From contig CAYSKO010000001.1 in NCBI GenBank assembly GCA_964431835.1, forward strand, positions 42,131-106,130: a stretch of 64,000 nucleotides of DNA, read 5' to 3'. The translations under genes were made by a program, and so were the position numbers. The notes under the pieces are model-generated. The model was not told the origin of the DNA. It worked only from the letters and a program-made list of their open reading frames with translations, and did not search any database. Below are positions 1 to 64,000 of the stretch, in pieces. The stretch is from an uncultured Planctomycetia bacterium (GTDB taxonomy: Bacteria; Omnitrophota; Gorgyraeia; 2-02-FULL-51-18). Within the stretch, counting starts at the first letter, position 1. The number at the start of each line of letters is the position of its first letter.

Positions 1-1
1 C

Positions 2-3000
2 TTGCGCCGTTTCTTGGCGAGCGTCGCCGGCGAGGGAACGCGGCGCGTGTCTCCCGAGACGATTCAGGAAGCGGCGAAGCGTGCCCCTAATTTCAACGCC
101 TTCGTGACCGGCCTCCTCAGGGACTACGTGATGCGCCCGCTGTTCGACGACACCCTCGCGCGTACCTGGGGGGACAACGTACCCCAGGGAGCCGCCGCCC
201 GCATCGAGGAAGCGGTATTCTCGGACGTTTATTCGGCCATCCAGCACGATCCGTCCCTGCTCGACCAGTACGTCGCCACCGGCGATATCAAATTCAATCC
301 CGATCCGCTGATTCGCACGAACGAACCGCTCACGGCGCGTGAAAGCGTCGTCAGCAACGTGCTGCTCCTGCCGCTTTCGCAGACGGGCAAGCATTCGCTC
401 GGCATGTTCGGCGCGCAGTGGCCGCTCAACCTCTACGTGACGCGCGAAGTGCTCCAGGGCGTCGCCGACGGCAAAACGCCCGCGCAAATCCTGGCCCGGG
501 TGGATCTTCTCTTCAATCTTTTCACGCCGGTCCTCCTGCGCGAGCTTAAAAAACACAAATTGATCACCGATCCGCCGGACGGAACGCCGCGAAGCGACAA
601 GACGCTGAGCGACGTATACGTCGACACCGACATGTACGATCACCTCGAGATGGCGTTCCGCGATCCGACGATGACGATCGAGCGCGCGCTCGATCTGACG
701 ACCGCCGAGCTCGAGCAAAAGGCGGCGCTGGCCGCCTCCGGAAACGAAGCTGTTCTCGACGAGCTCGCCAAGCTCTATAAGGACAAGAAACGCCTTCTGC
801 TCAAGGCGAACTATCCGCGCGCGTCCGCGGCCTCCGAGAAAAAACGCGGCGTCATCAATTTCTACCTCTTTAAAGTGATCGCCCCCAAATTTGATCTGAA
901 AGGCTACTGGTCGATGAGCCCAGCCCGGCGAACCGTTTTTTACGTCAGCGCCCTTGTCCTCCTGGTGTGCGGCATTTTTCTCGTGCCGGTTTCGCTCGCG
1001 GGCGGTCTCATGCTGATCGCCGCGATTCCTTACGTGCTTCCGCCGCTCCTCATGGGGAACTCCAAGCTTTCCGACCGGATCGCCATGGTGTCGGTCGGCC
1101 TCCTGACCGACTTCTACGTGTTCGGCGTCCTCGTGAACCAGCTTTTCTGGAAATGGGAACTCGTGCAGGAGAACTGGGCGACCCTCGGTTTCTGGGTGAC
1201 CTCCTTCCTCATCGCGCTCATGATGATCCCCACGAAGGCTTCCGTGACGTACCTCGTTCGCGGAGTCCGTGCCTTCTTGATCAACAACGAGACGGCCTGG
1301 TCCGAAACGGCACGGTCGCTCACGGGTTGGCGGTCGGTCTTCAGGCTCCGGGGCCATTGGCCGCAGACGTTCGCCGACTGGTACGCCGAATTCCGCACGG
1401 CGGAAGACGAGACGGGGCCGCTCGTGTCGAATGGGGAAATGATCGGGGAATACCTGACATCGGTGGTCAACGGCCTCTACAACGACAACCGGCTGAGCGC
1501 GGCTGAGCGGGATTCCTGGCTCGCCGGCATCGAAGGGCGGCAGCCGGCCACGGGCGTCGCATTCATGCGCCCGCAGTCCGAAGAAACGTTCGCACTTCTC
1601 CACCGCCAATTCCTGGCGATCAGCCGCAAGAAACCGCGGGCCGACCGTTTCGAAAGCATGCAGGCGAGCTCCTCGCACGTCATGAACGCGGGCGAGCTCG
1701 TGACGCACACCGCGGAGTCCGCGGGATTCCTCGGTACGTTCCATTCGGACCCCGACGACTTCGGCCGCATGAGTTCGTTCGTCGGCTACTGTGCGCGCAC
1801 CCACCCGGCGGAATGGGGGAACGCTCTCGACAAAGTCGCCGCTTGGGCGCCCGCGCCGTACGTACAGGCGCTGCGCCGGCTCGACGAATGGACGGATCCC
1901 GTCGCGGTCGTGTTCGAAGGCCGTGCGCCGGACGGCACGACGCTCCCCGAGATTACGCAGGAAGAACGCCGCCGGATCATGCGCGCCATTCTTGATTTCA
2001 TGGACGTCATTCGCCCGAATGACCGCAAGGGCATCCGGACGTTCGCGAAGGAATTCATCCAGTTCCACCTGAAGGCCGCCGCCGACTCCGGGGACATGGA
2101 ATATCACGGCGCCGTGCGACGGATCGCGCAGACAACCGAATCGCTGCCGGAAGCCCATCGCCGCTTGTCCGCGGCCTCTCTTGAAAGCCTGAGCTCCGAA
2201 GAGCGCGCCTTCGTCGAGCGCTTCCCCGCGTATCAGGCGGCCGTGGCCGTCAAACTCCGCGAGATCTTCCTCAACGTCATGATGGCCGTCCACTTCAACG
2301 CCGATTACGGCGGGGTGAACATCCGTGCAACTCCGGTCGCGGGTCTCTTGGGCGGTCTCGCGGGCCTGGATCTCGCAGGTAGGCCGGATCTCGTCGCGCG
2401 GCGGGACGCGCTCGTCGCCGGTCTACGCGAGTTCGATCCGGCGCAAGCGGCGGATTCCACGAAATTCGCCAGCATGGACACGTTCTCACAAGCGTTCGTG
2501 GTGTGGTACGAGCAAAATCAGGGAGAGTGGCTGACTTTCATCGGTGCGGTTCTCCGCGAGGAGAACGCGATCGACCGTATCGCGGCTACGCTCACGAACG
2601 CCGCCGATCCGGCCGCGATGAGAGCCGCCCTGAACGCCCTGCCGTTCGGCGCCATGCCGGATTTCGGGTGGAAGCGCGAGGATCTCCTCGCGGAGCTCAC
2701 GGACATGGAGCCCGGCAATCTCGCGGCCTGGAAGGCAAAACATGCGGAAGATTTCAAGAAGCTCGCCCGGGGCGCGCAGGTGGGCCGGGTGAAAGGTATA
2801 ATCGGCGGTTTCGAAAACGTCCTTCAGAACGCCACCATCGTGGTGGAATGCGCGAACGTCGGCGCGATCTACGCGTTCCATAACCGCGCCGACACAAATT
2901 TGCCCGGCAACGGCACGAAGAACGGTGCTATCTCCGGCAACCTGCACCTTTATTACTCCCGCTCTTCCAATCTCGACGCGCACGTGCACTCTCTTCAACC

Positions 3001-5539
3001 CGTATTCCGATTCGAATCCATGGCGCTGCAGAGCCGCGTGCGCAATCCGCAGAACCTCGTCGTGAACCCCTCGATGCGCATCTGGGCGTCCGGCGACGCG
3101 TTTCCGGCGACCCGCGATTACGCGGTCGGTCAACACAACTGGACGCAGATCGTTCAGATGGCGGAGAGCGGCCGGCTGACTTTCTACGGCAAGGGTCACA
3201 TCGTGAAGTACATGGTCACCTTCGTCACGCCGCCCGGCGAGGATTCGAGCGATTACCTTGCCCGCCAGCGCACGCAGCCCATCGTCCGGAGCGTTCATGT
3301 TGATTACGACGACGACCTGTGGGGCCGCCCGATGCAGAATCCTCCGCTGAAGGGAACCGAAAAACGTTATTCCTCGAACGTCAGCGCATTCAAGGACGAC
3401 CCGGGCCAGTTCGCCGTCTTCGAGGTGGCAGAACTGGAGCCGGCGACGAAGGACACGCACGACAACTTGTGGTCACTCTATTTTTACGCGGTTTTCGCGA
3501 TTGCGCTCCTGATTATCGTCCCTACGCTACTGCCTTTCTCGGCATTCGCTTCGTTACGGCCGTTCCTGTTCTACGTCACCGCAAGCTTCGTCCTCATGTT
3601 CGCTATCACAAAGAGCAACATTCTCTACAATTGGCGCCTGGAAGGGAGCCTGTGGGTCGGCCTGTGGCGCTGGTTGGCGGATACTTTCCGCGCTACGCCG
3701 TTCTACGCGAGTTTCCAGCCGTTCTACCTGCAGGGCGTGTACGAGACCTCGAACCAGACGTTCGGCTTCGTGCGAACCGTCAAGGAAGCGCTTTTCACTG
3801 GTTATAGTGACCGCACGCGTTTCGATAAGCTCATGGTCTACCACGGGGTTCCCCTGAACTCGACGCTGGGCTTTCTCGGTGTTCTGGCGTTCATGGTTTC
3901 GATGCTCATGATGACGGCGTTTGGTCTGATTCTGTTCCCGTACCTCAACATGGCCATCGGTATCACGAGCGGCGATTACACGCACGGTGTGTTTAAGGAC
4001 CGGCAGGGGAACTTGAAAGGATTTAGCTTCACCCGCCAGTACAAAATGTTCTTCGTCGTCATGGCTTGGACCGCAGGCGTTTACGCCCGGCTTTTCGTCG
4101 AAGGCGCCCGCCGGTTGTTCGGCCGCAGGCCCGGCGCTCCGGGAGCGCCCGCTGCTCCGCCCGCCGCACCGCGTCCCGTTCCGCCCGCGCCTTCCGCCCC
4201 GACCCGCTCCTCCGGCGCCCGCTTGGCGGGGGAGAAGCCCGCAGAATCCCCGTATCTGCTTCCCGTAACGGTGGGTGTGGTGGCCTCGACCGACGCCGAA
4301 TTCCAGGCGAGGACGGAAGCGCTGCGTACGCTGGTCGGATCCGAGCTCGAGCCCGCGTTCTCGTTCGAGCGCGTGGCGGCCGGTGAAGAAGTGCAGTTCG
4401 GCATCGGTGAAGGAACGCCTTTCCGCGTCCTCGTGGATTCCGGCGCTTTCGAAGACTCCGGCGCGGTGTCGGCCCGCGAAACCCTTTTCGGCAATCTGGA
4501 AACCGTCGCCCGGCAGCGCCAGGACCGCATGGAAGCGGAGCTGGCCCGCCAGGAGGTCTTCATGGAGTTCCTTGCGCGTGTGGCGCCGGACGGCTTCTCG
4601 TTGGGCGAAGAAGGAGCCATTGAACGGGCTCTCGACAGGCTCGACGCCGCCGCCCTCGGCGCCGCGCTCCGCTCGATCGCGCTCCCGGATCCGGCCCGTA
4701 TCCGGACGATGGGGACGTCGGCTGGCTTCACGCTCGTGTCCGACGGCCGTTTCCTGCCGCCCGCGCGGCTCGACGAAAACCTTTTGACGCAGCTTTTGGA
4801 GCGCGCCGCCGCTTCCCCCGCCGACACGGACAAGGTCGACGCTCTTCGCGGCGCCCTCTCGCTCGCCATCGGTACGTTGGGTGAGTCGGGCGAGGGTGCT
4901 TTCGCGAGGAACGCCGCCGATGCGATGCGCGTCGTTCTGACCGCGTACGCGAAGATCGTGTCGCAGCAGGGCACGATCCAGCCAACCGACAATTTCGAAG
5001 GCGAAAAGACGATCGCCGTCACGGAAGACATGTTCCGCGCGAACGCGGCGGATTACGTACGCGACGCCCAATACCTGATTTCCAAGAACGACCAGGTGCG
5101 CCTGGCGCTCGTCATTCCGGTCACGCCCGCTTTGCGTAGCCTTTCGAAAGAGGAGCGGGAACGCGCGTACCGGCTCGAAAACCCGGATGCGGGGCTCTTC
5201 CGTCTTGTCTTCGTGGAAGGCCAGCCCGGCTTGGAAAATGTCCGCGCCGCCATCGAAGGACCGTTCATCCTCGCGGGACGCGAGGGAACTCCGGCCAGCG
5301 GCATCGAACGCCGGGACCAGGCCATGCTGATGCAAGTGGATGCACTGGCCAAGACCCACCGCACGACGCTCGTCGTGGCGGCCAAGCTCCTTTACGCCGG
5401 CAAGGACGTGTCCCTGCCCGGCCTTCGCAAGCTCGAAGACGGCGTGTTCCGCTACCTGCCTGCGGTGTCGCCGATCCAGCTCCTGCGCCTCCTGCAGGAA
5501 GCCAACGCCAGCCTCCGCTCGATCTCGTCCTCGGCCTAA
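2..5539 (+). CDS. Giant multi-pass membrane protein, 5'-partial (>1845 aa), function unknown. It has several hydrophobic helix clusters and a Pro/Ala-rich linker (GRRPGAPGAPAAPPAAPRPVPPAPSAP).
   Basis: The ORF is uninterrupted from the window edge. Codon usage matches the neighbouring genes. TM-like hydrophobic stretches are present and the low-complexity PA linker lies at about nt 4130-4215. I recognise no catalytic motif. Confidence 0.6.
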   Translation: MRRFLASVAGEGTRRVSPETIQEAAKRAPNFNAFVTGLLRDYVMRPLFDDTLARTWGDNVPQGAAARIEEAVFSDVYSAIQHDPSLLDQYVATGDIKFNPDPLIRTNEPLTARESVVSNVLLLPLSQTGKHSLGMFGAQWPLNLYVTREVLQGVADGKTPAQILARVDLLFNLFTPVLLRELKKHKLITDPPDGTPRSDKTLSDVYVDTDMYDHLEMAFRDPTMTIERALDLTTAELEQKAALAASGNEAVLDELAKLYKDKKRLLLKANYPRASAASEKKRGVINFYLFKVIAPKFDLKGYWSMSPARRTVFYVSALVLLVCGIFLVPVSLAGGLMLIAAIPYVLPPLLMGNSKLSDRIAMVSVGLLTDFYVFGVLVNQLFWKWELVQENWATLGFWVTSFLIALMMIPTKASVTYLVRGVRAFLINNETAWSETARSLTGWRSVFRLRGHWPQTFADWYAEFRTAEDETGPLVSNGEMIGEYLTSVVNGLYNDNRLSAAERDSWLAGIEGRQPATGVAFMRPQSEETFALLHRQFLAISRKKPRADRFESMQASSSHVMNAGELVTHTAESAGFLGTFHSDPDDFGRMSSFVGYCARTHPAEWGNALDKVAAWAPAPYVQALRRLDEWTDPVAVVFEGRAPDGTTLPEITQEERRRIMRAILDFMDVIRPNDRKGIRTFAKEFIQFHLKAAADSGDMEYHGAVRRIAQTTESLPEAHRRLSAASLESLSSEERAFVERFPAYQAAVAVKLREIFLNVMMAVHFNADYGGVNIRATPVAGLLGGLAGLDLAGRPDLVARRDALVAGLREFDPAQAADSTKFASMDTFSQAFVVWYEQNQGEWLTFIGAVLREENAIDRIAATLTNAADPAAMRAALNALPFGAMPDFGWKREDLLAELTDMEPGNLAAWKAKHAEDFKKLARGAQVGRVKGIIGGFENVLQNATIVVECANVGAIYAFHNRADTNLPGNGTKNGAISGNLHLYYSRSSNLDAHVHSLQPVFRFESMALQSRVRNPQNLVVNPSMRIWASGDAFPATRDYAVGQHNWTQIVQMAESGRLTFYGKGHIVKYMVTFVTPPGEDSSDYLARQRTQPIVRSVHVDYDDDLWGRPMQNPPLKGTEKRYSSNVSAFKDDPGQFAVFEVAELEPATKDTHDNLWSLYFYAVFAIALLIIVPTLLPFSAFASLRPFLFYVTASFVLMFAITKSNILYNWRLEGSLWVGLWRWLADTFRATPFYASFQPFYLQGVYETSNQTFGFVRTVKEALFTGYSDRTRFDKLMVYHGVPLNSTLGFLGVLAFMVSMLMMTAFGLILFPYLNMAIGITSGDYTHGVFKDRQGNLKGFSFTRQYKMFFVVMAWTAGVYARLFVEGARRLFGRRPGAPGAPAAPPAAPRPVPPAPSAPTRSSGARLAGEKPAESPYLLPVTVGVVASTDAEFQARTEALRTLVGSELEPAFSFERVAAGEEVQFGIGEGTPFRVLVDSGAFEDSGAVSARETLFGNLETVARQRQDRMEAELARQEVFMEFLARVAPDGFSLGEEGAIERALDRLDAAALGAALRSIALPDPARIRTMGTSAGFTLVSDGRFLPPARLDENLLTQLLERAAASPADTDKVDALRGALSLAIGTLGESGEGAFARNAADAMRVVLTAYAKIVSQQGTIQPTDNFEGEKTIAVTEDMFRANAADYVRDAQYLISKNDQVRLALVIPVTPALRSLSKEERERAYRLENPDAGLFRLVFVEGQPGLENVRAAIEGPFILAGREGTPASGIERRDQAMLMQVDALAKTHRTTLVVAAKLLYAGKDVSLPGLRKLEDGVFRYLPAVSPIQLLRLLQEANASLRSISSSA

Positions 5540-5651
5540 TACAGGCAAGAGTGACCCTGACCGTTTGACTTCGGTCATGTGTTGCGCTATAGTACTTCCT
5601 CCAACCGGCAGTCCCGAATTTTTCCGGTTCGACCAAGCTCAGAAAAGATAT

Positions 5652-5728
<77 letters not shown>

Positions 5729-5739
5729 ATGTAACGCAA

Positions 5740-5779
5740 GAAACCGCAGTGGTTAACGTCACTGCGGTTTCTTCTTTAG
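5740..5779 (+). terminator. Rho-independent terminator-like hairpin after the tRNA
   Basis: The stem is aaccgcagtg / cactgcggtt around the loop gttaacgt. It is followed by the T-rich run tcttcttt. Confidence 0.55.
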
Positions 5780-5940
5780 GTGTATGAAAATCGGTTCTGT
5801 CTAACAGCTGTCTAACAACTCAGAATTTGCTATACTCCTATTAGGGTATGGAAGCGAGTTTGATTCGGCCCGCCTCCACCATATTGAAAGTAAACCAGGG
5901 GATTGCATAGAAGAATGTTATTTGTACAGGGATTGCGAAC

Positions 5941-7992
5941 TTGTCCCCGCGTAATTCCTGCCTTCCGAAAGACGAGGACGAAGTGAAGATTTCTGTCGAA
6001 GTAAAACCTGATTTCCTCCAACGCTTGATTGGCGTCAAAAATCCTGTAATCAATCTTTCCGAGCTCATCTGGAACGGCTTCGACGCAGATGCGTCTGAGG
6101 TCAAGGCTTCCCTCGACCTGAGCGAGCTTGGTGCGATTGATGAGATCCGCGTGTCTGACAACGGTCACGGAATGCCGCATGCGGAGGCGCTGATCGCATT
6201 CAAGGATCTTGGCGGATCCTTAAAGCAGTCCAAAATCAAATCGTCCAGCGGTCGCATGCTACATGGTAAAGCCGGAAAGGGGCGCTTTCGTGCCCTGGGC
6301 CTCGGGCAAAAGGTCGAGTGGATCACGCACTACAAGAAGGACGGTGATGTCTACGAATATCGGATCATCGGGACCGCAGCAGATCCCGGCACATTTGAGA
6401 TCGAAGACGAGAAACCTTCAACGCGCAGATCGACGGGCACGGAAGTGCGGATCACCGGCGTGCGGGATTTCCGAAAACTAACGCTCGAGGGCGGCGGCTT
6501 GTACGAGATCGCCACAAACTTCGCTCTTTATCTCCGCCAATATCCGAAAGTCTCTCTCTACTATGAGGGGCAAAAGGTTAACCCTTCTAATGTGCAGGAA
6601 CACGAGGAAGACTACCAGATCACTGGCGTCCAACTTCCCGGCGGCCGTCAAGTAAATGCAACATTGACTGTCATTGAGTGGACGCCTGCGGTTGAGCGTG
6701 CTCTTTACCTCTGCGATCAGAGCGGCTTCTCGCTCGAAAAAACTGCGCTGGGCATCCACGCTTCGGGTTTCAACTATACCGGCTATCTCAAGTCTGACCT
6801 GATCCGCGAGCTGGACAACGATGGCACATTGCAGCTTGATGAACTGAATGATAAGCTCGTGCCACTTTTAGACGCAACGAAGACGAAACTGAAGGAACAC
6901 TTCCGAAAGCGCTCGGCTTTGAAGGCCTCCGATGTTGTCAATACATGGAAGAACAAAAATATCTATCCGTTCAAAGACGCGCCGCAGAACCAGGTCGAGG
7001 TCGTCGAACGGCAGGTCTTTGACGTGGTCGCGATTAACCTGCACCACTACCTTCCTGATTTTGACAAGTCGAGTGATAAGAACAAACGCATCCAGCTGGA
7101 GCTCCTCCGGCAGACGCTGGAGACCAGTCCCGAGATCGTACAGAAGATCATGCGTGATGTGCTCGAGCTGCCGAAGGAGAAACAGCAGGAGTTTGCTGAG
7201 CTCCTCGAAAAGACGACACTCTCGGCTGTCATCAACGCCTCGAAGGTTGTTGCCAACCGCCTGAACTTCATCAAGGGTCTAGAGGCTGTGGTGTACGAGC
7301 ACGACATTAGCAAGAAAGTGAAGGAACGCGAGCATCTTCATCAGATCCTCACCCGGGAGACCTGGCTTTTTGGCGAAAAGTTCAATCTATCAGTGAGCGA
7401 CGGCGCGTTGACGACCGTGCTTCGCAAACACTACTTGCTGGCAGGGCGTACTACCGACGACATCGACCCAATCTACAGGGAGGACGGTACAGCCGGGCGT
7501 GTGGACCTCATGTTCTCCAAGCGGATTCCACATCATGACAACCGGCTCGAGCACCTGGTCGTGGAGCTCAAACGACCAGGAACGGTTTTGGATAGCTCGA
7601 TGGCCAATCAGATTGAGAGCTATGCGCTCAAAGTTTCCACCGACGAGAGATTTCAGAGCGTAGGCGCAAAATGGACCTTCTGGCTCATATCGAACGATAT
7701 GACTCCGGAGCTGCGGGCCAAGATTCGCCAGGCAAACCGGGAGGAAGGTATTCTGCTACAAACAGATGGTATCGTTGTTTGGGTTAAAACGTGGGCGCAG
7801 ATAATTGAGGAATGCAGCGGCAGGCTGCGCTTCTTCCAAGAAAAGCTAGAGTTCGGTGCGGATCAGAGCTCTGGGATCGAATACCTTAAGAAAATGCACG
7901 CGAAGTACCTTCCGAAAGATCTACAAAAAGAACCCCAAAGCCAGAACGGTACGGTTGTAGTTGCCAAGAGCGCCAACTTATCATCGCGGTGA
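5941..7992 (+). CDS. GHKL-family (MORC / HATPase_c_3-like) ATPase with a C-terminal putative PD-(D/E)xK nuclease-like region
   Basis: The N-terminal Bergerat-fold motifs are the N-box 'ELIWNGFDADASEV' and the G1-box 'IRVSDNGHGMP'. The C-terminal region has 'GRVDLMFSK...HLVVELKRPG', which is a D...E-x-K arrangement. The ORF opens at TTG 5941, but the start is more likely GTG 5983 because it follows a GAGGA RBS. The gene lies in an AT-richer block immediately 3' of the tRNA. Confidence 0.6.
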   Translation: MSPRNSCLPKDEDEVKISVEVKPDFLQRLIGVKNPVINLSELIWNGFDADASEVKASLDLSELGAIDEIRVSDNGHGMPHAEALIAFKDLGGSLKQSKIKSSSGRMLHGKAGKGRFRALGLGQKVEWITHYKKDGDVYEYRIIGTAADPGTFEIEDEKPSTRRSTGTEVRITGVRDFRKLTLEGGGLYEIATNFALYLRQYPKVSLYYEGQKVNPSNVQEHEEDYQITGVQLPGGRQVNATLTVIEWTPAVERALYLCDQSGFSLEKTALGIHASGFNYTGYLKSDLIRELDNDGTLQLDELNDKLVPLLDATKTKLKEHFRKRSALKASDVVNTWKNKNIYPFKDAPQNQVEVVERQVFDVVAINLHHYLPDFDKSSDKNKRIQLELLRQTLETSPEIVQKIMRDVLELPKEKQQEFAELLEKTTLSAVINASKVVANRLNFIKGLEAVVYEHDISKKVKEREHLHQILTRETWLFGEKFNLSVSDGALTTVLRKHYLLAGRTTDDIDPIYREDGTAGRVDLMFSKRIPHHDNRLEHLVVELKRPGTVLDSSMANQIESYALKVSTDERFQSVGAKWTFWLISNDMTPELRAKIRQANREEGILLQTDGIVVWVKTWAQIIEECSGRLRFFQEKLEFGADQSSGIEYLKKMHAKYLPKDLQKEPQSQNGTVVVAKSANLSSR

Positions 7993-8026
7993 TTGAACCT
8001 ACCCAAAAAACATTTAGGATTTACAG

Positions 8027-8869
8027 GTGACAACTCAGTCTAGTGGGCCTATTCAAGAAAAATTACACGACATAGCGCGTAGTATGATTGAGATACAATT
8101 CGCGGAGAACGAAAAGCGCCTTCAGCATGATATCAACGATATTAAATGTAAGTTGGCCGCGCGAGGTGTTTTGCATTCTGGTATGACCGCAAAGCTAATT
8201 CACGATCTTTGCGACAGAGAAATTGAGACTCGCGCTTTCATCGTTTGGAGGTCTTACCAGAAAGTTATTGCAGCCGGAATTGATACATTAGCAGGCTTAG
8301 CCGATGAGTTACGATCAAAGGTCAGTGGGTATGTTTCTCAGGAAGCACCCAAATTGATCCAGGAAGCTCAAAGGATAAATAAACTTATCGGAATGGGCCC
8401 AGATCAACAGGTTGAGCAAGCGAAAGATCACGCTCTGAAGAAAGTCTTTGCCGAGATCGATTTATTTGTGCACACTGTTGAAAACAGGTCCAAGGAAGCC
8501 GCCAAGACCGGCGCGTCGGGCAGTGTCATTCAACAGATTATAAATTCAACTATTGGGGCGAATCAGGTCGGCGCGAACTCTATCGCAAGCGTGAATATGA
8601 CCATAGGCTCTCAAACTCGCACGGACATTCTTGAAGCGCTAAAATCGGTCAAGGCCGCGGCAGATTCAGTTGAATCGTTACCGGGTTGTCAAAAAGAGGA
8701 GTTTGCTGAGCTGGTTATTGAAGCTGAAACCGAGGTTAAAAAAGAGTCTCCTAATCGCCTCAAACTCGGCAGTGCTCTTACTGCGATCGCGACTACCATA
8801 CAGACTGTGGGAAGTATGAGAGCCGCATATGAAGTGCTGAAGCGCGCTCTTATGTTTTTTACGGCATAA
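8027..8869 (+). CDS. Hypothetical alpha-helical protein, the partner gene of the GHKL ATPase
   Basis: It lies 34 nt downstream on the same strand. It has a GTG start with an AGGA RBS. It has no recognisable motifs and is predicted to be largely helical. It shares the low-GC composition of the upstream gene. Confidence 0.5.
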   Translation: MTTQSSGPIQEKLHDIARSMIEIQFAENEKRLQHDINDIKCKLAARGVLHSGMTAKLIHDLCDREIETRAFIVWRSYQKVIAAGIDTLAGLADELRSKVSGYVSQEAPKLIQEAQRINKLIGMGPDQQVEQAKDHALKKVFAEIDLFVHTVENRSKEAAKTGASGSVIQQIINSTIGANQVGANSIASVNMTIGSQTRTDILEALKSVKAAADSVESLPGCQKEEFAELVIEAETEVKKESPNRLKLGSALTAIATTIQTVGSMRAAYEVLKRALMFFTA

Positions 8870-9021
8870 GCGTACCTTAGAACCAAATAAATAAAGCTCG
8901 ACCCATCCCGACCTTGCGGCCTTAAAATTTAAGATAAGCGGCCCAACTTTAAATCGAAGCGGCTAATTATTTATAATTCAAAACTGTAGAAGTTTCCAGG
9001 CTGGAATTTTGAAAGCTTTGT

Positions 9022-9127
9022 AGTTACGGGACCAAGTCCCAAAGTACATAGTTGAACGAAATTAGCCTCCTGTGTCGTCTTATAAGATAAGGAGGCTTTC
9101 TTTATGCCCAGAAAACCACGAATCTCA
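9022..9127 (+). repeat. 106-bp direct repeat, copy 1. It is a duplicated left end of the RAYT/IS200-like element and includes the first 25 nt of the transposase ORF.
   Basis: It is identical to 11373-11478. It contains GTAG followed by the palindrome GGGACcaaGTCCC, the RBS-sequestering hairpin, and ATGCCCAGAAAACCACGAATCTCA, which here runs into a 20-codon stub. Confidence 0.85.
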
Positions 9128-9249
9128 GGCGTTTTTCGGGCCTACCCCCCGTTAGTTTCTTTTAATCCCGCTTTAATCGTTCTCTAACCCCGAATAACTT
9201 ACAATCAAGTACGTGAAGTCTGTCCACTTACAACGGCGGGGGGGGGTCC

Positions 9250-10764
9250 TTGATTCGACGCATCTTACGCTCGACGAAAAATAAAAACGCCTCGGGACGC
9301 GAGAGGCTGGAAAAAATTCTCACCGGCATCAAAGGATTTGATCATATCACCGGGGGAGGGCTGCCGAAGAACCGGTCCACGCTCATTTGCGGAGGTCCGG
9401 GTTCCGGCAAGACTCTCTGGGGTGTCGATTTTCTCGTGAAGGGCGCGACTCTTTACCGCGAACCGGGCGTGTTCGTCTCTTTTGAAGAGACCGCGGACGA
9501 GCTGTATAAAGACGCGGCTTCCCTGAATATAGACTTGAAAGCGCTCGTCACGCGGAAAAAAATTCGGATCGAGCATATCCTTTTGGAACGCAAGGACGTC
9601 CAGGAAAGCGACTTCAGCCTCGAGGGGACACTTATCGGCCTCGAGCACGCGATCGATTCCGTCGGCGCCAAGCGCGTGGTCCTGGATTCGTTCGAATCGC
9701 TGTTCGCGGGCATCGCGGACGCGGGCATCCTCCGCTTGGAAATAAAGAGGCTTTTCCGCTGGCTCAAGGAGAAGGGAGTCACTTCGCTAGTGACCGGCGA
9801 ATCAGCGCACGCGTCCATGAGCAGCCGCGGGCTCGAGGAGTATATTTCCGACTGCGTCATTTTTCTCGACAACCGGGTGCACGATCAGATCGCCGTCCGC
9901 AGGGCCCGTATCACCAAATACCGCGGCTCGAGCCACGGCACCAACGAATATCCGTTCGTCATCGATGACGAAGGCCTTTCGTTCATTCCCATCACCGCCA
10001 CCGCGCTCGACCGTCCCGGCACGTCCAAAAAGATCTCGACGGGCATCCCGTCGCTCGACCGTCTGTTCGGCGGCCCCGGGGGGGCAAGGGGCTATACCCG
10101 AGGCAGCTCGGTGCTCGCTTCGGGTACCGCGGGAACCGGAAAGACGAGTCTCGCGGCCGCTTTCGCAGCGGGTAGGTGCCGTCAGCGCGAGCGGTGCCTG
10201 TTCCTGTCCTACGAAGAATCCCCGGGGCAGCTCATCCAGAATATGAGCTCCATCGGTTTCGACCTCAAGCCCTTCATCAAGAAGGGGCTCCTCAAGATCG
10301 TGTCCACACGGCCTTCTCTTTTCGGCCTCGAGAGGCATCTGCTTGATCTCTACAAGATCATCGAGGAGTTCAAGCCGAAGGCCGTCATCATCGACCCTTT
10401 GACGAGCCTCGTCGCGGTGGGCAGCCCGCGCGAGATCGAATCCATGGTCACGCGCATGATCGACCTGTTGAAATCTAGAGGCATCACGGCGTTCTTCACG
10501 AGTCTCGTTTCTTCGGCCGCTGAAAATTACACCAGCGGCGAGATCGGCGTCTCGTCCCTGATCGACACCTGGATCGTCGTCCGGGAGATCGAGCTGGACG
10601 GCGGCAAGAAGCGCGTGCGCGGCCTTTACATCGTCAAATCCCGGGGCATGAGCCATTCCAGCGACATCCACCGGCTGATCATGAGCGACGAGGGGCTCGT
10701 GCTCAAGGCCATGGATGAAGGGCCCCCGGCTCAGCAGCAAAGGTCTAGCCATGCAAACCCCTAA
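9250..10764 (+). CDS. KaiC-like double RecA-superfamily ATPase
   Basis: There are two Walker A motifs, GGPGSGKT and GTAGTGKT, each preceded by a 'GIxxLDxxxGGG'-type loop. At about 504 aa it is typical of KaiC/RadA-like proteins. The apparent start is TTG and is uncertain. Confidence 0.75.
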   Translation: MIRRILRSTKNKNASGRERLEKILTGIKGFDHITGGGLPKNRSTLICGGPGSGKTLWGVDFLVKGATLYREPGVFVSFEETADELYKDAASLNIDLKALVTRKKIRIEHILLERKDVQESDFSLEGTLIGLEHAIDSVGAKRVVLDSFESLFAGIADAGILRLEIKRLFRWLKEKGVTSLVTGESAHASMSSRGLEEYISDCVIFLDNRVHDQIAVRRARITKYRGSSHGTNEYPFVIDDEGLSFIPITATALDRPGTSKKISTGIPSLDRLFGGPGGARGYTRGSSVLASGTAGTGKTSLAAAFAAGRCRQRERCLFLSYEESPGQLIQNMSSIGFDLKPFIKKGLLKIVSTRPSLFGLERHLLDLYKIIEEFKPKAVIIDPLTSLVAVGSPREIESMVTRMIDLLKSRGITAFFTSLVSSAAENYTSGEIGVSSLIDTWIVVREIELDGGKKRVRGLYIVKSRGMSHSSDIHRLIMSDEGLVLKAMDEGPPAQQQRSSHANP

Positions 10765-11359
10765 ACCCCGTTTCATCGTCGGCATCGGAGGATCGGCGGG
10801 AGGCCTAGACGCTTATATGAAGTTCCTCGACGCCCTTCCGGAGGACACCGGAATGGCTTTCGTCATCATTTCCCACATCCTTCCCACCGAGTCCCACAGC
10901 CTCTTGGCCGAAATCCTGGCGAAACACACGAAAATGCCGGTCCGCGTGACCGCCGCGGAGATGCCCGTCCGGCCGGACCATGTCTACGTGATCGCTCCCA
11001 ACGTGGACCTTCGAATCGAAGACTATACCTTCAAACCCACCGCCCCGCGCACGATGAACAAGCAGGTGGACATCTTCCTGACCTCTTTGGCGAGCGCGAT
11101 GGGCGAGCACGCGATCGGCATCATTTTTTCGGGATATGACGGAGACGGCTCACAGGGCTGCATGGAAATCAAGTTGAGAGGCGGCACGACGTTCGCCCAG
11201 GATAGCTCGGCCATCGTGAACGGCATGCCCGTGAGCGCGCAGAGGTCCGGCTACGTCGACCACGTGCTTCCGCCCGGAGAAATGGGCGCCGCGCTCGAGA
11301 AATGGGCAGACGCCTTTGACACCCACCCCAGCGGGTTCGGGCATTTACTCACCACGTGA
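10751..11359 (+). CDS. Stand-alone CheB-type methylesterase domain protein, probably the truncated N-terminus of a CheB-CheR-PAS-kinase gene
   Basis: The CheB_methylest pattern is 'IVGIGGSAGGLDA...IISHIL...GYDGDGSQG'. Its sequence is homologous to the N-terminus of the 46422 gene through '...HPSGF', and it then ends at the boundary of the RAYT repeat. Confidence 0.65.
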   Translation: MQTPKPRFIVGIGGSAGGLDAYMKFLDALPEDTGMAFVIISHILPTESHSLLAEILAKHTKMPVRVTAAEMPVRPDHVYVIAPNVDLRIEDYTFKPTAPRTMNKQVDIFLTSLASAMGEHAIGIIFSGYDGDGSQGCMEIKLRGGTTFAQDSSAIVNGMPVSAQRSGYVDHVLPPGEMGAALEKWADAFDTHPSGFGHLLTT

Positions 11360-11372
11360 GGTTACGGGACCA

Positions 11373-11478
11373 AGTTACGGGACCAAGTCCCAAAGTACAT
11401 AGTTGAACGAAATTAGCCTCCTGTGTCGTCTTATAAGATAAGGAGGCTTTCTTTATGCCCAGAAAACCACGAATCTCA
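11373..11478 (+). repeat. 106-bp direct repeat, copy 2. It is the native left end of the RAYT/IS200-like element.
   Basis: It is identical to 9022-9127. It is preceded by a partial tandem copy 'gttacgggaccaa' at 11361-11373. Confidence 0.85.
11415..11448 (+). promoter_or_regulatory. Stem-loop that sequesters the transposase RBS (AGCCTCCT ... AGGAGGCT)
   Basis: 8-bp inverted repeat arms enclose an 18-nt loop. The 3' arm is the AGGAGG Shine-Dalgarno, 7 nt before the ATG at 11455. This is analogous to the translational-repression hairpin of IS200. Confidence 0.5.
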
Positions 11479-12063
11479 AGCGCTTCCGGGCTTTATCACT
11501 TCATCGCTCGGGGAATGAATAAGAAGACTCTTTTTCATAAACATTCGGATTATAAGGCGTTTGAGGATCTAATGGCCGAGTATCTAACAAAGTTGGATAT
11601 GCGGCTGTACCACTATTGCCTCATGCCCAATCATACCCACTTGCTCGTTTCGGCGGTCGATGTCGGCCTGCTCAGCAGGTTCGCGCATTTCGTTCATCGC
11701 CGGTACACGTATCATTATTGCAGGGCCTATGGATGGTCGGAGCAGCTGTTCAATAGGAGGTTCCGGAGTATTCCTATTGAGAGTGACGGTTATTTACTGG
11801 AATGCGGGCGTTACATAGAGAGGAATCCTCTCAAGTCGAATAGGGTCCAGGATGTGGGAGATTATCCTTATTCAAGTTATGGTTTTTACGTTGTTGGAGC
11901 AGCATCGGCTTTTATAACGCGTAATCCCATGTATGATACCTTTGGAAGGACAGAAGAGGAGAGGCGGCAAGCCTATAAGGCATATCTTTTGACGCCAAGG
12001 CCTTATGAGTCGTTATTAGACGAAACGATTTCTAACTATGTACCTGTGGACTTGGTCCGGTAA
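11455..12063 (+). CDS. IS200/IS605-family Y1 (HUH) transposase, REP-associated tyrosine transposase (RAYT)-like
   Basis: The HUH motif is 'YHYCLMPNHTHLLV' and the catalytic Tyr region is 'RYIERNPLK'. The size (202 aa) fits a RAYT. A GTAG-palindrome lies upstream. Confidence 0.75.
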   Translation: MPRKPRISSASGLYHFIARGMNKKTLFHKHSDYKAFEDLMAEYLTKLDMRLYHYCLMPNHTHLLVSAVDVGLLSRFAHFVHRRYTYHYCRAYGWSEQLFNRRFRSIPIESDGYLLECGRYIERNPLKSNRVQDVGDYPYSSYGFYVVGAASAFITRNPMYDTFGRTEEERRQAYKAYLLTPRPYESLLDETISNYVPVDLVR

Positions 12064-12100
12064 ACCGGTAAACGGTAAAAAACCGGTAAACGGTAAACAT
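12056..12100 (+). repeat. Short tandem repeat (c)cggtaaa, about 5 copies
   Basis: The sequence ccggtaaa-ccggtaaa-cggtaaaaaa-ccggtaaa-cggtaaa spans the RAYT stop codon. Confidence 0.7.
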
Positions 12101-12136
12101 GCTGAATTGCATACGGACACACAGAGGGAAGAAAAA

Positions 12137-12661
12137 ATGAAGAAATGCGGGATTCGGGATCTTGAAGAGGTTCTTAAAAAAACAAGCGATTGTCAGGTTG
12201 TCGACGTGCGCGAACCGGCTGAGTTTGAATCCGAACATATCCAGGGAGCTTTCTCGTTGCCGTTGTCCGCTCTCCGGGAGGATAACACGAAGGTTTTTAA
12301 AAAAGAGAAGGCGCTTTATCTTTTATGCCGGAGCGGAAATCGCGCCTGCAAAGCGGCGGATCAATTGGAGAGATTCGGATTTTCAGATCTATACGTGGTT
12401 GAGGGGGGTCTTGAAGCCTGGGCTGGCGCGGGCAAGCCCGTGCTTCGGGGATCCCGCCGTGTGTGGAGCCTGGACCGTCAGGTGCGTTTTGCCGCGGGTT
12501 CGCTGGTGATGAGCGGCGTCCTCTTTTCAAAATTTGTTAATCCCTATTGGCTGGGTCTGTCGGTATTTGTCGCGGCCGGCCTTATTTTTTCGGGAATCAC
12601 CGACACCTGCGGCATGGCCATGCTCCTTGCCCGGATGCCCTGGAATCAAAAGAAAGCGTAG
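12137..12661 (+). CDS. Rhodanese-domain protein with a C-terminal DUF2892/YgaP-like membrane segment
   Basis: The rhodanese active-site loop is 'LYLLCRSGNRA'. The C-terminus is hydrophobic ('WLGLSVFVAAGLIFSGITDTCGMAMLL'). Confidence 0.65.
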   Translation: MKKCGIRDLEEVLKKTSDCQVVDVREPAEFESEHIQGAFSLPLSALREDNTKVFKKEKALYLLCRSGNRACKAADQLERFGFSDLYVVEGGLEAWAGAGKPVLRGSRRVWSLDRQVRFAAGSLVMSGVLFSKFVNPYWLGLSVFVAAGLIFSGITDTCGMAMLLARMPWNQKKA

Positions 12662-12667
12662 GTTCTT

Positions 12668-14308
12668 ATGAAACTATTGATCGTTGGCGGCATTGCGGGA
12701 GGCGCGTCATGCGCGGCCCGGGCAAGGAGGCTTTCAGAACAGGCAGAAATCATTCTCTTTGACCGGGGACCCTTCGTGTCCTTCGCCAACTGCGGATTGC
12801 CCTACTATGTCGGCAATGTCATCAAGGAAGAAAAAAACCTTCTGGTGGCTACGCCGGAGCTTTTCAAAGAGCGGTTTAATATACAGGTCCGTACTGAAAG
12901 CGACGTTTTATCTATCGACCGCGCCAATAAAAAAATCCAGGTTAAGGACCTCAAATCGGGGAGCATTTATTGGGAATCATACGACGCGCTGGTGCTTTCG
13001 CCGGGAGCTGCGCCGATTCGTCCGCCGCTTCCGGGCATTGATCTTCCCGGTATCTTTGCCTTGCGCACGATTCCGGATAGCCGCCGCATTCTCCAATGGA
13101 TCTCGGAGAAAAAAGCCAAAGACGCCGTGATCATCGGCGGAGGTTTTATCGGGCTTGAGATGGCTGAAAATCTGGTCCGCTGCTGCATTCACACGTCCGT
13201 GCTTGAAATGCAGCCTCAGGTGTTGCCTCCTTTTGATCGGGAAATGGTTTTTGGACTTCACGAACATTTGAAATCCAGGGGCGTGACTCTGTATCTAGGC
13301 GATGCTCTGACGGGGTTCGAAGCGGACGCGGACGGGAAGATCACGGTGTTATCCAAGTCCGGCTTGAAACTCAGAACGGATATCGTCATTCTTTCTATCG
13401 GGGTGAAGCCGGAAATCACGCTCGCCAAAAATTGTGGACTAGAAACCGGCGAACGAGGCGGGATTCGCGTCAATGATCAAATGAGAGCCTCTGATCCCAA
13501 GATATGGGCTGTCGGGGATGCCGTGGAAAAACGTGATTTCCTTACGAGTGAGTGGACGACCATTCCGCTGGCCGGACCGGCCAACCGTCAGGGGAGAGTT
13601 GCGGCCGATAGTATCTTTGGCCGTGATTCAAAGTTCAGGGGAGTCCAGGGAACCGCTGTTTGCAAAGTATTCGACCAGGTAGCCGCCATGACCGGAGCCA
13701 GCGAAAAGGCCCTTCGGCGGTTGGGTAAGACTTACGAGAAAGTTTATCTGCATCCCGGCCATCACGCGGGATATTATCCGGATGCCAAACCCATTCATTT
13801 AAAACTTTTGTTTTCTCCTCAGGATGGGCGCGTGTTGGGAGCTCAGGCGATTGGCGAGGAAGGTGTGGAAAAACGCATCGACGTGATCGCGATGGCCATT
13901 CAGATGAAGGCAACAGTTTATGATCTGGAAGAGGCAGAGCTTTGCTATGCGCCTCAGTTCGGCGCGGCCAAAGATCCAGTGAACATTGCCGGCATGATCG
14001 CCGCCAACGCGTTGAGAGGTGACGCGCCCCTTGCTCAGTGGGATGGAATCGATTTGAAGAAGGACTTTTTTTTGGATGTGCGAAATAAGGAAGAATATAA
14101 AAAGAGCCACGTTGGGGGAGCACTCAACATTCCCCTAAATCATTTAAGATCGGAAATGAACAGGCTCCCCCGCGATCGTGCGATCTATGTTTATTGCGGA
14201 GTGGGGCAAAGGGCCTATTACGCGACACGGGTACTCCTCGAAAACGGATTCGATGCTAGAAATATTTCAGGCGGCATCCAGACTTTTGATGGGCAGATTT
14301 CCGGCTAA
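12668..14308 (+). CDS. CoA-disulfide reductase / NADH oxidase-family flavoprotein with a C-terminal rhodanese domain (CoADR-RHD)
   Basis: The FAD-binding N-terminus is 'KLLIVGGIAGGASCA', with the redox Cys in 'SFANCGLPY'. A second dinucleotide fold is 'VIIGGGFIGLE'. The C-terminal rhodanese loop is 'IYVYCGVGQRA'. Confidence 0.75.
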   Translation: MKLLIVGGIAGGASCAARARRLSEQAEIILFDRGPFVSFANCGLPYYVGNVIKEEKNLLVATPELFKERFNIQVRTESDVLSIDRANKKIQVKDLKSGSIYWESYDALVLSPGAAPIRPPLPGIDLPGIFALRTIPDSRRILQWISEKKAKDAVIIGGGFIGLEMAENLVRCCIHTSVLEMQPQVLPPFDREMVFGLHEHLKSRGVTLYLGDALTGFEADADGKITVLSKSGLKLRTDIVILSIGVKPEITLAKNCGLETGERGGIRVNDQMRASDPKIWAVGDAVEKRDFLTSEWTTIPLAGPANRQGRVAADSIFGRDSKFRGVQGTAVCKVFDQVAAMTGASEKALRRLGKTYEKVYLHPGHHAGYYPDAKPIHLKLLFSPQDGRVLGAQAIGEEGVEKRIDVIAMAIQMKATVYDLEEAELCYAPQFGAAKDPVNIAGMIAANALRGDAPLAQWDGIDLKKDFFLDVRNKEEYKKSHVGGALNIPLNHLRSEMNRLPRDRAIYVYCGVGQRAYYATRVLLENGFDARNISGGIQTFDGQISG

Positions 14309-14319
14309 CAACCGGCTAA

Positions 14320-14982
14320 ATGAACTACCCTAAAAATAGAAACTCTCCTGAAAATCAGATAACCTTCGTCAGAAAACTGATACAATCGGTACTGGAGGGA
14401 TATTCGTTGCTAGGTACATTCAGATCGATACTTTTCATATTTTCCCTAATCCTATGTTTGGGTAAGCCTTCATTCGCTGAAAATAGAGTATTTACCAATG
14501 AAGATGTACGCCAACTTTTTGAAAAATCCGAAGACTTTAAGAAATCCCATTCCGTTATGAAGCAGCAGCGCGAACGGCTCAAGGCCATTTTAAATGGCTT
14601 TTTGGTCGGCGACACTCAAACAATCAATGAAAAATCGGATGAACTCTTGCAGGCTATGAAAGAGGTCATCGCTGGCTATCCGCCGTCAGGCGAAAAAGAA
14701 TCTGCTGCATGGCAGTCGATGGCCGATATCGTTAACGAAACGTATTTGATGAAAGAAGAGGCGTCGAAAAACGACTACAATAAAGCTTACGTGCACTTTA
14801 GCCATATCTCTAGAAGCTGCATTCAATGCCACCAAGTAGTTAGAGAATGGGGCAAACTGCCCGAACCTGCGCCGCCCGCAGAAGAAAAGAACCTTTCGCC
14901 TGACGCTGCTAATCAAAAAGAGGCTGCTTCAAAAAAGTCTACAAAGAAAAACAACCCAGACGCACCGTTGGTTTCACAGTAA
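14320..14982 (+). CDS. Putative secreted c-type cytochrome (single CxxCH)
   Basis: It has an N-terminal hydrophobic signal-like segment and the heme-binding motif 'CIQCH'. Confidence 0.4.
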   Translation: MNYPKNRNSPENQITFVRKLIQSVLEGYSLLGTFRSILFIFSLILCLGKPSFAENRVFTNEDVRQLFEKSEDFKKSHSVMKQQRERLKAILNGFLVGDTQTINEKSDELLQAMKEVIAGYPPSGEKESAAWQSMADIVNETYLMKEEASKNDYNKAYVHFSHISRSCIQCHQVVREWGKLPEPAPPAEEKNLSPDAANQKEAASKKSTKKNNPDAPLVSQ

Positions 14983-15352
14983 TTCCAATTAATTTTATAA
15001 TAATTAAAACTTCGATCTTTCCTCGCTCCGAACGTTCAGACCGGTCCGCTTCGAATAAAGCCTCCAGCAGTAAACTTTGAGAAGAAGGGATAAAGCGGGC
15101 AAATTACGCTTGCCGCTTCTCATGGGGGTTTCTTGCTGTCAGTAAAAGAACTCATTGGAGACGGCACATCGAACCTGGTTCGGTAGCTATTCTATAGGCG
15201 GTACGCTAAGAGCATTCTAGGCATCGGGGAAGCCCCCGATGTTCCCCCCGCAGTTCCCCTTAAAGATAATCAGGGCTTCCCCTCATTTTTATGGGCTCCC
15301 GAGCCATCTATACTTATTGCATAACGGATCGATCAAACGAGGAGACCGCCCC

Positions 15353-15763
15353 ATGTCGAAGACTGAGCCCACGATTCAAAAATTCATGACGACGCAGCCG
15401 TATTCTATCGAGGCTTCCGAAAAGCTCGAGTCAGCCGTCAAGATCATGTCCGATCGAAAAATTCGCCACTTGCCGGTGACGCGACAGGGTGAGGTGATCG
15501 GCATGCTGAGCGACCGTGACGTGAAGCTTGCGATGGGCATCCAGGGGCTTGATCTGAACCGCCTGCCGGTCTTGGATTTTGCTACTGAAAGACCGTACAC
15601 CGTGGATCCGGACATGCCGATCGGACAGGTCTGCACGACCATGGCCTCGAAGCATTACGGTTCCGCGATCGTGATGCAGAACGGTAAGCTCGTCGGCATT
15701 TTCACGGCGGTGGACGCGTGCCGGGCGCTCGCGGAGATCGTCGCGACGCGCTATCATGCGTAA
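15353..15763 (+). CDS. CBS-domain pair protein
   Basis: Tandem CBS motifs are 'IRHLPV...VIGMLSDRDV' and 'GSAIVMQNGKLVGIFTAVD'. A GGAG RBS precedes the ATG at 15353. It is a paralog of the gene at 22820. Confidence 0.7.
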   Translation: MSKTEPTIQKFMTTQPYSIEASEKLESAVKIMSDRKIRHLPVTRQGEVIGMLSDRDVKLAMGIQGLDLNRLPVLDFATERPYTVDPDMPIGQVCTTMASKHYGSAIVMQNGKLVGIFTAVDACRALAEIVATRYHA

Positions 15764-15816
15764 CGACCCATTGGCGACGCCGGAACAATCAGGGGCTTGA
15801 AAAGGAGAAGAGCTTG

Positions 15817-16725
15817 ATGGGTGTGGGCACGAGAATGGTAAGGGGTCACAACTGGCCGATCATCGCCTTTTTTGCATTTACGACCTTGGGGGCGCTGATC
15901 GGGACGCCTTGGTATCTGCATCACTTCGGGGGCTCTCTTGCGGAGGTCCTCCTGACCCTGTTTTTCATCGAGGCGACGGGAATGGCCATTACGGTCGGCT
16001 ATCATCGCTATTACGCCCACGCCACGTTCAAGACAAACCCCCTTATCCAATTTCTGATCCTTTTCTTCGGCGCGGCGGCGTTCGAGCAGTCGGCGCTGAC
16101 TTGGGCCTCGGGGCACCGCGACCATCACCGTTACGTGGACACGGCGGCGGATCCTTATAGCATCAAAAAAGGGTTTTGGTATGCCCATATCGGGTGGATG
16201 ACCCTGTGGCAACAGAAGCCGGACTATAGCAACGTAAAAGATCTTCTGAAGAACAAGATGGTCATGCAACAGCATGACCACTATGTTTTGTGGGGTTTAT
16301 TCGCGGGCATCCTCTTTCCGGTCTTTTTGGGGGCCCTGATGGGACACGCGCTCGGCGCCCTCATTCTGGCCGTATTTTTAAGGATCACCTTCGTTTACCA
16401 CGCGACGTTCTGTATCAACTCGGTTTGCCACACGTTCGGCAAAGCCACTTACGATTTGCATGCGACCGCGAGGGACCACTGGTTTGCAGCTTTTTTAACC
16501 AACGGAGAGGGGTACCATAGTTTTCATCACCGCTTTCCGACGGATTACCGCAACGGGATCCGCGCCTATCATTGGGACCCTAGCAAGTGGGTCATCGCTC
16601 TTTTGGAGCGGATCGGGATGGCCTGGGATTTAAAGCGCGTACCGGATTCGGTCATCTTGCAGGCAAGGATTGCCGCCGAAAACGTAACGTTTGGCGAACG
16701 GTTAACCGGAAAGCAAAGGATCTGA
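15817..16725 (+). CDS. Membrane fatty-acid (acyl-lipid/acyl-CoA delta-9-type) desaturase
   Basis: The three histidine boxes are 'HRYYAH', 'HRDHHRY' and 'HSFHHRFP'. The protein has multiple TM segments. An AAGGAG RBS precedes the ATG at 15817. Confidence 0.75.
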   Translation: MGVGTRMVRGHNWPIIAFFAFTTLGALIGTPWYLHHFGGSLAEVLLTLFFIEATGMAITVGYHRYYAHATFKTNPLIQFLILFFGAAAFEQSALTWASGHRDHHRYVDTAADPYSIKKGFWYAHIGWMTLWQQKPDYSNVKDLLKNKMVMQQHDHYVLWGLFAGILFPVFLGALMGHALGALILAVFLRITFVYHATFCINSVCHTFGKATYDLHATARDHWFAAFLTNGEGYHSFHHRFPTDYRNGIRAYHWDPSKWVIALLERIGMAWDLKRVPDSVILQARIAAENVTFGERLTGKQRI

Positions 16726-16726
16726 T

Positions 16727-17440
16727 ATGAATCTCAACGAATTAAAGAACTTGAAATCGACCGAAGAGCTGAAGCGTGAGCAAAAAACGACACTTGAAAC
16801 GGCGCGGAGGAAATACGGTTTTCTGGCGCGGCTTCTTTTTCTATTCATGGACGTTTTCTATGGAAAGAAGCGGACTTTATCCAAATTCAAGGTCCTTGAG
16901 GTGATCGCGCGGGTGCCTTATCAGTCGTGGGAGCACGTCGCCTATATCGCCATGACCCATACATACGCCATGCCGGATTTCGCGCGCAGGATCTTCGACT
17001 TCGTGAAGGAGTCTCGCGAGCAGCAGGACAACGAGCAGTGGCACCTTTTGATCCTCGAAGAATTGACCCAGAAAAAGAACGCCACGGAAAACTTTTTCCA
17101 TTTCAGGATCCTTCCACAGATCGCCGCGTTCTTCTATTACCACGTCAGCTGGCTGCTGTACGTGATGAAGCCGTCCTGGAGTTACGGCCTGAACGCGGAC
17201 TTCGAAGACCATGCGGAGCATGAATACATGCTGTTGGTGAACGAAAACCCTCAATTCGAAAACGAGCCTTTCGCCAGCGTCTTCGCGGAAGATTATGGCT
17301 TTTATCCGACCCTCGCCGACCTTTTCCGGCGTATCGGGATCGATGAGCGCATGCATAAATTGGAAAGCTTGGCGAGGACCGACAACGCCCGTTTTTCCCG
17401 CGAACCAGATTCCAGGGCTGCGGAAAAAGGCAGGGTTTGA
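16727..17440 (+). CDS. Diiron-carboxylate oxidase of the alternative oxidase (AOX/PTOX)-like family
   Basis: The four-helix diiron ligand pattern is E ('LEVIARVPYQSWEH'), ExxH ('NEQWH'), E ('DFEDHAEHE') and ExxH ('IDERMH'). The last resembles the AOX 'NERMHL' motif. Confidence 0.5.
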   Translation: MNLNELKNLKSTEELKREQKTTLETARRKYGFLARLLFLFMDVFYGKKRTLSKFKVLEVIARVPYQSWEHVAYIAMTHTYAMPDFARRIFDFVKESREQQDNEQWHLLILEELTQKKNATENFFHFRILPQIAAFFYYHVSWLLYVMKPSWSYGLNADFEDHAEHEYMLLVNENPQFENEPFASVFAEDYGFYPTLADLFRRIGIDERMHKLESLARTDNARFSREPDSRAAEKGRV

Positions 17441-17471
17441 CGGCGGGTACGGCTTTTGACACAATATAACG

Positions 17472-18860
17472 GTGTCCAAAGCCGTAAGCACCCCGAGTGT
17501 CGAATCCATCCTCAATACCGTCATCGACGCGATTATCGCGATTGATGAAGACGGCGTCATTCAGTCAGTTAATCCCGCCGTGGAAAAGATTTTCGGCTAT
17601 CATCCTGAAGAGCTCATTGGAAAAAAAAACGTCAGCGTGCTCATGCCCAATCCTTACAGCCGTGAACACGACGGGTACATTCAAAATTACCTTCGGACGG
17701 GAATAGCCAAGATTATCGGCATCGGGCGCGAAGTGGTCGGGCAGAGAAAGGACGGGACGGTTTTCCCGGCGTATCTCGGTATTAATGAGGGCCGCAAAGA
17801 AGGAGGCAAGCGATTCTTCACCGGGGTCATCCGCGACATCACCGAAGTCAAGCGATACCAGGACGAGCTCAAAAAACAGGGTGAATTCACTGCCGCCGTC
17901 CTTAACACCGTGCGCTCGCTCGTGTTGGTGCTTGACCGCCAGGGCCGTATCGTCAATTTTAACCGCGCCTGTGAGGAGACCACCGGCTATTCCTTTCAGG
18001 AAATCGCGGGAAAGCCGTTTTGGGATTTTTTTCTTACAATGGAAGATAAAGATTCGATCATCAAAAGTTTTTTGAGCGCGGATCCAAAACAGCTCGTGAA
18101 TAATTTTGAAACGATCTGGCTGACCAAGAAAGGCGAGAGGCGGCTCATCGCATGGTCCAATTCGTTGCTTTTTGACAAGCAGAACTCTCCGGAATACGTC
18201 ATCGGCACAGGCATTGATATCACCGAGCGCCGTCATTTGGAGCACATGGTGCTCGAGATCACGAAAAAAGAACAGCGGCGAATTGGGCAGGAACTTCATG
18301 ACGGTTTGGCGCAACATTTAACGTCTACGGCAATTGTGGCAAAGGTACTCGAACAAAAATTGACGCGCCAATCGTCGCCGGCCGCGCGAGAATTAAAGCG
18401 AGTGGTCGGAATGGTGAACCAGGCCGTCACGCAGACGCGCGAGCTGGCCCAGGGTCTTTATGCTTTGGAAATGCATTCCGAAGATCTGGTCTCGTCGCTT
18501 AAAAAACTCGCTAGCGATACGGAAAAAACGCTGGGCATCCGGTGTGTCGCCCAAATCGGAAATGTTCCTGTTCCCGGGGGAGAAGTGGCGAGGCATCTTT
18601 ACCGTATCGCCCGGGAGGCCGTCGGCAACGCGGTGAAGCACGGCCAGGGGAAGAATATTACAATTCAATTAAGGAAGAAGAATGTCCGCGAGTCAGAATT
18701 GAGAATCGAAAACGACGGCAAGCCTTTCAAAACCCCCACCCCTCAGAAAGGGCTGGGATTACGCATGATGCGATCTCGGGCTGCGCTCTTCAACGCTTCG
18801 TTCGACATCGCGGCGTCACGCACGGGCACCGTCGTCAGCTGTATTTTTCCCGTTTCATGA
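17472..18860 (+). CDS. Sensor histidine kinase: FixL-like heme-type PAS + second PAS + HisKA_3 + HATPase_c
   Basis: PAS1 is 'LMPNPYSREHDGYIQNYLRTG...GQRKDGTVFPAYLGINEG...RFFTGVIRDITE', which closely resembles the FixL heme-PAS including the proximal His. The H-box is 'EQRRIGQELHDGLAQHLT' (NarX/DegS type). The G-boxes are 'GKPFKTP...GLGL'. Confidence 0.75.
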   Translation: MSKAVSTPSVESILNTVIDAIIAIDEDGVIQSVNPAVEKIFGYHPEELIGKKNVSVLMPNPYSREHDGYIQNYLRTGIAKIIGIGREVVGQRKDGTVFPAYLGINEGRKEGGKRFFTGVIRDITEVKRYQDELKKQGEFTAAVLNTVRSLVLVLDRQGRIVNFNRACEETTGYSFQEIAGKPFWDFFLTMEDKDSIIKSFLSADPKQLVNNFETIWLTKKGERRLIAWSNSLLFDKQNSPEYVIGTGIDITERRHLEHMVLEITKKEQRRIGQELHDGLAQHLTSTAIVAKVLEQKLTRQSSPAARELKRVVGMVNQAVTQTRELAQGLYALEMHSEDLVSSLKKLASDTEKTLGIRCVAQIGNVPVPGGEVARHLYRIAREAVGNAVKHGQGKNITIQLRKKNVRESELRIENDGKPFKTPTPQKGLGLRMMRSRAALFNASFDIAASRTGTVVSCIFPVS

Positions 18861-19534
18861 AAAAACCTGCGGTCAAATCTCAAGCTAAAAAACGTGTTTT
18901 CCTGGTAGACGATCATCCGGCGATGAGACAAGGCCTCGAAGAATTGATCAATCAAGAGGCAGACCTTACGGTCTGCGGACAGGCCGGCGACGTTCCTTCG
19001 GCATTGGAGGGCATTCAAAAAACAAAGCCCGATATGGTGATCGTGGATTTGACGCTGAAGGACGCCAGCGGACTCGACCTTGTGAAAGACCTGAGGGTAC
19101 GCTTTGCCCAATTGCCGGTTCTCATTCTTTCCATGCATAACGAGGCGCTGTATGCGGAGCGTTCGATCCGCGCCGGTGCGCGCGGCTATATCATGAAAGA
19201 AGCCACGACCGAGAACATCATCAAAGCCATCCGTCAGATACTGAGCGGCGATATTTATCTCAGCCCCGAAGCGTCTTCAAAGATGCTCAAACGAATGGCC
19301 GGTGTCGGTCAGACCCAAACAGGTTCCGTCGAAGATTTGAGCGACCGGGAGCTCGAGGTTTTTAGACTCATCGGCGAAGGCTTAAGGACGCGAGACATCG
19401 CCGAGCGCCTCAACCTGAGCATCAAGACCGTCGAATCCTACCGCGAACACATCAAGACCAAGCTCCATCTCGACAACGCGGCCAAGCTCACCCGCGCCGC
19501 TGTCGAATGGGCCCAGAGCAATAAGCTAAACTAG
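18857..19534 (+). CDS. NarL/FixJ-family response regulator (REC + LuxR-type HTH)
   Basis: The receiver motifs are 'VFLVDDHP', 'MVIVDLTL' and 'LILSMHNE'. The HTH is 'LSDRELEVFRLIGEGLRTRDIAERLNLSIKTVESYREHI'. Its ATG overlaps the kinase stop (ATGA), which indicates translational coupling. Confidence 0.85.
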   Translation: MKKPAVKSQAKKRVFLVDDHPAMRQGLEELINQEADLTVCGQAGDVPSALEGIQKTKPDMVIVDLTLKDASGLDLVKDLRVRFAQLPVLILSMHNEALYAERSIRAGARGYIMKEATTENIIKAIRQILSGDIYLSPEASSKMLKRMAGVGQTQTGSVEDLSDRELEVFRLIGEGLRTRDIAERLNLSIKTVESYREHIKTKLHLDNAAKLTRAAVEWAQSNKLN

Positions 19535-19773
19535 TTGTTTGTGCAGGGGGATTCCCCGATACCCCCCCGAGATTCTCTCCCAAGAAATACAGGGCACGCC
19601 CCTGTTTTTAAAAACCCCCCTTTCTTCTAGTCTTTAGACTGGAAAGAATAACTCCCCCCACAATGGAGAATCGTTCCGTGAAAAAAATTCTCGACGCCTG
19701 TGGCCTATTTAAAACAATCGGACGAAGAAGTTTAAGGAGAGACAGCCGTGATCCGTATTGAAAACAAGACGAA

Positions 19774-21318
19774 ATGAATAAGTCAAGCACCCCCAGCGTT
19801 GAATCCATCCTCAAAACCGTCATCGATGCGATCATCTCGATCGACGAAACCGGTATTATCCAGTCCGTGAACCCCGCCGTCGAAAAGATTTTTGGCTATT
19901 CTCCCGAAGAGCTCATGGGAAAGAACGTCAGCATGCTCATGCCCGATCCTTACAGCCGCGAACATGACGGATATCTTAAAAAGTACCTTCGGACCGGCCA
20001 GGCCAAGATCATCGGCATCGGACGGGAAGTCGTCGCCAAACGAAAAGACGGGACTCTTTTTCCGGCGTATCTGGGCGTCAGCGAGGGTCACAAAGAGGGA
20101 GGCAGGCGTTTTTTCACCGGCATCATCCACGATCTCACCGAGGTCAATGCCTTGAAAAAGAAGGAAGCGCTGCTAAAAGCCTACGGCACCTACATGAACG
20201 CCATTATTGAAACCGTGAAGGACCCGTTTATCGTTCTTGATTCGACTCTGCGTATCAAAATGGCCAATCAAAGTTTCTATCAGACATTTCAGGTCGCTCC
20301 CGGTGAAACAGAAAATAAACTCATTTATGATGTGGGGAACGGCCAATGGAATGTCCCCGCCTTTCGTAAACTTTTGGAAAGCATTCTATCTCAAAAAATG
20401 GGATTTGATGATCATGAGGTCGAGAAAGAATTTCCGGGTATTGGACGCAGGATTATGACTGTCAGTGGCCATCAGATCCAAGACGATGGAAAAGAAGAAA
20501 CGATTCTTCTGACCGTTAGGGATATTACTTATCGCAAACAGATGGAGGAAAAGCTTAAAAGAGCCGTTTTAGAGCTTGAGCATTCCAACCGTGAGTTGGC
20601 GCAATTTGCCTACGTCGCTTCGCATGATCTACAAGAGCCTCTTCGCAAAGTCATCTCTTTTACCGAGCGCCTAAAAGAACAGACTAAAACGCTGGGGGAC
20701 GAAGCAAAAGTGAATTGTGAGAAAATTCATGCGTCCGGGATACGAATGAAAAGGGTTATTGAAGACATTCTTTATTTTTCAAGGATCGGTTCTCAAGAAA
20801 AAGCTTTTGAAGAGACCGACTTAAATCGAATCGCTCAGGATGTGATTTCCGACTTGGAGTTAAAAATTTTGGAAACGAAGACGAAGATCGAAGTAAAAGA
20901 ATTGCCGAAGATCCAGGCCAATAAATCATTGATACGCCATGTATTTCAAAATTTAATTCTAAATTCGATTAAATTCGCGAAGAAAGATGTCCGGCCCGAC
21001 ATTATTATCGACTGTTATTCTCAAGATAACTCGGTTGAAATCCGCTTTAAGGACAATGGCATCGGTTTCGATGAGAAGTATGTGGATAGAATATTCAAAC
21101 CTTTTCAACGTTTACACGCAAAACAGGAGTATGATGGAACGGGGATTGGTTTATCGATCTGTCATAAAATCGTCACTCAACATGGCGGCACGATAACAGC
21201 TAAGAGTAAGCCAGGTGAAGGCGCTACCTTTATTGTAATGCTCCCAATTAATGCGCATCAGGGAATCCCCGGTGCGCCCTCCAAGATTCTCTCCAAAGAA
21301 GTTCAGGTATTGCCCTGA
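19774..21318 (+). CDS. Sensor histidine kinase: FixL-like heme-type PAS + PAS + HisKA + HATPase_c
   Basis: Its N-terminal PAS is about 80% identical to PAS1 of the 17472 gene. The H-box is 'FAYVASHDLQEPLRKVISF'. The N/G boxes are 'NLILNSIKF', 'DNGIGFD' and 'GTGIGLSICHKIV'. Confidence 0.8.
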   Translation: MNKSSTPSVESILKTVIDAIISIDETGIIQSVNPAVEKIFGYSPEELMGKNVSMLMPDPYSREHDGYLKKYLRTGQAKIIGIGREVVAKRKDGTLFPAYLGVSEGHKEGGRRFFTGIIHDLTEVNALKKKEALLKAYGTYMNAIIETVKDPFIVLDSTLRIKMANQSFYQTFQVAPGETENKLIYDVGNGQWNVPAFRKLLESILSQKMGFDDHEVEKEFPGIGRRIMTVSGHQIQDDGKEETILLTVRDITYRKQMEEKLKRAVLELEHSNRELAQFAYVASHDLQEPLRKVISFTERLKEQTKTLGDEAKVNCEKIHASGIRMKRVIEDILYFSRIGSQEKAFEETDLNRIAQDVISDLELKILETKTKIEVKELPKIQANKSLIRHVFQNLILNSIKFAKKDVRPDIIIDCYSQDNSVEIRFKDNGIGFDEKYVDRIFKPFQRLHAKQEYDGTGIGLSICHKIVTQHGGTITAKSKPGEGATFIVMLPINAHQGIPGAPSKILSKEVQVLP

Positions 21319-21369
21319 TTTTCCAAATAGCCTCTAACGCGTAATCTTTAGACAACGGAGGCAAGCAAG

Positions 21370-21780
21370 ATGGACACCAAAAAAAATGGCCATAAGAAAA
21401 CGGCGGTACTTCTCATTAACAATGAGATCGTGTCGAATGCCCTGAAAAGTGTCTTGTCGGGCCTGGGTTATGAGGTTTCGCATGACACCCGCTCGTGCGC
21501 CGGAGCGGACATCGGGTTCGTTGGTTCCTACTTCGCGATTCTTGGTATTTTGAAGCAAATAAAGACAATCAATCCGTTGTTGCCGCTTGTTTTGATTGTT
21601 GATAGCGATGATGGCGAAATGGAAGCTGTCGAGTCGACAAAAGATCTTTATGACGTTATCAGACTCAAAAATCACAGCGAAGTGGAAATCAAGAACGATA
21701 TCTTGCGGTGGTTCTCGGAAGGCCGTGGAAAGCTCCAGGTCAAATTCAAAAAAACGATGAAAGAAGAGCAGCGAGGATAA
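21370..21780 (+). CDS. Hypothetical protein; possibly a degenerate receiver-like domain
   Basis: It is 136 aa with the alternating hydrophobic pattern of a REC fold, but the acidic pocket and phospho-Asp are not conserved. Confidence 0.3.
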   Translation: MDTKKNGHKKTAVLLINNEIVSNALKSVLSGLGYEVSHDTRSCAGADIGFVGSYFAILGILKQIKTINPLLPLVLIVDSDDGEMEAVESTKDLYDVIRLKNHSEVEIKNDILRWFSEGRGKLQVKFKKTMKEEQRG

Positions 21781-21784
21781 GCCC

Positions 21785-22780
21785 ATGATAAAAATTTTAA
21801 TAGCGTATGACGGTTCGGATTGTTCGGAAAAGGCTTTGCATGATTTGAGGAAGGGCGGTATGCCCGACGAGGCGGAGGCTTTCGTTTTTACGGTGGCGGA
21901 CAGTTGGAGGGATTTGTTCGACAGTCTCGATCTGTCCGGAGGCCCTTCTGTAGCGCCTCCAAAAGAGCTCAATCCTGCGGAGCTGTCGTCGAGTGAAGCG
22001 GCGGAAGTTTCCAAAAAAGGCGCGGCGACGCTGAGGGGTTATTTCCCGAATTGGACTGTGCATTCGGAATCCGTTTCGATCCTGCCCGCGATGGGATTGA
22101 TGGACCGGATTGAGTCGCTCAAGCCGGACCTCGTCGTCATGGGCTCTCACGGGAGGTCGAGCGTCGGGCGGGTTCTATTCGGAAGCGTTTCTCACAAAGT
22201 GCTGACGCACGCTCATTGCAATCTTCGTATTTCCCGGGGCCGTGACGACAAGGACCGCGCGGTCGATCCGCTGCGAATCGTAGTGGCTTATGACGGTTCT
22301 CAAGAATCCGAGATGGCCTTGGTGACGGTGCTCTGCCGAAAATGGCCTAAAGGCACCGCGGTCAAGCTGATTACGGTGATCGATACGAAAGTCTCATTGG
22401 CTTTTCTGCGTCCGACAGGCCCGATCAGCTATTGGGTCAGACAGGACGACAAAGATCCTCAGGGCTGGGTGAACCGGATGTTTATTGACCAAAAACGGCG
22501 GTTGGAAGATAAGGGCCTTATCGCCCATGTAGAAGCGATCAAGGGCGACCCGAAACGCATTCTCCTGAAGGAAGCGGAGGAATGGGGCGCAGACATGATT
22601 TTCGCGGGTCCACGCGGTCTGACGGGAGCGAAAGGGATCGCGGGAAGCGTTTCAACGACTCTCGCTACGCACGCGCATTGCACGGTTGAGATCGTGCATC
22701 GTTCTTGGGACGCCAGTGTGTGCTGCGAGAAATGGCAGGAAGAGCACAGGGACTGCATGAGCATGGACTTTAATTACTGA
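21785..22780 (+). CDS. Tandem universal stress protein (two UspA domains)
   Basis: Each half carries 'ILIAYDGS...' and '...LVVMGSHGRSSVGRVLFGSVSHKVLTHAHC' (second half 'IFAGPRGLTGAKGIAGSVSTTLATHAHC'). Confidence 0.8.
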   Translation: MIKILIAYDGSDCSEKALHDLRKGGMPDEAEAFVFTVADSWRDLFDSLDLSGGPSVAPPKELNPAELSSSEAAEVSKKGAATLRGYFPNWTVHSESVSILPAMGLMDRIESLKPDLVVMGSHGRSSVGRVLFGSVSHKVLTHAHCNLRISRGRDDKDRAVDPLRIVVAYDGSQESEMALVTVLCRKWPKGTAVKLITVIDTKVSLAFLRPTGPISYWVRQDDKDPQGWVNRMFIDQKRRLEDKGLIAHVEAIKGDPKRILLKEAEEWGADMIFAGPRGLTGAKGIAGSVSTTLATHAHCTVEIVHRSWDASVCCEKWQEEHRDCMSMDFNY

Positions 22781-22819
22781 AAACAATGATTTGAAGATCA
22801 AATTTTAAGGGGAGAAATC

Positions 22820-23308
22820 ATGAATATTTACGAACCGCTCGTGCAGGACTTTATGACGCTTCAACCGCAGACCATCGAAGGAAAAGAAAACGTCGAAACC
22901 GCGAAAGGGATGATGTCCAGATTCAGCATCCGCCATTTACCGGTCGTCAACGACGGCATCGTGGCAGGTATTTTGAGCGAACGCGAGCTGAACATTGCCG
23001 CAGGCATCGAGTGCATCGATCCGAAACAGCTACTGGTCATGGATATGTGCTCCGAGCGACCTTATGTCGTCCATCCCGACACGACGCTGCGGGAGGTCGT
23101 GGACGTCATGGCCAAGAAACATTTCGGATCGGCGATCGTGATGGAAAATACCAAGCTCGTCGGCATTTTCACCACCGTCGACGCTTGCCGGGCGCTTCAT
23201 AATTTACTAAACGACGCCGTCCAGGAGTCCAACCGCGAGTGCACCCAAAAGTTCAAGTTCTTCTTAAAACCCGATCGCAAAGTCGTGGGAGGGGGGAAGG
23301 TATCGTGA
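22820..23308 (+). CDS. CBS-domain pair protein (paralog of 15353)
   Basis: The motifs are 'IRHLPVVNDGIVAGILSEREL' and 'GSAIVMENTKLVGIFTTVDACRAL'. Confidence 0.7.
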   Translation: MNIYEPLVQDFMTLQPQTIEGKENVETAKGMMSRFSIRHLPVVNDGIVAGILSERELNIAAGIECIDPKQLLVMDMCSERPYVVHPDTTLREVVDVMAKKHFGSAIVMENTKLVGIFTTVDACRALHNLLNDAVQESNRECTQKFKFFLKPDRKVVGGGKVS

Positions 23309-23688
23309 ACCAAACCCATGTGTCAGGAGACGACAAGTGGATTTCACTCTTGTTGAGACTCTCTGTAGGAACGCTGTTCGGAACGATCGGTATCAATCAA
23401 ATGCAGGGTGGCGGAGACAGTCTCTCATTTTACGGCGACGCTTTTCAAGGTAGTTATCTCCCGGCATCATTGGTTCAAGGCTTTCTTGGGGCGCTTCCTT
23501 ATGTGGAGCTTTTTTTGGCGGCCTGGCTTTTAACCGGTATCTTGCAAAAGTGGGCCTGGATCAGCGGCGGATTTTTGCTCATTGCTTTATCGCTGGGACT
23601 ATTGGTGCTCGGCGAGGAGCAGGCGGCGGCCAATAACTCGCTTTATTTTTTGCTCATTGTGGCCGGTTTATATTTTCGCAGGCCGTGA
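23305..23688 (+). CDS. DoxX-family small membrane protein
   Basis: Its GTG start overlaps the upstream stop (GTGA). The DoxX N-terminal motif is 'LLLRLSVGTLFGTIGINQ', followed by further TM helices. Confidence 0.45.
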   Translation: MNQTHVSGDDKWISLLLRLSVGTLFGTIGINQMQGGGDSLSFYGDAFQGSYLPASLVQGFLGALPYVELFLAAWLLTGILQKWAWISGGFLLIALSLGLLVLGEEQAAANNSLYFLLIVAGLYFRRP

Positions 23689-23799
23689 CGATGGACAGAC
23701 TTTGGAAGGCGTACTGCTAGGCTTTTTTAAGTTAAGACAGTTTTGGGTATGAAAGTGGTGGGAAAGTTAAGCAGAAAGTACTAATAAAAAGTAGAGAAA

Positions 23800-24120
23800 A
23801 TGGCTAAATTAATGCGTATTGCGATGGTGATGGTGTTTACTTTGGGTTTGGGTTATTCGGCGGCTGCGTTTGCGTCGGATGAGTTCGTGAACGCTCAGGA
23901 TCACGCGACGTCGGCGGATCTCTATGCCCAGAAAGCGGCTGAGCAAAGCTCGCTTATCAATCAGCATGAGCGGATGATGAAGGATTCGGATTTCATGAGG
24001 AAGAATCCCTCCGCCACCGCTCAAATGGAAATGGCTCAGCACTGCGGAGCGATCATCTCAGCTGCAAAAAACCTGCAGAATGAACTCAAGAGCGCCGGAG
24101 ACTGGCACAAGAAACAGTAA
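23800..24120 (+). CDS. Small secreted/periplasmic hypothetical protein
   Basis: The signal peptide is 'MAKLMRIAMVMVFTLGLGYSAAAFA'. The mature part is about 80 aa and hydrophilic. Confidence 0.45.
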   Translation: MAKLMRIAMVMVFTLGLGYSAAAFASDEFVNAQDHATSADLYAQKAAEQSSLINQHERMMKDSDFMRKNPSATAQMEMAQHCGAIISAAKNLQNELKSAGDWHKKQ

Positions 24121-24301
24121 CGTAGGCTCAACTGAGACGGCTCATCGCGTAGGTGTCGGTGAGCCGTCTCTTAGTGAGACGGGAGGCGCCAAATTGATTT
24201 GTCCGGCAGACAGGCGAATTCAGGTCTTTTTGAACGATTACTTTAAACCGTTGCTCCCGGTGTCCCTTCCCGCTGTCACGCTGGTCTTGGACCGAGCGGG
24301 C

Positions 24302-27300
24302 ATGGCTCGGCATTTGTCCTTACCAATCGACTGTGACGAGTTCCATTCTGACATAATCAGCTCCTATCGCGTCAAACAGGGTGTCCTGCATAACCCCAAG
24401 AACGACCGGCGCACGACCCAGGGCGTATTTCACGTGGCCGAGGGAGGCCTTCCGATCGCTGACGACAAGATTGCGGCGCCCAAAGAGGTGTTCCGCGGGC
24501 TTCTGAAAGCGGCGCTGAATCCTCCCGCAGATATTTTGCGTCTTCCTTTCGCGTCGACCCAGGCGCATCCGACCGAGACATTCGTATCGCTTCTTCTGCG
24601 TCCGGTTGTGTGTCCTGAGGTCGAAGGGCTTTCTCCGCAAAAGACCATGGAGATCCGTTTCTTCGCTCCGGGAAACCTGATCGGCAATATCGATTTCGTG
24701 GAATCCATTTTCGGGAACGGCGGCGACCCGTTTCTTCCAAACAACGATGCCGCGCTGGATGCCGAGCATTGGACCGGTCATACCGGTTGTGTGATTCTGG
24801 CGCCGCATCTGACGCGGCTGCGCAAAAAGGACCTGGGGCTTCCGCGCCTAGAGGACGCCACCCAGCGACAGCGCCGCGACAAGATGTGCTGGAGCTCACC
24901 GGACGAGTTGTATAACGGCGGCGAGGCGTTCAAGATCACGTGCCGGGACGAACGTGGCGTTATCGTCACGCTGATCGCGGATAATTATTTCGGCTATTGC
25001 AAAAAGGAAGTCAAAACGCAGATCAGCTTCGCGGCAAATCTTTATGGTCTCACCGAAGAGGAGCATTCGGGCGGCGCCATTGCATTCGCCTCTTATGATC
25101 TCGGGGAGGAATTCGAGCTTGAGCGCCCCCAGTCCAGAAATGACAACACCTTCGACGACGTGTTGGCTTATTTGAAGGACGACCTCGAGTCACAAGACGG
25201 GGGATACGCAGTCGATCGCGAGAACCCCGATGTCGTCTTCGTGCCGGCTTCGGCGCGTTTTAGCATCCCAAAAGGCACGGTTTACTGGAACGTGGGCGAG
25301 AAAGTAACATCGATCCGGCTCCTGGCCAACCGCACGTACGTACTTCCCGGCGGTTACCGCATCCGCATGAAAAAGCAGACCGGGGGGCACTCTTGGCATC
25401 TCGTCGGAACGCTCGCCGAGGGTGTACATTGCCACAAGCCGTGCACCGTCTCGGGCGGTGGGAAATCCGAAATCTCCAAATCGATCGTCGACGCGATGAT
25501 TCAAGGCCCAGTGTTCACCGGAAATTTCAAAGAAGACCAAGACATGGCCGACCGCATTTTGAATCGCGATTATTCGGACCGTTTCAAAAATCAATTTTCT
25601 AGGCCCGGACCGAGCCGACCGCTCCTGAGCTCCAAGCGCTCGCTGGGGTCGGTCATCAAAATGCTCACCGTGTCCGACGAATACACCGAAGAATACAACG
25701 GGTGGCTGCGTTCGGTGCCGGACCACCTGAGGGAGATCGTGTTCACGGTGAAGCGGTTCTATCGCCCCGAGTGGACGGACCGCTGGTGGGACCCTTTTTC
25801 CGTGGATATCGTGAACGGGGACAGGGGGCACGAGCTTCGTTTCAGAGGACGAAAGCTGATCGCCAATTATCTGCGTGTCGGCCGCAGTGAGGACAATTCC
25901 TGTAAAATATTTCGGGTCCGGTCTGATTTTTTCGCCGCAGAAAAAATTCAGACCGCCGACGACATCACGGCCTCAATCACGGTGCCGAGACAGGCCCTCA
26001 AAGGGCTCGCGCCGGAATTCAAGCACGCGAGCGTGAAATTGATCGCGAACTGCGAATCCTATTTGTTCCAAAGGCCCGACGACGCCATTCACCGCGGCTA
26101 CGACAAACAGGCCGAAGCCGACATCGCGACTCCCGACACTTTTTTGTCCAATTTCGAACCACTCAACACGGAGGGCGTCCGCCGGATCGTCGAAGACGCC
26201 GTGGTGTTCGATAGCTACACAGAACCGATGAAGAAATTGCTGACGGATTTCCTGTCTGAAGCCAAAGACGGCGGGTTCGTAGTGTCTTCCGCGCATCCGA
26301 GACTAGTGAATGGCACGCCGACCAAGAACCCGCGATATCTCCAGAGGCGTCCCGACCTAACGGACCCCAAAAAAATCCGAATCGCGAAAATTTGCACGCG
26401 GTTGTTCAGAGGGCTAACCTCTAAGGAGCCGGTCTACTGGCCGGTGAACGCGGTTCTTCCGGGACGGCGCAACAACCCCCCGGACGTGAAAGCGGGCGTG
26501 CCGGCCATGGCCGTGTACAACCCGATTCACTACCAGGAGCTCCCTGAGCTTTTTCTCGATTTCATTTGTTCGCTGACCGGAAAATCTCCCTCGACAACCG
26601 GATTTGGTTCTGAAGGTGCGCTCACGAAGGGGCCCTTCAACGCGCTCCTGCCGATCGCGGATCTCAACAACGCGTTCGTCGCTTTAGCGGTGAGCGGCTA
26701 TGACGGTTTCAGCTCGGCTGCCGGCCATATCGGGCCCAAGTACCGGGTGGATCACGATATAAGCCTGCTGATTCCAGAGATCTGGTGCCGCATGCGGCCC
26801 GAAGAACAAAGCGCGGAATTCTTGATCCGCGGCGGCTACCTTGAGAAGGTCAAGGATTTCGAATATGGCGGAAAGACCATTCGCGCGAGTATCCTGGGCT
26901 ACCGAATAACCCAGCGGTTCGTCAGCGCGTTCCTGGGACGAATTTTCAGCAATCCGAACATCGTTTTCGACAAGCTGATGCTCATGCCGGAGCTTCAAGA
27001 CATGGATGTCTATGTCGAAGGCATCGAAAATATTTTGATCACGCAGAAACGGGTCGTCGAAAACTATTTCAACGACCACAGCGTCGAAGCGGCCGTGCCG
27101 CCCCTGAAAGCGCTGCTTCATATCATGCGCGACGGGCATTACGAAGGAAAAGACGCTCAGCATTCGGACATCCGGACGCTTTTCACGAAAGATTCAGTCT
27201 TGAAAAGCGATTGGTACGCGCGACGGCTCAAAGAAAGACAACAGATCGAAATAGCGCTTTGGATGAAGCACGAGGCGGCGCTCAGCGAATCGCTGGATTC

Positions 27301-27445
27301 CAAAACAGTCCTCGATGAGTCGTTCCGGACTGAACTCAAACGCCGTCTATCGGCGGCGCGTTCGGCCCTTCAAGACGTCCGGTCCTTCGATTATTGGAAA
27401 AGCTTCTCCGGCACCATCGGCGCGGACTGCTCGCTACGGGCATGA
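24302..27445 (+). CDS. Large (about 1047 aa) conserved hypothetical cytoplasmic protein, family not recognised
   Basis: The ORF is long and clean, with codon usage matching its neighbours. Its stop overlaps the downstream ldhA start. The track ORF opens at 24080, but that stretch overlaps the preceding gene. I chose the first ATG after the overlap (24302) as the start; this is uncertain. Confidence 0.5.
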   Translation: MARHLSLPIDCDEFHSDIISSYRVKQGVLHNPKNDRRTTQGVFHVAEGGLPIADDKIAAPKEVFRGLLKAALNPPADILRLPFASTQAHPTETFVSLLLRPVVCPEVEGLSPQKTMEIRFFAPGNLIGNIDFVESIFGNGGDPFLPNNDAALDAEHWTGHTGCVILAPHLTRLRKKDLGLPRLEDATQRQRRDKMCWSSPDELYNGGEAFKITCRDERGVIVTLIADNYFGYCKKEVKTQISFAANLYGLTEEEHSGGAIAFASYDLGEEFELERPQSRNDNTFDDVLAYLKDDLESQDGGYAVDRENPDVVFVPASARFSIPKGTVYWNVGEKVTSIRLLANRTYVLPGGYRIRMKKQTGGHSWHLVGTLAEGVHCHKPCTVSGGGKSEISKSIVDAMIQGPVFTGNFKEDQDMADRILNRDYSDRFKNQFSRPGPSRPLLSSKRSLGSVIKMLTVSDEYTEEYNGWLRSVPDHLREIVFTVKRFYRPEWTDRWWDPFSVDIVNGDRGHELRFRGRKLIANYLRVGRSEDNSCKIFRVRSDFFAAEKIQTADDITASITVPRQALKGLAPEFKHASVKLIANCESYLFQRPDDAIHRGYDKQAEADIATPDTFLSNFEPLNTEGVRRIVEDAVVFDSYTEPMKKLLTDFLSEAKDGGFVVSSAHPRLVNGTPTKNPRYLQRRPDLTDPKKIRIAKICTRLFRGLTSKEPVYWPVNAVLPGRRNNPPDVKAGVPAMAVYNPIHYQELPELFLDFICSLTGKSPSTTGFGSEGALTKGPFNALLPIADLNNAFVALAVSGYDGFSSAAGHIGPKYRVDHDISLLIPEIWCRMRPEEQSAEFLIRGGYLEKVKDFEYGGKTIRASILGYRITQRFVSAFLGRIFSNPNIVFDKLMLMPELQDMDVYVEGIENILITQKRVVENYFNDHSVEAAVPPLKALLHIMRDGHYEGKDAQHSDIRTLFTKDSVLKSDWYARRLKERQQIEIALWMKHEAALSESLDSKTVLDESFRTELKRRLSAARSALQDVRSFDYWKSFSGTIGADCSLRA

Positions 27446-28455
27446 AAGGAAAACAAATGATCCGAGTATCTTTTTACGATACAAAAGTGTATGACCGTGA
27501 GTATTTTAGCCGAGCAAGCGGCAGCGACCGAATCGGATGGGAGTTTCATGAGTTTTGGCTGAAAACTAAAACGGCGGTCGCCGCCGAAGGCGAGCAGGTT
27601 GTCTGTATTTTCGTGAATGACCGCGTGGACCGCGCATGTCTGGAAGCGCTGGCGCAAGTCGGCGTGAAACTCGTGGCGCTTCGCTGCGCGGGGTACAACA
27701 ACGTCGATCTAGGCGCGGCGAAAAATTTGGGGATCGCCGTGACAAGGGTGCCTTCGTATTCCCCTCACGCGGTCGCCGAACACGCGGTGGGTTTGCTCTT
27801 GACGCTGAACCGTAAGATTCACAAGGCCTATAATCGCGTCCGTGAGCTTAACTTTTCTTTGAGTGGTTTAGTGGGCTTTGACATTTACGGTAAAACGGTC
27901 GGGATTATCGGAACCGGAAAAATAGGAAGAATTACGGCACAGATTTACCGGGGTTTCGGGGCGCGAGTGCTGGCCTATGACGCGGCTCCCGCGCCGGAGT
28001 GGGCCGGTCAATTTGGAGTGGAGTACACTGACCTTAAAACGTTGTTGGCCTCAAGCGACATCATCTCTTTACATGTGCCGCTTTTTAAGGAGTTATTCCA
28101 CATGCTTAACGCGGAAACAATCGCTCAGATGAAGCCGGGGGTCTTTATTGTAAATACAAGCCGCGGCAAGCTCATCGACACGAAAGCCCTGATAAGCGCT
28201 CTTAAAGCCGGACATGTGGGCGGAGTGGCGTTGGATGTGTACGAGGAAGAAGAGGGGATCTTTTTTGAGGACCATTCCGGGCATGTGCTGAAGGATGATG
28301 ATCTATCGCGACTACTTACGTTCCCAAATGTTCTAATCACTTCTCATCAGGCTTTTTTCACTCATGAGGCGCTGACAGAGATTGCCCGCGTGACCGTCGA
28401 AAATATATTGAGATTGGAAAGCGGTCAACCGTTTTTGGAGGGGACAACGTTATGA
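27442..28455 (+). CDS. ldhA: Fermentative D-lactate dehydrogenase (D-isomer-specific 2-hydroxyacid dehydrogenase)
   Basis: It is closely collinear with E. coli LdhA: 'IFVNDRVDRACLEALAQVGVKLVALRCAGYNNVDL', the NAD fold 'GIIGTGKIGRITAQIYRGFGARVLAYD', and 'SRGKLIDTKALISALKAGHVGGVALDVYEEE...FFED'. Its ATG overlaps the upstream stop. Confidence 0.85.
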   Translation: MKGKQMIRVSFYDTKVYDREYFSRASGSDRIGWEFHEFWLKTKTAVAAEGEQVVCIFVNDRVDRACLEALAQVGVKLVALRCAGYNNVDLGAAKNLGIAVTRVPSYSPHAVAEHAVGLLLTLNRKIHKAYNRVRELNFSLSGLVGFDIYGKTVGIIGTGKIGRITAQIYRGFGARVLAYDAAPAPEWAGQFGVEYTDLKTLLASSDIISLHVPLFKELFHMLNAETIAQMKPGVFIVNTSRGKLIDTKALISALKAGHVGGVALDVYEEEEGIFFEDHSGHVLKDDDLSRLLTFPNVLITSHQAFFTHEALTEIARVTVENILRLESGQPFLEGTTL

Positions 28456-28575
28456 CGCAAATTGCACAGCAGACTCTCTTTATCAAATGGTTTGACGAGA
28501 TCAGCATAAAAGACGACGCTGCCGGTATTAGAAATGGAAAGAACGGTTTAAAATAAAACGAAAATGGGGGGTATT

Positions 28576-29521
28576 ATGAATAAAACGTTCAAGTTGCTCA
28601 TAGGGCACGATGGATCGGATGAGGCGAATGCGGCGTTGCGTGATCTAAAAAAGAGCCGGGTTACCGCATAAAGTGGAAGCGGTAGTCCTTACCGTGGCGG
28701 ACGTCATAATGCCCCGCGGTCGATATAAGGTTAGAGATGCTCCGGAATTTGTTGCTTCCGCTATTAAAAAGGCGCATACCCGCGGGATGAAAGAAATGAG
28801 TGCAGCGCACTCTTTTTCCGCGAGTGCCTGCCGTCAGCTCAAAGCTGATTTTCCCTCTTGGAAAATATCCCCTGAAGTTTCCGTGGATTCCCCCGCCTGG
28901 GGTTTGGTTAAAAAAGCGGATAAGTGGAAACCGGATTTGATTGTGGTGGGCTCCCACAGGCATTCGACGGCGGAGCGCTTCATTTTCGGCAGTGTTTCTC
29001 AGAAGGTGCTGGTTGTCGAGACAGCTTTTTCCGTGCGCGTGGGACGAGGTGGGACGGAAAATGGTATCTCGGCAGTACGTCTTATTATTGGAGTGGACGG
29101 CTCGCCTGAAAGCCAAGCCGCAGTCCATGGCGTGTCCGGGCGCTTGTGGCCAAAAGGCAGTGCGGTTCGCCTGGTAGCCGTTGTCGATGCGCGGCTTGCT
29201 ACCGAAATCGTTGTTCCGACTCCCTCCATACGCCGCTGGGTAAAAAGAAACGATCAGGATCCCCGCGCATGGGTGCATCGAATGCTTGAAAGCTTTAAGA
29301 AAAAACTAACGGACTCGGGGCTTGCCGTTTCGACGCTGGCCAAAGAAGGAGACCCGAAGCAAATTTTGCTTAAGGAAGCAGAGCGTTGGGGAGCCGATAG
29401 TATCTTTTTAGGATCAAGAGGGCTGGGCATGGTCGAGCGCGTTTTTTTTGGTAGCGTGTCTTCTGCCGTCGTGGCCCGGGCGCATTGCTCAGTCGAAGTG
29501 GTTCATTTAAAGCGAAGCTAG
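28576..29521 (+). pseudogene. Tandem universal stress protein (paralog of 21785) with a +1 frameshift in an A6 tract
   Basis: ATG 28576 gives 'MNKTFKLLIGHDGSDEANAALRDLKKSRVTA*'. The +1 frame continues with 'KRAGLPHKVEAVVLTVADV...'. This matches the paralog 'LHDLRKGGMPDEAEAFVFTVADS'. One fewer A in 'ctAAAAAAg' (about 28646-28651) would restore a single 314-aa ORF. Confidence 0.7.
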
Positions 29522-29530
29522 GGGGTCGAT

Positions 29531-31120
29531 ATGGCCGGCCTTGACCTAGCAGCCGCCTTTATTCCCGTCCTGTTTTTAATTTGGCTCATCACCAAACGCA
29601 GGGGATTGTCCGCCAGTGTCGCGTTGCCGCTGGCCGCTGCGGTTCTTTATGTCTTGCAGCTAATTTACTTTAAAGCCAGTCTGAATACTCTTCATGCCGC
29701 CGTCCTGGACGGATTGCTCACTGCCTTAACCCCGCTCTCCATTATTTGGGGAGCGATTTTTTTATTTAAGACCATGGAGCACTCAGGGGCGCTCCGCACC
29801 ATCAGTGGATGGCTGAACCAGATTACAGCTAATCGAGTGGGTCAGCTCATGATCGTAGGGTGGTCGTTTTCTTTTTTGATCGAAGGGATTAGCGGATTTG
29901 GGACTCCTGCGGTTTTGGCCGCGCCGCTCTTGGTGGGGTTGGGTTATGCCGCAGTGCCGGTCGCGGTTTTTTGTCTGATCATGAACAGCGCGCCTGTTTC
30001 GTTCGGTGCCGTGGGAACACCGGTTTGGTTTGGGTTTAGTGAGCTTAGTTTTGCCGGCGGAGAATTATTGGAGCTTGGTTTTAAAACAGCGCTTATTCAC
30101 ACGGCAGCCTCTTTGGTTATTCCTCTTTTGGCCTTGCGTCTGGTGGTTTCTTGGCAGGAGATAAAGAAGAACATTCTTTTTATTTATCTAGCCATTTTAA
30201 GTTCTGTTTTGCCGTATTTAATTTTGGCGCAATTTAGTGTCGAGTTTCCGTCTATTTTGGGAGGTCTTGTGGGGCTAGTGTCAGCGGTGATTGTGGCCAA
30301 GACGGGCTTGGGGTTGGCGCGCGAGGAATCGAAGCCACACTCCGACCGAAAGCCCATTTCGGCCGGAGCTTTAACGAAAGCGCTTTTCCCAATCTGGGCT
30401 ACCGTTCTTATTTTACTAATCTCGCACGTGCCTTATTTTGGCATACAAGAGTGGCTGGTCGAAGCATCCCCTCATTGGAGACTTAACATTGGAAGCGTGG
30501 GTGAGGTTCAAATCAGCCCATCTCTCGTTTTTCAACTGCAACATATCTTTGGCACGGAAATAAATTGGAAACACGCAGCGCTTTATGTGCCGTCCTTTCT
30601 GCCGTTTGGGCTTGTTTCGGTGATTTGTTTTGCGCTTTTTAAGATGCCAATGAAAACCATACAAAAAACATGGGAGGAGACTTGGAATCGGCTGGGTAAA
30701 GCAGTCACCGCCCTTTTGGGCGCGATGGTATTTGTAAAATTATTTATGCTGGGCGGAGAAAGCTCTTCGGCCAGCATCATCGGTCGTTCACTGGCGAATG
30801 TCGCGGGCGAAGGTTGGCAATTTGTGGCAGTTTATCTCGGCGCTTTGGGGGCGTTTTTTTCCGGGTCTAATACGGTTTCCAATCTGACTTTTGGGGGGAT
30901 ACAGGATTCCATTGCTACAAACCTTAGTCTCGATCGGACAACGATTCTTGCGCTCCAATCGGCTGGAGGGGCGATGGGGGGTATGATTTGCATTCACAAT
31001 ATCGTGGCCGTTTCGGCCGTGTTGGGATTGCACAATCAGGAAGGTTCCATCTTGAGAAAAACATTCGCGCCGATGTTGGTTTATGGTGTAATCGCTGGGT
31101 TGGTTTCAATTTTTATATAG
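29531..31120 (+). CDS. L-lactate permease (LctP family)
   Basis: It is about 529 aa with 12 or more TM segments. The LctP-type motifs are 'GFGTPAVLAAPLLVGLGY' and 'SGSNTVSNLTFGGIQ'. Confidence 0.75.
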   Translation: MAGLDLAAAFIPVLFLIWLITKRRGLSASVALPLAAAVLYVLQLIYFKASLNTLHAAVLDGLLTALTPLSIIWGAIFLFKTMEHSGALRTISGWLNQITANRVGQLMIVGWSFSFLIEGISGFGTPAVLAAPLLVGLGYAAVPVAVFCLIMNSAPVSFGAVGTPVWFGFSELSFAGGELLELGFKTALIHTAASLVIPLLALRLVVSWQEIKKNILFIYLAILSSVLPYLILAQFSVEFPSILGGLVGLVSAVIVAKTGLGLAREESKPHSDRKPISAGALTKALFPIWATVLILLISHVPYFGIQEWLVEASPHWRLNIGSVGEVQISPSLVFQLQHIFGTEINWKHAALYVPSFLPFGLVSVICFALFKMPMKTIQKTWEETWNRLGKAVTALLGAMVFVKLFMLGGESSSASIIGRSLANVAGEGWQFVAVYLGALGAFFSGSNTVSNLTFGGIQDSIATNLSLDRTTILALQSAGGAMGGMICIHNIVAVSAVLGLHNQEGSILRKTFAPMLVYGVIAGLVSIFI

Positions 31121-31235
31121 AAGAAAACGAGAATCTACACACTGGTCAGACAACAAGATTGGGCAAATGCTGAACAAAAACAAGAATGGATGATAGAAGC
31201 GGCTAGTGTTGGGCTTGGGGAGTTAAATAAAGGGA

Positions 31236-32276
31236 GTGGGGATGGGCAATGCTCCGTGGTTATATTTTTTTGTTTCTGCTACGGGTGTGATAGCGGCCGG
31301 AATGATGATCGGCCGTGTCAGCGGCGAGCTTGGAGAACGGTTGAAGCTTGGTCGTGCATGGTCCGGAGCTGTCTTGCTTTCATTCGCAACAACTTTGCCC
31401 GAACTGGCCACGATCGTGACCGTGGCTATGCGCGGCGAAGCTGGAATGGCGCTGGGCGCCGTATTCGGAAGTGTGATTTTTAACCTTTTTATTCTCGTTC
31501 TGATCGATTTTATTGATCCACAGTCGATTTACCGCAAGCTCTCTTTTGCGCATATTGGAACCGGACTCATCGGCTGTATGTTGCTGGGGCTGGCGATTAC
31601 GGGAATTGCCCTTGGGCATGCCGGTATCGGTGGAGCGCACGGGATCGGCCTGGGGCATGTTGGCATCATCTCCATAGGAATTTTTTGCCTGTATTTGCTA
31701 GGCCAGTACGCAATATTTCGCGCGGCGCAGGGTCGTGATGATCAGTCGGACCATGTAAAACTAAAGACAACCATGGACGGCTGGCCCCTTAGAAAAATCA
31801 TCCTGGCTTATGGCGGTTTGGCGTTCGTGATTGTAGTTGCGGCCTTCAATCTTGGCGTTGCCGCCGAAGGATTAGCCTCTTACTACCAGTTGGGAGCAAC
31901 GTTTGCAGGCGCGACATTGCTTGGCATTGTGACGAGTTTGCCTGAGATCACTAACGCGATCACATGTGCCCGTCAGCGGGAGCATGATCTGGCGGTCGGC
32001 AATATTTTAGGCGCAAATGCGATGGTGCTTTCCATCATTTTTATCGTGGACTTATTTTATATCAATGGAAGGTTCTTGTACGTGGTGGGACAGTCCGATG
32101 CCATCGCCTCCATTTCTATGGCCGGATTAGCGATCGTCATGCAGAGTCTCGCGATCGGAGCGTTGGCGGTCCGCAGTCAAGAGCGTGTATGGCATTTCGG
32201 TATCGTGTCGGTCCTACTAGCCATCCTGTACGGATTAAGTCTAATCATTGCGTATCACTTTTCTTCTTCGGTATGA
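31236..32276 (+). CDS. Na+/Ca2+ exchanger-family (CaCA, YrbG-like) membrane protein
   Basis: It has two alpha-repeat regions, 'GAVFGSVIFNLFILVL' and 'GNILGANAMVLSIIFIV', separated by a hydrophilic loop. Confidence 0.7.
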   Translation: MGMGNAPWLYFFVSATGVIAAGMMIGRVSGELGERLKLGRAWSGAVLLSFATTLPELATIVTVAMRGEAGMALGAVFGSVIFNLFILVLIDFIDPQSIYRKLSFAHIGTGLIGCMLLGLAITGIALGHAGIGGAHGIGLGHVGIISIGIFCLYLLGQYAIFRAAQGRDDQSDHVKLKTTMDGWPLRKIILAYGGLAFVIVVAAFNLGVAAEGLASYYQLGATFAGATLLGIVTSLPEITNAITCARQREHDLAVGNILGANAMVLSIIFIVDLFYINGRFLYVVGQSDAIASISMAGLAIVMQSLAIGALAVRSQERVWHFGIVSVLLAILYGLSLIIAYHFSSSV

Positions 32277-32332
32277 ATGGCGCGCTTTGAAAGTGACGTG
32301 AAGCTCGAGGGGACCATAGGGGGTTTAATACG

Positions 32333-34927
32333 ATGAACACAAAAATCTGGCATTCCATGGATGTGTCCGCCGCTATTCAGGAGGTGACGAGCGATGCAAA
32401 GCAAGGGTTAAGCGCCGCGGAGGCATCACTCCGCTACAAACAATACGGCCCCAACGAGCTCAGCGTCGGAAAAAAGCGCGGTCCGCTCCGGATGTTTTTT
32501 GGCCAATTCACAGACTTTATGATTGTGGTGCTTTTGACTGCAGCCATTGTTTCGGCGCTGGTTGGAGGTTTGAAGGACGCCATCGCCATTTTGGCAATTC
32601 TCGTCATCAACGCCATTATCGGGTTTGTTCAGGAATATCGGGCTGAGAAGGCCATGGAAGCGCTCAAAGCCATGGCGGCTCCGACGGCCTCTCTGATCCG
32701 GGAAGGCAAAACGGCGGTCCTCGCCGCGCGGGAGATCGTCCCGGGGGACGTGGTGCTCCTTGAAGCGGGGCGTATCGTCCCATCAGACCTGCGGCTTATC
32801 GAATCCGCTCGTTTGAAGGTCGACGAATCGGCCCTGACGGGTGAGTCGGTCCCTGTCGAAAAAATAACGGAACCCGTGGAGGGGGACTCGATTCCTCTGG
32901 GGGACAGAAAAAATATGGCTTATAAGGGAACGATCGTTACTTATGGCAGAGGCAGCGGCGTAGTAGTGGCCACCGGCATGACGACCGAGTTTGGAAAGAT
33001 CGCTACGATGCTTCAGGGGACACCGGAAGTGAAAACTCCTCTGCAAAAACGCCTGGCTCATTTGGGCAAGCGGTTGTCCGTGGCGGCGCTCTTTATCTGC
33101 GCCGCTGTATTTGTCGCGGGCATTTTACGCGGAGAGTCTTTGATCCTTATGTTTATGACGGCGGTGAGCTTGGCGGTCGCCGCGATCCCGGAGTCTCTTC
33201 CCGCGGTGGTCACCATTTCACTCGCGCTTGGCGCAAAAAAGATCGCCCAAAAGAAAGCGCTGGTGCGAAAGCTTCCAGCAGTCGAAACGCTGGGGTCCGT
33301 GACTTATATTTGCACGGACAAAACAGGCACGCTGACGCTCAATCGCATGAAAGCCGAAGTGTTCTTTTGCGGCGGCGTCGTGGAGAAGGAGCCTAAATCT
33401 CAAGGACCCTGGAATGATTTTCTAAAGGCCATGGCGCTTTGTAATGATAGTTCTATAGACAGCAAAGGAATAGTCGTTGGCGACCCGACCGAGACGGCTC
33501 TCCTGGAGGCGGCCGCTCGGGGAGGAGTGAAAAAAAGTGAGATTGAAAAAACCTATCCCCGGGTGCTGGAAATTCCGTTTGATTCGGATCGCAAACGCAT
33601 GACGACTTTCCATAAAAGTCCCGAGGGGCATTTTATTTCTTTTACGAAGGGAGCCGTGGAGGCCATAGACCCTAAGCCTGAAATCTTGGCCGCCGCGGAA
33701 AAGATGGCGGGCGAGGGACTCCGAGTACTCGCATTCGGCATGAAAAAATGGGATGCGCTCCCGGCCGAGATAAACACGGAGACGGTTGAGCGTGACCTGA
33801 CATTCCTGGGTCTGGTTGGGCTCATGGATCCGCCCCGGGAGGAAGCGCGTTTGGCGGTGGACAAATGCAAGACCGCTGGAATAGCCCCCGTCATGATCAC
33901 GGGAGACCATCCCGGCACCGCTAGAGCCATCGCCGAACGTTTGGGAATACTGGAGAAGGGCGCCGAAGTGATGACGGGAACGGAACTGGCTAAAATTTCT
34001 ATGGAAGAATTTGAAGCGCGCGTCAAAGGCATCCGGGTTTACGCGAGAGTCTCGCCCGATCAGAAACTCAAAATAGTCACGGCTTTGCAGGACAAGGGAG
34101 AGTTTGTGGCAATGACGGGCGACGGGGTTAATGACGCTCCTGCCCTCAAGAAGGCGGATATCGGCGTCGCTATGGGCATCACGGGAACGGACGTGGCCAA
34201 GGAAGCCAGCTCCATGATTCTCTTGGATGATAATTTCGCGACGATCGTCCGCGCCGTCGAAGAGGGAAGAAGGATTTACGACAACATGCGGCGGTTCATC
34301 CGTTACGCCGTGACGACCAACAGCGCGGAGGTCTGGATTATTTTTTTCGCGCCTTTTTTAGGGCTTCCCATCCCGTTTATCCCCATTCAAATCTTATGGA
34401 TCAATCTTTTGACGGACGGCTTGCCGGGGCTGGCGCTTGCCGCAGAACCGGCTGAAAAAAATGTGATGCGGCGTCCTCCTAGATCGCCTAGGGAAGGCGT
34501 ATTTGCCCAGGGGCTTGGGATTCACGTGATATGGGTGGGGCTTCTCATGGCCGCGCTCACACTTGGCGCAGAGGCTTGGTTGATACGAAAAGGGGTCGAT
34601 CATTGGCAGTCCATTATATTTACGACTCTTTGTGTGTCGCAATTGGCTCACGTGCTTTCTATTCGCTCTGAAACTGAATCACTTTTTAGACAGGGACTTT
34701 TTACAAACAAACCCCTTCTTTACACGGTACTCTTTACCTTCTTTCTCCAGATGTGCACGCTCTATGTCCCTCTTATGAACGATATATTTAAAACTAAGCC
34801 GTTGACAGCCATGGAGTTAGTCGTCGTTTGTGGGTTGTCCTCAACCGTTTTTTTTGCGGTGGAGATCGAGAAATGGATAAAAAGAAGCCGGCTTCGTTTA
34901 ACACCTGACTGCAGAAAAGGGGTATAA
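32333..34927 (+). CDS. P-type ATPase, Ca2+-transporting (type IIA/IIB-like)
   Basis: 'ICTDKTGTLT' is the phosphorylation site. The hinge is 'MTGDGVNDAPALKKADIGVAMG' and the A-domain is 'TGES'. It has the N-terminal 'Cation_ATPase_N'-like region and about 10 TM segments. Confidence 0.85.
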   Translation: MNTKIWHSMDVSAAIQEVTSDAKQGLSAAEASLRYKQYGPNELSVGKKRGPLRMFFGQFTDFMIVVLLTAAIVSALVGGLKDAIAILAILVINAIIGFVQEYRAEKAMEALKAMAAPTASLIREGKTAVLAAREIVPGDVVLLEAGRIVPSDLRLIESARLKVDESALTGESVPVEKITEPVEGDSIPLGDRKNMAYKGTIVTYGRGSGVVVATGMTTEFGKIATMLQGTPEVKTPLQKRLAHLGKRLSVAALFICAAVFVAGILRGESLILMFMTAVSLAVAAIPESLPAVVTISLALGAKKIAQKKALVRKLPAVETLGSVTYICTDKTGTLTLNRMKAEVFFCGGVVEKEPKSQGPWNDFLKAMALCNDSSIDSKGIVVGDPTETALLEAAARGGVKKSEIEKTYPRVLEIPFDSDRKRMTTFHKSPEGHFISFTKGAVEAIDPKPEILAAAEKMAGEGLRVLAFGMKKWDALPAEINTETVERDLTFLGLVGLMDPPREEARLAVDKCKTAGIAPVMITGDHPGTARAIAERLGILEKGAEVMTGTELAKISMEEFEARVKGIRVYARVSPDQKLKIVTALQDKGEFVAMTGDGVNDAPALKKADIGVAMGITGTDVAKEASSMILLDDNFATIVRAVEEGRRIYDNMRRFIRYAVTTNSAEVWIIFFAPFLGLPIPFIPIQILWINLLTDGLPGLALAAEPAEKNVMRRPPRSPREGVFAQGLGIHVIWVGLLMAALTLGAEAWLIRKGVDHWQSIIFTTLCVSQLAHVLSIRSETESLFRQGLFTNKPLLYTVLFTFFLQMCTLYVPLMNDIFKTKPLTAMELVVVCGLSSTVFFAVEIEKWIKRSRLRLTPDCRKGV

Positions 34928-34934
34928 TATTTAA

Positions 34935-36398
34935 ATGCAGGCAAACCGGTCCGATGATCCCCTGGATATTGATTTCGAGGGCATAGCCCTTCCCGCCGTA
35001 CTTTTGGGCACGGATCTCACGGTGCGCCGGTTTTCCCCCCAAGCGGAGAAAACGCTCAATCTCGTTAGCTCCGATATCAACAAGCCCATCACTGAAATCA
35101 AACTCTCTATCCAAGCTCCCGATTTGGATAAGTTGGTTTTGGCTGTGATCACTACGGGACAGGTCTTTGAAAGGGAAATTCAAGATAAAGCGGGGCGATG
35201 GTACTCCATGCGTATCCGTCCTTTTAAGAAAGAGAACGTGATAAGCGGCACGGTCATCGTCTTGGTCGACATTGACGACATCAAGAGAATCTCCGATGAT
35301 TTTAAGGAAGAGCGGGATTACTCCACCGCGATCATTGATACGCTCCGCGAACCCTTTCTGATCTTAAAAAATGATTTAACGATCGAATCCGCCAACCGGT
35401 CTTTTTATCATACTTTCGAGGCCTCTCCGGGGGGCACGCTCGGAAATGCGATCGACCAATGGTGCGATAGCATCGAATTAAAGAGCGCACTGAATGCACT
35501 TTTGCTAGAGCGTAAATCCATTAGAAATTTCGAAGTCCATCACGATTTTCCACGAATCGGATGGAAAACGCTATGTATGAACGTGCGCACCGTCCGTCCG
35601 GACAAACAAACGGACTTCATTTTTATAGGTATCGAAGACATTACCGAAAGAAGAGAAATTGAGTTGGAGCACGAGAAGACGGTCGCCGCATTGGAGCAAT
35701 TCGCTTCGGCGGCGTCCCATGACCTGAAAGCGCCGCTCCGAAAGATAATCGCTTTCGGCGAGCGCTTGAGACACGAGCTTCAGGGCGCGGGAAAGGAAAA
35801 CCTCGATAAAATGCTTGCTTCCGCCATCCGAATGAGCGTGCTCATGGAAGAGCTACTGCAATTATCGCGTCTTTCAGCGCGGCTCGAGTTGCTTGAGCCG
35901 GTAGATTTGAATGCCGTAGTGAAGGAAGTTCTTACGGATTTGGAAACGCTTATCGAAGAATCAAAAGCCGTCATCAGCGTGGAATCGCTACCTACGGTGA
36001 ATGCAAACAGCCTTCAAATGTACCAGCTTTTTCAGAACGTCATCGCGAACGCGCTGAAGTATAGGAAAGCGGATATCCCTCCGCATATTCAAATCACGAA
36101 ACAAAAACTCCCCGATGGATTTTCTCAAATAATCATCAAAGACAATGGGATCGGTTTCGATCAAAAGCAGGCCTGTGAAATCTTTAAACCCTTCGTCCGC
36201 CTTCACGGACAGAGTGAATATACCGGCACCGGATTGGGGTTGGCTGTCTGCAAGAAGATCGTCGGGCGTTATGGGGGAGACATCCAAGCGAAAAGTTCCC
36301 CGGGGCAAGGCGCCACCTTTACCATCGTGTTCCCGTTTGTGACCGACCTTTTGGAGTCGGATCTCTCCGAATTACCCATTGCGCCCGAACCCCGATAA
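34935..36398 (+). CDS. PAS-PAS-HisKA-HATPase_c sensor histidine kinase. It resembles the C-terminal module of CheB-CheR-PAS kinases.
   Basis: Its N-terminal PAS ('LTVRRFSPQAEKTLNLVSSDINKPITEIK') is homologous to the PAS of the 46422 gene. The H-box is 'FASAASHDLKAPLRKIIAFGERL'. The kinase boxes are 'DNGIGFD' and 'GTGLGLAVCKKIV'. Confidence 0.8.
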   Translation: MQANRSDDPLDIDFEGIALPAVLLGTDLTVRRFSPQAEKTLNLVSSDINKPITEIKLSIQAPDLDKLVLAVITTGQVFEREIQDKAGRWYSMRIRPFKKENVISGTVIVLVDIDDIKRISDDFKEERDYSTAIIDTLREPFLILKNDLTIESANRSFYHTFEASPGGTLGNAIDQWCDSIELKSALNALLLERKSIRNFEVHHDFPRIGWKTLCMNVRTVRPDKQTDFIFIGIEDITERREIELEHEKTVAALEQFASAASHDLKAPLRKIIAFGERLRHELQGAGKENLDKMLASAIRMSVLMEELLQLSRLSARLELLEPVDLNAVVKEVLTDLETLIEESKAVISVESLPTVNANSLQMYQLFQNVIANALKYRKADIPPHIQITKQKLPDGFSQIIIKDNGIGFDQKQACEIFKPFVRLHGQSEYTGTGLGLAVCKKIVGRYGGDIQAKSSPGQGATFTIVFPFVTDLLESDLSELPIAPEPR

Positions 36399-36449
36399 GG
36401 GCCGCTCATAACCCGAAGGGCGTGGGTTCAAATCCAACCTCCGCTGCCA
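36399..36449 (+). repeat. Partial, diverged copy of the 3' half of the tRNA-Met (anticodon loop to CCA); a putative att-site remnant
   Basis: The sequence is 'gctcataacccgaagggcgtgggttcaaatccaacctccgctgcca'. It matches 5684-5728 at about 44 of 50 positions. It is in the same orientation as the intact tRNA. No 5' half, D-arm or intact anticodon stem is present upstream. Confidence 0.6.
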
Positions 36450-36460
36450 ATAAACGCAAA

Positions 36461-36486
36461 AGCCACCAGGTTTACGCCTGGTGGCT
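36461..36486 (+). terminator. Terminator-like hairpin
   Basis: The stem is agccaccagg / cctggtggct with loop tttacg. It lies directly after the tRNA fragment and the kinase gene. Confidence 0.45.
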
Positions 36487-36660
36487 TGCTCCGGCGATCG
36501 CTCATAAGATCCAGATTCAGGGTGAGAATTCTCCGGCTTTGCGTATGTTAATGTCTAATGTGAACGCCCCATACGTGAACACGACGCAACTTCCGCTGAC
36601 AATGGGCTCCAACTTCGTCAAAGAAACATTGCTGGCTCTGAATAAAATGGTAGGACTTTC

Positions 36661-37563
36661 TTGATCAAGCAACTCATTGGCGCCGTGTTCGTGTTTCTTG
36701 TAGGCAGCAGCACAATTTCTTGTGCAAATGAAGGCGCTTTGTCCGTAAAAGGGAAGATCGTATACAACTCAAAAACGGACGCTACAATGCCTGACCTATA
36801 TATCTTTGAAAAGGGAAAATCTCGTAGGATTGCTGAGGATGTTAATTATCCCAGGTTATCGCCGGATGGAAGTCTTGTCGCAGCTACTGAAAACAAGATG
36901 TCCATTGTCCTATACGATACAGCGGGAAAACGCTTAAAAACTATTAGCAGTCCCGGTATAATCGGTCTCCCGTTTTGGAGCCCTGATTGAAAAAAGCTGT
37001 ATTATTCGTGCTTAGCGCCGACTGAGAGATTTCAGTTTCTTCTTCGTGAATATAACTTCGAGGCAGATGCGGACGAAGTTCTTCTGGATTTGACGTCGCA
37101 GGGATTAGGGATAGTTTTCTTTGACGTAGACCGATCGGGACGCTTTTTCGTTGTTTCCGCATCGGATAGCCGTGATAGAAGCGCCGGAGGTGTATACGTC
37201 TATAATATGGAAACTAAAGATTTAAAAAAGATCCGAAAAGCGACGGCTTCTATGTGGTTTCCCGATGGTAAACACATCGCATATTTCACGAACACCGGCT
37301 ATGACGGAAAGCAGATCGACGACGTGGGAGTCATTTTCAAATACAACATTGAAACCGGCGAAGAGACCAGGCTGATGAGCGCGGAGTTTATGTCGTTTGG
37401 GACCGTAATTCAGATTTCGCCGGACGGCAAATATATCTATTCCGCCGCCGGCGGTGGGATTTTCATGCAGTCGATAGAAAACCCGACTGAGACCAAGTGG
37501 ATTATCCCTCGCACCGAAGGCCGCACGCTTTCGAATGCCCATTGGGTGGCTTATAAAGAGTAA
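36661..37563 (+). pseudogene. TolB-like beta-propeller (PD40-repeat) periplasmic protein interrupted by an in-frame TGA
   Basis: ORFs 36661-36990 and 37090-37563 are in the same frame. The reading frame is open across the gap. The TGA at 36988-36990 sits in 'FWSPD*KKLYYS', where PD40 repeats have 'SPDGK'. Compare 'FPDGKHIAYF' and 'SPDGKYIYS' later in the same protein. Confidence 0.6.
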
Positions 37564-37623
37564 TCCGGACACGTAATCCGGGGACACGTACTTAATTCGT
37601 CATGTCCGCTACCAAACGCACCA

Positions 37624-37665
37624 CAAAAAAAGCCACAGCGGTTAACGCCGCTGTGGCTTTTTTAT
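37624..37665. terminator. Bidirectional rho-independent terminator between convergent genes
   Basis: The stem is agccacagcgg / ccgctgtggct with loop ttaacg. An A-run lies 5' and a T-run lies 3'. Confidence 0.6.
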
Positions 37666-37689
37666 AACAGCCGTGCCTATGGACTTTTT

Positions 37690-40600
37690 TTACGTGGTAA
37701 CTTGGCCCAAAACGACGCGGATCTGATGGCTCATTTGGTCGTCCGCCAGGACGATACCTTCCAGGCGGCGCAGTGGCCGGCCGTCCATTTCCATGGACCG
37801 CACGCCTCGTGAAACGCGGTCCGGATTCTCGGTCTTGATCTGGTAGCGCGTCGATCCGTGCAGGAAAGACAGCTCAAACCCTTCCCACGATGCCGGAATG
37901 CACGGATCAAAGAAGAGGGTGTTCCCCCTCAGACGAAATCCAAGAATCGATTCGATACCCGCCCGGTACATCCAAGACGCTGAACCGGTGTACCACGTCC
38001 ATCCGCCCCGACCCGTATGCGTGGATCCGGCGTAGACGTCTCCCGCCATCACGTAGGGCTCGACCTTATAGCGCTCGATATCGATCCGTGTGCTCGCGTG
38101 ATTGATCGGATTGAGTAAAGAGAAGAGCTCTCCCGCCGAATTGCCGTCTCCCGATGCCGCGAAGGCAAGAAGGGCCCAGACGCCCGCGTGCGTGTACTGC
38201 CCGCCGTTTTCGCGGATGCCGGGCAGGTAGCCTTGGATGTAGCCGGGGCTAGGTTTCATTTTATCGAAGGGCGGCGTTAGGAGTAGGACCAAGCCATCCT
38301 TTTTGCGAACCAGATGTTCACGGAGGGAGGCCATGGACCGTGCGGCGCGTGCGGGATCCGCGGCACCCGACAAGACTCCCCAAGATTGGGCGATTGAATC
38401 GATCCGGCATTCCTCGTTGACGGCCGAGCCCAGAGGCGTGCCGTCGTCAAAAAAAGCGCGTCGATACCAGCCGCCGTCCCAGCCGTGGTGCTCGACCGCA
38501 GTCTTCAGATCTCCGGCGTGTAAGCGCCATTTTTCGGCGCGGGCATGTTCGTTCGTCGACTCGGCCACTTTTGAAAATTCGCGGAGGGTCGCGTGGAGAA
38601 ACCAAGCCAGCCAGACGCTTTCGCCTTTTCCTTCATGGCCCACACGGTTCATGCCGTCATTCCAGTCGCCGGTGCCCATGAGGGGCAGGCCATGGCTGCC
38701 TACGGCCAGGCTCCGGTCGAGTGCGCGGGCGCAGTGCTCAAAGAGCGTTGCGCATTCCGCCGAAACGAGGGGCTGAAAATAAGCGTCCTCTCTTCCTTCG
38801 GGAATCGTCTGGCCCTCGAGAAAGGCGACGGATTCTTTCAAGATGCCGCGATCGCCGGTGACCTCGATATATTGCATCACGACGTAAGCCAGCCAAACGA
38901 GATCGTCGGAGATCCGCGTACGCACGCCGCGGCCCGATGGCGGATGCCACCAATGCTGGACGTCGCCCTCGGGAAACTGCCGCGCCGCGGCGCGGAGAAT
39001 GTGTTCGCGGGCGATGTCCGGCCTCGACACCAGGAGCGCCATCACGTCTTGAAGCTGGTCGCGGAAGCCGTAAGCGCCTCCCGCCTGATAAAAACCGCAG
39101 CGCGCCCACACCCGGCAGGCCAGCGTCTGATAAAGCAGCCAGCGGTTCAGTAAGAGATCCATCGAGCGGTCCGGCGTCCGAACTTGCACCTTTTCCAAAA
39201 CACCGGCCCACTGTTCTTTCACTTCGGAAAGGACGGCGTCGATGTCCGCCGTGCGGTAGCGCCGGATGAGTTCACCTGTCGCGGCGCGGTCCGCTCCCTG
39301 GCCGAGAAGGAATACGATTTCGATCCGCGCGCCCGGCCGCAGATCGATCGTTTTTTGAAACGCCGCGCACGGATCGAGGCCCGGGCCGGATTTTCCGGAC
39401 AACCGCGCACCTTTGGCGATCGCGGCAGGCAGGTCGTAAGTGCCGTTGCGCCCCAGAAATTCGGAGCGGTCGGCGGTCCAGGCGGTCTGCTGTCCGCCCA
39501 AGTCGGCGAAGGCCACCCCTTGAGCGAACTCGGTGTTCCAGGGATTGCGTGCCAAGATCGCCCCAGTTTGGGCGTCTACCTCCGTAATGACGAACGGGGC
39601 GTTGGAGGCACGCGAGCTTCCCAGCACCCATTCGACGTAAGCGGTGACTGATAGCTTCCTCCGGCGGTCGGACTGGTTCGTGACGCTCAAGCGGGAAATC
39701 TTGACCGGGTCCGCCACGGGGACGAATTGCAAGAGCTCGAGCGCGATGCCGTGGGAAACGTGCTCGAAACGGCTGTATCCCTGGCCGTGACGCGAAACGT
39801 AGGGCCACGCTTCTTCGCGAATAGGCAGAACGGTCGGGGTCCAGAATTCGCCCGTCTCTTCATCGCGTACGTAAAAAATCTCTCCGGACGGGTCTGAGGC
39901 GGGGTCGTTGGACCAAGGCGTGAGCTGGTTTTCGCGGCTGTTGCCGGCCCAGGTATAACCGGAACCCGATTCTGAAACCTGAAAACCGAACCCGGGATTG
40001 GCGATTACGTTGATCCAGGGGGCGGGTGTCCACTGGCCTGTCCCCAAATGGGTGATGTACTCGCTGCCGTCGGACGAGAAACCTCCCAGCCCGTTAAAAA
40101 ACTGAAGCCGGGATAACTCGGCAGGCGTTTTGAGCGGTGGCGCGGCCTTCGCCTTACGGCGCAGCGGCGGGCGAAAATCAACAGGCTCTTCCAGGCGCGC
40201 GAGCTGCTGCATGAGCGAGCCGTTGCGGCTGTTCAGAATGACCCGTGCGGCCGTGCGCAAGAGAGTTTGCTCTTCAGCGGAAAGTATTTCGGCCCGTAGG
40301 ACGAAGATGCCGCCTTGCAGGTCCGCCGCATCGTGTTTGTGAATGGCTTGCGTGGACCGGACGAGATTTTCAAGGGACGCCTGCAGTTCCTGCGAATACG
40401 AATGCGCTTTTTCGTTCAGGATGACCAGATCCACCGCGAGATTTTTCATCCGCCAGTATTCGCGGGCGCGCAAAGCGTCCCGTACGATACCGGCATCCTC
40501 CGCTTCGTTGATGCGTACGAGCAGGATCGGGAGGTCGCCGGAAATTCCGTAGGGCCATAGTCCGGCGGGCCCGAGCGTATTTCGCGCGAGAATGTCCTGA

Positions 40601-43600
40601 GGGGAGCGGAGGCCGTCGTGGGAATAGATGATCCGGCCGGCCAGATCCTGGAAGAGGCGGGTCTCGCCCGGCTCGATCCCCAAGTAATGCTGCTGAATGC
40701 GTGCATGGGTCCACGCGAGAGCGACCGCGCGTTCGAACATGGCCGGATCGTGGTATTTGTCCGCCAGCCCCATGGTTTCCTCGCGCGAAGAAGTGATCAC
40801 GGTCGTGAAGGTCACACGGACGGTTTCGCCAGGCGCGACGCGGACGCGGCAGCGCAGGCTCACGATCGGATCGATGACGGCGCCGGCATTATCGGACAAA
40901 GGTTTGCCGTCGATCACGCACATGGGCGTGTGGATTCGCCGCCCCCGGCCCAGAAAACGGGTGCGGTTGGATTCATACTGAACCGCCCCTACAGAGTCTC
41001 CTTCGACGACTATGACATGGCCGGCCCATGGAGAGGATTCGTGCGGGGAACGCGGCCGCCGCGTGCAGAGCAAGCCGGTTACTTCCGGCACAAATTCGGT
41101 GTGAACGAAAAGGTTGGAAAATGCGGGGTGGGCGAGGTCCGCCATGTGGGGAGCGAGGACGATCTCGGCGTAGGACGTCACGTCGATCAGCCGGGGAGAG
41201 TCGCCGGTATTTTTCAAAGAGACGCGGCGAATCTCGGCGTCGTCTTCGGGAGACACGACCACTTCGAGCGTCGTCTCGATGCTCCCGTCACGGCGGGTGA
41301 TTTCCGCGCGGTCTTCGGAAAAGTTCGCTTTGTATTTTTCCGGCTCGGTGGTCGTGGGTTGATAGCCTGCGGACCAGACTTGGTCGGATTCGACGTCCCG
41401 CAGAAAAATATAGGTGCCGGTAGCGTCGCGCGTGGCGTCCTCTCTCCAGCGCGTGACGGCGATATCCCGCCAGCGGGAATACCCGGAGCCGGCGGCCGTG
41501 ATCATGACGCTGTAGCGACCGTTCGAAAGTAAATGCGTTCTCGGCACCCCTTCGTGGGGAGAATCAAACCGCCGCAGGACCAAAGGAGCCGCATCGCGGC
41601 CCTCGGCGGGGGATTCCTTGGGCCGCACCCGCACGACGGTGGCCGACCGGGGCACGCGTTCTTGAAGGAGGAGATTGCTCGCCTGCACACGGGGCTCGGC
41701 GTTAAAACGGACACGAAAAATACCGTCATACAGCGTGTTGGCCAGGGAGATCAGCGACATTCCTTGGTGGTGAGCCATATACGCCCTCACGACGGCCACG
41801 CTTTGGTTCTCCGGGAGCCGCGCCGCCGTAAAATCCAGTGATTCGTAAAAACCGAACCCTCCCTGACCGCCTATTTTTTCAAGATTCCTGAAATTTTTTG
41901 CGGCTTCCTTTGGCGCGATCATCGCCGCGAGCGCGGTCGCATAAGGCGCGACGACCAGATCTTCGGATAGTCCCTGCTTGAGTCCCAAGCCCGGAACGCC
42001 GAAATTGGAGTACTGATAGGTGTGATGGAGATTTTGGACGTTGTACGCGGATTCAGAAACTCCCCACGGAACGCCGCGCTCCGCGCCGTAGGCGATTTGC
42101 AGACGGACGATGCGGCGGCAGGTCTGGTCCAGAAGACTGTTGGCGGGAGACCGCATGACCAGGAGCGGCATGAGGTACTCAAACATCGATCCGGACCAGG
42201 AGACGAGCATGAGCGAGTGGTTCACCGAAATGATCGAGCGCGCCAGGCGGAACCAGTGCATGGCCGGCACGTCGCCTTTGGCGATTGCGACGAAGCTGGC
42301 GAGCCTCGCCTCGGAAGTCAGGAGATCGTAAAAACTCGCATCCAGCTTACGCTCGGCCACCTGGTAGCCGATCGAAAACATTTTTTTGGAGGGATCGTAC
42401 AAGAATCCGAATTCCATCTCCCGGACCAGCCGGTCACAAGATTTGGCCACGGTCCGGAGGCGGTTTGTGAGGGCCTTGGAATGCAGGTCCTTCTGATGGC
42501 TTCGGACCTGACGGAGCAGGAGTTCCGACCAGCTCAAGAGCTCGTCCTTTAATTTACCACTTTTTCCGCCGGACAGCACTTCGGCGATATCAATGAGCGT
42601 GACGGTGCGCGTCTCGATTTCGGCCAGTCGATCGGGCCACTCGGACGGCGAAGGAAGGGTATCCGTGAGACTGGTTTTCAGGGCGACAAGCGCTTCTTCG
42701 AGTTGAGCGCCCGTCACGGTCTCCGTGCGCCTACCGGCGCCGGCTCGGGAGGCGGCTTCCCGGATCAGGAAGAATGTGTCCTTGAACCCGTCGAAGATAT
42801 TGGTCCTTAGAAGCGGCGGATTCTCCATCTGCCGGCAGGCTTGAGCCAGGGTCCACAAGTGGCCCGCGAGATTTCCGCTGTCCACCGTGGATACGTAACG
42901 GGGTTCCAGCGGCCGCAGATCGTTGGTGCTATACCAGTTGAAGAGATGCCCGTGATGCTTCGCCATTTTTTTGATCGTGGCAAGCGTCGCCTCGAGTTTT
43001 TCGACGGTATCGGAAATCCCGATCCATCCGAAGTCGCGCGCGCTGACGACTGAAAGAAGGTACAGCCCGATGTTGGTGGGCGACGTGCGCTCGGCGACCA
43101 CGGGATCGGGAATTTCCTGAAAGTTGTCGGGCGGAAGGGATTGATGCGACTCGTCGACGAACGTTTCAAAAAACCGCCATGTTTTTCGTGCGATGACGCG
43201 AAGACGCCGGCGGTCTTGGGCGCTCAGCCTCTCGTCCTTGGCTTCGGAGAGGGGCAAGCTGATGGCCCACGCGATACGCGGAGAAAAGGCCCATAACGCC
43301 GCGAAGGGGAGGACCATCCAAAGCCGTTCTCCGGTCGCGCACGCGAACGGGAGCAGCGCTGCCGCTAGGGCAATCAAGGGAGCGCCGATCATCCGTTCAT
43401 AAAAAATAGCCGGCACGTAACCGCAGCGGCTTTTGGATTGGGCCGCAGTGGCCCATTCGAGTTTGTTGCGGCGGCTGATCGTGAGGCGGTAGAGGGTCCT
43501 CAGAATAGCATCCGTCATCATGACCGTCTGATGGGCGAGGAAGATCGCGGTGAAAAGAATGTAAGCGGCGGCCAAACGAAAATCTGTCCATACCGTGCCC

Positions 43601-46314
43601 AGATGGCGACGAAGGGGGATTTGCCTCCGCCGCGGCAGGATACCGCCCAGAAGCGGTTGCATGGGGACGAACGCGACGGCGCTCAGAAGAAAAACCATCC
43701 ATAACCCAGCGGGGGCGGACGGAACGCTCGAGGCCAGAAGCAGCGTCACGAGCAAAGCCGGCGCCGACAGGGAGCGCCGTAAATTGTCGATCATTTTCCA
43801 GCGACCGATCAAAGGAAGCGGGCGTCCTACTATCCAGGGAAGCAATTGCCAGTCCCCGCGCGTCCACCGGTGGGCGCGCGTGACAGCCATGTCGTAATGA
43901 GACGGAAATTCTTCGAAAAACTCGATGTCGGTGACTAGCCCCGCGCGCGCGTGAATGCCTTCTAGAAGGTCGTGGCTGAGCACGCTGTTTTCGGGAAAAC
44001 GTCCCGCGAGCGCGGTCTCGAAAGCGTCGAGATCGTAAATACCCTTGCCGGTGAAGGAGCCTTCGCCGAAAAGATCCTGGTAGACGTCGGAGACGGCGAA
44101 CGCGTAGGGGTCGATGCCGGCGGGCCCCGAGAAAACCCGCTGATAAATGGAACCGTTCCCGGTGACGGGCAGAGTGGGCGTGATCCGGGGTTGCATCACG
44201 CCGTAACCCTCGATGACGCGGCCGTTCTTTTCGTCGAAGCGGGGACGATTGAGCGGGTGGGCCATCGCGCCCACCAGCCGATAGGCGGTGCCATAAGACA
44301 TCCGGGTGTCGGCATCCAGCGTGATGATGTAACGGATTTTCTCCGGAAACGGAACGGGCTTCCCTGCGACGGGCATGAACGTCGTGTTGGCGCTTCCGCG
44401 CAAGAAGCGATTCAATTCGTGGAGTTTTCCGCGTTTGCGTTCCCAGCCCATCCACACGCCCTCTTTTTCATTCCAGACGCGTTGCCGATGAAAAAGATAA
44501 AAACGCGGCTGGTCCCCGGGGCCCGGTCCGTAGAGATTGTTCAGTCGGTCGACCCCTAGCCGCGCCGCGTCGAGAAGGTTTTCGTCGTCGGGGGCGCGTT
44601 CCACGGGGGCGTCGGTCCAGTCCGTCAAGAGGGCGAATTGCAGAAAGCCTTCCGAATGGTTTAGATAGTGAATTTCAAGATGCTCGAGATTTTCCTGGAT
44701 CGTGCGGAAGTCGATCAAGAGGACCGGCATGACGACAAGCGCCCGGCAATCGGCCGGGATTCCTTTGGAAAAATCCAGTTTCGGCAAAAGGCGGGGCCCC
44801 ACCCATTTCATCGCCAGACGGTTGACGACCGCTATCGCCACATCGGAAGCCGGAATAAAGGCGGCGATCGCGAAGAGGGCGACCGCTAGGACGCTCATTC
44901 CTTGTGCGTGGCCCAGGACGAGCGGAACAGCCAAAAGAACGGCCGTGGCGATCAAAATGGAGCTCACATAAGCAAGTGCGGTTCTAGAAGCGTAGGCGCG
45001 GACAAATCGGTTTTTGAATGAGATCCGGCAGCGGAGGCTCTTTTCGAAAAGGGGCCGGCCTCGGGAGATCAGGTAATAACCGATGTCTCCCTTATGCTCC
45101 AAGCTTCCCGGCCGTTTTCGCGCGGCCCGGGCGGTCTCGACCACGCGCTGCGTGACTTCGAGTTCGGAAAGTCCGGACCGTACGGCGAGTTTTTCTATGG
45201 AATGACGGTAAAGATCCCGGGTGGGGAAATCGACGGAGGCGAAACCGCTCTCGTCCCGCAAAGCCTCATCGACGACGGAGACATCTTCAAAGAATTGAGA
45301 CCAGTCCAGCGCGGACACCAAGCGCATGCTCGTGATGATGTTGCGCGCGGTCGTATTGAGAGCGGTCTGCTCCTGATGCTCCAAGCGGATGATGTCGTCG
45401 GCGACCGCGCCTTGGGTTCCCAGTCGCTCGTCCAGCCACTGCAGCACCGGCGCGATGCTCTCGCCCTGGTCTCGGAGGCGCAGCACGAGTTGGACGGCGA
45501 ACGATTTGTCGAGGGCCTCCTTTTCAAAAGGACGGAGAGCCTCCTCGAGGTCTGCGGCCGCGCGTCCCTTCAAGCCGAGCAGGGAATCTGCCAGCGTGTC
45601 CGCCTTGAGGCGCTCGGCTTTGCTATGAAGCACGTGGTCCACCAGGCGGCGCAGATTTTCGACGAGAACGATGCGCAGACTGATCGCCAGCGCCCATACT
45701 TCGCCGATCGTGAGCGGGTCGACGCGTTGATAAGCCAGTACGAAACGCCGCAGCCAATCGGGATCGAAACGGCTGTCCGTATGGGCGACAAAGCCCCACG
45801 CCACCCCGTAAACGCGGGGGGTCCCTTTGAGGAATCCGTCCGTGAGTTTGGGAAGTCCGCGGTAAAACTTGGGAGGAAGGTCGTCGTGGATCTCGAGGAT
45901 CTGCTCCTCGAGGACGTGAAAATTATCCACGAACCATTCGGCGGCGGGCGTGATCGATCGTTCGTCACGGACGTTTTGAGTGATCCGGCGATGGGCCGCG
46001 CTCAGTACGCGGCCGTTTTCTTTGACGCGCCCCAGAATCGCTCGGCCCTTCAAAGGCTTGCGAGTGACGCCCTGCGCCCGGGCGAGGCTGTCGGCGTGCT
46101 GTTCCAGTCTTTCGAGGCTGAAAAGCTCGGCTCGAATGAGTTCCGCGGGTTTATTGAGGGAAGATGGAAATAGAGGTTTCATCGGTGCGTTCGCAACATT
46201 ATAACACCGAAGCGCGGCCCGCACCGCAAGTCCTTTGCCTATAATCATTAAAGATGACATTTTTTTTGTGGAAAATTTGGGGGCTTTATAACAAATGTTA
46301 GCAATATTATACAT
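37690..46314 (-). CDS. ndvB: Cyclic beta-1,2-glucan synthase (NdvB/ChvB/Cgs-type; GT84 glycosyltransferase region + GH94 glycoside phosphorylase-like C-terminal region)
   Basis: It is a single uninterrupted 2874-aa ORF, which is the size of ChvB/NdvB. A TM cluster lies at aa about 430-480 and about 820-1000. The central glycosyltransferase region ('YITLDADTRMSYGTAYRLVGAMAHPLNRP') is DxD-like. The C-terminal GH94-like region is 'DGGWYRRAFFDDGTPLGS ... RYKVEPYVMAGDVYA'. Confidence 0.75.
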   Translation of the reverse strand: MYNIANICYKAPKFSTKKMSSLMIIGKGLAVRAALRCYNVANAPMKPLFPSSLNKPAELIRAELFSLERLEQHADSLARAQGVTRKPLKGRAILGRVKENGRVLSAAHRRITQNVRDERSITPAAEWFVDNFHVLEEQILEIHDDLPPKFYRGLPKLTDGFLKGTPRVYGVAWGFVAHTDSRFDPDWLRRFVLAYQRVDPLTIGEVWALAISLRIVLVENLRRLVDHVLHSKAERLKADTLADSLLGLKGRAAADLEEALRPFEKEALDKSFAVQLVLRLRDQGESIAPVLQWLDERLGTQGAVADDIIRLEHQEQTALNTTARNIITSMRLVSALDWSQFFEDVSVVDEALRDESGFASVDFPTRDLYRHSIEKLAVRSGLSELEVTQRVVETARAARKRPGSLEHKGDIGYYLISRGRPLFEKSLRCRISFKNRFVRAYASRTALAYVSSILIATAVLLAVPLVLGHAQGMSVLAVALFAIAAFIPASDVAIAVVNRLAMKWVGPRLLPKLDFSKGIPADCRALVVMPVLLIDFRTIQENLEHLEIHYLNHSEGFLQFALLTDWTDAPVERAPDDENLLDAARLGVDRLNNLYGPGPGDQPRFYLFHRQRVWNEKEGVWMGWERKRGKLHELNRFLRGSANTTFMPVAGKPVPFPEKIRYIITLDADTRMSYGTAYRLVGAMAHPLNRPRFDEKNGRVIEGYGVMQPRITPTLPVTGNGSIYQRVFSGPAGIDPYAFAVSDVYQDLFGEGSFTGKGIYDLDAFETALAGRFPENSVLSHDLLEGIHARAGLVTDIEFFEEFPSHYDMAVTRAHRWTRGDWQLLPWIVGRPLPLIGRWKMIDNLRRSLSAPALLVTLLLASSVPSAPAGLWMVFLLSAVAFVPMQPLLGGILPRRRQIPLRRHLGTVWTDFRLAAAYILFTAIFLAHQTVMMTDAILRTLYRLTISRRNKLEWATAAQSKSRCGYVPAIFYERMIGAPLIALAAALLPFACATGERLWMVLPFAALWAFSPRIAWAISLPLSEAKDERLSAQDRRRLRVIARKTWRFFETFVDESHQSLPPDNFQEIPDPVVAERTSPTNIGLYLLSVVSARDFGWIGISDTVEKLEATLATIKKMAKHHGHLFNWYSTNDLRPLEPRYVSTVDSGNLAGHLWTLAQACRQMENPPLLRTNIFDGFKDTFFLIREAASRAGAGRRTETVTGAQLEEALVALKTSLTDTLPSPSEWPDRLAEIETRTVTLIDIAEVLSGGKSGKLKDELLSWSELLLRQVRSHQKDLHSKALTNRLRTVAKSCDRLVREMEFGFLYDPSKKMFSIGYQVAERKLDASFYDLLTSEARLASFVAIAKGDVPAMHWFRLARSIISVNHSLMLVSWSGSMFEYLMPLLVMRSPANSLLDQTCRRIVRLQIAYGAERGVPWGVSESAYNVQNLHHTYQYSNFGVPGLGLKQGLSEDLVVAPYATALAAMIAPKEAAKNFRNLEKIGGQGGFGFYESLDFTAARLPENQSVAVVRAYMAHHQGMSLISLANTLYDGIFRVRFNAEPRVQASNLLLQERVPRSATVVRVRPKESPAEGRDAAPLVLRRFDSPHEGVPRTHLLSNGRYSVMITAAGSGYSRWRDIAVTRWREDATRDATGTYIFLRDVESDQVWSAGYQPTTTEPEKYKANFSEDRAEITRRDGSIETTLEVVVSPEDDAEIRRVSLKNTGDSPRLIDVTSYAEIVLAPHMADLAHPAFSNLFVHTEFVPEVTGLLCTRRPRSPHESSPWAGHVIVVEGDSVGAVQYESNRTRFLGRGRRIHTPMCVIDGKPLSDNAGAVIDPIVSLRCRVRVAPGETVRVTFTTVITSSREETMGLADKYHDPAMFERAVALAWTHARIQQHYLGIEPGETRLFQDLAGRIIYSHDGLRSPQDILARNTLGPAGLWPYGISGDLPILLVRINEAEDAGIVRDALRAREYWRMKNLAVDLVILNEKAHSYSQELQASLENLVRSTQAIHKHDAADLQGGIFVLRAEILSAEEQTLLRTAARVILNSRNGSLMQQLARLEEPVDFRPPLRRKAKAAPPLKTPAELSRLQFFNGLGGFSSDGSEYITHLGTGQWTPAPWINVIANPGFGFQVSESGSGYTWAGNSRENQLTPWSNDPASDPSGEIFYVRDEETGEFWTPTVLPIREEAWPYVSRHGQGYSRFEHVSHGIALELLQFVPVADPVKISRLSVTNQSDRRRKLSVTAYVEWVLGSSRASNAPFVITEVDAQTGAILARNPWNTEFAQGVAFADLGGQQTAWTADRSEFLGRNGTYDLPAAIAKGARLSGKSGPGLDPCAAFQKTIDLRPGARIEIVFLLGQGADRAATGELIRRYRTADIDAVLSEVKEQWAGVLEKVQVRTPDRSMDLLLNRWLLYQTLACRVWARCGFYQAGGAYGFRDQLQDVMALLVSRPDIAREHILRAAARQFPEGDVQHWWHPPSGRGVRTRISDDLVWLAYVVMQYIEVTGDRGILKESVAFLEGQTIPEGREDAYFQPLVSAECATLFEHCARALDRSLAVGSHGLPLMGTGDWNDGMNRVGHEGKGESVWLAWFLHATLREFSKVAESTNEHARAEKWRLHAGDLKTAVEHHGWDGGWYRRAFFDDGTPLGSAVNEECRIDSIAQSWGVLSGAADPARAARSMASLREHLVRKKDGLVLLLTPPFDKMKPSPGYIQGYLPGIRENGGQYTHAGVWALLAFAASGDGNSAGELFSLLNPINHASTRIDIERYKVEPYVMAGDVYAGSTHTGRGGWTWYTGSASWMYRAGIESILGFRLRGNTLFFDPCIPASWEGFELSFLHGSTRYQIKTENPDRVSRGVRSMEMDGRPLRRLEGIVLADDQMSHQIRVVLGQVTT

Positions 46315-46421
46315 TCACTCGTTTATTGAAAAAAAATGTTGAATAGAGGTATCTATTTAAGGGGGAGAGAGAGTAAAATAGCAGTTCACCCCTGCACTTA
46401 AACGAGAAAAAAAGGCACCGT

Positions 46422-49400
46422 GTGAGTGAGTCAAAAGGTCCTCCAGACCAGATTTCCAACGGAATCCGAAAATCTCCTCTCCCACCGAAAGTTCTTACGC
46501 GTGCGCCCAATACCCCGGTTGTCTCAGACGACGAAACGCTCATCAGGCCTTTTTCGATCGTAGCGATCGGCGCGTCCGCGGGGGGCATTGAAGCCGTTCA
46601 AGGCCTGCTGAAAAAGCTTCCCCCGGACACGGGCATGGCTTACGTTCTGATTCAGCATCTCGATCCCCATTACGAGAGTAAGCTGACGGCCATTCACTCG
46701 AAGATGACCCGCATGCGTGTTTTGGAAGCGGAAGACCGGATGCGCGTGGAGCCCAATCACTTGTACGTCATCCCGCCGAATACGTGCATGTGCATCAAGG
46801 GCGGGATCCTGAATCTTGAGCCGCGCCCCGAAGGCCAGCATCTTAATCTGCCTATCGACCTCTTCTTCACGTCGCTCGCCCACGATTGGGGGAGCCAATC
46901 CATCGCCGTCGTACTCTCGGGCACCGCATCGGACGGCTCGCGAGGAATCATGGCCGTCAAAGATGTGGGCGGCATCACCTTTGCGCAGGACGAATCGGCG
47001 CAATACGACTCGATGCCCAAGAACGCGGTGCTGACGGAGTGCGTGGATTTCGTTCTTTCGTTACCGGCCATCGCCCAAAAATTGAGCGAGATCGCCCCGC
47101 ATCCTTACGTCACCCCTTCGAAAAGCGCCGTGGACAACCTTTTGTTGGAAGAGGAGTCTTTTAAGAAGATCTCGGCGATTCTTTTCAAAACCTCGGGAGT
47201 CAATTTCAGTCTGTATAAACAGGGGACCGTTCAACGTCGGATAATGAGACGCATGGCCTTGAGCAAAGTCCAGACACTCCGCGAGTATCTAGCGATCCTG
47301 GAAAACGACGCCAAAGAGCTCGAGAAACTCCGCCAGGATATTCTGATCCACGTCACCCGTTTTTTCAGGGACGCCGAAATGTTCGAGGCCTTGAAAAAGG
47401 AAATATTTCCCGCCCTCACCAAAAACAAGTTCACTAACGAGCATCCGCTTCGCATGTGGGTGGCCGGATGCTCCACGGGAGAAGAAGTCTACTCCATTGC
47501 GATCAGCCTGCTCGAATTCCTGGGGGGAGAGGCCAATAGCGTTCCCTTTCATATTTTTGGTACGGATCTGAACGAGAGCTGCGTCTATACGGCGCGGAGA
47601 GGTGTTTATTCTCCACTCATCACGGCGGATGTCTCCGAAGAGCGCCTGCGCCGTTTCTTCTTGAAAACGACCGAAGGCAAATATCAGATCATCAAGTCCA
47701 TCCGGGAGCAATGCGTCTTTTCCGTCCACAACGTCGCGGCGGATCCGCCTTTTTCGAGAATGGACCTCATTAGCTGCCGCAATCTCCTGATCTATTTGGG
47801 CCCCGAGCTGCAACAGAAAGTTTTCCCCCTTTTTCATTACGCGTTGAATCCGGGCGGCTTCCTCGTGCTGGGCCAGTCTGAATCCGTCGTCGCCCACGAC
47901 GATCTTTTCGCCGTTATCAATAAATCAGCCAAGCTCTTCACGAAAAAGCCCGCGAATACCCCGCAGGTTTCTTTGGCTCTTCAGAGCTCGCTTTCCGGGA
48001 GAGAGCCTCTCAAGATTCCAACGACGATCTCGAACAGATCCGAGTCGCGCACCAACGCGGAGGTCTTAAAGGAAGCAGATCACCTCATTCTCTCCAAATA
48101 CGATCACGCCGGGGTCGTCGTAAATGCGAACATGGAAATCCTTCAATTTCGAGGGGATACGTCGTCTTACTTACGAAACACGCCCGGAACCCCGAGCTTC
48201 AATCTGTTGAAAATGGTCCGAGAGGGCCTGGCCGCGGAGCTGCGGCTCGCCATCGATAAAGCAAAACAGGATAAACGTCCTTTCAAAAAAACGGGCCTTC
48301 GGATGAAATACAAGACGGAATTCAAATCCGTATTCATCGAAGTGAATCCTCTGAATACTTCACCGACCGATGAGGTGCATTTTTTAATTCTCTTCGGAGA
48401 GGACGAGCCTCTCCAGGCCTCGAAAACCAATCCCGAGGCGGCTCCCCCAAAAAAAGGTGATCGGCCGACCCCTTCCCGGCTCGACGGGCTGGAAGGGGAG
48501 CGCGATTCGATAAAAGAGGAGCTCTCCTCGACGAAAATTTTCATGCAGTCCATCATCGAAGAGCGCGAAGGGGCGAACGAAGAGCTGCAAACCGCCAACG
48601 AAGAGATTCTTTCCTCGAATGAAGAGCTACAGAGCCTGAACGAGGAGCTCTACAGCTCCAACGAGGAGCTTCAGACCGCCAAAGAAGAGCTTCAGGCTTC
48701 GAACGAGGAAACCACCACCATCAATGACGAGCTGCAGCATCGAAACGAACTGCTCGTGCAGCTGAGCGACGACCTGGAAAACGTGCTCACGAGCATTTCG
48801 TTGCCCGTCGTGATCGTCGGGGGGAGACCTACGCGTCCGGCGCTTCACGCCCAAAGCCGAAAAAATATTCCGCCTTCTTCCCGCCGACATCGGCCGGTTG
48901 ATCACGGACATCAAGCTACAGCTACACATTTCCCCTCTCGAAACCCTCGTTCTGGACGTCATCAAAAGCCTCTCGTCCAAAGAAATGGAAGTTCAAGACA
49001 ACGAGGGTTCCTGGCACGTTCTCCAAATACGCCCCTACCGCACGAGCGATAATAAGATCGACGGGGCGGTCATCACGCTGACCGACATCAACGCCTTGAA
49101 AAAGAACGAAAAAGTACTCAAAGCCTTCGCCGATTTCAAAGGCGCCATCATCGAGACGATGCGGGAGCCGCTTCTGATCCTGGACCGCGAGTTCCGCGTC
49201 ATAATCGCCAATAAAAGCTTTTACGAGACGTTTCGGGTTTCCCGGGAAAAGACCGAGGGCCAATCGCTCTTCAGCCTCGGAGACGGGCAGTGGGACATTC
49301 CGACCATCCGGAAGCTCCTTGAGACGGTCCTTCCGATGAAAACGGCATTCGACGATTACGAGGTCACCAAGGATTTCCCGGGCATCGGGCGCAAGGTCAT

Positions 49401-50223
49401 GACGATCAGCGCGCGTACGGTCCAGGGGCAGGAGAGGGAAGAGGGGATGATCCTCCTCGTCATTTCGGACATCACCTTCCGTAAAGGCACCGAAGTAGCG
49501 CTGAGAGAAAGCAGAATAAAGCTCGAGGCTTCCAACGCCGATCTCGAGCAATTCTCCCACGTCGCTTCCCACGACCTCCAGGAGCCCCTTCGAAAGATAG
49601 TCGCCTTCGCGGAACGCTTGAAAGAGCAGGCCAAGGGGGAGGCCGGCGAATACTGCGAGAAAATTTACAAGTCGGGAATCATGATGCAGCGCGTCATCGA
49701 GGACCTTCTTCACTTCTCCAGGATCGGTTTCCAGGAAGAGACCCGTGAAGCAACCGATCTCAGCCGGATCGTGGACGACGTGGTTTCGGACTTAGAGCTT
49801 AAGATAGCGGAAACCAGAACGAAAATTGACGTGAAGAAACTGCCGGTTATTCAAGCCAACAAGTCGTTGATGCGCCATTTGTTTCAAAATATCATCTCCA
49901 ATTCGATCAAATACTGCAAAAAGGACGAGGCGCCGCGGCTGAGCATAGAAGGCGCGGTGCAGGGAGACACGGCCGAGATCCGTTTCAGCGACAACGGCAT
50001 CGGTTTCGACGAGACGCATCTCGATAAAATATTCAAACCCTTCCAGCGCCTGCACAGCAAGCACGATTACGAGGGAACGGGACTCGGTTTGGCCATCTGC
50101 CAGAAAATCGCTCATCAGCACGGCGGCACGATCTCCGCGAAAAGCGAGCATGGCAAGGGCTCTACTTTTATCGTGACCCTGCCGGTGAGCGGCAAACCCG
50201 GAAAAAACCAGCCGCTCGTTTAG
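46422..50223 (+). pseudogene. CheB-methylesterase / CheR-methyltransferase / coiled-coil / PAS / HisKA / HATPase_c hybrid signalling kinase, with a +1 frameshift in a G6 tract
   Basis: Frame A (46422-49052) carries CheB ('IVAIGASAGGIEA...VLSGTASDGSRG'), CheR ('LRMWVAGCSTGEEVYSIAISLLEF') and coiled-coil EELQ repeats. Frame B (48898-50223) carries PAS, the H-box 'FSHVASHDLQEPLRKIVAF' and 'GTGLGLAICQKIA'. Backward translation of frame B gives 'GGDLRVRRFTPKAEKIFRLLPADIGRLITDIK', which is homologous to the 34935 gene. Removing one G from 'gtcGGGGGGag' (48819-48824) fuses the two frames. Confidence 0.7.
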
Positions 50224-50358
50224 TTTTTTTCTCGGCCTCCTGGGATAAAGTTAGATGAAATTTTCCGGCCGTAATGATATAATAACGGCGCGTTAAAGAG
50301 TTCCTCCCCGAAAGAGTCCTCCTCCGTTTCAAAACTGTCTTACTTTTGGAGTGCCTAC

Positions 50359-51651
50359 ATGGCCCAAAGCACGTCCGTTTCTGCGCCCAAGAAGGAAAAA
50401 GAACTTTCGATAGAGACGCTGCGCGGTCTCGCGATCCTTCTCGTCGTGGCGGGGTACATCGTTCAGGACGACCTCGCTCGCGCGGCAGACCCCTCCGCAT
50501 TTTCTTCTTCGCTCAAATTCATTTATTATCTGTTTACGCCGATCCGCATGCCCCTTTTTACGGTCATCTCGGCTTACTTGTACGCCTCGTTCCCGGCGAC
50601 ACGCGCCACGTTTAAAAAACTGATCTCCGGAAAGGCGCGGAGAATCCTGATTCCTTTCGCGGTGATATCCGCCGTCCAATACGCCGTATTCAGCTTCGTT
50701 CCGGTCGACGGCCCGCAGCTTTCGCGGGAAATTTACAAAGTCTACATACTGCCCTACGAGCAGCTTTGGTTTCTTTACTCGATCTTCTGGATATTCGTTC
50801 TCGTGGGGGCCATGGATGCCGCGCGTCTCATGGAGACGCCGAAAAAATGGCTCGCGTGGCTTGTCGCGGCGCTCGTGATCCACGAGACGGTCCACATGAC
50901 GAGGCTGTTCTCGATTACGGGCGTGAATTATCTTTTTCCGTTCTTTTTGATGGGGTATGGGATCAAGCGCTTTCAAAAGCAGCTTTTTTCGAGCGGGATG
51001 ATTCGCGCGTATTTCTTTGTAGCGTTCGCGGCGTACGCGGTGCACGTGGTGCGTTATATCGACCCGGCGCTCACGTTGGCGCTCCCTGCGTTCGCCCACC
51101 GTCTCGTGGTGCTGGCGATCACCTTTTCGGCTGTCCCGCTCATTTTCCATTACCGCAAGAGCGTCCCTTTTTTAGCGAAGATCGGGAGCTACGCTTTCGG
51201 TATCTATCTTTTCAATAAAATCGGCTTGGTGCCGATCAAGGTCCTTTTCACGAACCTGGGAATCCGGAACGACGTCGCGGTATTTTCCGTGTACCTGCTG
51301 GGGAGCGTTTCGGCCGCTATCGGCATTCAGCTCGTTTTGGAGCGTTACGCGTTCACCCGAATGTACGTTCTCGGACTGAAAGAGCCTGCCGCCGCGTCCT
51401 CATCGGCAAAAAACCCCGCACGATGGTCCGCGCTCTCTTTTCCGAATCCGGCGACGCTGGGTCTCGTTTTTGCCGGCGTCCTGGTATCGGCGGTCGCTTT
51501 ATTCGCGGGCGGCGGCGCGAGCGGTTTGGCGAGCCGTACTTCCGACATGATTTGCAAAGCGACGGGAGCGTACGGACCCATGAAAAGCGGGTGCGCTTGT
51601 AGGGTTCCCTGCCGCCATTGCAGAGGGACCCTTCCTCCGCGCACGGCATAA
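50359..51651 (+). CDS. Acyltransferase family 3 (OpgC/OafA-like) integral membrane protein
   Basis: The N-terminal motif is 'IETLRGLAILLVVAGYIV'. There are about 10 TM segments. Its size fits acyltransferase_3. The C-terminal about 60 aa are poorly conserved. Confidence 0.6.
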   Translation: MAQSTSVSAPKKEKELSIETLRGLAILLVVAGYIVQDDLARAADPSAFSSSLKFIYYLFTPIRMPLFTVISAYLYASFPATRATFKKLISGKARRILIPFAVISAVQYAVFSFVPVDGPQLSREIYKVYILPYEQLWFLYSIFWIFVLVGAMDAARLMETPKKWLAWLVAALVIHETVHMTRLFSITGVNYLFPFFLMGYGIKRFQKQLFSSGMIRAYFFVAFAAYAVHVVRYIDPALTLALPAFAHRLVVLAITFSAVPLIFHYRKSVPFLAKIGSYAFGIYLFNKIGLVPIKVLFTNLGIRNDVAVFSVYLLGSVSAAIGIQLVLERYAFTRMYVLGLKEPAAASSSAKNPARWSALSFPNPATLGLVFAGVLVSAVALFAGGGASGLASRTSDMICKATGAYGPMKSGCACRVPCRHCRGTLPPRTA

Positions 51652-51687
51652 AAAATAGGAAAGCCATCGGAATGGTACTATAGTTCC

Positions 51688-53061
51688 ATGGCCCTGACGA
51701 AAAAACCCCTTCCTGCGCCCGGTGGCGTGCGCGAGATGATCGCGATCGCGCTTCCGATGATCGTCTCCTACGGCTGCGACACGGTCATGATGTTCTGCGA
51801 CCGCCTCCTTCTCTCCAAGCTCGGCCCCGACATGATGAACGCCGCCGTTGGCGGGGGAATCGCCGCGTTCATGATGGCGAGCTTCGGGTTCGGCCTCTTC
51901 GGCTACGGCACGGCGCTCGTCGCGCAGTATTTCGGAGCGGGCGAGAAAAGCCTCTGCCCGCGCGTGACCACGCAAAGCTTGATCGCCGCACTTCTTTTAT
52001 ACCCCCTCGTTCTCGCGTGCCGCCCGTTCGTGCACGTTCTTTTCCGTAAGCTCGGCGTTCCGGAATCGCAGCTGGAAGCGCAGATCGTCTTTTTCGACGT
52101 GATGACCTACGGCAGCCTCCTCGTTTTCATCCGGCAGTCGTTCGCGGCCTTCTTCTCGGGGATCGGCCGCACGGGGATGGTCATGGCCGCTTCGCTCGCC
52201 GCGATGGCCGTGAACGTGGCCGTCAGTTTCGTCCTCATCTACGGAAAATTCGGAATGCCGGCGCTCGGGATCCGCGGCGCGGCGCTCGGCGCGGTCTCCG
52301 GAAGCTTCGCCGCGATCGTGATCCTCGCGGTGGTGTACTGGGGGAAGGAACTGCGCGCGGAATTCGACACCGCCCGCTCGTTTGTGTTCGACGCCGCGGT
52401 TTTCCGGAAGCTTCTGCGCTTTGGTTCGCCCTCGGGCGCCGAGATGCTTTTCACGCTCTTGGCCGCGAACGGGTTCGTGATCGCGTTCCAGTCGCTCGGC
52501 CCTGCGGTCGCGACCGCCTCGAGCATCCTCATGAACTGGGACATGACGGCTTACATTCCTCTCATGGGGATGGAGGTGGGCGTCACGAGCCTCGTCGGCC
52601 GTTACATGGGCGCGCGGCAGCCCGAAATCGCCCATCGAGCGACGATGTCGGGCTTGAAGGTGGGTTTCGTGTACGCGTTCGTACTTTTTCTCGTTTTCGG
52701 GTTGTGCGCGGGGCCGATGGTGGGCATGTTCCGCCCGCACGGGGAGAGCGCCGTCTTTGCCGAAGCGTACCCGCTCGCCGTCACGATGCTCCGCATGGTT
52801 TCGATCTACATGTTCAGCATCGTGCTCGTCATCGTCTTCGTGGGCGCGCTCCGCGGCGCGGGCGACACGCTATGGGCCATGACCTACCACATTTCGCTCC
52901 ACTGGCTCGCCGCCGCCACAATCTTCTTCGGCACGCGCTTCTTCGGCTTTTCCGCGCTTCAGGCGTGGTCCATCGTGATCGGGCTTTACATGACCTTCTC
53001 GGGGCTGGCCTGGCTGCGTTACCGGGAAGGGAAGTGGAAGACGATCCGCGTGATAGGATGA
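51688..53061 (+). CDS. MATE-family efflux transporter
   Basis: It is 457 aa with 12 TM segments and a two-fold repeat. The N-terminal 'EMIAIALPMIVSYGCDTVMMFCDRLLLSKLG' is typical of MATE/NorM. Confidence 0.7.
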   Translation: MALTKKPLPAPGGVREMIAIALPMIVSYGCDTVMMFCDRLLLSKLGPDMMNAAVGGGIAAFMMASFGFGLFGYGTALVAQYFGAGEKSLCPRVTTQSLIAALLLYPLVLACRPFVHVLFRKLGVPESQLEAQIVFFDVMTYGSLLVFIRQSFAAFFSGIGRTGMVMAASLAAMAVNVAVSFVLIYGKFGMPALGIRGAALGAVSGSFAAIVILAVVYWGKELRAEFDTARSFVFDAAVFRKLLRFGSPSGAEMLFTLLAANGFVIAFQSLGPAVATASSILMNWDMTAYIPLMGMEVGVTSLVGRYMGARQPEIAHRATMSGLKVGFVYAFVLFLVFGLCAGPMVGMFRPHGESAVFAEAYPLAVTMLRMVSIYMFSIVLVIVFVGALRGAGDTLWAMTYHISLHWLAAATIFFGTRFFGFSALQAWSIVIGLYMTFSGLAWLRYREGKWKTIRVIG

Positions 53062-53076
53062 AGGCATGAGGAACCC

Positions 53077-53919
53077 ATGAGTCTGAAAGGCGCCGAAGCG
53101 CGCCGTGAGAAAGAGGGGATGCCGGGCTGGAAGCGCCGGCTCCACGAAGTCATTTACGAGGCCGAGACGCCCGCCGGCCGCGCGTTCGATTTCTTCTCCT
53201 TCGGGCTTATTCTCGCGAGCGTACTCTGCGTGATGCTTGAAAGCGTGTCCGCGGTGCGCGAACGCTTCGGCGGCCCGCTCCGCGCGGCCGAATGGACGTT
53301 CACGATCATTTTCACCGTGGAGTACGCACTCCGACTCCTTGCCGTGAAGCACCCGGTTCGCTACGCCGGAAGTTTCTTCGGCGTGATCGATTTTCTCTCG
53401 ATCGTGCCGACGTACTTAAGCCTCGGTTTGGAGGGGGCCCAGTCCCTTCTCGTCGTACGAAGCCTGCGGCTTCTGCGCATCTTCCGGGTTCTCAAGATCG
53501 CGCGCCTGAGCGTGGAAGCGGAAACGCTCTGGTCCGCCGTGAAAGCGAGCCGGCACAAAATCACCGTGTTCGTGGGAGCCGTCTTCACGATCGCGATCAT
53601 CATGGGAACGCTCTTGTATGTCGTGGAGGGGGAGTCGAGCGGAGTGAACGACATCCCGACCGGGATCTACTGGGCGATCTCGACGGTTTCCACCGTGGGA
53701 TACGGGGACATCGTTCCGCGGACCGGCCTTGGGAAATTCATCACGACGATCGCCATGATCATGGGCTACGGCCTCATCGCGGTGCCCACAGGCATCGTTT
53801 CCGTGGAGCTTGCGCACGCGGCGAAGCTTTCCACGAGCACGAATACGTGCCCCGCCTGCCAGAGCGTGGGCCACGACCTGGATGCCGTTTACTGCCGCTT
53901 CTGCGGAGGGAAACTTTGA
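53077..53919 (+). CDS. Voltage-gated-like K+ channel (S1-S6, TVGYGD filter) with a C-terminal zinc-ribbon
   Basis: The selectivity filter is 'STVSTVGYGDIVP'. The S4-like segment is 'LLVVRSLRLLRIFRVLKIARL'. The C-terminus is 'CPACQSVGHDLDAVYCRFCGG'. Confidence 0.75.
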   Translation: MSLKGAEARREKEGMPGWKRRLHEVIYEAETPAGRAFDFFSFGLILASVLCVMLESVSAVRERFGGPLRAAEWTFTIIFTVEYALRLLAVKHPVRYAGSFFGVIDFLSIVPTYLSLGLEGAQSLLVVRSLRLLRIFRVLKIARLSVEAETLWSAVKASRHKITVFVGAVFTIAIIMGTLLYVVEGESSGVNDIPTGIYWAISTVSTVGYGDIVPRTGLGKFITTIAMIMGYGLIAVPTGIVSVELAHAAKLSTSTNTCPACQSVGHDLDAVYCRFCGGKL

Positions 53920-53936
53920 TAATCCGGGGCCGCGGA

Positions 53937-54412
53937 TGAACCCCGAAGCCTCGTCTTCCGCGCTTTCGGTCATCTCGGCGATCGTCACGCCGGCGCTTCT
54001 CATTCTCGCCTGTAGCAACCTGATTACGGCCACTTCCAACCGTCTGAGTCGTCTTTTAGACCGCGTCCGCGAGCTCATGCAGGACGCCGAAGCTCTCCCC
54101 GGCGATACGGCGGAGTGCACGGAGAAGACCGAGCTTTTGCTCCTCCTGCTCCGAAAAACAGCCGTGCGCACGCTCCTTATTCAGCGGGCGCTGGCCGCGC
54201 TCTATGCGTGTCTCGGCTGCCTGATCCTCACGAGCGTGGTCATCGGCGTGGGCGCGGCGATCGGCCGCCAGGAACCGGCCCTCATCATGCTCGCGATTTT
54301 CGTCTCGGTCGCGTTTCTATTTTATGCGAGCGCGCTCCTCATCCGGGAGTCGCGGATCGCGCTCGCGGCGGTGAACGCGGAAATGGATTACGTGCGGAAG
54401 CTGATCGGGTAG
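53937..54412 (+). CDS. Small membrane protein, DUF2721-like
   Basis: It has two TM helices flanking 'ATSNRLSRLLDRVREL'. The ATG at 53937 lies just after the channel stop. Confidence 0.35.
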
Positions 54413-54432
54413 GGGAAAGCGGGGACGTTCTT

Positions 54433-54879
54433 TTAAGGCGTCTTTTCGTTTTCTGTGATGATCTTCGTGATGTCCGGCGTGTGCGTGTCGATCTTGCCTT
54501 GCCTCAATTCTTCCTTCGTTTTCTCCGCGAGTAGCCCGTACTTTTTCTGAATCCGCGCCAAATCCTCGTCGGTCCGCTTCTCGATATCCATCATCTCGTT
54601 GTGCGCGCCGTGCGTGGCGCGGATGATCTCGTCCAATTTGAGCTGAATCGCGACCGTGTGCCGGTTGTTGCTGTTCTGGATGATGAAGAGCATCGCGATG
54701 GTGATCACCGCCGCCGTGGTGTTGATGATGAGCTGCCACGTGTCGTTGAAATGAAGCGCCGGTCCCAGAAAGGCCCACCCGATGATGATGACGAACGCGA
54801 AAAAACAGGCGAGCGGATGAGCCGCTTTATTGGAGATCCACTTGGCGATGCCGGAGAAAAAAGCCTGTTTCATCACCAT
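54433..54879 (-). CDS. Low-affinity iron permease-family (PF04120-like) small membrane protein
   Basis: 'FNDTWQLIINTTAAVITIAMLFIIQNSNNRHTVAIQLKLDEI' matches the conserved core of that family. Confidence 0.5.
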   Translation of the reverse strand: MVMKQAFFSGIAKWISNKAAHPLACFFAFVIIIGWAFLGPALHFNDTWQLIINTTAAVITIAMLFIIQNSNNRHTVAIQLKLDEIIRATHGAHNEMMDIEKRTDEDLARIQKKYGLLAEKTKEELRQGKIDTHTPDITKIITENEKTP

Positions 54880-55063
54880 GGAGTGACGATTTTCTTCCAG
54901 AACTCTTCTTGTGTCGCGACTGAAAGGTCAGGCATGCGTTTATCCGTGATGAGTTGGCGAGCGTCCAAGGGAGCGGAAGCGCTATTTTAGCACGAGAAGC
55001 CCATTTTCCGGAAGCGGATCGGATGATTTTGACTTCGCCCACCCCGTAGCCTAGAATGTCCCC

Positions 55064-56179
55064 ATGCAGGCATCCGGGAACGGCACGAATCTTCTTTCCT
55101 CCTTCTCGCTAGGCCCCCTATTACTTAAAAACCGCATGGTCATGGCGCCGCTCACGCGCTGCCGCGCCGATGCCGTGACGCGCGTTCCCACGCCGATGAT
55201 GGCCACTTACTACGAACAGCGCGCCTCCGCCGGGCTCATCATTTCCGAAGCGACGGTCGTGACGGGAAAGGGCGTCGGGTATCCCGCGACGCCGGGCATT
55301 TACAGCCCCGAGCAGATTGCCGCGTGGAAAACGATCACGGACGCCGTGCACGCCCAAGGCGGCCGGATGTTCCTCCAGCTCTGGCACTGCGGCCGCGCCT
55401 CGCATTCGTCTTTCCTCGGCGGTGAGCTTCCGGTTTCCTCATCCGCCGTCCCGATTCCCGGCGAGCTCTACACCCCGACCGGTATGCAGCCCTACGAAAC
55501 CCCGCGCCCGCTCGAGGCGAACGAGATCCCTGGAATCGTCGCTCTTTACGCTGAAGGCGCGAAGAACGCAAAAGCCGCCGGCTTCGACGGCGTGGAAATT
55601 CACGGAGCCAACGGCTATTTAATCGACCAATTCCTGCGGGACGGAGTCAATAAGCGCACCGACGCCTACGGCGGCTCGATCGAAAACCGCGCCCGCTTCC
55701 TCTTCGAGGTCGTCGAGGCCGTGATCAAGGTATGGGGCAAAGACCGCGTCGGCCTGCGCCTCTCGCCCAGCACGTCGTTCAACGCCATGAGCGACTCCGA
55801 CCCCGCCAAGCTCTTCGCCTGGGTCGCCGAAAAACTGAGCACCTCCGGCCTCGCCTACCTCCACTGCACCGAAGGCGACGAAAGCGACCTCCGCCACGGC
55901 GGCCAGATCGTCGACCTCCTCCCGATCCGCAAAGCCTTCATAGGCACGCTCCTCGTCTGTGGCGGCTACGACCAGGCCAAAGGGGAAGCGGCCTTGAAGA
56001 ATGGCAGGGCCGATCTCGTGGTATTCGGAAAGCTCTTCATCGCGAACCCCGACTTGCCGGAGAGATTTAAGGACGGGAAGGCATTGAATGCTTGGGATGA
56101 GACCACCTTCTACTCCCCGGGGGAGAAGGGGTATGTTGACTATCCGACGCTCGGTCAGGCGCAAAACGTTCGGATTTAA
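55064..56179 (+). CDS. Old Yellow Enzyme-family NADH:flavin oxidoreductase (NemA-like)
   Basis: The motifs are 'LLKNRMVMAPLTRCRA', 'HAQGGRMFLQLWHCGR' and 'GFDGVEIHGANGYLIDQFL'. Confidence 0.8.
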   Translation: MQASGNGTNLLSSFSLGPLLLKNRMVMAPLTRCRADAVTRVPTPMMATYYEQRASAGLIISEATVVTGKGVGYPATPGIYSPEQIAAWKTITDAVHAQGGRMFLQLWHCGRASHSSFLGGELPVSSSAVPIPGELYTPTGMQPYETPRPLEANEIPGIVALYAEGAKNAKAAGFDGVEIHGANGYLIDQFLRDGVNKRTDAYGGSIENRARFLFEVVEAVIKVWGKDRVGLRLSPSTSFNAMSDSDPAKLFAWVAEKLSTSGLAYLHCTEGDESDLRHGGQIVDLLPIRKAFIGTLLVCGGYDQAKGEAALKNGRADLVVFGKLFIANPDLPERFKDGKALNAWDETTFYSPGEKGYVDYPTLGQAQNVRI

Positions 56180-56258
56180 CGTGTCCCCTTGGGACCTCGT
56201 CCGGGATGTGTCTTTTTATGGTCCGGTTCGGCAAATAATCTAAGAGGGAGAATATTGA

Positions 56259-57890
56259 ATGCAGTGGATCGCCCCATCAAAAAAAGATGAAGGCCAGGCA
56301 ACGCTTGAGAAGAAGTTGTGGGATGCGGCGGATCAGCTGAGGGCTAATTCAGGACTGACGGCGGCGCAGTATTCCCAGCCGGTGCTGGGGCTTATTTTTT
56401 TAAGATTCGCGGATAATCGGTTTCAAGCGTTAAAGAGTAAACTTGAAAAGTCATCTGCATCCTCTCGGCGCGGGTCTCTGGTCAATGATGCAGCGTCCTA
56501 TCATGCCGAAGGTATTCTTTTTCTTGCTCCCGAAGCCCGCTTTGAAGAGCTTCTCAATTGGCCAGAGGGCGGGAAGAAAGGCAAGACCATCGGCCAAGGC
56601 GTCAATGATGCCATGCGCGCAATCGAGCGCGATAATCCCCAGCTGGCGGGTGTGCTCCCCAAGACTTATCAAATATTTGACGCCCGTACGCTCAAAGAGC
56701 TGATCAAGCACATCTCCATTATTCCCACCAATCTCGAAGGCGATGCCTTCGGTAAAATCTACGAATACTTCCTTGCCGAATTTGCCATGACCGAAGGGCA
56801 GGGTGGCGGAGAGTTTTACACGCCCACTTCTATTGTTCGTCTGATGGTAGAAATCCTCGAGCCATTCCACGGCCTTGTGCTCGACCCGGCTTGCGGGTCG
56901 GGCGGTATGTTCGTGCAGAGCGCTCGTTTTGTGCAAGAGCACAATAAAAAGGCCGCGGATGAGCTGCGTATCCATGGCGTCGAAAAGACCGACGATACCG
57001 GCCGCCTCTGCCGTATGAACCTTGCCGTTCACGGCCTTGAGGGAAATATTGCGCACGGCGGACAGGTCAATAGTTACTACGACGATCCGCATGAGGCCAC
57101 CGGGAAGTTTGATTTTGTGCTCGCCAATCCGCCGTTTAATGTAAACGCCGTGGATAAAGACCGGTTGAAAGATTCTGTAGGCCCGGGCCGCCGCTATCCG
57201 TTTGGCCTACCCAATACCGATAACGGCAACTATCTTTGGATACAACTTTTTTACTCATCGCTCAATAAAAAAGGACGCGCGGCATTTGTCATGGCCAATT
57301 CGGCCGCGGACGCCCGCTCTTCCGAGCTCGAGCTTCGTAAAAAGCTTATTCAAGATCACTCGGCGGATGCCATCGTGGCTGTAGGGCCGAATATGTTTTA
57401 TACCGTGACGCTCCCCTGCACGCTCTGGTTTTTGGATCGAGGCAAGAGCAAAACGGATCGCTCGGATAAAGTCCTTTTTTTGGACGCAAGACATGTCTAT
57501 CGGCAGATCGACCGCGCGCATCGGGACTGGGCAGAGGAGCAGATCGGTTTTCTTGCGAATGTCGTGCGGCTTTATCGCGGTGAAGAGGTGGATGTCACCT
57601 TGGGTGGGGAAGAAGCCCGGAAGAAGCTCATCGAGGTCTTCGGCAAAAAATCAAAGTACAAAGATGTGCTGGGTTTATGCAAAGCCGCCACACTTAAAGA
57701 AATCGAAGCGCAGGGTTGGAGCTTGAATCCCGGGCGTTACGTCGGCGTTGCTCCCGGCGAAGAAACGAGCGATGAAGATTTTAAAGAAAAGCTGACGACG
57801 CTAAATAAAGAGCTAGAAACTCTCAACGCGCAAGCGCGCACCCTCGAAAAAACCATCGCTCGCAACGTGACGGAGATCCTGGAAGTATGA
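56259..57890 (+). CDS. hsdM: Type I restriction-modification DNA methyltransferase subunit M
   Basis: The HsdM N-terminal region is '[36 protein letters not shown]'. The AdoMet motif I is '[12 protein letters not shown]'. The catalytic motif IV is 'VLANPPFN'. Confidence 0.9.
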
Positions 57891-58933
57891 GTACTCCCGA
57901 CGACATCAACCCACCCGGTAAGGGGCAGTTTCTCGTCTATCCCACCGAAGACGGGCAGACGAAGATTGAAGTCCGGTTGGAAAACGAAACCGTTTGGCTG
58001 ACACAGCAACACATGTCCGAGCTTTTTCAGGTGGGCGTTTCGACTATTAACTACCATCTCAAAGAGATCTTCGATAGCGGCGAATTGACACCGGAGGCAA
58101 CTATTCGAAATTATCGAATAGTTCGCAAGGAAGGGACCCGCGAAGTAGCTCGCTCACTCGATTTCTACAACCTTGACGCCATTATCTCCGTCGGCTACCG
58201 CGTCAAAAGCACCGTCGCCACGCGCTTTCGCATCTGGGCCACGCAAAAACTCCGTGAGTTTATCGTCAAAGGCTTTGTCCTCGATGACGAACGCTTGAAA
58301 AACCCCGATCAACCTTTCGATTACTTTGATGAGCTGCTCCGGCGGATTCAGGACATCCGCACGTCCGAGCGGCGCTTTTACCAAAAGATCACCGATATCT
58401 ATGCCACCAGCATCGATTATGACCCTACTCAGCCGGTTAGCATCGAGTTTTTCCAGACCGTGCAAAATAAAATGCACTGGGCCATTACCGGACAAACGGC
58501 CGCGGAAATCATTCACTCCCGCGCCAATAGCGCCAAGTCCAACATGGGCCTGACCAACTGGCGCGGCGCGAAGGTGCGCAAAGAGGACGTCTCCATCGCC
58601 AAAAACTATCTCAATGAGGCTGAATTGGCCGCCCTCAATAACCTCGCCGAGCAATACCTCCTCTTTGCCGAAGGCCAGGCCCTGCGCCGCGTGCCGATGC
58701 ACATGCGCGACTGGATCACGAAGCTCAACGCCTTTCTGACGGTCAACGACCGCAATATCCTGACCCATGCGGGGAAGATTTCCCATCAACTCGCCAAGGA
58801 GCTGTCCGAGACGGAATATAAAAAATTCAATCTCAAGCGCATCCAGCAGAGCGACCGATCCGGTGGAGATTTTGAGAAGGCGATTAAACAATTGCCAAGT
58901 CCGCCCAAGCGGAAGAAAAACAAGAAGAAGTGA
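57887..58933 (+). CDS. RhuM-family protein (virulence protein RhuM / DUF-type). This is a common insert between hsdM and hsdS.
   Basis: Its ATG overlaps the hsdM stop (ATGA). Homologs of this roughly 350-aa family are found embedded in type I R-M loci. Confidence 0.55.
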
Positions 58934-60177
58934 ATCGCCGTGGAAATCCTCCAAGCATGATAAATCAAACCCAAAGCCATCGTCCGCAATGTGGTCAAGA
59001 TTCTAAAGGCATGACGATGTTAGAGAAATCCCCAGTCTCAGATGTTTGCACAATCATTACTCGCGGCATTTCACCTGCTTACGATGATACAGGGATTCCA
59101 GTGTTGAGCCAGAAATGTGTGCGTGAGAACCAAGTAATTTTAGAGGCAGCGAGATTCACTAACCCAGAGATGAAAAAAATTCCAGCAGATAAATTGCTCC
59201 GATTGCACGATGTTTTAGTTAATTCAACCGGTGTTGGTACATTGGGACGTGTTGCTCAGGTCAACCGTCTTGATGGCGATACAACGGTGGATTCACACGT
59301 CACCATTGTTCGTCCTGATCCCAAAAAAATTGACCCTCGGTTCTTCGGCTATTCGATGGTTCTTAATCAACCTAAAATTGAGTCTATGGGTGAAGGCGCG
59401 ACGGGGCAAACCGAGTTGTCTCGTGCGCGATTGGGGCAGGAAATTCTTATCCCACGTCCTCCACTGCTGATACAACGGCAGATTGCGGACATCCTATCAG
59501 CCTACGACGATCTGATCGAAAATAATTTGAAGTGTATCAAAATTCTCGAAGAAATGGCCCGCTCGCTTTATCGGGAATGGTTTGTCTATTTTCGTTTTCC
59601 TGGTTATGAAAAAGTAAAATTTGTTGATTCTCCCCTTGGAAGAATTCCTCAGGGGTGGGAGGTGAAGAAGCTCGGAGATATTGCTGATATAAGTTGGGGC
59701 GACACATCAACGACGAAGGCTTCATATATGGAGGAGGGATACCCCGCTTATAGCGCATCCGGCTTGGACGGGAAACTGGATCATTATGATTTTGACCGCA
59801 TAGGAATCGTACTGAGTGCGATTGGTGCACAATGCGGCAGAACGTGGCTCGCTCGGGATAAGTGGTCCTGCATCAAGAACACGATTAAATTTTGGTCAAA
59901 GGACGACTGCGCCAGCACCGAGTTCTTGTTTATCGCAACGGAAGGTCAAGATTTCTGGCCGCGCCGAGGGGCTGCTCAGCCGTTTATTTCTCAGGGCGAT
60001 GCGGAGAGAAAAGATATTTTGATTCCCGATCTTTTCACAATGAACAGGTTTACTAAATTTGTAGAGAATGTTTCGGTGCAGAACGCAATCATGGAGACCC
60101 AAGTTCAAAACCTTCGCCGGACGCGCGATCTGCTTTTGCCCCGGCTATTGTCGGGCAGCCTTGAGCTGAATACATGA
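58930..60177 (+). CDS. hsdS: Type I restriction-modification specificity subunit S
   Basis: There are two target-recognition halves. The central conserved region is 'LIQRQIADILSAYDDLIENNLKCIKILEEMARSLYREWF'. The distal conserved region is 'NLRRTRDLLLPRLLSGSLEL'. The start is either the GTG at 58930 (GTGA overlap) or the ATG at 59011. Confidence 0.85.
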   Translation: MNRRGNPPSMINQTQSHRPQCGQDSKGMTMLEKSPVSDVCTIITRGISPAYDDTGIPVLSQKCVRENQVILEAARFTNPEMKKIPADKLLRLHDVLVNSTGVGTLGRVAQVNRLDGDTTVDSHVTIVRPDPKKIDPRFFGYSMVLNQPKIESMGEGATGQTELSRARLGQEILIPRPPLLIQRQIADILSAYDDLIENNLKCIKILEEMARSLYREWFVYFRFPGYEKVKFVDSPLGRIPQGWEVKKLGDIADISWGDTSTTKASYMEEGYPAYSASGLDGKLDHYDFDRIGIVLSAIGAQCGRTWLARDKWSCIKNTIKFWSKDDCASTEFLFIATEGQDFWPRRGAAQPFISQGDAERKDILIPDLFTMNRFTKFVENVSVQNAIMETQVQNLRRTRDLLLPRLLSGSLELNT

Positions 60178-61208
60178 GTCTCGATCTTGCTACAATTTTG
60201 CCGAACGTTAGTCATTCGCTTGAAAGTACCGGGTTTCTTTTTGGGTCAGGTACTTCTGTGGAGGCTGGCTATCCAGTAATGTCTGGCTTGACTCGAAAAG
60301 TTGTTGGGGCGCTAATTCTTGACGAGAGGAAAGTGTTGGATGAAGTGCTTTCCGTTGCTGGTGTCGCCTACAGTGACACTGATGCCAAACCAAACATCGA
60401 GGAATTGTCCGACTTTGTCATTGCCCACGCAATTAATTCGCACGACGCAAGATGCACCACTCTTGAAAGCAAGTTTAGAGAGTTGATTGTAAAGGAAATT
60501 CTTTCGGTTGAAAATCCAAATATTGAAAACCACGTTCAATTTTTCTGTGCTCTAAAAAAACGGACCTTCGGACGTCCATGCACCGTATGGATTTTTACAA
60601 CTAACTACGACCTGCTTTTTGAGATGGGAGCGGCGAAAGCTGGTGTGTTAATTGAAAATGGATTCTCGGGAAGCACGGAGCGTTTTTTCAATCCCGGGCA
60701 ATTCAGAGCGACGTCTGGTGAGGTTCTGGGGAGCCGTTTTACTCCAAACAATCAACTCACGGTGAAGCTGGTTAAGCTCCACGGATCTATTTCGTGGACG
60801 AATGAAGCGGGGCATCTCTTCGAGCGACATCCCGATGCGCTTACCGGAGCGGCAAGTCGCATCATGGTTCTGCCTCGCCGAGGAAAGGTCATGGACACAC
60901 TTGTTCCTCCTTACGAGACGTTATTTGGCTACACGAGTCGAGTGCTTGGCGTAGCATGTAAATATCTTCTTTCTTGTGGATTCAGTTTTGGAGATGAGCA
61001 CATAAACCAACATCTCATTTTACCCGCTTTGCAGTCTGGGCGAGCTCGTCTTTTTACGTTGAACGAGTTCGAGCCATCAGGAATGGAAGATTTTAAAAAA
61101 CTACCGACGTTTGAGGGCGGTTATTCAAATGAGCTTTACTTGGGCGGGAAGGTGGTGACACCCGGGACAGACTTTTGGAAATTCAGCCAGTTCGTGAAAC
61201 TTTTTTAA
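60174..61208 (+). CDS. SIR2-like (SIR2_2 / DHS-like NAD-binding fold) protein; the putative NADase component of a SIR2-HerA defense pair
   Basis: The N-terminal 'FLFGSGTS' is a Rossmann-like loop. 'TTNYDLLFE' is the signature of prokaryotic SIR2-like defense domains. 'KLHGS' is also present. Its ATG overlaps the hsdS stop. Confidence 0.7.
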   Translation: MSLDLATILPNVSHSLESTGFLFGSGTSVEAGYPVMSGLTRKVVGALILDERKVLDEVLSVAGVAYSDTDAKPNIEELSDFVIAHAINSHDARCTTLESKFRELIVKEILSVENPNIENHVQFFCALKKRTFGRPCTVWIFTTNYDLLFEMGAAKAGVLIENGFSGSTERFFNPGQFRATSGEVLGSRFTPNNQLTVKLVKLHGSISWTNEAGHLFERHPDALTGAASRIMVLPRRGKVMDTLVPPYETLFGYTSRVLGVACKYLLSCGFSFGDEHINQHLILPALQSGRARLFTLNEFEPSGMEDFKKLPTFEGGYSNELYLGGKVVTPGTDFWKFSQFVKLF

Positions 61209-61220
61209 CTGGGAGAATTT

Positions 61221-62930
61221 ATGAGTGACTATCAAATTGGAAGAGTTATAGCGGTAACGGGCGACGAGATCTTTGTATCGTTGCTTGATCATGAGCAGTC
61301 AAGTGGTTTGGAGTTTGGTGTACCCGATTCAATGACTGTCCATCTTCCGAGCGCAACAGGGCCCATGCCCGTACTGATTGGCCAGCCAGGAACATTTGTG
61401 AGCATTGCATTGCCCGCGGGAAAGCTTCTGTGTATGGTGACAGGTGTTGAATTGCGTGAGGCGAAGATTTTGGGGTCGGAACTTCGCGAAGCAGAGTCTG
61501 AAGGTTCGTTGATACTTGATCGTGCTACTCGAGGTTTGACGACGATACCAGTTGGAACAACCGATGCGGCAGGTAAGTTTGAGCGTGGTACGGACGTGCT
61601 TCCGACGGTCAATGCGCCCGTTTTTGCCGTAACGGCCGAACTAATTGACAAAGTATATTCAAGTTATGCAGAGGGAGACTTTACGATTGGGATGCTGTCG
61701 CTGCTCCCCACCCAGCAAGCTAAAATAAATCTTGATGCTTTCCTGACACGTCATGCCGCTATTCTTGGTCAGACTGGGGGCGGCAAGTCTTGGACTGTCG
61801 CATCACTGATTCAGAAAATGTGTAGATTTCAGCAGGCCACTATTGTCTTGTTTGACTTGCATGGAGAATACGCCACTACCTTTGGAGCTTCTGCCGATGT
61901 AATTTCGGCGACGGATTTGGAATTACCATATTGGCTGATGAATTCTGAAGAACTACTTGGCCTTATGGTTGATAGAAGCGAGTCAGCGGCACCGAACCAA
62001 ATCGCGAAGTTCAAGGAAATTCTGCAGGCCGCGAAGGAATCTCACCCAGAAAATGCGGCACTCGGAATTAAGAAAATTACGATTGATACACCAGTATTTT
62101 TTGACTTCGACGCTATATTGAGCGAGTTTCAGCGTCTTGACACAGAAATGGTTTCTGGTCAGCAGAAACCGAAGCTGGGACCGCTCTTCGGTGATTTTAC
62201 GCGCTTGCTAATGAGGATTAATTCCCGCCTAAATGATAGACGCTACGATCTTATTTTTCACCCAAAAACGTATAATACCAGCGCTTCGATGGAGGATTTA
62301 TTTCGCCGGTTGCTTAGCGAAAAGAAAGGTGACCGAAAAAAAGTTGTGGTTGTCGATTTGAGTCCAGTACCTTTCGATGTTCGTGGTTCAGTTATTTCGC
62401 TCATCTTACGCTGCCTGTTTGACTTCGCCTATTGGCATAGGCGTGTCAATTCAACACGATTTCCAATAGCTGTATTTGCTGACGAGGCGCACATTTATCT
62501 TCGTGATGGTGATACGGCTTCGGATGCTGCGAAACAATCCGCTGAACGCATTGCGAAAGAAGGTCGAAAATACGGCATTAGTTTAACGGTTATTAGTCAG
62601 CGGCCGAGAGAAGTTTCAGCTACTATTTTGTCGCAGTGTAATAGTTTCCTTTGCTTGAGGATTTCCAATCCCGACGATCAATCTTATGTCAGAAATTTAT
62701 TGCCTGATTCGGTTCGAGGTATCGTTAGCATGTTCTCGACCCTCCGCCGTGGTGAAGGCATCTTATTGGGAGATTCAGTGATGATGCCAACTCGTATCAG
62801 AATTGATGCTCCGAGTCCTGCCCCGGTGAGTGATGATGCATCATTTTACAAGGCGTGGAACGAAGCGCCCAAAGATATTGATTTTGCTAAGGTGCTAAAG
62901 GCGTGGAGAGACCAAGAGGTCACTCCTTAA
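61221..62930 (+). CDS. HerA/FtsK-like ATPase (DUF87-type); the partner of SIR2 in the SIR2-HerA antiphage system
   Basis: It has an N-terminal beta-barrel-like region. Walker A is 'ILGQTGGGKSWT'. Walker B is 'KKVVVVDLS' and 'AVFADEAHIY'. The HerA signature is 'LTVISQRPREVSATILSQCNSFLCLRISNPDD'. Confidence 0.75.
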   Translation: MSDYQIGRVIAVTGDEIFVSLLDHEQSSGLEFGVPDSMTVHLPSATGPMPVLIGQPGTFVSIALPAGKLLCMVTGVELREAKILGSELREAESEGSLILDRATRGLTTIPVGTTDAAGKFERGTDVLPTVNAPVFAVTAELIDKVYSSYAEGDFTIGMLSLLPTQQAKINLDAFLTRHAAILGQTGGGKSWTVASLIQKMCRFQQATIVLFDLHGEYATTFGASADVISATDLELPYWLMNSEELLGLMVDRSESAAPNQIAKFKEILQAAKESHPENAALGIKKITIDTPVFFDFDAILSEFQRLDTEMVSGQQKPKLGPLFGDFTRLLMRINSRLNDRRYDLIFHPKTYNTSASMEDLFRRLLSEKKGDRKKVVVVDLSPVPFDVRGSVISLILRCLFDFAYWHRRVNSTRFPIAVFADEAHIYLRDGDTASDAAKQSAERIAKEGRKYGISLTVISQRPREVSATILSQCNSFLCLRISNPDDQSYVRNLLPDSVRGIVSMFSTLRRGEGILLGDSVMMPTRIRIDAPSPAPVSDDASFYKAWNEAPKDIDFAKVLKAWRDQEVTP

Positions 62931-62933
62931 TTT

Positions 62934-64000
62934 ATGCCCCACCCTTATACGGAAGATCAGCTCGTTGAACAACCCGCCATAGAGCTTTTCTCAAACCTGG
63001 GTTGGAAAACTATTTCAGCGATGGAAGAAGTTTTTGGTGCAGAAGGAACTTTGGGCCGCGAAACTCCCGGCGAAGCAGTCCTGCTCTCCCATTTGCGGCC
63101 CGTTCTTGAAAAGTTAAATCGCTCTATTTCCCCTCAAGCCCTCGAAATCGCTATCGACCTATTGATACGAGATCGCTCTGCAATGGACATCACCTCCGCT
63201 AATCGCGAGGTCTACGAGCTTATCAAGGGCGGAGTATCCGTCTCTGTCCCAGACCATGAGCGTGGTGGCCAGAAAGAGGAGCGTGTTCGTGTCGTGGATT
63301 GGGAGAATCCAACCGCAAACGACTTCCTCGCAGTGCGACAAATCACTTTTACCGGGGTCCTTTACACTTGCCGTCCGGATATCGTGGGATACGTAAACGG
63401 GCTCCCGTGGGTAGTGATAGAGCTTAAGAAGCCAGGTGTTCCCGCCAGACAAGCCTTTGACGACAACCTTACAAGTTACAAACACATTCAAAACGGGATC
63501 CCTCAGCTTTTTTGGTACAACGCGCTTCTGGTTGCTTCCAACGGCACAGAGAGTCGGGTAGGGTCCATCACGGCAGACTGGGATCGATTCTTTGAGTGGA
63601 AGCGTATCGAGCGGGAGGATGAGCCGCGCACCATTTCTCTTGAAACCGTTCTTCGAGGCACCTGCGACAAATCCCGACTTCTGGATCTCGCCGAAAACTT
63701 TACACTTTTCTCTGAGCACAGGGCCGGATTGGTCAAGATACTTGGCCAGAACCATCAGTATTTGGGCGTCAATAACACTATCCAAGCGACGCTTAAGGCT
63801 CGCCAGGGCGGTCATGGGCGCGGTGGTGTGTTCTGGCAGACTCAAGGGAGCGGGAAGAGCTTCTCGATGGTTTTTTATGCCCAGAAGATCTTGCGACGGA
63901 TTCCTGGTAACTGGACTTTTGTCGTCGTCACGGATCGGGTGGAGTTGGATGACCAGATTGCCAAGACGTTTGCCGCCTGCGGCGCGGTATCCGATGCCAA
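62934..64000 (+). CDS. hsdR: Type I restriction enzyme R subunit, N-terminal part (runs off the window end); it is not in the supplied ORF track
   Basis: Translation from ATG 62934 gives 'MPHPYTEDQLVEQPAIELFSNLGWKT...'. The PD-(D/E)xK nuclease core is 'GYVNGLPWVVIELKKPG'. The helicase motif I is 'VFWQTQGSGKSFSM'. The frame is open to nt 64000. Confidence 0.85.
   Translation, partial: MPHPYTEDQLVEQPAIELFSNLGWKTISAMEEVFGAEGTLGRETPGEAVLLSHLRPVLEKLNRSISPQALEIAIDLLIRDRSAMDITSANREVYELIKGGVSVSVPDHERGGQKEERVRVVDWENPTANDFLAVRQITFTGVLYTCRPDIVGYVNGLPWVVIELKKPGVPARQAFDDNLTSYKHIQNGIPQLFWYNALLVASNGTESRVGSITADWDRFFEWKRIEREDEPRTISLETVLRGTCDKSRLLDLAENFTLFSEHRAGLVKILGQNHQYLGVNNTIQATLKARQGGHGRGGVFWQTQGSGKSFSMVFYAQKILRRIPGNWTFVVVTDRVELDDQIAKTFAACGAVSDA

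Follow-up and report, generated by a model that had tools for sequence, protein, structure and literature searches.

A stand-alone GHKL ATPase-nuclease gene at the edge of a tRNA-inserted genomic island: a probable single-gene defence protein of known architecture

The window, that is, the whole stretch of 64,000 nucleotides analysed here, contains two open reading frames on the plus strand just after a tRNA-Met gene, denoted ORF-A and ORF-B (Table 1). The longest frame of ORF-A, 5941-7992, encodes 683 aa from a TTG codon. The true start is likely the GTG at 5983, with GAGGA ahead of it at 5974-5978. The protein is then 669 aa long and agrees with entry P0001 of the database and with 'MKxIxVxV', the consensus start of the family. 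The tRNA gene is followed by a terminator and, therefore, ORF-A needs its own putative promoter in the AT-rich segment 5780-5970. A preliminary description of this DNA reported both frames, their adjacency to the tRNA gene and an AT-richer composition, all of which hold: GC content is 0.53 in ORF-A and 0.46 in ORF-B, against 0.63 in the upstream gene.

Table 1. Features of the ORF-A locus and of the genomic island that carries it
Feature	Coordinates	Strand	Remarks
tRNA-Met (CAT)	5652..5728	+	ARAGORN; site where the low-GC island is inserted, and its proximal end
tRNA terminator	5741..5777	+	hairpin and T-run, read from the sequence
ORF-A	5983..7992	+	669 aa; GHKL ATPase, middle domain, helical linker and PD-(D/E)xK nuclease in one stand-alone gene
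GHKL (Bergerat-fold) ATPase domain	5983..6465	+	
Middle domain	6493..6840	+	S5/transducer-like, beta-rich, after the ATPase
Linker/arm	6853..7311	+	all-helical; aa about 305-457 (683-aa numbering); from the model's secondary structure and pLDDT
PD-(D/E)xK nuclease domain	7318..7860	+	
ORF-B	8027..8869	+	280 aa, all-helical; adjacent independent gene; AGGA 7 nt before the GTG at 8027
attR-like direct repeat	36404..36461	+	3' part of tRNA-Met plus about 12 nt; distal end of the island

The N-terminal domain of ORF-A gives a strong match to HATPase_c_3 and contains motif I (E27/N31/D34; 669-aa numbering here and below, unless indicated otherwise), motif II (D59-x-G-x-G63) and motif III (G95/G98/G100). 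Judging from the sequence, the Bergerat ATPase is intact, with every nucleotide-binding motif, I to IV, present, as expected from the GHKL/MORC-like motifs described previously. The next domain resembles the middle domain of the Hsp90/MORC/MutL type and is followed by the helical linker, where the confidence of the structural model drops (pLDDT, around aa 400-430). The 'D...ELK' pattern that had suggested a restriction-endonuclease fold in the C-terminal third is real: E448, D508, E528-L-K530-R-P, Q543 and Y547 are the invariant nuclease residues (E462/D522/E542/K544/Q557/Y561 in the 683-aa numbering), with the E-D-ExK-Q set invariant across 35 homologues, and E462, D522, E542, K544 and Q557 (683-aa numbering) are also invariant in a 27-sequence alignment of the C-terminal region. 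This domain is modelled as a PD-(D/E)xK fold, with Shedu SduA proteins as its tentative top fold matches.

Scans against NCBIfam and against PADLOC and Pfam, the latter two proposed in the preliminary description as a check, detected HATPase_c_3 together with weak N-terminal REase or MutL matches; no named system was matched, and nothing in ORF-A beyond the ATPase domain was recognised by these models. Membership in MutL was rejected, given that the TIGR00585 match covers aa 34-89 only and reaches 25 bits where 180 are required, and the PDB matches span the N-terminal ATP-binding motifs only. In contrast to MutL, MORC and Hsp90, ORF-A lacks the MutL C-terminal endonuclease/dimerisation domain, the MORC CW/coiled coil and the Hsp90 C-domain, contains a REase-fold nuclease instead, and scores far below the family cut-offs. 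The type II enzymes of the BbrUII/HgiDII family (NCBIfam NF050001; PADLOC REase_II) share an N-terminal HATPase_c_3-type domain with ORF-A, but only about 95 N-terminal residues are matched, with a score of 46 bits (cut-off, 550), which excludes membership in that family.

ORF-A lies at the proximal edge of a low-GC island of about 30.7-31 kb, as delineated by the GC profile. About 60 nt of the 3' part of tRNA-Met are repeated at the distal end of the island, as seen in the sequence and by alignment, and a pattern search for this repeat returned two matches against none expected by chance. No integrase was seen by eye within the island, the rest of which, by the same inspection, looks like stress and metabolism genes. 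The locus had been described as a classic defence island beside a transposase. The window's real defence cluster, including a type I R-M system, is located outside the island, at 56-64 kb; the setting of ORF-A and ORF-B is a tRNA-inserted genomic island rather than a defence island. The adjacent transposase reduces to a 113-nt stub of the 5' end of an IS200-like gene (9022-9134), whereas the gene itself (11455-12063) is 2.6 kb from the pair.

Homologues of ORF-A are encoded in at least 551 species genomes, often, among the matches listed, of Acidobacteriota, Planctomycetota, Verrucomicrobiota, Myxococcota and Xanthomonadales, and on 53 plasmid records; two Pasteurella phages encode a homologue, and ORF-A matches phrog_6203 (E 6.5e-65). 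The distribution is patchy across phyla and horizontally mobile, on islands, plasmids and prophages. In the databases, it is labelled only 'ATP-binding protein', and no experiments on it were found in the literature searched. The genes next to ORF-A homologues vary in size and strand, and neighbour clustering revealed no conserved partner: the largest cluster covers at most 9 of 78 loci, and the small clusters, around ORF-A and ORF-B relatives, are R-M subunits or come from near-duplicate contigs. R-M and other defence genes are frequent neighbours: subunits of type I R-M systems are encoded near homologues (HsdR, nine loci; HsdM, eight; HsdS, six), GmrSD adjoins homologues in four loci and SNF2 in five, and MmeI, AbiEii-type ATPases and integrases are also among the neighbours. 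Many homologues, however, are in non-defence neighbourhoods, among ordinary metabolic or regulatory genes.

The preliminary description viewed the locus as a candidate undescribed system. The same architecture is, however, on record: the combination of GHKL, a middle domain and a C-terminal REase-fold domain was described in 2008 as paraMORC3 (PMC2292703), and GHKL-bearing proteins were assigned in 2023 to Shedu type 1D (10.1101/2023.08.10.552793). VcSduA of Vibrio cholerae is a validated single-gene anti-phage defence protein that is functional by itself after transfer to E. coli, is protective at every MOI tested and is inactivated by either E27A or K557A (Adams et al. 2025; PMC12137116).

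VcSduA, like ORF-A, is the product of a single gene, about 670 aa in length, with the same order of domains: GHKL ATPase, clamp-like middle domain, helical region and C-terminal PD-(D/E)xK nuclease. Residue 27 is the catalytic Glu in both proteins, K530 of ORF-A is the equivalent of K557, and the nuclease motifs of both read V-x-E-[IL]-K-R-P followed by Q..[GS]Y. Both genes reside in horizontally acquired islands, and VcSduA, like the four ORF-A homologues mentioned above, is adjoined by a GmrSD-type system. Full-length hhalign comparison of the ORF-A family with the VcSduA family, the latter collected with 400-aa stubs from the bioRxiv supplement as seeds, gave 519 collinear columns (E 8.2e-5, probability 60.8%, 20% identity), with ELKRP of ORF-A aligned to EIKRP, which suggests that the two may be distantly related. 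With paraMORC3 as described in the literature, ORF-A shares the GHKL and S5 module and, C-terminal to it, a conserved RE-fold domain that has the E-D-ExK residues, and the ORF-A family shares its sporadic, laterally mobile, R-M-linked or stand-alone occurrence; ORF-A would fall either inside that family or beside it. In common with Shedu, ORF-A is a single gene with no obligatory partner in the locus survey.

The role in conflict or defence proposed earlier is the best reading of ORF-A. We consider it probable that ORF-A is a self-contained single-gene defence system of the GHKL-ATPase-nuclease kind (paraMORC3/Shedu type I-D, cf. VcSduA) and that ORF-B is unrelated to it. The architecture of ORF-A is already known; its sequence family is a new, experimentally unvalidated addition. 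By analogy with GHKL enzymes and with VcSduA, ORF-A would form a homodimer, in which bound ATP would shut the gate at the N-terminus and DNA would be clamped by the middle domains. The C-terminal nucleases, licensed or positioned by the ATPase cycle, might then cut invading phage or plasmid DNA, and the outcome would be direct restriction, not host suicide.

ORF-A and VcSduA also differ in several respects. Motif I is ELIWNxxDADA, MutL/MORC-like, in ORF-A as opposed to FEAVxNSIxS in VcSduA; HATPase_c_3 is a strong match in ORF-A and a marginal one in VcSduA (E 0.048); the spacing from D to ExK is 20 and 28 residues, respectively; and hhalign of the nuclease domain alone against VcSduA is weak (E 0.013, probability 3.4%). 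Whereas paraMORC3 proteins were reported mainly in Proteobacteria and Bacteroidetes (PMC2292703), the listed matches of the ORF-A family are often from the taxa named above. PF14082/DUF4263 matched neither full-length ORF-A (E up to 0.1) nor its C-terminal 208 aa (E up to 10) and is absent from the precomputed Pfam annotation of 120 homologues; this test is low-powered, as the VcSduA family also fails the DUF4263 hmmscan. The PADLOC Shedu models did not match ORF-A either, and the nuclease profile retrieved no Shedu protein from the PDB sequences, nor did the VcSduA profile. Canonical SduA (B. cereus, 8ti8/8ti9; E. coli, 8ps4) shows no sequence-level match to ORF-A. The N-terminal domain of B. 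cereus SduA is sPC4/Whirly as opposed to GHKL in ORF-A, and SduA proteins form tetramers and octamers, whereas a GHKL protein such as ORF-A is expected to dimerise. A less probable interpretation is that the ORF-A family is a separate, unnamed lineage of GHKL-nuclease immune proteins, in which a MutL/MORC-type ATPase joined a Shedu-like nuclease independently of VcSduA. Such a family could be triggered in its own way and be specific for its own targets, and in a bolder version, the PDC-M14B-like ORF-B (see below) would modulate ORF-A in this lineage.

We deem it unlikely that ORF-A, rather than being a self-contained defence protein, serves as the accessory motor-nuclease of a separately encoded R-M system, such as the type I one at 56-64 kb of the same window, and might draw recognition and cleavage sites together by looping the DNA that lies between them. 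Such a role would agree with the neighbourhood analysis of paraMORC proteins and the original proposal on their function (PMC2292703), and with the position of several ORF-A homologues within, or immediately behind, type I hsd operons (L029, L038, L045, L054 and L062), some hsd genes sharing an operon with the homologue, with overlaps or gaps of less than 12 nt. However, about 85-90% of the loci have no adjacent R-M genes. Furthermore, unrelated defence genes are well known to settle in hsd operons, an example being the SIR2-HerA pair within that of the window's own cluster. ORF-A also contains its own nuclease, its analogue VcSduA needs no partner in E. coli, and the R-M system of the window is 48 kb from ORF-A, outside the island.

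Slightly more doubtful still is a non-immune function, as a DNA repair or recombination factor or as a mobile-element maintenance nuclease (MutL-like housekeeping or addiction). The weak similarity to the MutL N-terminal domain and the many homologues found among metabolic or regulatory genes are compatible with such a function, and roles beyond R-M were a speculation of Iyer et al. on those paraMORC3 proteins that stand alone (PMC2292703). Against it are the sub-threshold MutL score and the missing MutL C-terminal domain, the patchy cross-phylum distribution with plasmid, phage and island locations, the enrichment of defence genes around homologues and the anti-phage activity of the closest characterised analogue.

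The preliminary description combined ORF-A and ORF-B into a two-gene cassette, in which ORF-B had no recognisable motif. The latter statement is nearly right: the only matches of ORF-B are weak ones to PADLOC PDC-M14B (E 8.7e-5, over the C-terminal 100 aa), a profile also matched by 30 of 46 members of the ORF-B family (best E 1.8e-8); ORF-B is a distant relative of this PADLOC candidate component. The pair is not PDC-M14 itself, which requires both PDC-M14A and PDC-M14B: ORF-A has no match to PDC-M14A at E up to 10. Nothing on PDC-M14 was found in the literature.

The two genes are probably co-transcribed at this locus because they are on the same strand, separated by a 34-nt gap with no terminator in between. 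Their GC3 values, 0.65 for ORF-A and 0.45 for ORF-B, suggest separate origins. Co-occurrence was checked from both sides, starting from the ORF-A loci and then, after an exhaustive HMMER search that yielded 902 representatives of the ORF-B family, from the ORF-B loci, and no linkage was found: none of 80 ORF-A loci contains an ORF-B relative (single-sequence tblastn), and none of 55 ORF-B loci contains a GHKL gene. The identical pair does recur on three short contigs of one study, but these are one strain and not independent conservation. ORF-A relatives with 72% and 60% identity are followed by SNF2/MmeI-type genes and no ORF-B; an 82%-identical ORF-B homologue is behind an unrelated gene in an unrelated context; and no conserved neighbour of ORF-B relatives emerged from neighbour clustering. 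Given these observations, an obligate two-gene system with ORF-A as the effector and the helical ORF-B as the sensor or regulator is very improbable, despite the tandem arrangement, the recurring contigs, the similarity to PDC-M14B and the presence of a same-strand gene 35 nt upstream of a 58%-identical ORF-B homologue (P0123). We regard ORF-B as a chance, unrelated neighbour that forms no conserved unit with ORF-A.

ORF-A and ORF-B do not constitute a new two-gene system, which would have been noteworthy. What the locus does bring to light is a large family of stand-alone GHKL-nuclease proteins that is not flagged by the PADLOC, NCBIfam and Pfam profiles scanned here. If defence catalogues included this family, genes would be better annotated in Acidobacteriota, Planctomycetota, Verrucomicrobiota, Xanthomonadales, Streptomyces plasmids and elsewhere. 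Combining the architecture of VcSduA with a very divergent sequence, the ORF-A family bears on the question of whether ATP-gated control of the nuclease is general to GHKL-Shedu proteins.

The two open reading frames of the preliminary description, ORF-A (a GHKL ATPase-PD-(D/E)xK nuclease gene) and the 280-aa downstream ORF-B, are present as reported (see table). The shorter form of ORF-A was adopted because homologues share the consensus start 'MKxIxVxV', the identical database protein P0001 has 669 aa, and GAGGA (5974-5978) precedes the GTG codon at 5983. The GTG start codon of ORF-B lies 34 nt past the ORF-A stop codon, with AGGA 7 nt upstream.

Coordinates and basis of the features discussed (window positions)
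Feature	Position	Strand	Remarks
tRNA-Met(CAT)	5652-5728	+	
Hairpin terminator of the tRNA-Met gene itself	5741-5777		sequence reading
ORF-A, open frame	5941-7992	+	ORF call
ORF-A, gene as adopted	5983-7992	+	669 aa, GTG start
ORF-B	8027-8869	+	GTG start at 8027
113-nt direct repeat	9022-9134 and 11373-11485		98% identical
KaiC-like gene	9250-10764		
CheB-like gene	10715-11359		
IS200/Y1-transposase-like gene	11455-12063		
Repeat of tRNA-Met 3' part	36404-36461		direct
Putative island	about 5729-36461		
Large gene flanking the island	2-5539	+	1845 aa
Large gene flanking the island	37690-46314	-	2874 aa
hsdM	56259-57890		type I R-M operon
348-aa gene	57887-58933		between hsdM and hsdS
hsdS	58930-60177		type I R-M operon
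SIR2-like gene	60174-61208		between hsdS and hsdR
HerA-like ATPase gene	61221-62930		between hsdS and hsdR
hsdR	from about 62946		type I R-M operon; continues past window end (64000)

The only Pfam match in ORF-A is HATPase_c_3 (aa 39-137, E 9.6e-14). In an alignment of 35 full-length homologues (42-69% identity), the ATP-binding residues E41/N45/D48, D73-x-G75-x-G77 and G109/G112/G114 are invariant, as are E462, D522, E542-L-K544-R-P, Q557 and Y561 in the last third (683-aa numbering, TTG start at 5941). The AlphaFold2 model (mean pLDDT 80.7, weaker in the helical region at about aa 400-430) consists of a GHKL domain, a beta-rich middle domain, a long helical region and an alpha/beta C-terminal domain, in that order. 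Given the Pfam match, the invariant residues and the modelled domain order, the original reading of ORF-A as a GHKL ATPase with a C-terminal nuclease is correct.

The gene pair was initially put forward as a candidate undescribed system, but the architecture of ORF-A has been described. The paraMORC3 family combines GHKL and S5 domains with an extra C-terminal RE-fold domain containing E-D-ExK, and is sporadic in distribution and at times stand-alone (Iyer et al. 2008, PMC2292703). In 2023 this architecture was placed in Shedu type 1D (10.1101/2023.08.10.552793). VcSduA, the GHKL-type Shedu of Vibrio cholerae, has the same architecture as ORF-A; this single gene protects E. coli and V. cholerae at every MOI tested, and protection is lost in each of the mutants E27A (ATPase) and K557A (nuclease) (Adams et al. 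2025, PMC12137116). The catalytic Glu of ORF-A is likewise residue 27, and the nuclease Lys is residue 530 (669-aa numbering). For comparison, full-length VcSduA-family members were retrieved starting from a sequence stub in the bioRxiv supplement and aligned (alignment A4). Profile-profile comparison of the two families yielded 519 collinear columns (E 8.2e-5, probability 61%, 20% identity), starting at DNGxG and ending in the C-terminal helix, with 'VVELKRP' opposite 'VIEIKRP'; the nuclease domain alone gave a marginal match (E 0.013). Thus, the ORF-A family is distant from VcSduA, possibly a parallel fusion, and ORF-A probably works on the same principle, by analogy.

Neither family matched Pfam DUF4263 in hmmscan searches, and neither profile reached the solved Shedu chains with HMMER; a negative DUF4263 result therefore fails to tell ORF-A apart from VcSduA, the validated member. 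Among VcSduA-family members, P0125, P0160 and P0222 lack a DUF4263 match and reach HATPase_c_3 with E 0.048 at best (hmmscan), and the A4 profile retrieved no GHKL or Shedu chain from the PDB by HMMER. Hence even this validated defence family escapes profile-HMM annotation. From its sequence, ORF-A can be assigned to a known kind, GHKL-type Shedu/paraMORC3, of which it is an unnamed, putative defence member.

The proposal of a two-gene cassette is not borne out. A relative of ORF-B was found in 0 of 80 fetched ORF-A-family loci, where flanking genes vary in size and strand and the search for a conserved partner yielded no neighbour cluster larger than 9 of 78 loci. The closest relative (72% identity) is followed by SNF2 and MmeI-type genes, and the second closest (60%) by MmeI/Eco57I-type methylase genes. 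Conversely, none of 55 metagenome loci carrying ORF-B relatives contained an ORF-A/GHKL homologue or showed a conserved neighbour of any kind, and the gene preceding an ORF-B homologue with 82% identity differs from ORF-A at its C-terminus. When co-occurrence elsewhere was checked, as had been suggested, the identical pair recurred on no more than three short contigs, all of them from a single sequencing study and representing the same strain. The GC3 values of ORF-A (0.65) and ORF-B (0.45), compared with 0.80 in the upstream gene, point to separate origins. Because co-occurrence is lacking from either side in these loci and GC3 differs, the adjacency is local, and ORF-A plus ORF-B does not exist as a conserved two-gene system. 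The two genes are likely co-transcribed in the window, which is no evidence of joint function.

Relatives of ORF-B numbered 3 in a word-indexed search versus 902 cluster representatives by exhaustive HMMER. Almost all are 270-280 aa long, with conserved motifs 'EIDLF', 'SPVGAVQTG', 'KPN' and C-terminal 'GIxLP' (P0244-P0392). The PADLOC model PDC-M14B was matched weakly by 30 of 46 family members (best E 1.8e-8), and essentially no other model was; ORF-A matched no model of PDC-M14A, the other component of this candidate system. The family is distantly related to PDC-M14B, and ORF-B by itself may be a candidate for a role in defence.

The reported tRNA adjacency and AT-richer block were confirmed (GC 0.53 in ORF-A and 0.46 in ORF-B versus 0.63 in the upstream gene). 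Some 60 nt from the 3' portion of tRNA-Met, reaching from the anticodon arm to CCA and ~12 nt beyond, recur in direct orientation 30.7 kb downstream, each copy followed by a hairpin terminator, and GC is 0.44-0.57 between the copies versus 0.61-0.68 outside. The repeat copies and the GC step thus delimit what looks like a tRNA-inserted genomic island of ~30.7 kb, in which ORF-A and ORF-B occupy the edge next to the tRNA. The label 'defence island' does not suit it: judged by eye, the other genes encode putative universal stress proteins, CBS-domain proteins, PAS kinases, a LuxR-type regulator, a desaturase, lactate dehydrogenase and permease, and a P-type ATPase, cargo of stress/metabolism type that resembles a stress or dormancy regulon. 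No integrase was seen in the island by eye. A 113-nt repeat, comprising the upstream region and first 13 codons ('MPRKPRIS...') of the transposase-like gene, brackets the KaiC-like and CheB-like genes; their GC3 (0.77) resembles that of the host, which sets them apart from ORF-A, ORF-B and the transposase gene. A very large gene lies on each side of the island; for the 1845-aa product encoded upstream of the tRNA, Pfam gave no match at E up to 1e-5.

A true defence cluster occupies 56.3-64 kb of the window: a type I R-M operon into which a SIR2-HerA pair is inserted. Both products of the pair have matches among solved SIR2-HerA defence complexes (E 1e-13 and 2e-90, respectively). The operon also includes a 348-aa gene whose product may resemble RhuM-family proteins.

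VcSduA of V. cholerae adjoins the GmrSD-like GrwAB system; likewise, at four Xanthomonadales and Nitrospira loci (L047, L049, L063, L075), a GmrSD-type (DUF262/DUF1524) restriction gene lies upstream of the ORF-A homologue, divergently adjacent to it.

ORF-A retains every catalytic residue of its ATPase and of its nuclease and has a GHKL-type middle domain, with no partner gene. By analogy with VcSduA and with GHKL enzymology (MutL, Hsp90, MORC, type II topoisomerases), ATP would drive N-terminal dimerisation, shutting a middle-domain clamp around DNA; the C-terminal nucleases, controlled by the ATPase cycle, would then cut foreign DNA, amounting to direct restriction rather than abortive infection.

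Full-length relatives of ORF-A number more than 500 in the protein collection, and at least 551 loci occur among GTDB species genomes of many phyla. Recurrent neighbours, counted in loci out of 78, are the type I R-M proteins HsdR (9), HsdM (8) and HsdS (6), SNF2 helicases (5) and GmrSD (4), with hsd genes and the ORF-A homologue in one operon at several loci; MmeI-type enzymes, AbiEii-type ATPases, HNH proteins and integrases are also found nearby. Homologues annotated 'ATP-binding protein' occur in 53 plasmid records (Streptomyces, rhizobia, Roseobacter-group bacteria, Salmonella Senftenberg), two Pasteurella phages carry others, and a full-length match links ORF-A to phrog_6203 (E 6.5e-65). 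The distribution of the family is that expected for a mobile, stand-alone defence gene.

Follow-up and report, generated by a model that had tools for sequence, protein, structure and literature searches.

A probable RAYT-type Y1 transposase unit with inverted REP-like ends and an orphan left end upstream of kaiC-cheB in an Omnitrophota genome

The closest described system to the locus presented here is that of the RAYT/TnpA_REP transposases and REPtrons, represented by E. coli YafM (PDB 4ER8), the Pseudomonas RAYTs and the subclasses of TnpA_Y1 class 2 (PMC6006769). These enzymes share a Y1 HUH fold and use one catalytic Tyr, and short inverted hairpin repeats, which also occur at other extragenic sites, flank their genes. 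Their guide tetranucleotide is GT[AG]G; atypical subclasses without it have been described (PMC6006769). [quoted passage not shown] The two IS200 ends are read on one strand and do not form an inverted repeat. IS608 and ISDra2 move by peel-and-paste, using single-strand HUH chemistry and hairpin recognition. IS608 cleaves after a flanking TTAC. How RAYTs act on REPs is, to our knowledge, not yet understood.

We analysed a 64-kb stretch of Omnitrophota DNA (hereafter the window) in which a Y1 transposase gene lies downstream of a kaiC-cheB pair and a 106-bp sequence occurs twice (Table 1). We put the probability at about 0.6 that positions 11361-12064 constitute a ~0.7-kb RAYT-type Y1 HUH unit, repressed and bounded by inverted REP-like arms in the manner of a REPtron, and that the first copy of the repeat (copy 1) is the remnant of a tandem unit.

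Table 1. Features of the transposase locus, in positions of the 64-kb window.
Feature	Position	Strand	Details
Left end copy 1 (orphan)	9022..9127	+	100% identical to 11373-11478
Copy 1, outer parts			GTTAC tag 9023-9027; GGGACcaaGTCCC hairpin 9028-9040; anti-SD 9064-9071
Copy 1, inner parts		+	SD 9090-9097; ATG 9104; first 8 codons
Stub ORF, 27 codons	9104..9187	+	codons 1-8 as in transposase (translation)
kaiC-like double-RecA ATPase gene, full length (cargo gene 1)	9250..10764	+	Pfam KaiC 2.1e-101
Stand-alone CheB-methylesterase-domain gene, complete (cargo gene 2)	10715..11359	+	Pfam CheB_methylest 1-174 of 174
13-nt 5'-anchored left-end partial copy	11361..11373	+	GTTACGGGACCAA; TRF period 13, 2.2 copies
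Left end copy 2 (functional)	11373..11478	+	REP-like hairpin 11379-11391; gene start
Copy 2 SD-sequestering stem-loop	11415-11448	+	
Y1 HUH (RAYT-like) transposase, 202 aa	11455..12063	+	Pfam Y1_Tnp
Right end, inverted copy of left-end arm	12034..12063	-	reads TTACCGGACCAAGTCCACAGGTACATAGTT; inverted repeats I1/I2
Nested 5'-anchored right-end partial copies	12057..12098	-	TRF

The transposase matched Pfam PF01797 (Y1_Tnp) with 44.7 bits (cut-off 23; E 1.8e-11) over profile positions 6-121 of 121. Its HUH motif, H60-T-H62, lies within N59-H60-T-H62-LLV and its catalytic Tyr120 within R119-Y120-IERNP; both stretches, H60, H62 and Y120 included, were invariant across 21 aligned homologues. The AlphaFold model (pLDDT 89.7) shows a TnpA-like fold, for which Foldseek returned E. 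coli TnpA_REP (4ER8) as the best match (E 1.6e-8, TM 0.75, 159 columns), and the TnpA proteins of IS200, IS608 and ISDra2 matched less well (E 6e-6 to ~1e-5, 112-127 columns). These observations bear out the original prediction of a Y1 transposase of the RAYT/IS200 superfamily. A PDB profile search also placed 4ER8 first, by a marginal difference (5.5e-4 vs. 3.8e-3 for 2XM3). The C-terminal YIxxNP...SS[YF] region aligns with the YIxxNP...[WY]xxSS[YF] region of the E. coli RAYT and matches TnpA_REP better than it does the transposases of IS200, IS608 and ISDra2. As judged from the predicted fold, the protein is closer to TnpA_REP than to IS200-type TnpA. It is, however, ~40 aa longer than the E. 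coli RAYT and scored only 56.9 bits against the NCBIfam equivalog NF047646 (REP_Tyr_transpos; cut-off 80). The window holds one intact transposase gene and one stub, and some relatives' genomes contain 2-3 diverged paralogues. In contrast to IS608 and ISDra2, tnpB is absent from the element.

The palindrome GGGACCAAGTCCC occurs exactly at 9028-9040 and 11379-11391, and a third copy, with 2 mismatches, is found on the minus strand (12047-12059), within a right end that overlaps the last 10 codons of the transposase gene (nine sense codons and the stop). The arms at 11375-11404 and 12034-12063 form a 30-nt inverted repeat (87%). Inverted flanking arms (z > 7) were seen in ~60 of 76 relatives, mostly Omnitrophota MAGs, at the same positions relative to the ATG and the stop codon. 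The gene is flanked by inverted REPs, as in REPtrons, both here and in these relatives, an arrangement unlike that of IS200, IS608 and ISDra2. The inverted relation of the left end to the right end at 12034-12063 had been missed in the original prediction. The arm hairpin has a 5-bp GC stem, preceded by GTTAC on the left and TTTACC on the right, and differs from RAYT hairpins in being this short (-3.7 kcal/mol, z = -1.6). GTTAC begins all 20 copies examined and is the tag here, where RAYTs have GT[AG]G; the GTAG first taken for the tag is found only beside copy 1 (9020-9023), by chance, and is not conserved.

Palindromes elsewhere in the genome had been named as the mark of a REP family. No further copy of the palindrome or of the whole unit was found in the 64-kb window beyond this locus, and exact-pattern REP scans gave 0 matches in GTDB representative genomes and 0 in viral contigs. 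In metagenomes from the same habitat, the 25-45-nt terminal unit was present at no fewer than 10 unrelated sites, on contigs whose hosts are unassigned. Nine metagenome contigs share only this unit with the window, the copies have at least 10 distinct outer flanks, and most of them are tandem or direct. A clear REPIN doublet was seen near one relative (L093, 13483-13543, 3 kb from the gene); the window has none. Unlike in RAYT systems, REP density around the relatives is low, with few copies within +-10 kb. What stands of the proposed REP-like palindrome is its inverted placement around the gene and its recurrence at unrelated metagenome sites; a dense REP family was not shown.

Both outer ends carry partial copies of the arms. 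The left unit is polymorphic, with 27 nt in a JGI contig from another sample (L001) as against 13 nt here. On the right, the array CCGGTAAA at 12057-12098 consists of 5 copies with a period of 7-8 and was also reported by TRF as 18 nt x 2; on the minus strand it runs TTTACCG, TTTACCGG, TTTTTTACCG, TTTACCGG and then the full arm. At the same end, L004 (SRR6448207) has 22 extra nt, including the 13-nt TTTACCGGACCAA, which mirrors the left-end unit. Among the relatives, nested partial copies were found at 28 of 108 arms compared to 7.9% of random positions (p = 1.3e-8), with a constant 5' anchor and variable 3' ends. The partial unit before copy 2 and the (c)cggtaaa array behind the gene, both recorded in the original prediction as separate features, are present and are one phenomenon at two ends: nested, 5'-anchored partial copies of the outer ends, family-wide and polymorphic between samples. 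Insertion of REP into REP was rejected as their source, as the expected 3' remainder is missing beyond the right end.

We read the partial copies as probable scars of nicking, extension and religation, to which hairpin-driven replication slippage could contribute. At the left end the enzyme would nick the top strand, at the right end the bottom strand, in each case just 5' of (G)TTAC, and it would hold the 5' end on Tyr120. Occasionally, the free 3'-OH would be extended before religation, leaving nested 5'-anchored partial copies at the outer ends. Such single-strand HUH chemistry and hairpin recognition, putative here, would resemble those of IS608 and ISDra2, and the candidate nick shares with IS608 a TTAC-containing context. 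Unlike in IS608 and ISDra2, GTTAC is part of the repeated unit and the candidate nick falls 5' of it, 5 nt from the hairpin foot. The element is of an ordinary kind, with ends that bear what we infer to be unusually clear scars of enzyme activity.

The MFE and centroid folds of the 5' UTR both pair the anti-SD AGCCTCCT (9064-9071 and 11415-11422) with AGGAGGCT (9090-9097 and 11441-11448), which is in agreement with the RBS-occluding stem-loop of the original prediction. The probability that the SD is paired upstream was 0.74 compared to 0.46 for controls, and exceeded 0.8 in 33 of 60 relatives. RNAalifold gave no consensus for 28 UTRs aligned with MAFFT, the variable loop being a source of misalignment, and conservation was assessed instead by folding each sequence and counting pair types. 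Just 3' of GGAGG, four Watson-Crick pair types occur among 39 relatives; the helix is conserved in the family through compensatory changes. By analogy with IS200, whose left end sets the precedent (PMC4513863), the helix would normally repress translation of the transposase. Such a structured SD-sequestering 5' UTR is unlike RAYTs. No Rfam family was detected in 8800-12300 at E <= 1, and no sigma-70 promoter was predicted inside the left end.

The two copies of the left end form a perfect direct repeat (9022-9127 vs. 11373-11478, 106/106 identical), as originally claimed, and such a repeat within 64 kb is beyond chance. The match extends to 113 nt at 98% and then, with 13/17 positions and one indel, up to 9144; this homeologous patch (9128-9144) lies in the stub, and similarity is absent beyond it. 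The stub had been described as 20 transposase codons, but its ORF has 27 codons, of which only the first 8 are shared. Local alignment on both strands found no remnant of the gene or the right end in 9128-9300 (score below the shuffle mean). Also unlike RAYTs, the locus has an additional orphan left end with UTR and codons in it.

Between the copies, the kaiC product scored 586.7 bits against NCBIfam PRK09302, exceeding the cut-off, and the cheB stop codon lies 2 nt ahead of the first GTTAC. These ~2.2-2.3 kb had been taken for a rearrangement product; they are an intact kaiC-cheB module, and rearrangement is retained only for the orphan left end upstream. The GC content of 9250-11359 is 0.596 vs. 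~0.45-0.55 in 1-kb windows over most of the putative island. Downstream of the genes for the nearest KaiC homologues lie CheB-only genes (192-213 aa), and since these are stand-alone genes we rejected a truncated CheB-CheR-kinase fusion as the origin of cheB, an idea prompted by many distant CheB homologues of > 1000 aa. The region upstream of kaiC showed no homology to L097, L099 or L100, and the giant ORF 2-5539 no synteny with the giant proteins encoded ahead of the gene in L051 and L071.

Most likely, copy 1 is what is left of a second element in tandem. In the relative L051, two near-identical full copies flank ~1 kb in tandem, and in L071 and L077 left ends are duplicated around cargo; in a way comparable to L051, a second unit upstream of the intact kaiC-cheB would have lost everything past codon 8-13, with the deletion junction falling in the 17-nt homeologous patch. 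As in a composite element, kaiC-cheB and the transposase gene still lie between the orphan left end and the right end. In another metagenome contig (L009), a copy-1-type left end with the downstream 17-nt patch (9128-9144) lies behind a DNA methylase gene, an observation that speaks against a one-off deletion unless L009 represents this locus in a variant strain; its exact methylase protein was found nowhere but in this 2256-nt contig. An observation against deletion of a tandem copy is that 9128-9249 holds no trace of the lost gene or right end.

Alternatively, direct left ends and REPs could be HUH recombination sites, the left end with kaiC-cheB having been inserted via a single-strand circle at a resident nick site; direct-REP arrays would then mark captured cassettes, with the transposase at the array end. 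We consider this unlikely. The order in the window (left end, cargo, left end, gene, inverted right end) would fit, as would the left end and patch after a different gene in L009 and a cargo GC content that resembles the host flanks and not the island. L077 would fit too, reading REP, orphan RHS tip with immunity gene, REP, gene, inverted REP, with each REP beginning 2-4 nt past a stop codon. On the metagenome contigs L010, L014 and L016, same-orientation REPs punctuate RHS orphan cassettes, and one inner sequence is found behind at least 5 different outer flanks. RHS cassettes, however, repeat for their own reasons, and extra direct copies occur in only 4-5 of the ~55 relatives with enough flank. 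We know of no biochemical precedent for RAYT-mediated gene capture. The duplication includes UTR and 8 codons and not the REP alone, suggesting a truncated gene copy; no empty site, excision junction or circle junction was found, and REPtrons do not appear to be mobile as units (PMC6006769). That direct REP and left-end units serve the Omnitrophota RAYT family at large as integron-like sites for HUH cassette capture and stacking seems to us quite improbable. If true, the cargo would be kaiC-cheB here and orphan RHS toxin tips with immunity genes in L077, L010, L014 and L016, and the nested 5'-anchored copies would naturally record cycles of nicking and religation.

The unit could also belong to the IS200 group as an ordinary autonomous IS and not be a RAYT; the dispersed units would then be solo ends or MITE-like derivatives, and replication slippage at hairpins, in place of the enzyme, would account for all partial repeats. 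It has the size (~700 bp), the single Y1 gene and the left end with two hairpins, one of them SD-sequestering, of IS200; several genomes hold 2-3 paralogues, L051 has its two near-identical copies, and REPs around the relatives are few. We nevertheless regard this as decidedly doubtful. The ends are inverted repeats family-wide, unlike in IS200/IS605, the fold and the C-terminal region fit TnpA_REP better, L093 has a true REPIN doublet, and simple slippage predicts something other than a constant 5' anchor with variable 3' ends.

The arrangement itself is real, as all four repeat junctions are confirmed by independent assemblies. Contig L001 runs across copy 2, from cheB through the partial unit, full left end, gene and right end to a rhodanese gene, and every one of the Logan unitigs L002-L008, which come from three runs, stops 30 nt within a repeat copy. 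A misresolved repeat, with kaiC-cheB coming from elsewhere, another organism or a circle, is very improbable: the cargo GC does differ from its neighbours and the unitigs cannot show linkage because all break inside the repeat (k = 31), but L001 spans the whole repeat, its link fixes the pairing of the remaining two junctions as in the window, and the cheB-side junction has allele-specific partial units of its own (13 nt vs. 27 nt). That short-k assemblies break exactly at the 106-bp repeat matters for the reading of MAGs.

Taken together, a RAYT-type unit at this locus would extend RAYT/REP-like systems to an uncultivated phylum. The family combines a conserved SD-sequestering 5' UTR, of a kind so far known from IS200, with repeated cases of direct end copies bracketing cargo genes. 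In addition, polymorphic nested duplications at both ends mark a precise candidate nick site 5' of (G)TTAC, and the family may give directly testable sequence-level clues to how RAYTs act on REPs.

Self-comparison of the window confirmed that the two copies of the left end are identical over 106 bp and form a perfect direct repeat. Copy 1 is an orphan left end and copy 2 leads into the transposase gene. Past the 106 bp the resemblance between them decays across 17 nt (13 matching positions, one indel; up to 9144) and then ends. The original prediction placed a 20-codon stub of the transposase after copy 1; a truncated ORF is indeed present, but it differs in length and shares little with the transposase (see table). 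Over its initial 30 nt the left end is an inverted repeat (87%) of the right arm, which makes up the last ten codons of the transposase ORF (nine sense codons and the stop). The gene is therefore bracketed by inverted hairpin arms, a relation that was absent from the original prediction.

Features of the transposase locus, its surroundings and related contigs (window coordinates unless a contig or locus is named)
Feature	Position	Remarks
ORF	2-5539	1845 aa
tRNA-Met	5652-5728	
Direct repeat	5683-5739; 36404-36459	~57 nt, ~89% identical, 3′ half of tRNA-Met
Defence-like genes	5941-8869	Upstream of orphan left end
Left end, copy 1	9022-9127	Pentamer GTTAC, palindrome GGGACcaaGTCCC, spacer, AGCCTCCT ... 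AGGAGGCT pair around the Shine-Dalgarno, ATG and seven more codons
Stub ORF		After copy 1; 27 codons, just 8 in common with transposase
Partial unit	11361-11373	13 nt
Left end, copy 2	11373-11478	Content as copy 1
CGTCT motif	11425-11432	Between anti-SD and SD
Terminator-like stem	9094-9117; 11445-11468	Minus strand, 8 pairs and T-rich tail, opposite start codon
Transposase ORF	11455-12063	202 aa, continuation of copy 2
Right arm	12034-12063	
CCGGTAAA array	12057-12098	
GH94 protein gene	37690-46314	Minus strand, 2874 aa
REP copies 5′ of orphan RHS (YD-repeat) toxin-tip and immunity cassettes	L014 857-3596; L010 52-271; L016 1682-1804; L077 8505-9880	Same orientation
IS3-family transposase orfB	L014 2611-3293 (same as L011)	Cut exactly at REP GTTAC end
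DNA methylase	L009 118-2099	Position equivalent to defence-like genes
Second kaiC-cheB pair	L097 6001-8170	SRR6448212

The transposase passes the Pfam Y1_Tnp model and matches the NCBI RAYT equivalog model at 56.9 bits, which is under the cut-off of 80. N59-H60-x-H62 and R119-Y120-IERNP do not vary when the protein is aligned with 20 homologues, and a profile search of PDB sequences had E. coli TnpA_REP (4ER8) as its top match, followed by ISDra2 TnpA. An AlphaFold model (pLDDT 89.7) matched 4ER8 with an E value of 1.6e-8 over 159 columns (TM 0.75) and the IS200, IS608 and ISDra2 transposases at ~1e-5 over 112–127 columns. Profile matches, invariant residues and fold comparison all point to a Y1 HUH enzyme that is closer to RAYTs than to IS200-type transposases, in agreement with the predicted RAYT/IS200-like transposase.

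The stem-loop proposed to bury the Shine-Dalgarno (SD) of the transposase is also supported. In the 5′ UTR of the window the anti-SD pairs with the SD in the MFE fold and likewise in the centroid fold. Among 60 relatives the SD is paired upstream with a mean probability of 0.74, compared with 0.46 when the upstream sequence is shuffled, and for 33 of them the value is above 0.8. The base pair directly 3′ of GGAGG in 39 non-identical relatives is C-G (10), G-C (7), T-A (6) or A-T (6), counts that depend on per-sequence MFE folds, and the four pair types amount to compensatory change. No Rfam family matched. The same left-end layout is found in IS200, where the SD-sequestering helix is repressive by experiment (PMC4513863). 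Two motifs are conserved in many relatives: CGTCT in the loop of the SD hairpin, and TTGAA(A/C)GAAA further upstream. A predicted terminator-like stem on the opposite strand recalls the IS200 antisense sRNA art200, a resemblance that is not in itself evidence of an sRNA.

A homology search gave 948 matches, chiefly from Candidatus Omnitrophota MAGs and, except for an identical sequence, all at no more than 58% identity. Of 76 related loci, about 60 have the gene flanked by an inverted repeat of 20–45 nt (z > 7), with the left arm 50–140 nt upstream of the ATG, the right arm at the stop codon and a short GC palindrome within each. Thus, flanking inverted hairpin arms are a trait of the family. 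A REPtron-like arrangement has been described for TnpA_REP classes, including some without GT[AG]G (PMC6006769), and the layout here agrees with it. The arms mostly occur just twice within ±10 kb of the gene; the exceptions are a true REPIN doublet (L093), solo arm copies (L040, L083), two full tandem copies (L051) and left ends duplicated around cargo (L071, L077).

As to a REP family, the 64-kb window has no further REP unit, and the palindrome matches exactly at the two left ends only. A metagenome scan for the arm yielded nine JGI contigs from four samples with at least 10 distinct outer flanks, which have only a 25–45-nt unit, GTTACGGGACCAAGTCCCAAAGTAC(ATAGTTG)(CCTGCCGTACCAGG), in common with the window. 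Every copy begins with GTTAC, preceded by a variable base. Many border orphan RHS toxin cassettes on their 5′ side, and an IS3 transposase gene is broken by another; the outer end of the unit therefore behaves like the terminus of something moving or recombining. The array in L077 finishes with the transposase gene, and RHS proteins adjoin the gene in four other related loci (L043, L048, L059, L068).

The partial unit before copy 2 and the array past the transposase stop, both recovered by TRF, had been taken as separate features. Unit and array are in fact one phenomenon, namely 5′-anchored partial copies of the arms: on the strand on which an arm reads 5′-(G)TT(T)AC..., shorter copies with a common 5′ start, ending after 6–27 nt, come before the full arm. 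These copies vary from sample to sample. The left unit measures 27 nt in L001, a JGI contig of the locus, and in the unitig L004 the right array is longer by 22 nt, among them a 13-nt mirror of the left unit. The nested pattern recurs at other sites of the window-type REP (L010, L012, L014) and at arms of relatives with unrelated sequence (L027, L037, L045, L057, L062, L063, L087, L091); in total it was seen at 28 of 108 arms, whereas random positions show it in 7.9% of cases (p = 1.3e-8). HUH chemistry would be expected to leave copies of this kind, anchored at the 5′ side and variable at the 3′ side: a nick would be made 5′ of the tag, the 5′ end kept on the tyrosine, and the free 3′-OH extended by a few nucleotides, with religation after. 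Slippage may also be the source of the nested copies.

The 2.3 kb between the two copies, predicted to be a rearrangement product, encodes a full-length KaiC (above the NCBIfam cut-off) and a complete stand-alone CheB-domain protein, and is thus not debris. Many distant CheB homologues are long fusions, and cheB as a truncated fusion was considered. Each of the closest KaiC homologues is followed by a CheB-only gene of 192–213 aa, which rules this out. The samples also contain a second kaiC-cheB pair (KaiC 73% identical), which belongs to another organism and has ordinary chromosomal surroundings free of REP units.

The cargo has a GC content of 0.596, which agrees with the high-GC flanks of the window, unlike the ~0.5 of its surroundings. 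Direct repeats of the 3′ half of tRNA-Met bracket 30.7 kb of GC 0.44–0.57 between flanks of at least 0.6. By these features the stretch looks like an integrated island, with the transposase locus 3.3 kb inside it; no integrase was found among the scanned ORFs. One of the defence-like genes is HATPase_c_3/restriction-enzyme-like, and a second encodes a 280-aa protein with a weak match to PADLOC PDC-M14B. Elsewhere in the window, the GH94 protein resembles cyclic beta-1,2-glucan synthase, and the ORF at the window start has no Pfam match.

Most likely, copy 1 is the left end of a former second unit upstream of kaiC-cheB, as in the tandem copies of L051. A deletion with its junction in the 17-nt homeologous patch would then have removed all of this unit except the left end. 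The metagenome contig L009 weakens this reading, as it carries the same left end and patch behind a methylase gene. That units of left end plus cargo were inserted as cassettes at a nick site would fit the direct-REP arrays around RHS cassettes, but little else speaks for it and we regard it as unlikely. The locus was recovered from one JGI metagenome and, independently, from three sequencing runs. Every Logan unitig (k = 31) stops 30 nt inside a repeat copy, so that the unitigs bear out the four junctions without linking them; L001 begins in cheB, spans the entire copy 2 and the gene, and reaches the rhodanese gene, which sets one junction pairing and therefore also the other, and an assembly artefact is a very improbable cause of the arrangement.

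Taken together, what was observed in the sequence is confirmed and the original prediction was largely right, with corrections on the stub, the cargo, the inverted arms and the partial units. We conclude that the element belongs to a known kind of system, being a RAYT-like Y1 gene whose setting resembles a REPtron. It has a probable translational lock like that of IS200, and the scars at its ends are informative.

Follow-up and report, generated by a model that had tools for sequence, protein, structure and literature searches.

The question raised by this locus is whether a 24-kb block of genes (positions 12137-36398 of the window, the whole 64,000-nt stretch of DNA analyzed) forms one coherent regulon for low oxygen, as an earlier note had suggested from its FixL-like sensors, NarL-type regulator and DosR-regulon-like content. 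We analyzed the block with Pfam and NCBIfam and found that the genes claimed all exist and that the + strand carries every one of them (Table 1). The inventory was thus real, with some corrections. The protein listed as a cytochrome c has a CxxCH motif, but its match to cytochrome c' fell below the cut-off. Of the two tandem-USP proteins, the one at 21785-22780 is intact while the other is frameshifted, the frameshifted sequence being identical in two independent assemblies. PPi-PEPCK, the largest gene of the block, was missing from the earlier list.

Table 1. Genes and promoter modules of the block, in window coordinates.
Feature	Position	Strand	Evidence and details
Rhodanese-YgaP	12137-12661	+	Pfam/NCBIfam
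CoA-disulfide reductase-rhodanese (CoADR)	12668-14308	+	Pfam/NCBIfam
CxxCH protein ('cytochrome c')	14320-14982	+	Sub-threshold cytochrome c' match, 21.9 bits (cut-off 26.5)
P1	15216-15315	+	Upstream of CBS-desaturase-AOX-HK1-RR; nhmmer E 1.6e-19; alignments A1, A8
P1 Box A	15223-15240	+	ATCGGGGAAGCCCCCGAT
P1 Box B	15270-15285	+	TCAGGGCTTCCCCTCA
P1 -10-like hexamer	15309-15314	+	TATACT
CBS-pair-only protein, P1 operon gene 1	15353-15763	+	Pfam CBS x2, E 1.4e-24
Membrane fatty-acid desaturase, O2-dependent His-box type	15817-16725	+	Pfam FA_desaturase, E 2.5e-16
Alternative-oxidase-like di-iron protein (AOX)	16727-17440	+	Pfam AOX, 39.1 bits (cut-off 22.7)
HK1, soluble sensor kinase	17472-18860	+	Pfam; FixL-type haem-PAS (aa 10-134), second PAS, HisKA_3, HATPase_c
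RR, NarL/DevR-type	18857-19534	+	Pfam; REC + GerE HTH
P2	19536-19634	+	Upstream of HK2; nhmmer E 8.9e-23
P2 Box A	19544-19560	+	
P2 Box B	19589-19605	+	
P2 -10-like hexamer	19628-19633	+	TAGTCT
HK2	19774-21318	+	Pfam; second haem-PAS copy on HisKA/HATPase core
P3	21255-21348	+	Before pseudo-receiver-USP-CBS-MauE-like operon; nhmmer E 1.9e-19
P3 Box A	21257-21273	+	
P3 middle palindrome	centre 21287	+	AGATTCT
P3 Box B	21303-21318	+	
P3 -10-like hexamer	21342-21347	+	TAATCT
ORF136, stand-alone pseudo-receiver	21370-21780	+	First gene behind P3
Tandem-USP protein, P3 operon gene 2	21785-22780	+	Pfam Usp x2, E 2e-37
Second CBS-pair-only protein, P3 operon	22820-23308	+	Pfam CBS x2
MauE/DoxX-like small membrane protein	23305-23688	+	Pfam MauE, 28.5 bits (cut-off 27); gene call in L001
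PPi-dependent PEP carboxykinase (PPi-PEPCK)	24194-27445	+	PDB 6k31/8e1u, E = 0
NAD-dependent D-lactate dehydrogenase (D-LDH)	27442-28455	+	Pfam 2-Hacid_dh; NCBIfam D-LDH
Second tandem USP, frameshifted	28576-28671 and 28673-29521	+	N-terminus MNKTFKLLIGHDGS... at 28576-28671, in a different frame
LctP, L-lactate permease	29531-31120	+	Pfam/NCBIfam; behind frameshifted USP
CaCA antiporter	31236-32276	+	Pfam/NCBIfam
PMR1/SERCA-type Ca2+-ATPase	32333-34927	+	Pfam/NCBIfam
HK3	34935-36398	+	PAS_10 + PAS_4, HisKA, HATPase; no haem-type PAS (Pfam)

FixL-like motifs were present in both HK1 and HK2, and solved FixL haem domains in the PDB matched their PAS domains at 48-59% identity with E-values of 2e-33 to 1e-27 (for HK1, 1d06 at 2.3e-33 and 1dp6 at 9e-31). 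The haem-PAS of HK1 also matched the NCBIfam FixL model (model positions 125-247) with an E-value of 1.4e-43. We take His66 and Arg86 of HK1 to be the equivalents of the proximal His200 and the O2-contacting Arg220 of BjFixL. The proximal His and distal Arg were invariant in 23 homologues with identities down to 36%. When eight PAS domains were aligned, the equivalents of His200, Arg220, Ile216 and Leu236 were invariant in all of them, and those of Ile215 and Ile238 were conserved or conservatively replaced. BjFixL Arg206, which has been linked to signalling, is replaced by Asn in HK1 and by Lys in HK2. Judged from these computed homologies and key residues, the PAS domains of HK1 and HK2 are true FixL haem-PAS homologues, and both the FixL-like pocket and the conserved proximal His held up.

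The transmitter core of HK1 was assigned to HisKA_3 by Pfam, with VraS, DesK and DevS as solved relatives, and the start ATG of RR overlaps the HK1 stop codon (ATGA). The kinase had been described as coupled to a NarL/FixJ-family regulator; the coupling and the NarL type stood, but DevR/DosR was the best PDB match (3c3w, 3.2e-31), followed by NarL (1e-28), with FixJ at 8e-14. RR has an intact Asp pocket with the phospho-acceptor Asp conserved. Its recognition helix reads KTVESY as against KTVKNY in DevR, and two of the three residues with which DevR contacts bases are changed. The haem-PAS of HK2 was ~83% identical to that of HK1 at the amino acid level (BLASTP) and 80-82% at the nucleotide level (repeats D1 and D3), while its HisKA/HATPase core was paralogous to HK3 (39% over 386 aa by BLASTP).

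We identified a conserved promoter module of ~100 nt with three helically phased palindromes (ATCGGGGAWTCCCCGAT, GAGAtTCTC and TCAGGGCATGCCCTGA) and a TAnnCT -10-like hexamer. The 64 kb contained exactly three copies of the full module (nhmmer E 1e-19 to 1e-23), and the P3 copy was recovered even though it had been left out of the training alignment. Spacing was fixed at 45-46 nt between Box A and Box B and at 31-31.5 nt from Box B to the hexamer. All sites were intergenic or at gene 3' ends and oriented toward downstream genes; Box A and Box B of P3 lie within the 3' end of HK2, with Box B including the stop codon. HK2 has a leader of ~140 nt, in contrast to P1 and P3. Neither RNA covariation nor an Rfam match was found for the modules, indicating that the elements behave as protein-binding palindromes, and no FNR/CRP-type box was found in the block. 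A shared inverted repeat had been anticipated in the promoters of the block; one exists in the form of this three-palindrome module, but the palindrome proposed, AGTCTTTAGACT, was not conserved. It lies at 19629-19640 rather than 19637-19648, overlaps the -10-like hexamer of P2, and only its TAGTCT part aligned with orthologous promoters.

In the P1 operon, AOX starts 1 nt past the desaturase gene, and ExxH motifs are visible in its translation. ORF136 appeared to be a CheY-like fold without the DD pocket and phospho-acceptor Asp; it had no Pfam match and only 14 relatives among 1.84e9 representatives. Its AF2 model (pLDDT 82.7) had (beta-alpha)5 topology, and the top Foldseek matches were mostly receiver domains (E 2e-4) at TM-scores of only 0.5-0.6. 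The second CBS gene was 81% identical to the first over 90 nt, and its stop overlaps by 4 nt the MauE/DoxX-like gene, the last one assignable to P3.

Five orthologous loci (L003, L006, L089, L091 and L092; HK identity 61-81%) yielded ten further full modules, one adjacent-box pair and one partial copy. Since every module outside the window came from loci retrieved through the kinase, the kinase-module association is partly built in. In the window and all five loci, the RR gene was followed directly by a module. The HK-RR operon itself had modules or adjacent boxes ahead of it in L003, L089 and the window; in L089 the boxes precede two desaturases ahead of the HK-RR orthologue. An ORF136 homologue was the first gene behind a module in the window and in four of the five loci (L003, L006, L089 and L092); none aligned in L091, where a 132-aa ORF did not align. 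CBS genes also stood behind modules in L003, L089 and L092. The genes behind the operator in relatives further included HSP20, PRTase, DLH, USP, nosZDFYL-nnrS (L089), D-2-hydroxyacid dehydrogenase (L092), USP-PEPCK(GTP)-CBS (a PEPCK-CBS fusion in L006), cytochrome c and desaturases, and they overlap the DosR, OsdR and Lxa hypoxia gene sets (PMC5069765, PMC12071387). DosR-regulon-like content was thereby corroborated, as the operator ties the system to USP and CBS here and to HSP20, PRTase and DLH in orthologous loci. Distant homologues (<=41% identity) kept the HK-RR pair with neither USP/CBS neighbours nor the module.

We consider it fairly probable that a two-component regulon responsive to a gas, most likely O2, is encoded in full within 15.2-23.7 kb. 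From the operator's conservation and geometry and from the gene overlaps, we infer the following mechanism. The FixL-type PAS of HK1 would hold b-type haem, and upon loss of O2 from the haem the HisKA_3 transmitter would autophosphorylate and pass the phosphate to RR. RR dimers would then bind the three palindromes cooperatively; these lie about two helical turns apart, with centres at ~-89, -67 and -43.5 relative to the TAnnCT hexamer, the -43.5 being an estimate since it depends on predicted transcription starts. DevR promoters are characterized by helically phased boxes in tandem, the proximal one near -42.5 (PMC3177182). Binding would switch on all three promoters: P1 for CBS-desaturase-AOX-HK1-RR, as positive autoregulation, P2 for HK2, and P3 for the pseudo-receiver, tandem USP, CBS and MauE-like genes. 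Because HK2 shares the haem-PAS of HK1 but not its transmitter, the same haem signal is probably routed to a partner other than RR.

Going by the conserved operator, no more than about a third of the block is likely to be under the control of the switch. The contrary reading, in which all 21 genes constitute one oxygen-controlled regulon through read-through from P3 and undetectably weak sites, would fit the single strand and the finding that no convincing + strand terminator was predicted from 12 kb to 36.4 kb, including the interval between 23688 and 24194. PPi-PEPCK, D-LDH (translationally coupled to it through ATGA), LctP and a USP would suit fermentative, hypoxic physiology, and in relatives the operator precedes the D-2-hydroxyacid dehydrogenase, the PEPCK-CBS fusion and cytochromes c. 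We nevertheless regard this reading as unlikely. The operator was confined to three promoters, and neither a module nor a single box above background was found upstream of rhodanese/CoADR, the small ORF/PEPCK, USP2/LctP or CaCA/ATPase/HK3, which leaves co-regulation of these operons unproven. Three PPi-PEPCK orthologue loci lacked the module. CoADR, rhodanese, CaCA and Ca-ATPase never adjoined the orthologous systems examined, so that the Ca2+ export and CoADR/rhodanese genes, counted as members in the earlier note, found no support from relatives. The rhodanese operon, moreover, lies upstream of P1 and hence out of range of any read-through from the system. The 12137-14982 genes, without an operator or any counterpart adjoining orthologous systems, appear to be an adjacent thiol/sulfur-redox operon, and the four or five flanking transcription units are best described as neighbours, not demonstrably under the switch. 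Some of the flanking operons suit fermentative life.

The same two-component system and operator might instead respond to NO, CO or haem redox state. Haem-PAS domains bind O2, CO and NO alike, the L089 operator precedes nosZ and nnrS, genes of NO/N2O metabolism, and the Arg206 position is not conserved. The sharing of one sensor domain by two kinases recalls DosS and DosT, between which there is a division of labour and whose physiological ligand is likewise debated. We find this improbable, however, since the distal Arg is invariant and in FixL Arg220 hydrogen-bonds to bound O2, which is the basis of O2-specific inhibition; the O2-consuming desaturase and AOX in the first operon also argue for an O2-supply logic. 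It is more doubtful still that the module serves another factor or acts as an RNA leader or mobile promoter cassette, its adjacency to the kinase being coincidental. Its box spacing is unlike every characterised DevR, OsdR or NarL site (PMC5069765, PMC3177182), and binding by RR is a prediction from sequence; given this spacing and the changed contact residues, the boxes are assigned to RR by linkage only. Against this, the module's recurrence right behind the RR gene in all six loci and its presence upstream of HK-RR in three form an autoregulation pattern in the latter, GerE-type dimers suit 16-18-bp inverted repeats, and the searches for covariation, Rfam matches and FNR/CRP-type boxes were negative.

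An O2-responsive regulon of this kind would resemble DosS/DosT-DosR (DevRST) of M. tuberculosis and OsdK/OsdR of Streptomyces in pairing a HisKA_3 haem kinase with a NarL-type RR whose closest solved relative is DevR, in a seemingly autoregulated kinase-RR operon, in one sensor-domain type common to two kinases, in tandem helically phased palindromes with GGG/CCC arms and a proximal site at ~-43 (PMC3177182), and in tandem USPs, CBS-pair proteins, HSP20 and PRTase among the targets (PMC5069765). It differs in that haem would sit in a FixL-type PAS rather than GAF domains, the arms are 3-4 bp closer (GGG-N4/5-CCC, compared with GGG-N8-CCC in AGGGCCGATCGGCCCT of OsdR and GGGACTWWAGTCCC of DevR), the recognition helix has K-E-S instead of K-K-N, the second kinase has a HisKA transmitter, desaturase, AOX, nosZ and the pseudo-receiver are extra targets, and the host belongs to a non-actinobacterial lineage. 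With FixL/FixJ of rhizobia, Caulobacter and Burkholderia the system shares the haem-PAS with its two key residues, a soluble multi-PAS kinase and a partner RR with a LuxR/GerE-type HTH; unlike FixL/FixJ, it has a HisKA_3 rather than HisKA transmitter, an RR far closer to DevR/NarL than to FixJ and no Arg206, and with no FixK/FNR relay or FNR box, RR appears to act directly on promoters. Like the region here, the Lxa locus of Burkholderia cenocepacia is a contiguous multi-gene set that includes several USPs along with metabolic and regulatory genes; it is induced at low O2, and a FixL-type sensor is believed to act upstream of it (PMC12071387). FixK acting at TGAT-N6-ATCA is proposed there, whereas the GC-armed palindromes here suit a NarL-type RR, and the predicted direct regulon is ~11 genes as compared to 50. 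PPi-PEPCK showed full-length homology to the Actinomyces israelii enzyme (6K31/8E1U; ~1080/1083 aa aligned) but is here coupled to D-LDH and adjoins a hypoxia regulon without having the operator. Overall, the locus is consistent with a hypoxia regulon of the DosR type under a FixL-type sensor; in such an oxygen-sensing switch, an uncultured bacterium would have combined a haem sensor like FixL of rhizobia with a regulator like DosR of the tuberculosis bacterium.

We compared the two kinases of the block whose PAS domains had been likened in the earlier note to the FixL haem pocket, HK1 and HK2, with solved structures, and the FixL-like motifs quoted there were present in both. The FixL haem domains of S. 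meliloti and B. japonicum matched residues 10-134 of HK1 with E values of 2e-33 to 1e-27 (1d06, 2.3e-33; 1dp6, 9e-31), and E. coli DosP was the next structural match to these residues (E ~1e-12). The NCBIfam FixL model aligned to HK1 by the haem-PAS segment only (positions 125-247, E 1.4e-43), and identity to the FixL haem domains in the alignment was 48-59%. The proximal His200 of BjFixL, the distal Arg220, Ile216 and Leu236 were invariant in alignment with both FixL structures, and Ile215 and Ile238 were kept or conservatively substituted. The corresponding HK1 residues, H66 and R86, were also invariant across 23 homologues, the most distant of which were 36% identical. In FixL, the FG-loop Arg206 contacts the haem propionate and relays the signal; in our alignment this arginine was not conserved, being Asn in HK1, Lys in HK2 and N, K or R in the orthologues.

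Beyond the haem-PAS, HK1 has a second PAS and a HisKA_3/HATPase core whose solved relatives are VraS, DesK and DevS. An ATGA at 18857-18860 is common to the HK1 stop and the start of RR, the NarL-family regulator, which bears out the translational coupling that had been proposed. RR is a 225-aa REC-GerE protein that retains an acidic pocket with its phospho-acceptor Asp; its best structural match was M. tuberculosis DevR (3c3w, E 3.2e-31), with weaker matches to NarL (E 1e-28) and FixJ (only 8e-14). The recognition helix of RR carries K, E and S at the positions aligned to DevR K179, K182 and N183, residues whose roles are known from the DevR-DNA structure. HK1 and HK2 thus have the haem-binding PAS homology of a FixL-type sensor kinase; however, the FixL kinase has HisKA (PF00512) and a FixJ orthologue, whereas HK1 has HisKA_3 and a DevR/NarL-like regulator. 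A HisKA_3 and HATPase_c kinase with an Asp-bearing NarL-family regulator is the arrangement of DosS/DosT-DosR, although DosS and DosT carry tandem GAF domains, the first of which binds haem, while HK1 has no GAF and two PAS domains instead. Judged by sequence, the system appears to be a variation on the known kinds FixLJ and DosRST and to need no new category; a full-text literature search for FixL with HisKA_3 and haem turned up no account of such a system in nature.

HK2 was ~83% identical to HK1 in residues and 80-82% in nucleotides, across the haem-PAS only. Its remainder was 39% identical to the third kinase, HK3, with a HisKA-type core of the kind that adjoins CheB/CheR fusions. Since the likeness to HK1 ends at the haem-PAS and the remainder is HK3-like, HK2 looks like a sensor recently grafted onto another transmitter. 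A phospho-competent regulator adjacent to HK2 was not found. The window also holds, at 46422-50223, a CheB-CheR fusion (876 aa) followed by a PAS-HisKA kinase, to which the HK2 and HK3 cores are paralogous (71% nucleotide identity over 217 nt, 21029-21245 against 49967-50183).

Features of the block, and genes behind the operator module in the window (P1 to P3) and in five orthologous loci that carry an HK orthologue
Feature	Position	Strand	Description
HK1	17472-18860	+	N-terminal PAS with the FixL-like motifs
HK2	19774-21318	+	N-terminal PAS with the FixL-like motifs
HK3	34935-36398	+	no haem-type PAS in the Pfam scan
ORF136	21370-21780		homologues L003:7385-7777, L006:11729-12145, L089:11245-11658, L092:4179-4598
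PPi-dependent PEP carboxykinase, 1083 aa	24194-27445		largest gene in the block, missed in the earlier note
P1	15216-15315		CBS-desaturase-AOX-HK1-RR; gaps 53, 1, 31, -4 nt
P2	19536-19634		HK2
P3	21255-21348		inside the final 60 nt of HK2; ORF136-USP-CBS-MauE-like; gaps 4, 39, -4 nt
L006 (81% kinase identity)			three modules, before [149 aa-DUF6802-Cu-ATPase], [ORF136 homologue-tRNA_edit-DUF488-cytochrome c], [USP-PEPCK(GTP)-CBS]
L091 (78% kinase identity)			one module, before [DUF488-132 aa-radical SAM]
L092 (70% kinase identity)			modules before [ORF136 homologue-DksA-type zinc finger-D-2-hydroxyacid dehydrogenase-cytochrome c], [CBS-VIT1-CitMHS]
L089 (69% kinase identity)			boxes before [desaturase-desaturase-HK-RR], [ORF136 homologue], [CBS-nosZDFYL...nnrS]
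L003 (61% kinase identity)			modules before [ORF136 homologue-HSP20-DUF2934-PRTase-DLH, on to HK-RR], [CBS-FG-GAP-USP-CBS]

A conserved promoter element of ~100 nt, the module, emerged when intergenic regions of the window were set against those from two orthologous loci. Trained on seven copies, P3 not among them, a profile found exactly three full modules in the 64-kb window (E 1e-19 to 1e-23) and also picked up more copies in orthologous loci fetched afterwards; thirteen modules from six genomes aligned readily. From 5' to 3', the module consists of Box A (ATCGGGGAWTCCCCGAT), a weaker palindrome, GAGAtTCTC, set in C-rich sequence, an A-tract, Box B (TCAGGGCATGCCCTGA), a fixed gap and an invariant TAnnCT. 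The centres of Box A and the middle palindrome are 22 nt apart and those of the middle palindrome and Box B 23.5 nt, with 31.5 nt from the Box B centre to the start of the -10-like hexamer. If this hexamer is the -10 element, the palindromes lie near -89, -67 and -43.5. The Dev box is an 18-20-bp palindrome, GGGACT-WW-AGTCCC, upstream of its targets (PMC5069765, PMC3177182); the window boxes have similar arms but a spacer 3-4 bp shorter, and the module arms AGGGC/GCCCT resemble those of OsdR as well as DevR, set nearer to each other by the same 3-4 bp (PMC5069765). DevR promoters are typified by tandem boxes in helical phase, of which the proximal one is centred at about -42.5 (PMC3177182); in systems of the DosR type the proximal box overlaps the -35 region. 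The module has three palindromes, 22 and 23.5 nt apart, whose promoter positions are predicted from the hexamer.

We weighed other readings of this element. An RNA element was rejected, since the module region had no match in Rfam and a covariation check found no compensatory changes in the palindromes; both results fit candidate dimer-binding sites rather than RNA helices. The palindrome suggested in the earlier note as an operator, AGTCTTTAGACT, lies at 19629-19640 and not at 19637-19648, and it was rejected as well, being unique apart from a copy with 2 mismatches at P3 and conserved only in TAGTCT, a -10-like hexamer. FNR/FixK boxes (TTGAT-N4-ATCAA) were also dismissed, as no FNR-type box occurs in the block and their count was at chance. 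P3 encodes the final 20 codons of HK2 (21257-21318): both boxes fall inside the gene, and Box B includes its TGA stop, so the C-terminal tail of HK2 looks like read-through into a regulatory element. The HK2 leader, from the -10-like hexamer to the ATG, is ~140 nt (19634-19773), compared with ~20-40 nt at the other two promoters, and within it a short ORF opens with an ATG near 19664.

Kinases of the PAS-PAS-HisKA_3 type beside a NarL-type regulator are widespread, with thousands of metagenomic homologues, and distant HK homologues (at most 41% identity) occur in Acidobacteriota, Verrucomicrobiota and Planctomycetota. A search of genome contigs with the kinase alignment returned distant homologues only, with neither module nor USP/CBS neighbours, and a metagenome-wide scan with the exact operator pattern found the L003 contig alone. 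By these searches, both the operator and the linkage to USP/CBS genes are limited to the clade whose kinases are at least 61% identical. The exact window sequence was also present in two sequencing-run assemblies and in a 235-kb NCBI contig.

The content of the DosR regulon (USPs, an Hrp1-like CBS-pair protein, alpha-crystallin/HSP20, PRTase and an autoregulated kinase operon) is present across the loci: USP, CBS and the kinase operon lie behind modules in the window, and HSP20, PRTase and DLH in L003. The module-linked genes overlap the DosR, OsdR and Lxa hypoxia sets (PMC5069765, PMC12071387), and beyond this overlap O2-dependent or O2-replacing functions are added (desaturases, AOX, N2O reductase). 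At L089:11767-20198 a CBS gene behind the operator leads into a full nosZ-nosDFYL cluster and nnrS, which would connect that genome's sensor with N2O respiration.

Every gene named in the earlier note for 12137-36398 exists, all on the + strand (ORF listing, Pfam/NCBIfam), although the cytochrome c is a CxxCH protein whose match to cytochrome c' was sub-threshold only. No module, regex box or PWM match over background was found upstream of the rhodanese/CoADR (CoA-disulfide reductase)/CxxCH genes (12137-14982), or upstream of small ORF/PPi-PEPCK/D-LDH, USP2/LctP (lactate permease) and CaCA/Ca-ATPase/HK3. CoADR, rhodanese and Ca2+ genes were absent beside all orthologous systems examined, and the window CxxCH protein is not homologous to the module-driven cytochromes c of the relatives. 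Because the operator search was negative outside the P1-P3 operons, the proposed coherent set is backed for ~11 of the 21 genes, the flanking operons lacking the operator. Read-through from P3 into PEPCK-LDH-USP-LctP is possible, since no + strand terminator was predicted after the P3 operon in that direction. The earlier observation is essentially right, and the core of its interpretation, a predicted DosR-like regulon under a FixL-type haem sensor, holds; the extent of the regulon was overstated and the suggested cis-element was wrong.

The PPi-PEPCK aligned with 6k31 and 8e1u over residues 40-1119 with E = 0; PF26300 is present in its orthologues, and its named relatives, from Verrucomicrobiae, Elusimicrobiota, Omnitrophica and others, are just ~60% identical. 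An ATGA (27442-27445) joins its stop codon to the start codon of an NAD-dependent D-lactate dehydrogenase, a coupling that suggests a fermentative PEP/pyruvate branch point. Membership of PPi-PEPCK in the regulon was not supported, because three orthologue loci have no module. Both tandem USPs exist, but in the second (28576-29521) a frameshift of 1 nt, located near 28650-28672 where the sequence context is A6/CC/GGG, splits the gene. The frameshift is identical in two independently assembled runs (L001, L002) and so probably real, either a genuine pseudogene or a programmed shift.

A member of the family of ORF136, a small protein confined to this clade, is the first gene 3' of the operator in 5 of 6 genomes (the window and four of the five orthologous loci); the ORF at this position in L091 did not align to ORF136. 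ORF136 had no match in Pfam and only 14 relatives among 1.84 billion representatives. An AlphaFold model from 11 sequences (pLDDT 82.7), which replaced a discarded AF2 model from a 2-sequence alignment (pLDDT 45), has a (beta-alpha)5 topology, and its top Foldseek matches were mostly receiver domains (E 2e-4, with TM-scores of just 0.5-0.6). Sequence-profile matches to receivers were not significant. Since NNE replaces the DD pocket in the family and the end of beta-3 lacks the Asp, ORF136 is best read, on its predicted fold, as a phospho-blind receiver-like protein.

The entire finding lies within 30.7 kb (5.7-36.4 kb) enclosed by a 48-nt direct repeat of the 3' part of tRNA-Met (5683-5730 and 36404-36451, 92% identical). 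The tRNA-Met at 5652-5728 is intact; the second copy is a fragment 6 nt past the HK3 stop, and the hairpin 3' of it resembles the one after the intact gene. No Phage_integrase was found among the ORFs scanned within 5.7-36.4 kb, which held only an IS200-like Y1 transposase (11455-12063). In a relative, an identical tRNA-Met fragment (L093:9565-9605) lies 4.5 kb from a Phage_integrase gene. In the window, a KaiC-like ATPase (9250-10764) and a CheB methylesterase domain that stands alone (10715-11359) are enclosed by the two copies of a 113-nt direct repeat (9022-9134 and 11373-11485, 98% identical), the second of which runs into the transposase gene directly upstream of the finding. Giant ORFs at 2-5539 (>1845 aa, truncated where the window begins) and 37690-46314 (2874 aa, - strand) flank 5.7-37.7 kb and have 60-63% G+C, compared with ~50% over most of the remaining window. 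Defence-type genes include a GHKL (HATPase_c_3) protein adjoining the tRNA (5941-7992), and a type I R-M methylase subunit and a HerA-like anti-phage helicase lie in 56259-62930. Just past the tRNA-fragment repeat, two short PD40 beta-propeller ORFs (36661-37563) look like pieces of one disrupted gene.

A possible but doubtful joint reading is that a DosR-style dormancy/hypoxia programme (USPs, CBS-pair, HSP20, PRTase) operates outside Actinobacteria in this uncultured lineage, with a FixL-PAS haem sensor, a three-palindrome operator not described before and, as a target in 5 of 6 genomes, a phospho-blind pseudo-receiver specific to the lineage, and that the whole unit may ride on the tRNA-Met-bracketed segment; in the latter case it would be a transferable low-oxygen adaptation island. 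The ORF136 pseudo-receiver is a candidate new accessory part of two-component signalling. The fixed three-site promoter is an operator open to direct test, and it lets the full regulon be read from any genome in the clade. With a FixL PAS on a DevS-like transmitter and a DevR-like regulator as partner, the system is a chimera that exemplifies sensor swapping in nature. Since the DosR core (tandem USPs, CBS-only protein, alpha-crystallin, PRTase) reappears here under another sensor and operator, the gene set looks like a modular toolkit for hypoxia of ancient origin, not one peculiar to mycobacteria.

Follow-up and report, generated by a model that had tools for sequence, protein, structure and literature searches.

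A SIR2-HerA pair and a rhuM gene nested in a type I restriction-modification operon, with recurrence of the hsdS-SIR2-HerA-hsdR layout in other loci

Background

In the EcoprrI type IC locus, the gene order is hsdM-hsdS-prrC-hsdR, prrC being situated between hsdS and hsdR. PrrC is almost always nested in type I restriction-modification (R-M) loci, where many kinds of defence genes are nested, and the nesting of defence genes in type I R-M, BREX, DISARM, and Hma loci has been described as "guilt by embedding" (Payne et al. 2024). Further examples include Pseudomonas islands and TgvAB, which is nested in the type I operon of V. cholerae VPI-2 and gives 10-100 fold stronger protection as part of the complete cluster than on its own. 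The rhuM genes are enriched beside type I R-M genes (PMC9881135).

SIR2-HerA is a two-gene defence system, for homologues of which NADase, ATPase, helicase, and nuclease activities, gating by ATP, and triggering by phage SSB, Gp5.9, and DNA ends have been reported (PMC11472057; PMC13434337). In the E. coli system, linear DNA ends switch on the ATPase, whereupon the NADase is released, and T7 Gp5.9 and SSB also act as triggers (PMC13434337). The catalytic residues of the Paenibacillus SIR2 are N163, D165, and H212 (PMC11472057), and the systems studied protect when cloned alone (PMC11472057; PMC11514479).

Results and discussion

Gene organization and junctions

The window, i.e. the whole stretch of 64,000 nt analysed, was read as carrying hsdM, rhuM, hsdS, SIR2, HerA, and hsdR in this order on one strand (+). 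The start of hsdM is preceded by a ribosome-binding site, AGAGGGAG, read from the sequence as AAGAGGGAG at nt 56242..56250 (+ strand). The original prediction described a tight packing, with overlaps or gaps of 3-12 nt at every junction. This held for the 4-nt ATGA overlap of hsdM and rhuM at nt 57887 and for that of hsdS and SIR2, where the hsdS stop codon ends at nt 60177 and SIR2 begins at nt 60174; SIR2 and HerA are separated by 12 nt containing GGGAGA, and HerA and hsdR by 3 nt. The remaining overlap, GTGA at nt 58930, is doubtful owing to an unlikely start codon. The hsdS frame formally opens at this GTG, which would give 415 aa, but the family alignments begin only about 32-37 residues into it, and in the identical contig L001 the gene is called from ATG 59017 with 386 aa. 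The latter start appears more likely; the rhuM/hsdS junction is thus -4 nt or +83 nt depending on the start chosen.

It had also been predicted that hsdR, missing from the open reading frame list, is encoded from nt 62934. It is indeed; the gene is absent from such lists because its reading frame continues past the window end. The first 355 aa lie inside the window and the full gene of 1085 aa is present on L001, a copy assembled independently from another data set that shows 0 mismatches to the window over 5653 nt. All six genes are complete, with catalytic motifs present.

Type I R-M genes and rhuM

The product of hsdM (nt 56259..57890, + strand, 543 aa) matched Pfam N6_Mtase (5e-78) and HsdM_N (2e-20) and PADLOC MTase_I (1e-223), and possesses the AdoMet motif DPACGSGG (209) and the catalytic NPPF (290) of a type I methyltransferase subunit. 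[quoted passage not shown] The restriction/translocase subunit HsdR (nt 62934..64000, the window end, + strand) matched HSDR_N (8e-44) and SWI2_SNF2 of Pfam and PADLOC REase_I (7e-69). It contains a PD-(D/E)xK-type motif (D149...E163-L-K165), Walker A GSGKS (305), and, beyond the window, DEAH (401); the full-length protein on L001 also has T1R_D3-like and T1RH-like_C domains. It scored 493 bits (2e-147) against the TIGR00348 hsdR model, over the cut-off of 285, and its nearest solved relative is EcoR124 HsdR (2e-38). The sequence features of a type I R-M system were thereby found, namely the AdoMet motif and NPPF of HsdM, a two-domain HsdS, and an HsdR with nuclease motif and SF2 ATPase. As part of the best explanation given below, hsdM-hsdS-hsdR probably constitute an intact type I R-M operon with the gene order of EcoR124/EcoprrI-like systems.

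Between hsdM and hsdS lies rhuM (nt 57887..58933, + strand), encoding a 348-aa protein of the RhuM family (Pfam Virulence_RhuM, 2e-112; PADLOC PDC-S05, 3e-146). The match to PF13310 is full-length (375 bits, cut-off 33.7), the gene lies inside a type I R-M locus, and RhuM is the phage-defence candidate PDC-S05 of PADLOC. No sequence similarity of RhuM to any solved structure was detectable.

The SIR2-HerA pair

The gene following hsdS (nt 60174..61208, + strand) encodes a predicted SIR2-like NADase effector of 344 aa, matching Pfam SIR2_2 (PF13289; 3e-08, 34.5 bits, the cut-off being 24.5) and, over positions 1-344 of 345, PADLOC SIR2 PDLC04081 (1e-148). The motif TTNYDLLFE, expected from the original prediction, was present with N144 and D146, as was KLHGS with H203. 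These three residues align with N163, D165, and H212 of the Paenibacillus protein and are invariant in 32 homologues. Among SIR2 chains of solved SIR2-HerA complexes, matches were obtained with 8yhx (1e-13), 8w9l (1e-11), and 8j4u (3e-10), the TTNYD and HGS motifs being aligned.

The next gene (nt 61221..62930, + strand) encodes a putative ATPase/translocase of the hexameric HerA family, 569 aa in length, matching Pfam DUF87 (PF01935; 2e-35) and PADLOC HerA PDLC04105 (2e-168). It carries the predicted GQTGGGKS (Walker A, K188) and ISQRP (459), together with Walker B FADEAH (421). The HerA chains in the PDB that it matched were 8ziq (2e-90), 9c1m (3e-88), 8xau (3e-74), 8wiv (4e-68), and 8j4u (7e-35).

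Since Pfam and PADLOC assigned both proteins, the PADLOC matches being full-length, identification of the pair as the known SIR2-HerA system (Gao_Her_SIR / GAO_19 / Nezha-type) is supported, with the qualification that the subfamily is divergent. Neither protein reached the trusted cut-offs of the NCBIfam equivalogs SIR2_antiphage (96 versus 500 bits) and HerA_antiphage (190-365 versus 800-850), which define narrow equivalogs rather than SIR2-HerA as DefenseFinder and PADLOC define the system; these scores mark the pair in the window as a divergent SIR2-HerA subfamily.

Recurrence of the layout in other loci

SIR2-HerA does lie between hsdS and hsdR, and this placement was seen again in other genomes. 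On the question whether other hsd operons carry the same insertion, the order hsdS-SIR2-HerA-hsdR was found in about 25 genomic and metagenomic loci, nearly always with the 4-nt hsdS/SIR2 overlap. These loci comprise two SIR2-HerA clades in two distant type I R-M families, and in those named below the HerA/hsdR gaps are 2-8 nt. The hsd proteins of family 1 (L011/L079, L014, L015/L082, and L096) share 65-73% identity with those of the window, and those of family 2 (L034, L044, L045, L046, L123, L130/131, L134, L144, and L147) about 27-30%, with 43-46% for SIR2 and 70-73% for HerA. The rhuM gene is sometimes co-embedded in both R-M families (L011, L014, L144, L145, and L147), and the window shares the six-gene layout including rhuM with two MAGs, of Formivibrio and Limisphaerales, the proteins being 67-85% identical.

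In the literature searched for SIR2-HerA with hsdR, hsdS, or embedding, no description was found of the hsdS-SIR2-HerA-hsdR layout, of its recurrence in two hsd families, or of hsd remnants kept beside SIR2-HerA. Both the components and the nesting in type I R-M are already known; what is shown here is the recurrence of the exact layout in many unrelated bacteria. The subfamily is not plasmid-borne in PLSDB, where plasmid records returned a single distant SIR2 match, and viral contigs contained only SIR2 proteins of at most 39% identity, with no sign of phage carriage.

Composition and transcription signals

The block is AT-richer than its flanks, as originally noted. The flanking genes have a GC content of 0.62-0.63 and a GC3 of 0.80-0.85, as compared with a GC of 0.53 for hsdM and rhuM, 0.50-0.53 for hsdR, and 0.47 (GC3 0.44-0.47) for hsdS, SIR2, and HerA. 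In composition, the six-gene block is foreign to the genes beside it, although the composition of the whole window is patchy. In all hosts, SIR2 and HerA have a GC3 of 0.44-0.54 and the flanking hsdM and hsdR 0.61-0.81. As for island markers, a single tRNA was found, some 50 kb from the block, and neither repeats nor an integrase adjoin the latter.

The gene spacing suggests that all six genes form one transcript. A scan of nt 55900-64000 for consensus sigma-70 promoters and terminators gave counts equal to those in shuffled sequence, the consensus being one that may not suit the host. When the 130 nt upstream of hsdM were aligned for 10 embedded or remnant loci, no conserved promoter or shared motif was observed, homology beginning only at about the hsdM start codon. 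If hsdS starts at nt 59017, the 83-nt gap after rhuM could hold an internal promoter.

Persistence of SIR2-HerA after decay of the R-M genes

Many seemingly stand-alone close relatives retain remnants of hsdM, of the hsdS 3' end, or of the hsdR 5' end, and the hsdS 3' segment accompanies SIR2-HerA in relatives from which the remainder of hsdS has been lost. Leader ORFs with the hsdS end motif QNLRRTRDLLLPRLLSG (L002, L012, L050, L064, L077, L078, L080, L091, L135, L137, and L149) keep the overlap with SIR2. Intact SIR2-HerA was observed beside hsd remnants, with no working R-M, in L012, L013, L064, L081, L091, L135, and L002-5/L010; such decay has taken place in at least six independent lineages, the losses being taken as independent because the deletion end-points differ between loci. 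SIR2-HerA thus appears to be retained after the R-M genes decay, and, because the stand-alone close relatives keep hsd remnants, nesting is probably ancestral in the SIR2-HerA clade of the window. Other SIR2-HerA clades are fully stand-alone, and no family-2 hsd remnants were detected at E<1e-3 around the stand-alone relatives of clade B. A near-obligate association with type I R-M, like that of PrrC, was not observed, most relatives being stand-alone or situated beside decayed hsd genes.

Proposed explanation and alternatives

We propose, with a probability of roughly three in four, that the type I R-M operon is a frame for two nested defence modules, RhuM between hsdM and hsdS and SIR2-HerA between hsdS and hsdR, the latter pair being co-expressed with restriction as an independent layer. 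All genes would be expressed together from a promoter ahead of hsdM, with probable translational coupling of SIR2 to the end of hsdS and of hsdR to the end of HerA. As a first layer, the R-M enzyme would methylate host DNA and cut unmodified invading DNA. By analogy with the homologues studied, a SIR2 dodecamer would sit latent on a HerA hexamer; on infection, cues in the form of phage proteins and/or DNA ends would set off NAD+ hydrolysis and DNA damage, so that infected cells past restriction would be arrested or killed. This second layer, an independent abortive infection co-expressed with restriction, is the most likely function of SIR2-HerA, which would act autonomously with no need for the R-M proteins. 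Such a transfer of mechanism is an extrapolation, because the SIR2 is distant from those studied biochemically (E 1e-10 to 1e-13). Nesting would provide co-regulation and co-transfer, and the cassette would move between type I operons by way of homology arms, a role probably played by the conserved 3' end of hsdS and 5' end of hsdR.

SIR2-HerA might instead be an accessory of the type I enzyme, coupled to it as PrrC is, which is kept latent by, or senses, the R-M complex and fires when this complex is blocked by an anti-restriction protein of a phage, or which is activated by DNA ends made by HsdR. The pair does occupy the position of prrC, and this position and the 4-nt hsdS overlap are conserved across two distant hsd families; the response of E. 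coli SIR2-HerA to linear DNA ends, T7 Gp5.9, and SSB (PMC13434337) and the 10-100 fold stronger action of nested TgvAB in the full V. cholerae cluster are also consistent with coupling. The ATGA overlap, however, is partly due to SIR2 starting with ATG-A, and convergence on it is easy because any upstream frame ending there yields the same overlap. The survival of intact SIR2-HerA beside decayed hsd genes in the lineages described above, its stand-alone occurrence in most other clades, and the protection given by the cloned pair alone (PMC11472057; PMC11514479) further make this coupling unlikely. A more specific form of it, slightly more doubtful again, is that one SIR2-HerA lineage evolved as a dedicated type I restriction accessory. 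The codons kept from the 3' end of hsdS and the close junction with the 5' end of hsdR would then be functional, translation and stoichiometry being coupled to those of the R-M subunits, and the complex would read HsdR-made DNA ends or a blockade by phage anti-restriction proteins and turn failed restriction into NAD+ depletion; SIR2-HerA would be a two-protein analogue of PrrC, later freed as a stand-alone system when the R-M genes decay.

Less probable than either is passive hitch-hiking, in which the hsdS-hsdR gap would be a permissive recombination hotspot where hsd flanks promote cassette exchange and R-M addiction stabilises the contents, the combination bringing no selected benefit and SIR2-HerA possibly having its own promoter inside hsdS. 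Exchange of this kind fits the compositional mosaic of the operon and the variety of defence genes reported within type I R-M loci (Payne et al. 2024). Unrelated modules occur at the same sites, i.e. RloB with AAA_21 and DUF6932 in L015, AAA_21 with DUF4276 in L034, and HipA with Fic in L144, and between related loci the hsdS specificity domains are only 33-38% identical while SIR2 and HerA are 68-86% identical. Nevertheless, conservation of the six-gene layout in the Formivibrio MAG, the Limisphaerales MAG, and the window suggests that the genes were transferred and maintained together, intergenic promoters would find no space among the tight overlaps, and the remnant leader ORFs keep the SIR2 overlap. 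Finally, a decaying or silent relic with at least one non-functional module, as might be suspected from the frequent hsd decay in relatives and the occasional SIR2 or HerA frameshifts (L010, L020, L046, and L096), is very improbable in view of six full-length frames with intact catalytic motifs in the window and an identical copy assembled independently.

Under the preferred reading of co-expressed, independent layers, the locus would be a natural example of layered immunity in one probable transcription unit, combining restriction, an NAD-depleting back-up, and the candidate RhuM. Comparison of the loci adds two testable points, namely that the hsdS-hsdR gap is a reusable docking site, in which the cassette is bordered by the conserved 3' end of hsdS and 5' end of hsdR, and that some SIR2-HerA genes now standing alone have survived from dead R-M operons; the latter would affect the reading of defence-system origins and "defence island" statistics. 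Functional coupling, if true, would mean that the PrrC paradigm also applies to NADase effectors.

Comparison with known systems

The pair in the window resembles SIR2-HerA of Paenibacillus sp. 453MF, E. coli, and the other solved complexes in being a two-gene SIR2_2 and HerA pair on one strand, with the same N/D/H triad in SIR2 and the Walker A and B motifs in HerA. It differs from them in having no intergenic space of its own and in lying inside another operon. Its SIR2 is only remotely similar to those of the solved complexes (E of about 1e-10 to 1e-13). Its HerA is nearest in sequence to that of DUF4297-HerA (8ziq, 9c1m, and 8xau; E 1e-74 to 1e-90) and less similar to that of the solved SIR2-HerA complexes; the effector there, in DUF4297-HerA, is a Cap4-like DUF4297 nuclease and here a predicted SIR2 NADase. 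RhuM is itself a candidate listed by PADLOC (PDC-S05), derived from nesting of the "guilt by embedding" kind.

EcoprrI has an abortive-infection effector at the same hsdS-hsdR site and the same hsdM-hsdS-hsdR order, and it is of type IC, as is EcoR124, the nearest solved relative of the window's HsdR. PrrC is a single anticodon nuclease, held latent physically by the R-M enzyme and almost never found alone, whereas SIR2-HerA is a two-protein NADase/ATPase system that is usually stand-alone and outlives R-M loss. The Rlo genes of Campylobacter hsd loci and TgvAB likewise are unrelated defence modules situated between core hsd genes on the same strand, as in the window.

Gene organization of the locus

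Six consecutive reading frames were located on the + strand between nt 56259 and 64000 of the window, in the order hsdM-rhuM-hsdS-SIR2-HerA-hsdR given by the original prediction, hsdR being identified by translation. The first gene, hsdM (nt 56259–57890), overlapped rhuM (nt 57887–58933) by ATGA; hsdS, ending at nt 60177, had an ATGA overlap with the SIR2-like gene (nt 60174–61208); HerA (nt 61221–62930) followed after a 12-nt spacer containing GGGAGA; and a 3-nt spacer preceded hsdR, which extended from nt 62934 to the window end. These junctions were as tight as had been predicted, but the GTGA overlap proposed at nt 58930 proved weak. HsdS family alignments started about 32–37 residues inside the ORF opened at GTG 58930, and on L001, a contig identical to the window (0 mismatches in 5653 nt), the hsdS gene was called at ATG 59017, with AAGG 9–10 nt upstream; for these reasons the rhuM/hsdS junction may be an 83-nt gap instead of an overlap. 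The presence of hsdR, predicted from nt 62934 though absent from the ORF list because it runs off the window end, was borne out by the complete 1085-aa HsdR on L001. Gene spacing, together with the leader ORFs retained in relatives (see below), makes co-expression from in front of hsdM likely; promoter and terminator scans of the locus performed no better than chance, and no conserved motif was found upstream of hsdM across the loci.

Protein assignments

Every gene was assigned by both Pfam and PADLOC: hsdM (N6_Mtase and HsdM_N; MTase_I, 1e-223), rhuM (RhuM; phage-defence candidate PDC-S05, 3e-146), hsdS (two Methylase_S stretches; Specificity_I, 4e-54), SIR2 (SIR2_2; SIR2 PDLC04081, 1e-148, positions 1–344 of 345), HerA (DUF87/HerA; HerA PDLC04105, 2e-168) and hsdR (HSDR_N and SWI2/SNF2; REase_I, 7e-69). 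The SIR2 signature and HerA-type ATPase motifs read in the original prediction were all present. Intact motifs comprised DPACGSGG and NPPF in HsdM; D149…ELK165, GSGKS and DEAH in HsdR; TTNYD (N144, D146) and HGS (H203) in SIR2; and GQTGGGKS, FADEAH and ISQRP in HerA. Residues N144, D146 and H203 of SIR2 aligned with the catalytic N163, D165 and H212 of the structurally studied Paenibacillus enzyme (PMC11472057), and the catalytic N/D/H residues were invariant in 32 homologues. The closest solved relative of HsdR was the type IC EcoR124 enzyme, and no relative with a solved structure was found for RhuM.

The SIR2-HerA pair scored far under the NCBIfam equivalog cut-offs, and SIR2 resembled the SIR2 partners of known structure only remotely (E 1e-10 to 1e-13). 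HerA matched HerA of HerA-DUF4297 systems (8ziq, 9c1m and 8xau, E 1e-74 to 1e-90) better than that of solved SIR2-HerA complexes (8wiv, 4e-68; 8j4u, 7e-35), and was also nearer to NCBIfam HerA_antiphage_2. Judging from these three lines of comparison, the pair belongs to a divergent subfamily, and the affinity of HerA (nt 61221–62930) to DUF4297-HerA systems suggests that effectors have been exchanged on a single HerA lineage.

Composition and extent of the block

As predicted, the block was AT-richer than its immediate neighbours (GC3, the third-codon-position GC, of 0.44–0.68 versus 0.80–0.85). Internally it was a compositional mosaic: hsdM had a GC of 0.53 and GC3 of 0.58, rhuM 0.53 and 0.68, hsdS, SIR2 and HerA 0.47 and 0.44–0.47, and hsdR 0.50–0.53 and 0.53–0.57. 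Since the whole window was compositionally patchy and the genes upstream were ordinary transport and redox genes, the block is a small insertion, about 10 kb long and complete in itself, that lies outside any large defence island. The low-GC block ends exactly at hsdR, with neither a spacer nor a repeat nor an integrase: the hsdR stop codon on L001 is overlapped by the ATGA start of a small membrane-protein ORF of high GC (MTPELGKVLMIVAG…GDISVRKGNFSFYFP…; nt 7841–8050, about window nt 66188 onwards).

Elsewhere in the window, GC fell from 0.62 to about 0.50 over nt 5652–10764, a region containing tRNA-Met (nt 5652–5728), a 683-aa HATPase_c_3 protein (nt 5941–7992) and a KaiC-like double-ATPase (nt 9250–10764), which may be another acquired segment. 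A giant ORF of 2874 aa (nt 37690–46314, - strand) adjoined an 876-aa CheB-CheR fusion (nt 46422–49052, + strand), followed by a PAS histidine kinase.

Recurrence in other type I operons

An SIR2 alignment was used to scan a genome set with a single representative of each species, as well as a collection of metagenomes, and the fetched loci (given L numbers here) were searched with the window proteins and the Hsd proteins of a second hsd family. The order hsdS-SIR2-HerA-hsdR recurred in two groups. In group (i), the Hsd proteins were 65–73% identical to those of the window; this group included a Formivibrio MAG with all six genes including rhuM (L014), a Limisphaerales MAG also possessing rhuM (L011/L079), a Treponemataceae MAG with an additional 3.9-kb insert ahead of hsdR (L015/L082), and L096. 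Group (ii) (L034, L044, L045, L046, L123, L130/131, L134, L144, L145 and L147) had a different type I family, with Hsd only about 27–30% identical to the window's, while SIR2 and HerA shared 43–46% and 70–73% identity, respectively; rhuM-like genes lay between hsdM and hsdS in L144, L145 and L147. The six-gene layout was conserved complete across phyla. The 4-nt hsdS-stop/SIR2-start overlap was kept in nearly all recurrent loci, and hsdR started 2–8 nt past HerA. HerA was much better conserved than SIR2 (70–86% versus 43–81% identity among the window, L014, L015, L034, L044, L045 and L130). Trees built by neighbour joining from SIR2, from HerA and from the two combined placed the nested loci in two separate clades, with stand-alone clades between them.

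Other modules were observed at these sites: between HerA and hsdR, DUF6932, a 311-aa protein and, encoded on the opposite strand, an RloB and AAA_21 pair (L015 nt 12986–16442, with identical layout in L082); AAA_21 and DUF4276 between hsdM and hsdS (L034 nt 6892–8665); and HipA and Fic/DOC flanked by a 5' fragment of hsdR and the full hsdR (L144 nt 11487–14288).

Remnants of hsd genes beside stand-alone pairs

Most of the closest seemingly stand-alone relatives (SIR2 59–81% identical) retained operon leftovers: HsdM residues 2–70 or 2–46 together with the 3' end of hsdS and fragments of HsdR (L012, L013); the HsdM N-terminus joined in frame to the HsdS C-terminus (L064, L135); HsdM 1–160, HsdS 336–384 and HsdR 1–45 (L081); HsdM 1–84 and HsdR 1–45 (L091); HsdR 1–26 and the HsdS tail (L002-5/L010); or the HsdS tail only (L050, L077, L078, L080, L137, L149). 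These short ORFs terminated in …QNLRRTRDLLLPRLLSG… and still kept the 4-nt overlap with the SIR2 ATG. Deletion end-points varied from locus to locus, indicating independent losses.

Leader ORFs joining the HsdM N-terminus in frame to the last ~20 residues of HsdS (…RRTRDLLLPRLLSG…), with the R-M (restriction-modification) genes lost and the 4-nt SIR2 overlap retained, were located at L064 nt 3257–3553, L135 nt 317–757, L012 nt 9684–10004 and L002 nt about 9930–10004. In L006 and L009, stand-alone loci without hsd remnants, a short ORF about 150 nt upstream of SIR2 ended in …NQL(K/Q)SLLYAA*; the motif was repeated in L009 and may represent a small repeated element.

Nesting was probably ancestral in the window's clade. 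We infer that SIR2-HerA is retained by selection once R-M decays, which implies that it does not depend on R-M, and that the persisting unit is [hsdS 3' end]-SIR2-HerA-[hsdR 5' end], probably also the mobile unit. Such a unit fits the compositional data: GC3 of SIR2 and HerA was near-constant at 0.44–0.54 in every host, versus 0.61–0.81 in the surrounding hsdM/hsdR (window, L014, L015, L034, L044, L045 and L130).

Proposed mechanism

The R-M part of the locus would be expected to act as a standard type I enzyme, with M2S1 methylating the host and R2M2S1 translocating on and cutting unmodified DNA. The SIR2-HerA homologues that have been studied assemble as a HerA hexamer carrying a SIR2 dodecamer, and assembly stimulates, and ATP gates, the NADase, ATPase, helicase and nuclease activities (PMC11472057). 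One E. coli subtype responds to phage SSB and Gp5.9 as triggers; DNA ends then lead to ATP consumption, by which the NADase is released (PMC13434337). By analogy with these homologues, the locus is best read as two and perhaps three lines of defence that act independently: restriction comes first, abortive infection backs it up, and RhuM would be the third.

A functional coupling like that of PrrC, in which SIR2-HerA would sense blocked restriction or HsdR-made DNA ends, is an attractive alternative in view of the position shared with prrC and of the response of one homologue to DNA ends. It appears improbable: the pair outlives decayed R-M genes next to it and often stands alone, which argues against obligate coupling. 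Pure hitch-hiking of SIR2-HerA in a recombination hotspot, regarded as quite improbable, would account for the mosaic composition and for the varied modules at the same sites (RloB and AAA_21 with DUF6932 in L015, AAA_21 and DUF4276 in L034, HipA and Fic in L144), but leaves the six-gene layout shared across phyla unexplained. That the locus is a dead relic is unlikely in view of its intact reading frames and motifs.

Comparison with known systems

The components of the locus are known systems, and its value would lie mainly in the evolutionary pattern and in the neat model that it offers for experiments on layered defence. The arrangement described in the original prediction is confirmed, and its interpretation there as a known SIR2-HerA defence system between hsdS and hsdR is supported by the family assignments and by recurrence. 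A literature search, which did not cover every paper or supplementary table, found no description of an hsdS-SIR2-HerA-hsdR operon, of its repeated occurrence across two hsd families, or of hsd remnants around free SIR2-HerA genes; the tables of Payne et al. 2024 probably include cases of this type. Payne et al. 2024 have given a general description of defence genes nested within type I R-M, BREX, DISARM and Hma loci, and the same pattern is known in Pseudomonas genomic islands and, with TgvAB nested within a type I operon, in V. cholerae. RhuM, the candidate PDC-S05 of Payne et al. 2024, is enriched next to type I genes (PMC9881135), and SIR2/HerA pairs occur 'between or downstream of' R/M systems in Streptococcus thermophilus (PMC11514479). 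The anticodon nuclease PrrC occupies, in the EcoprrI locus, the same hsdS-hsdR position as SIR2-HerA does here. PrrC is almost always nested (Payne et al. 2024).
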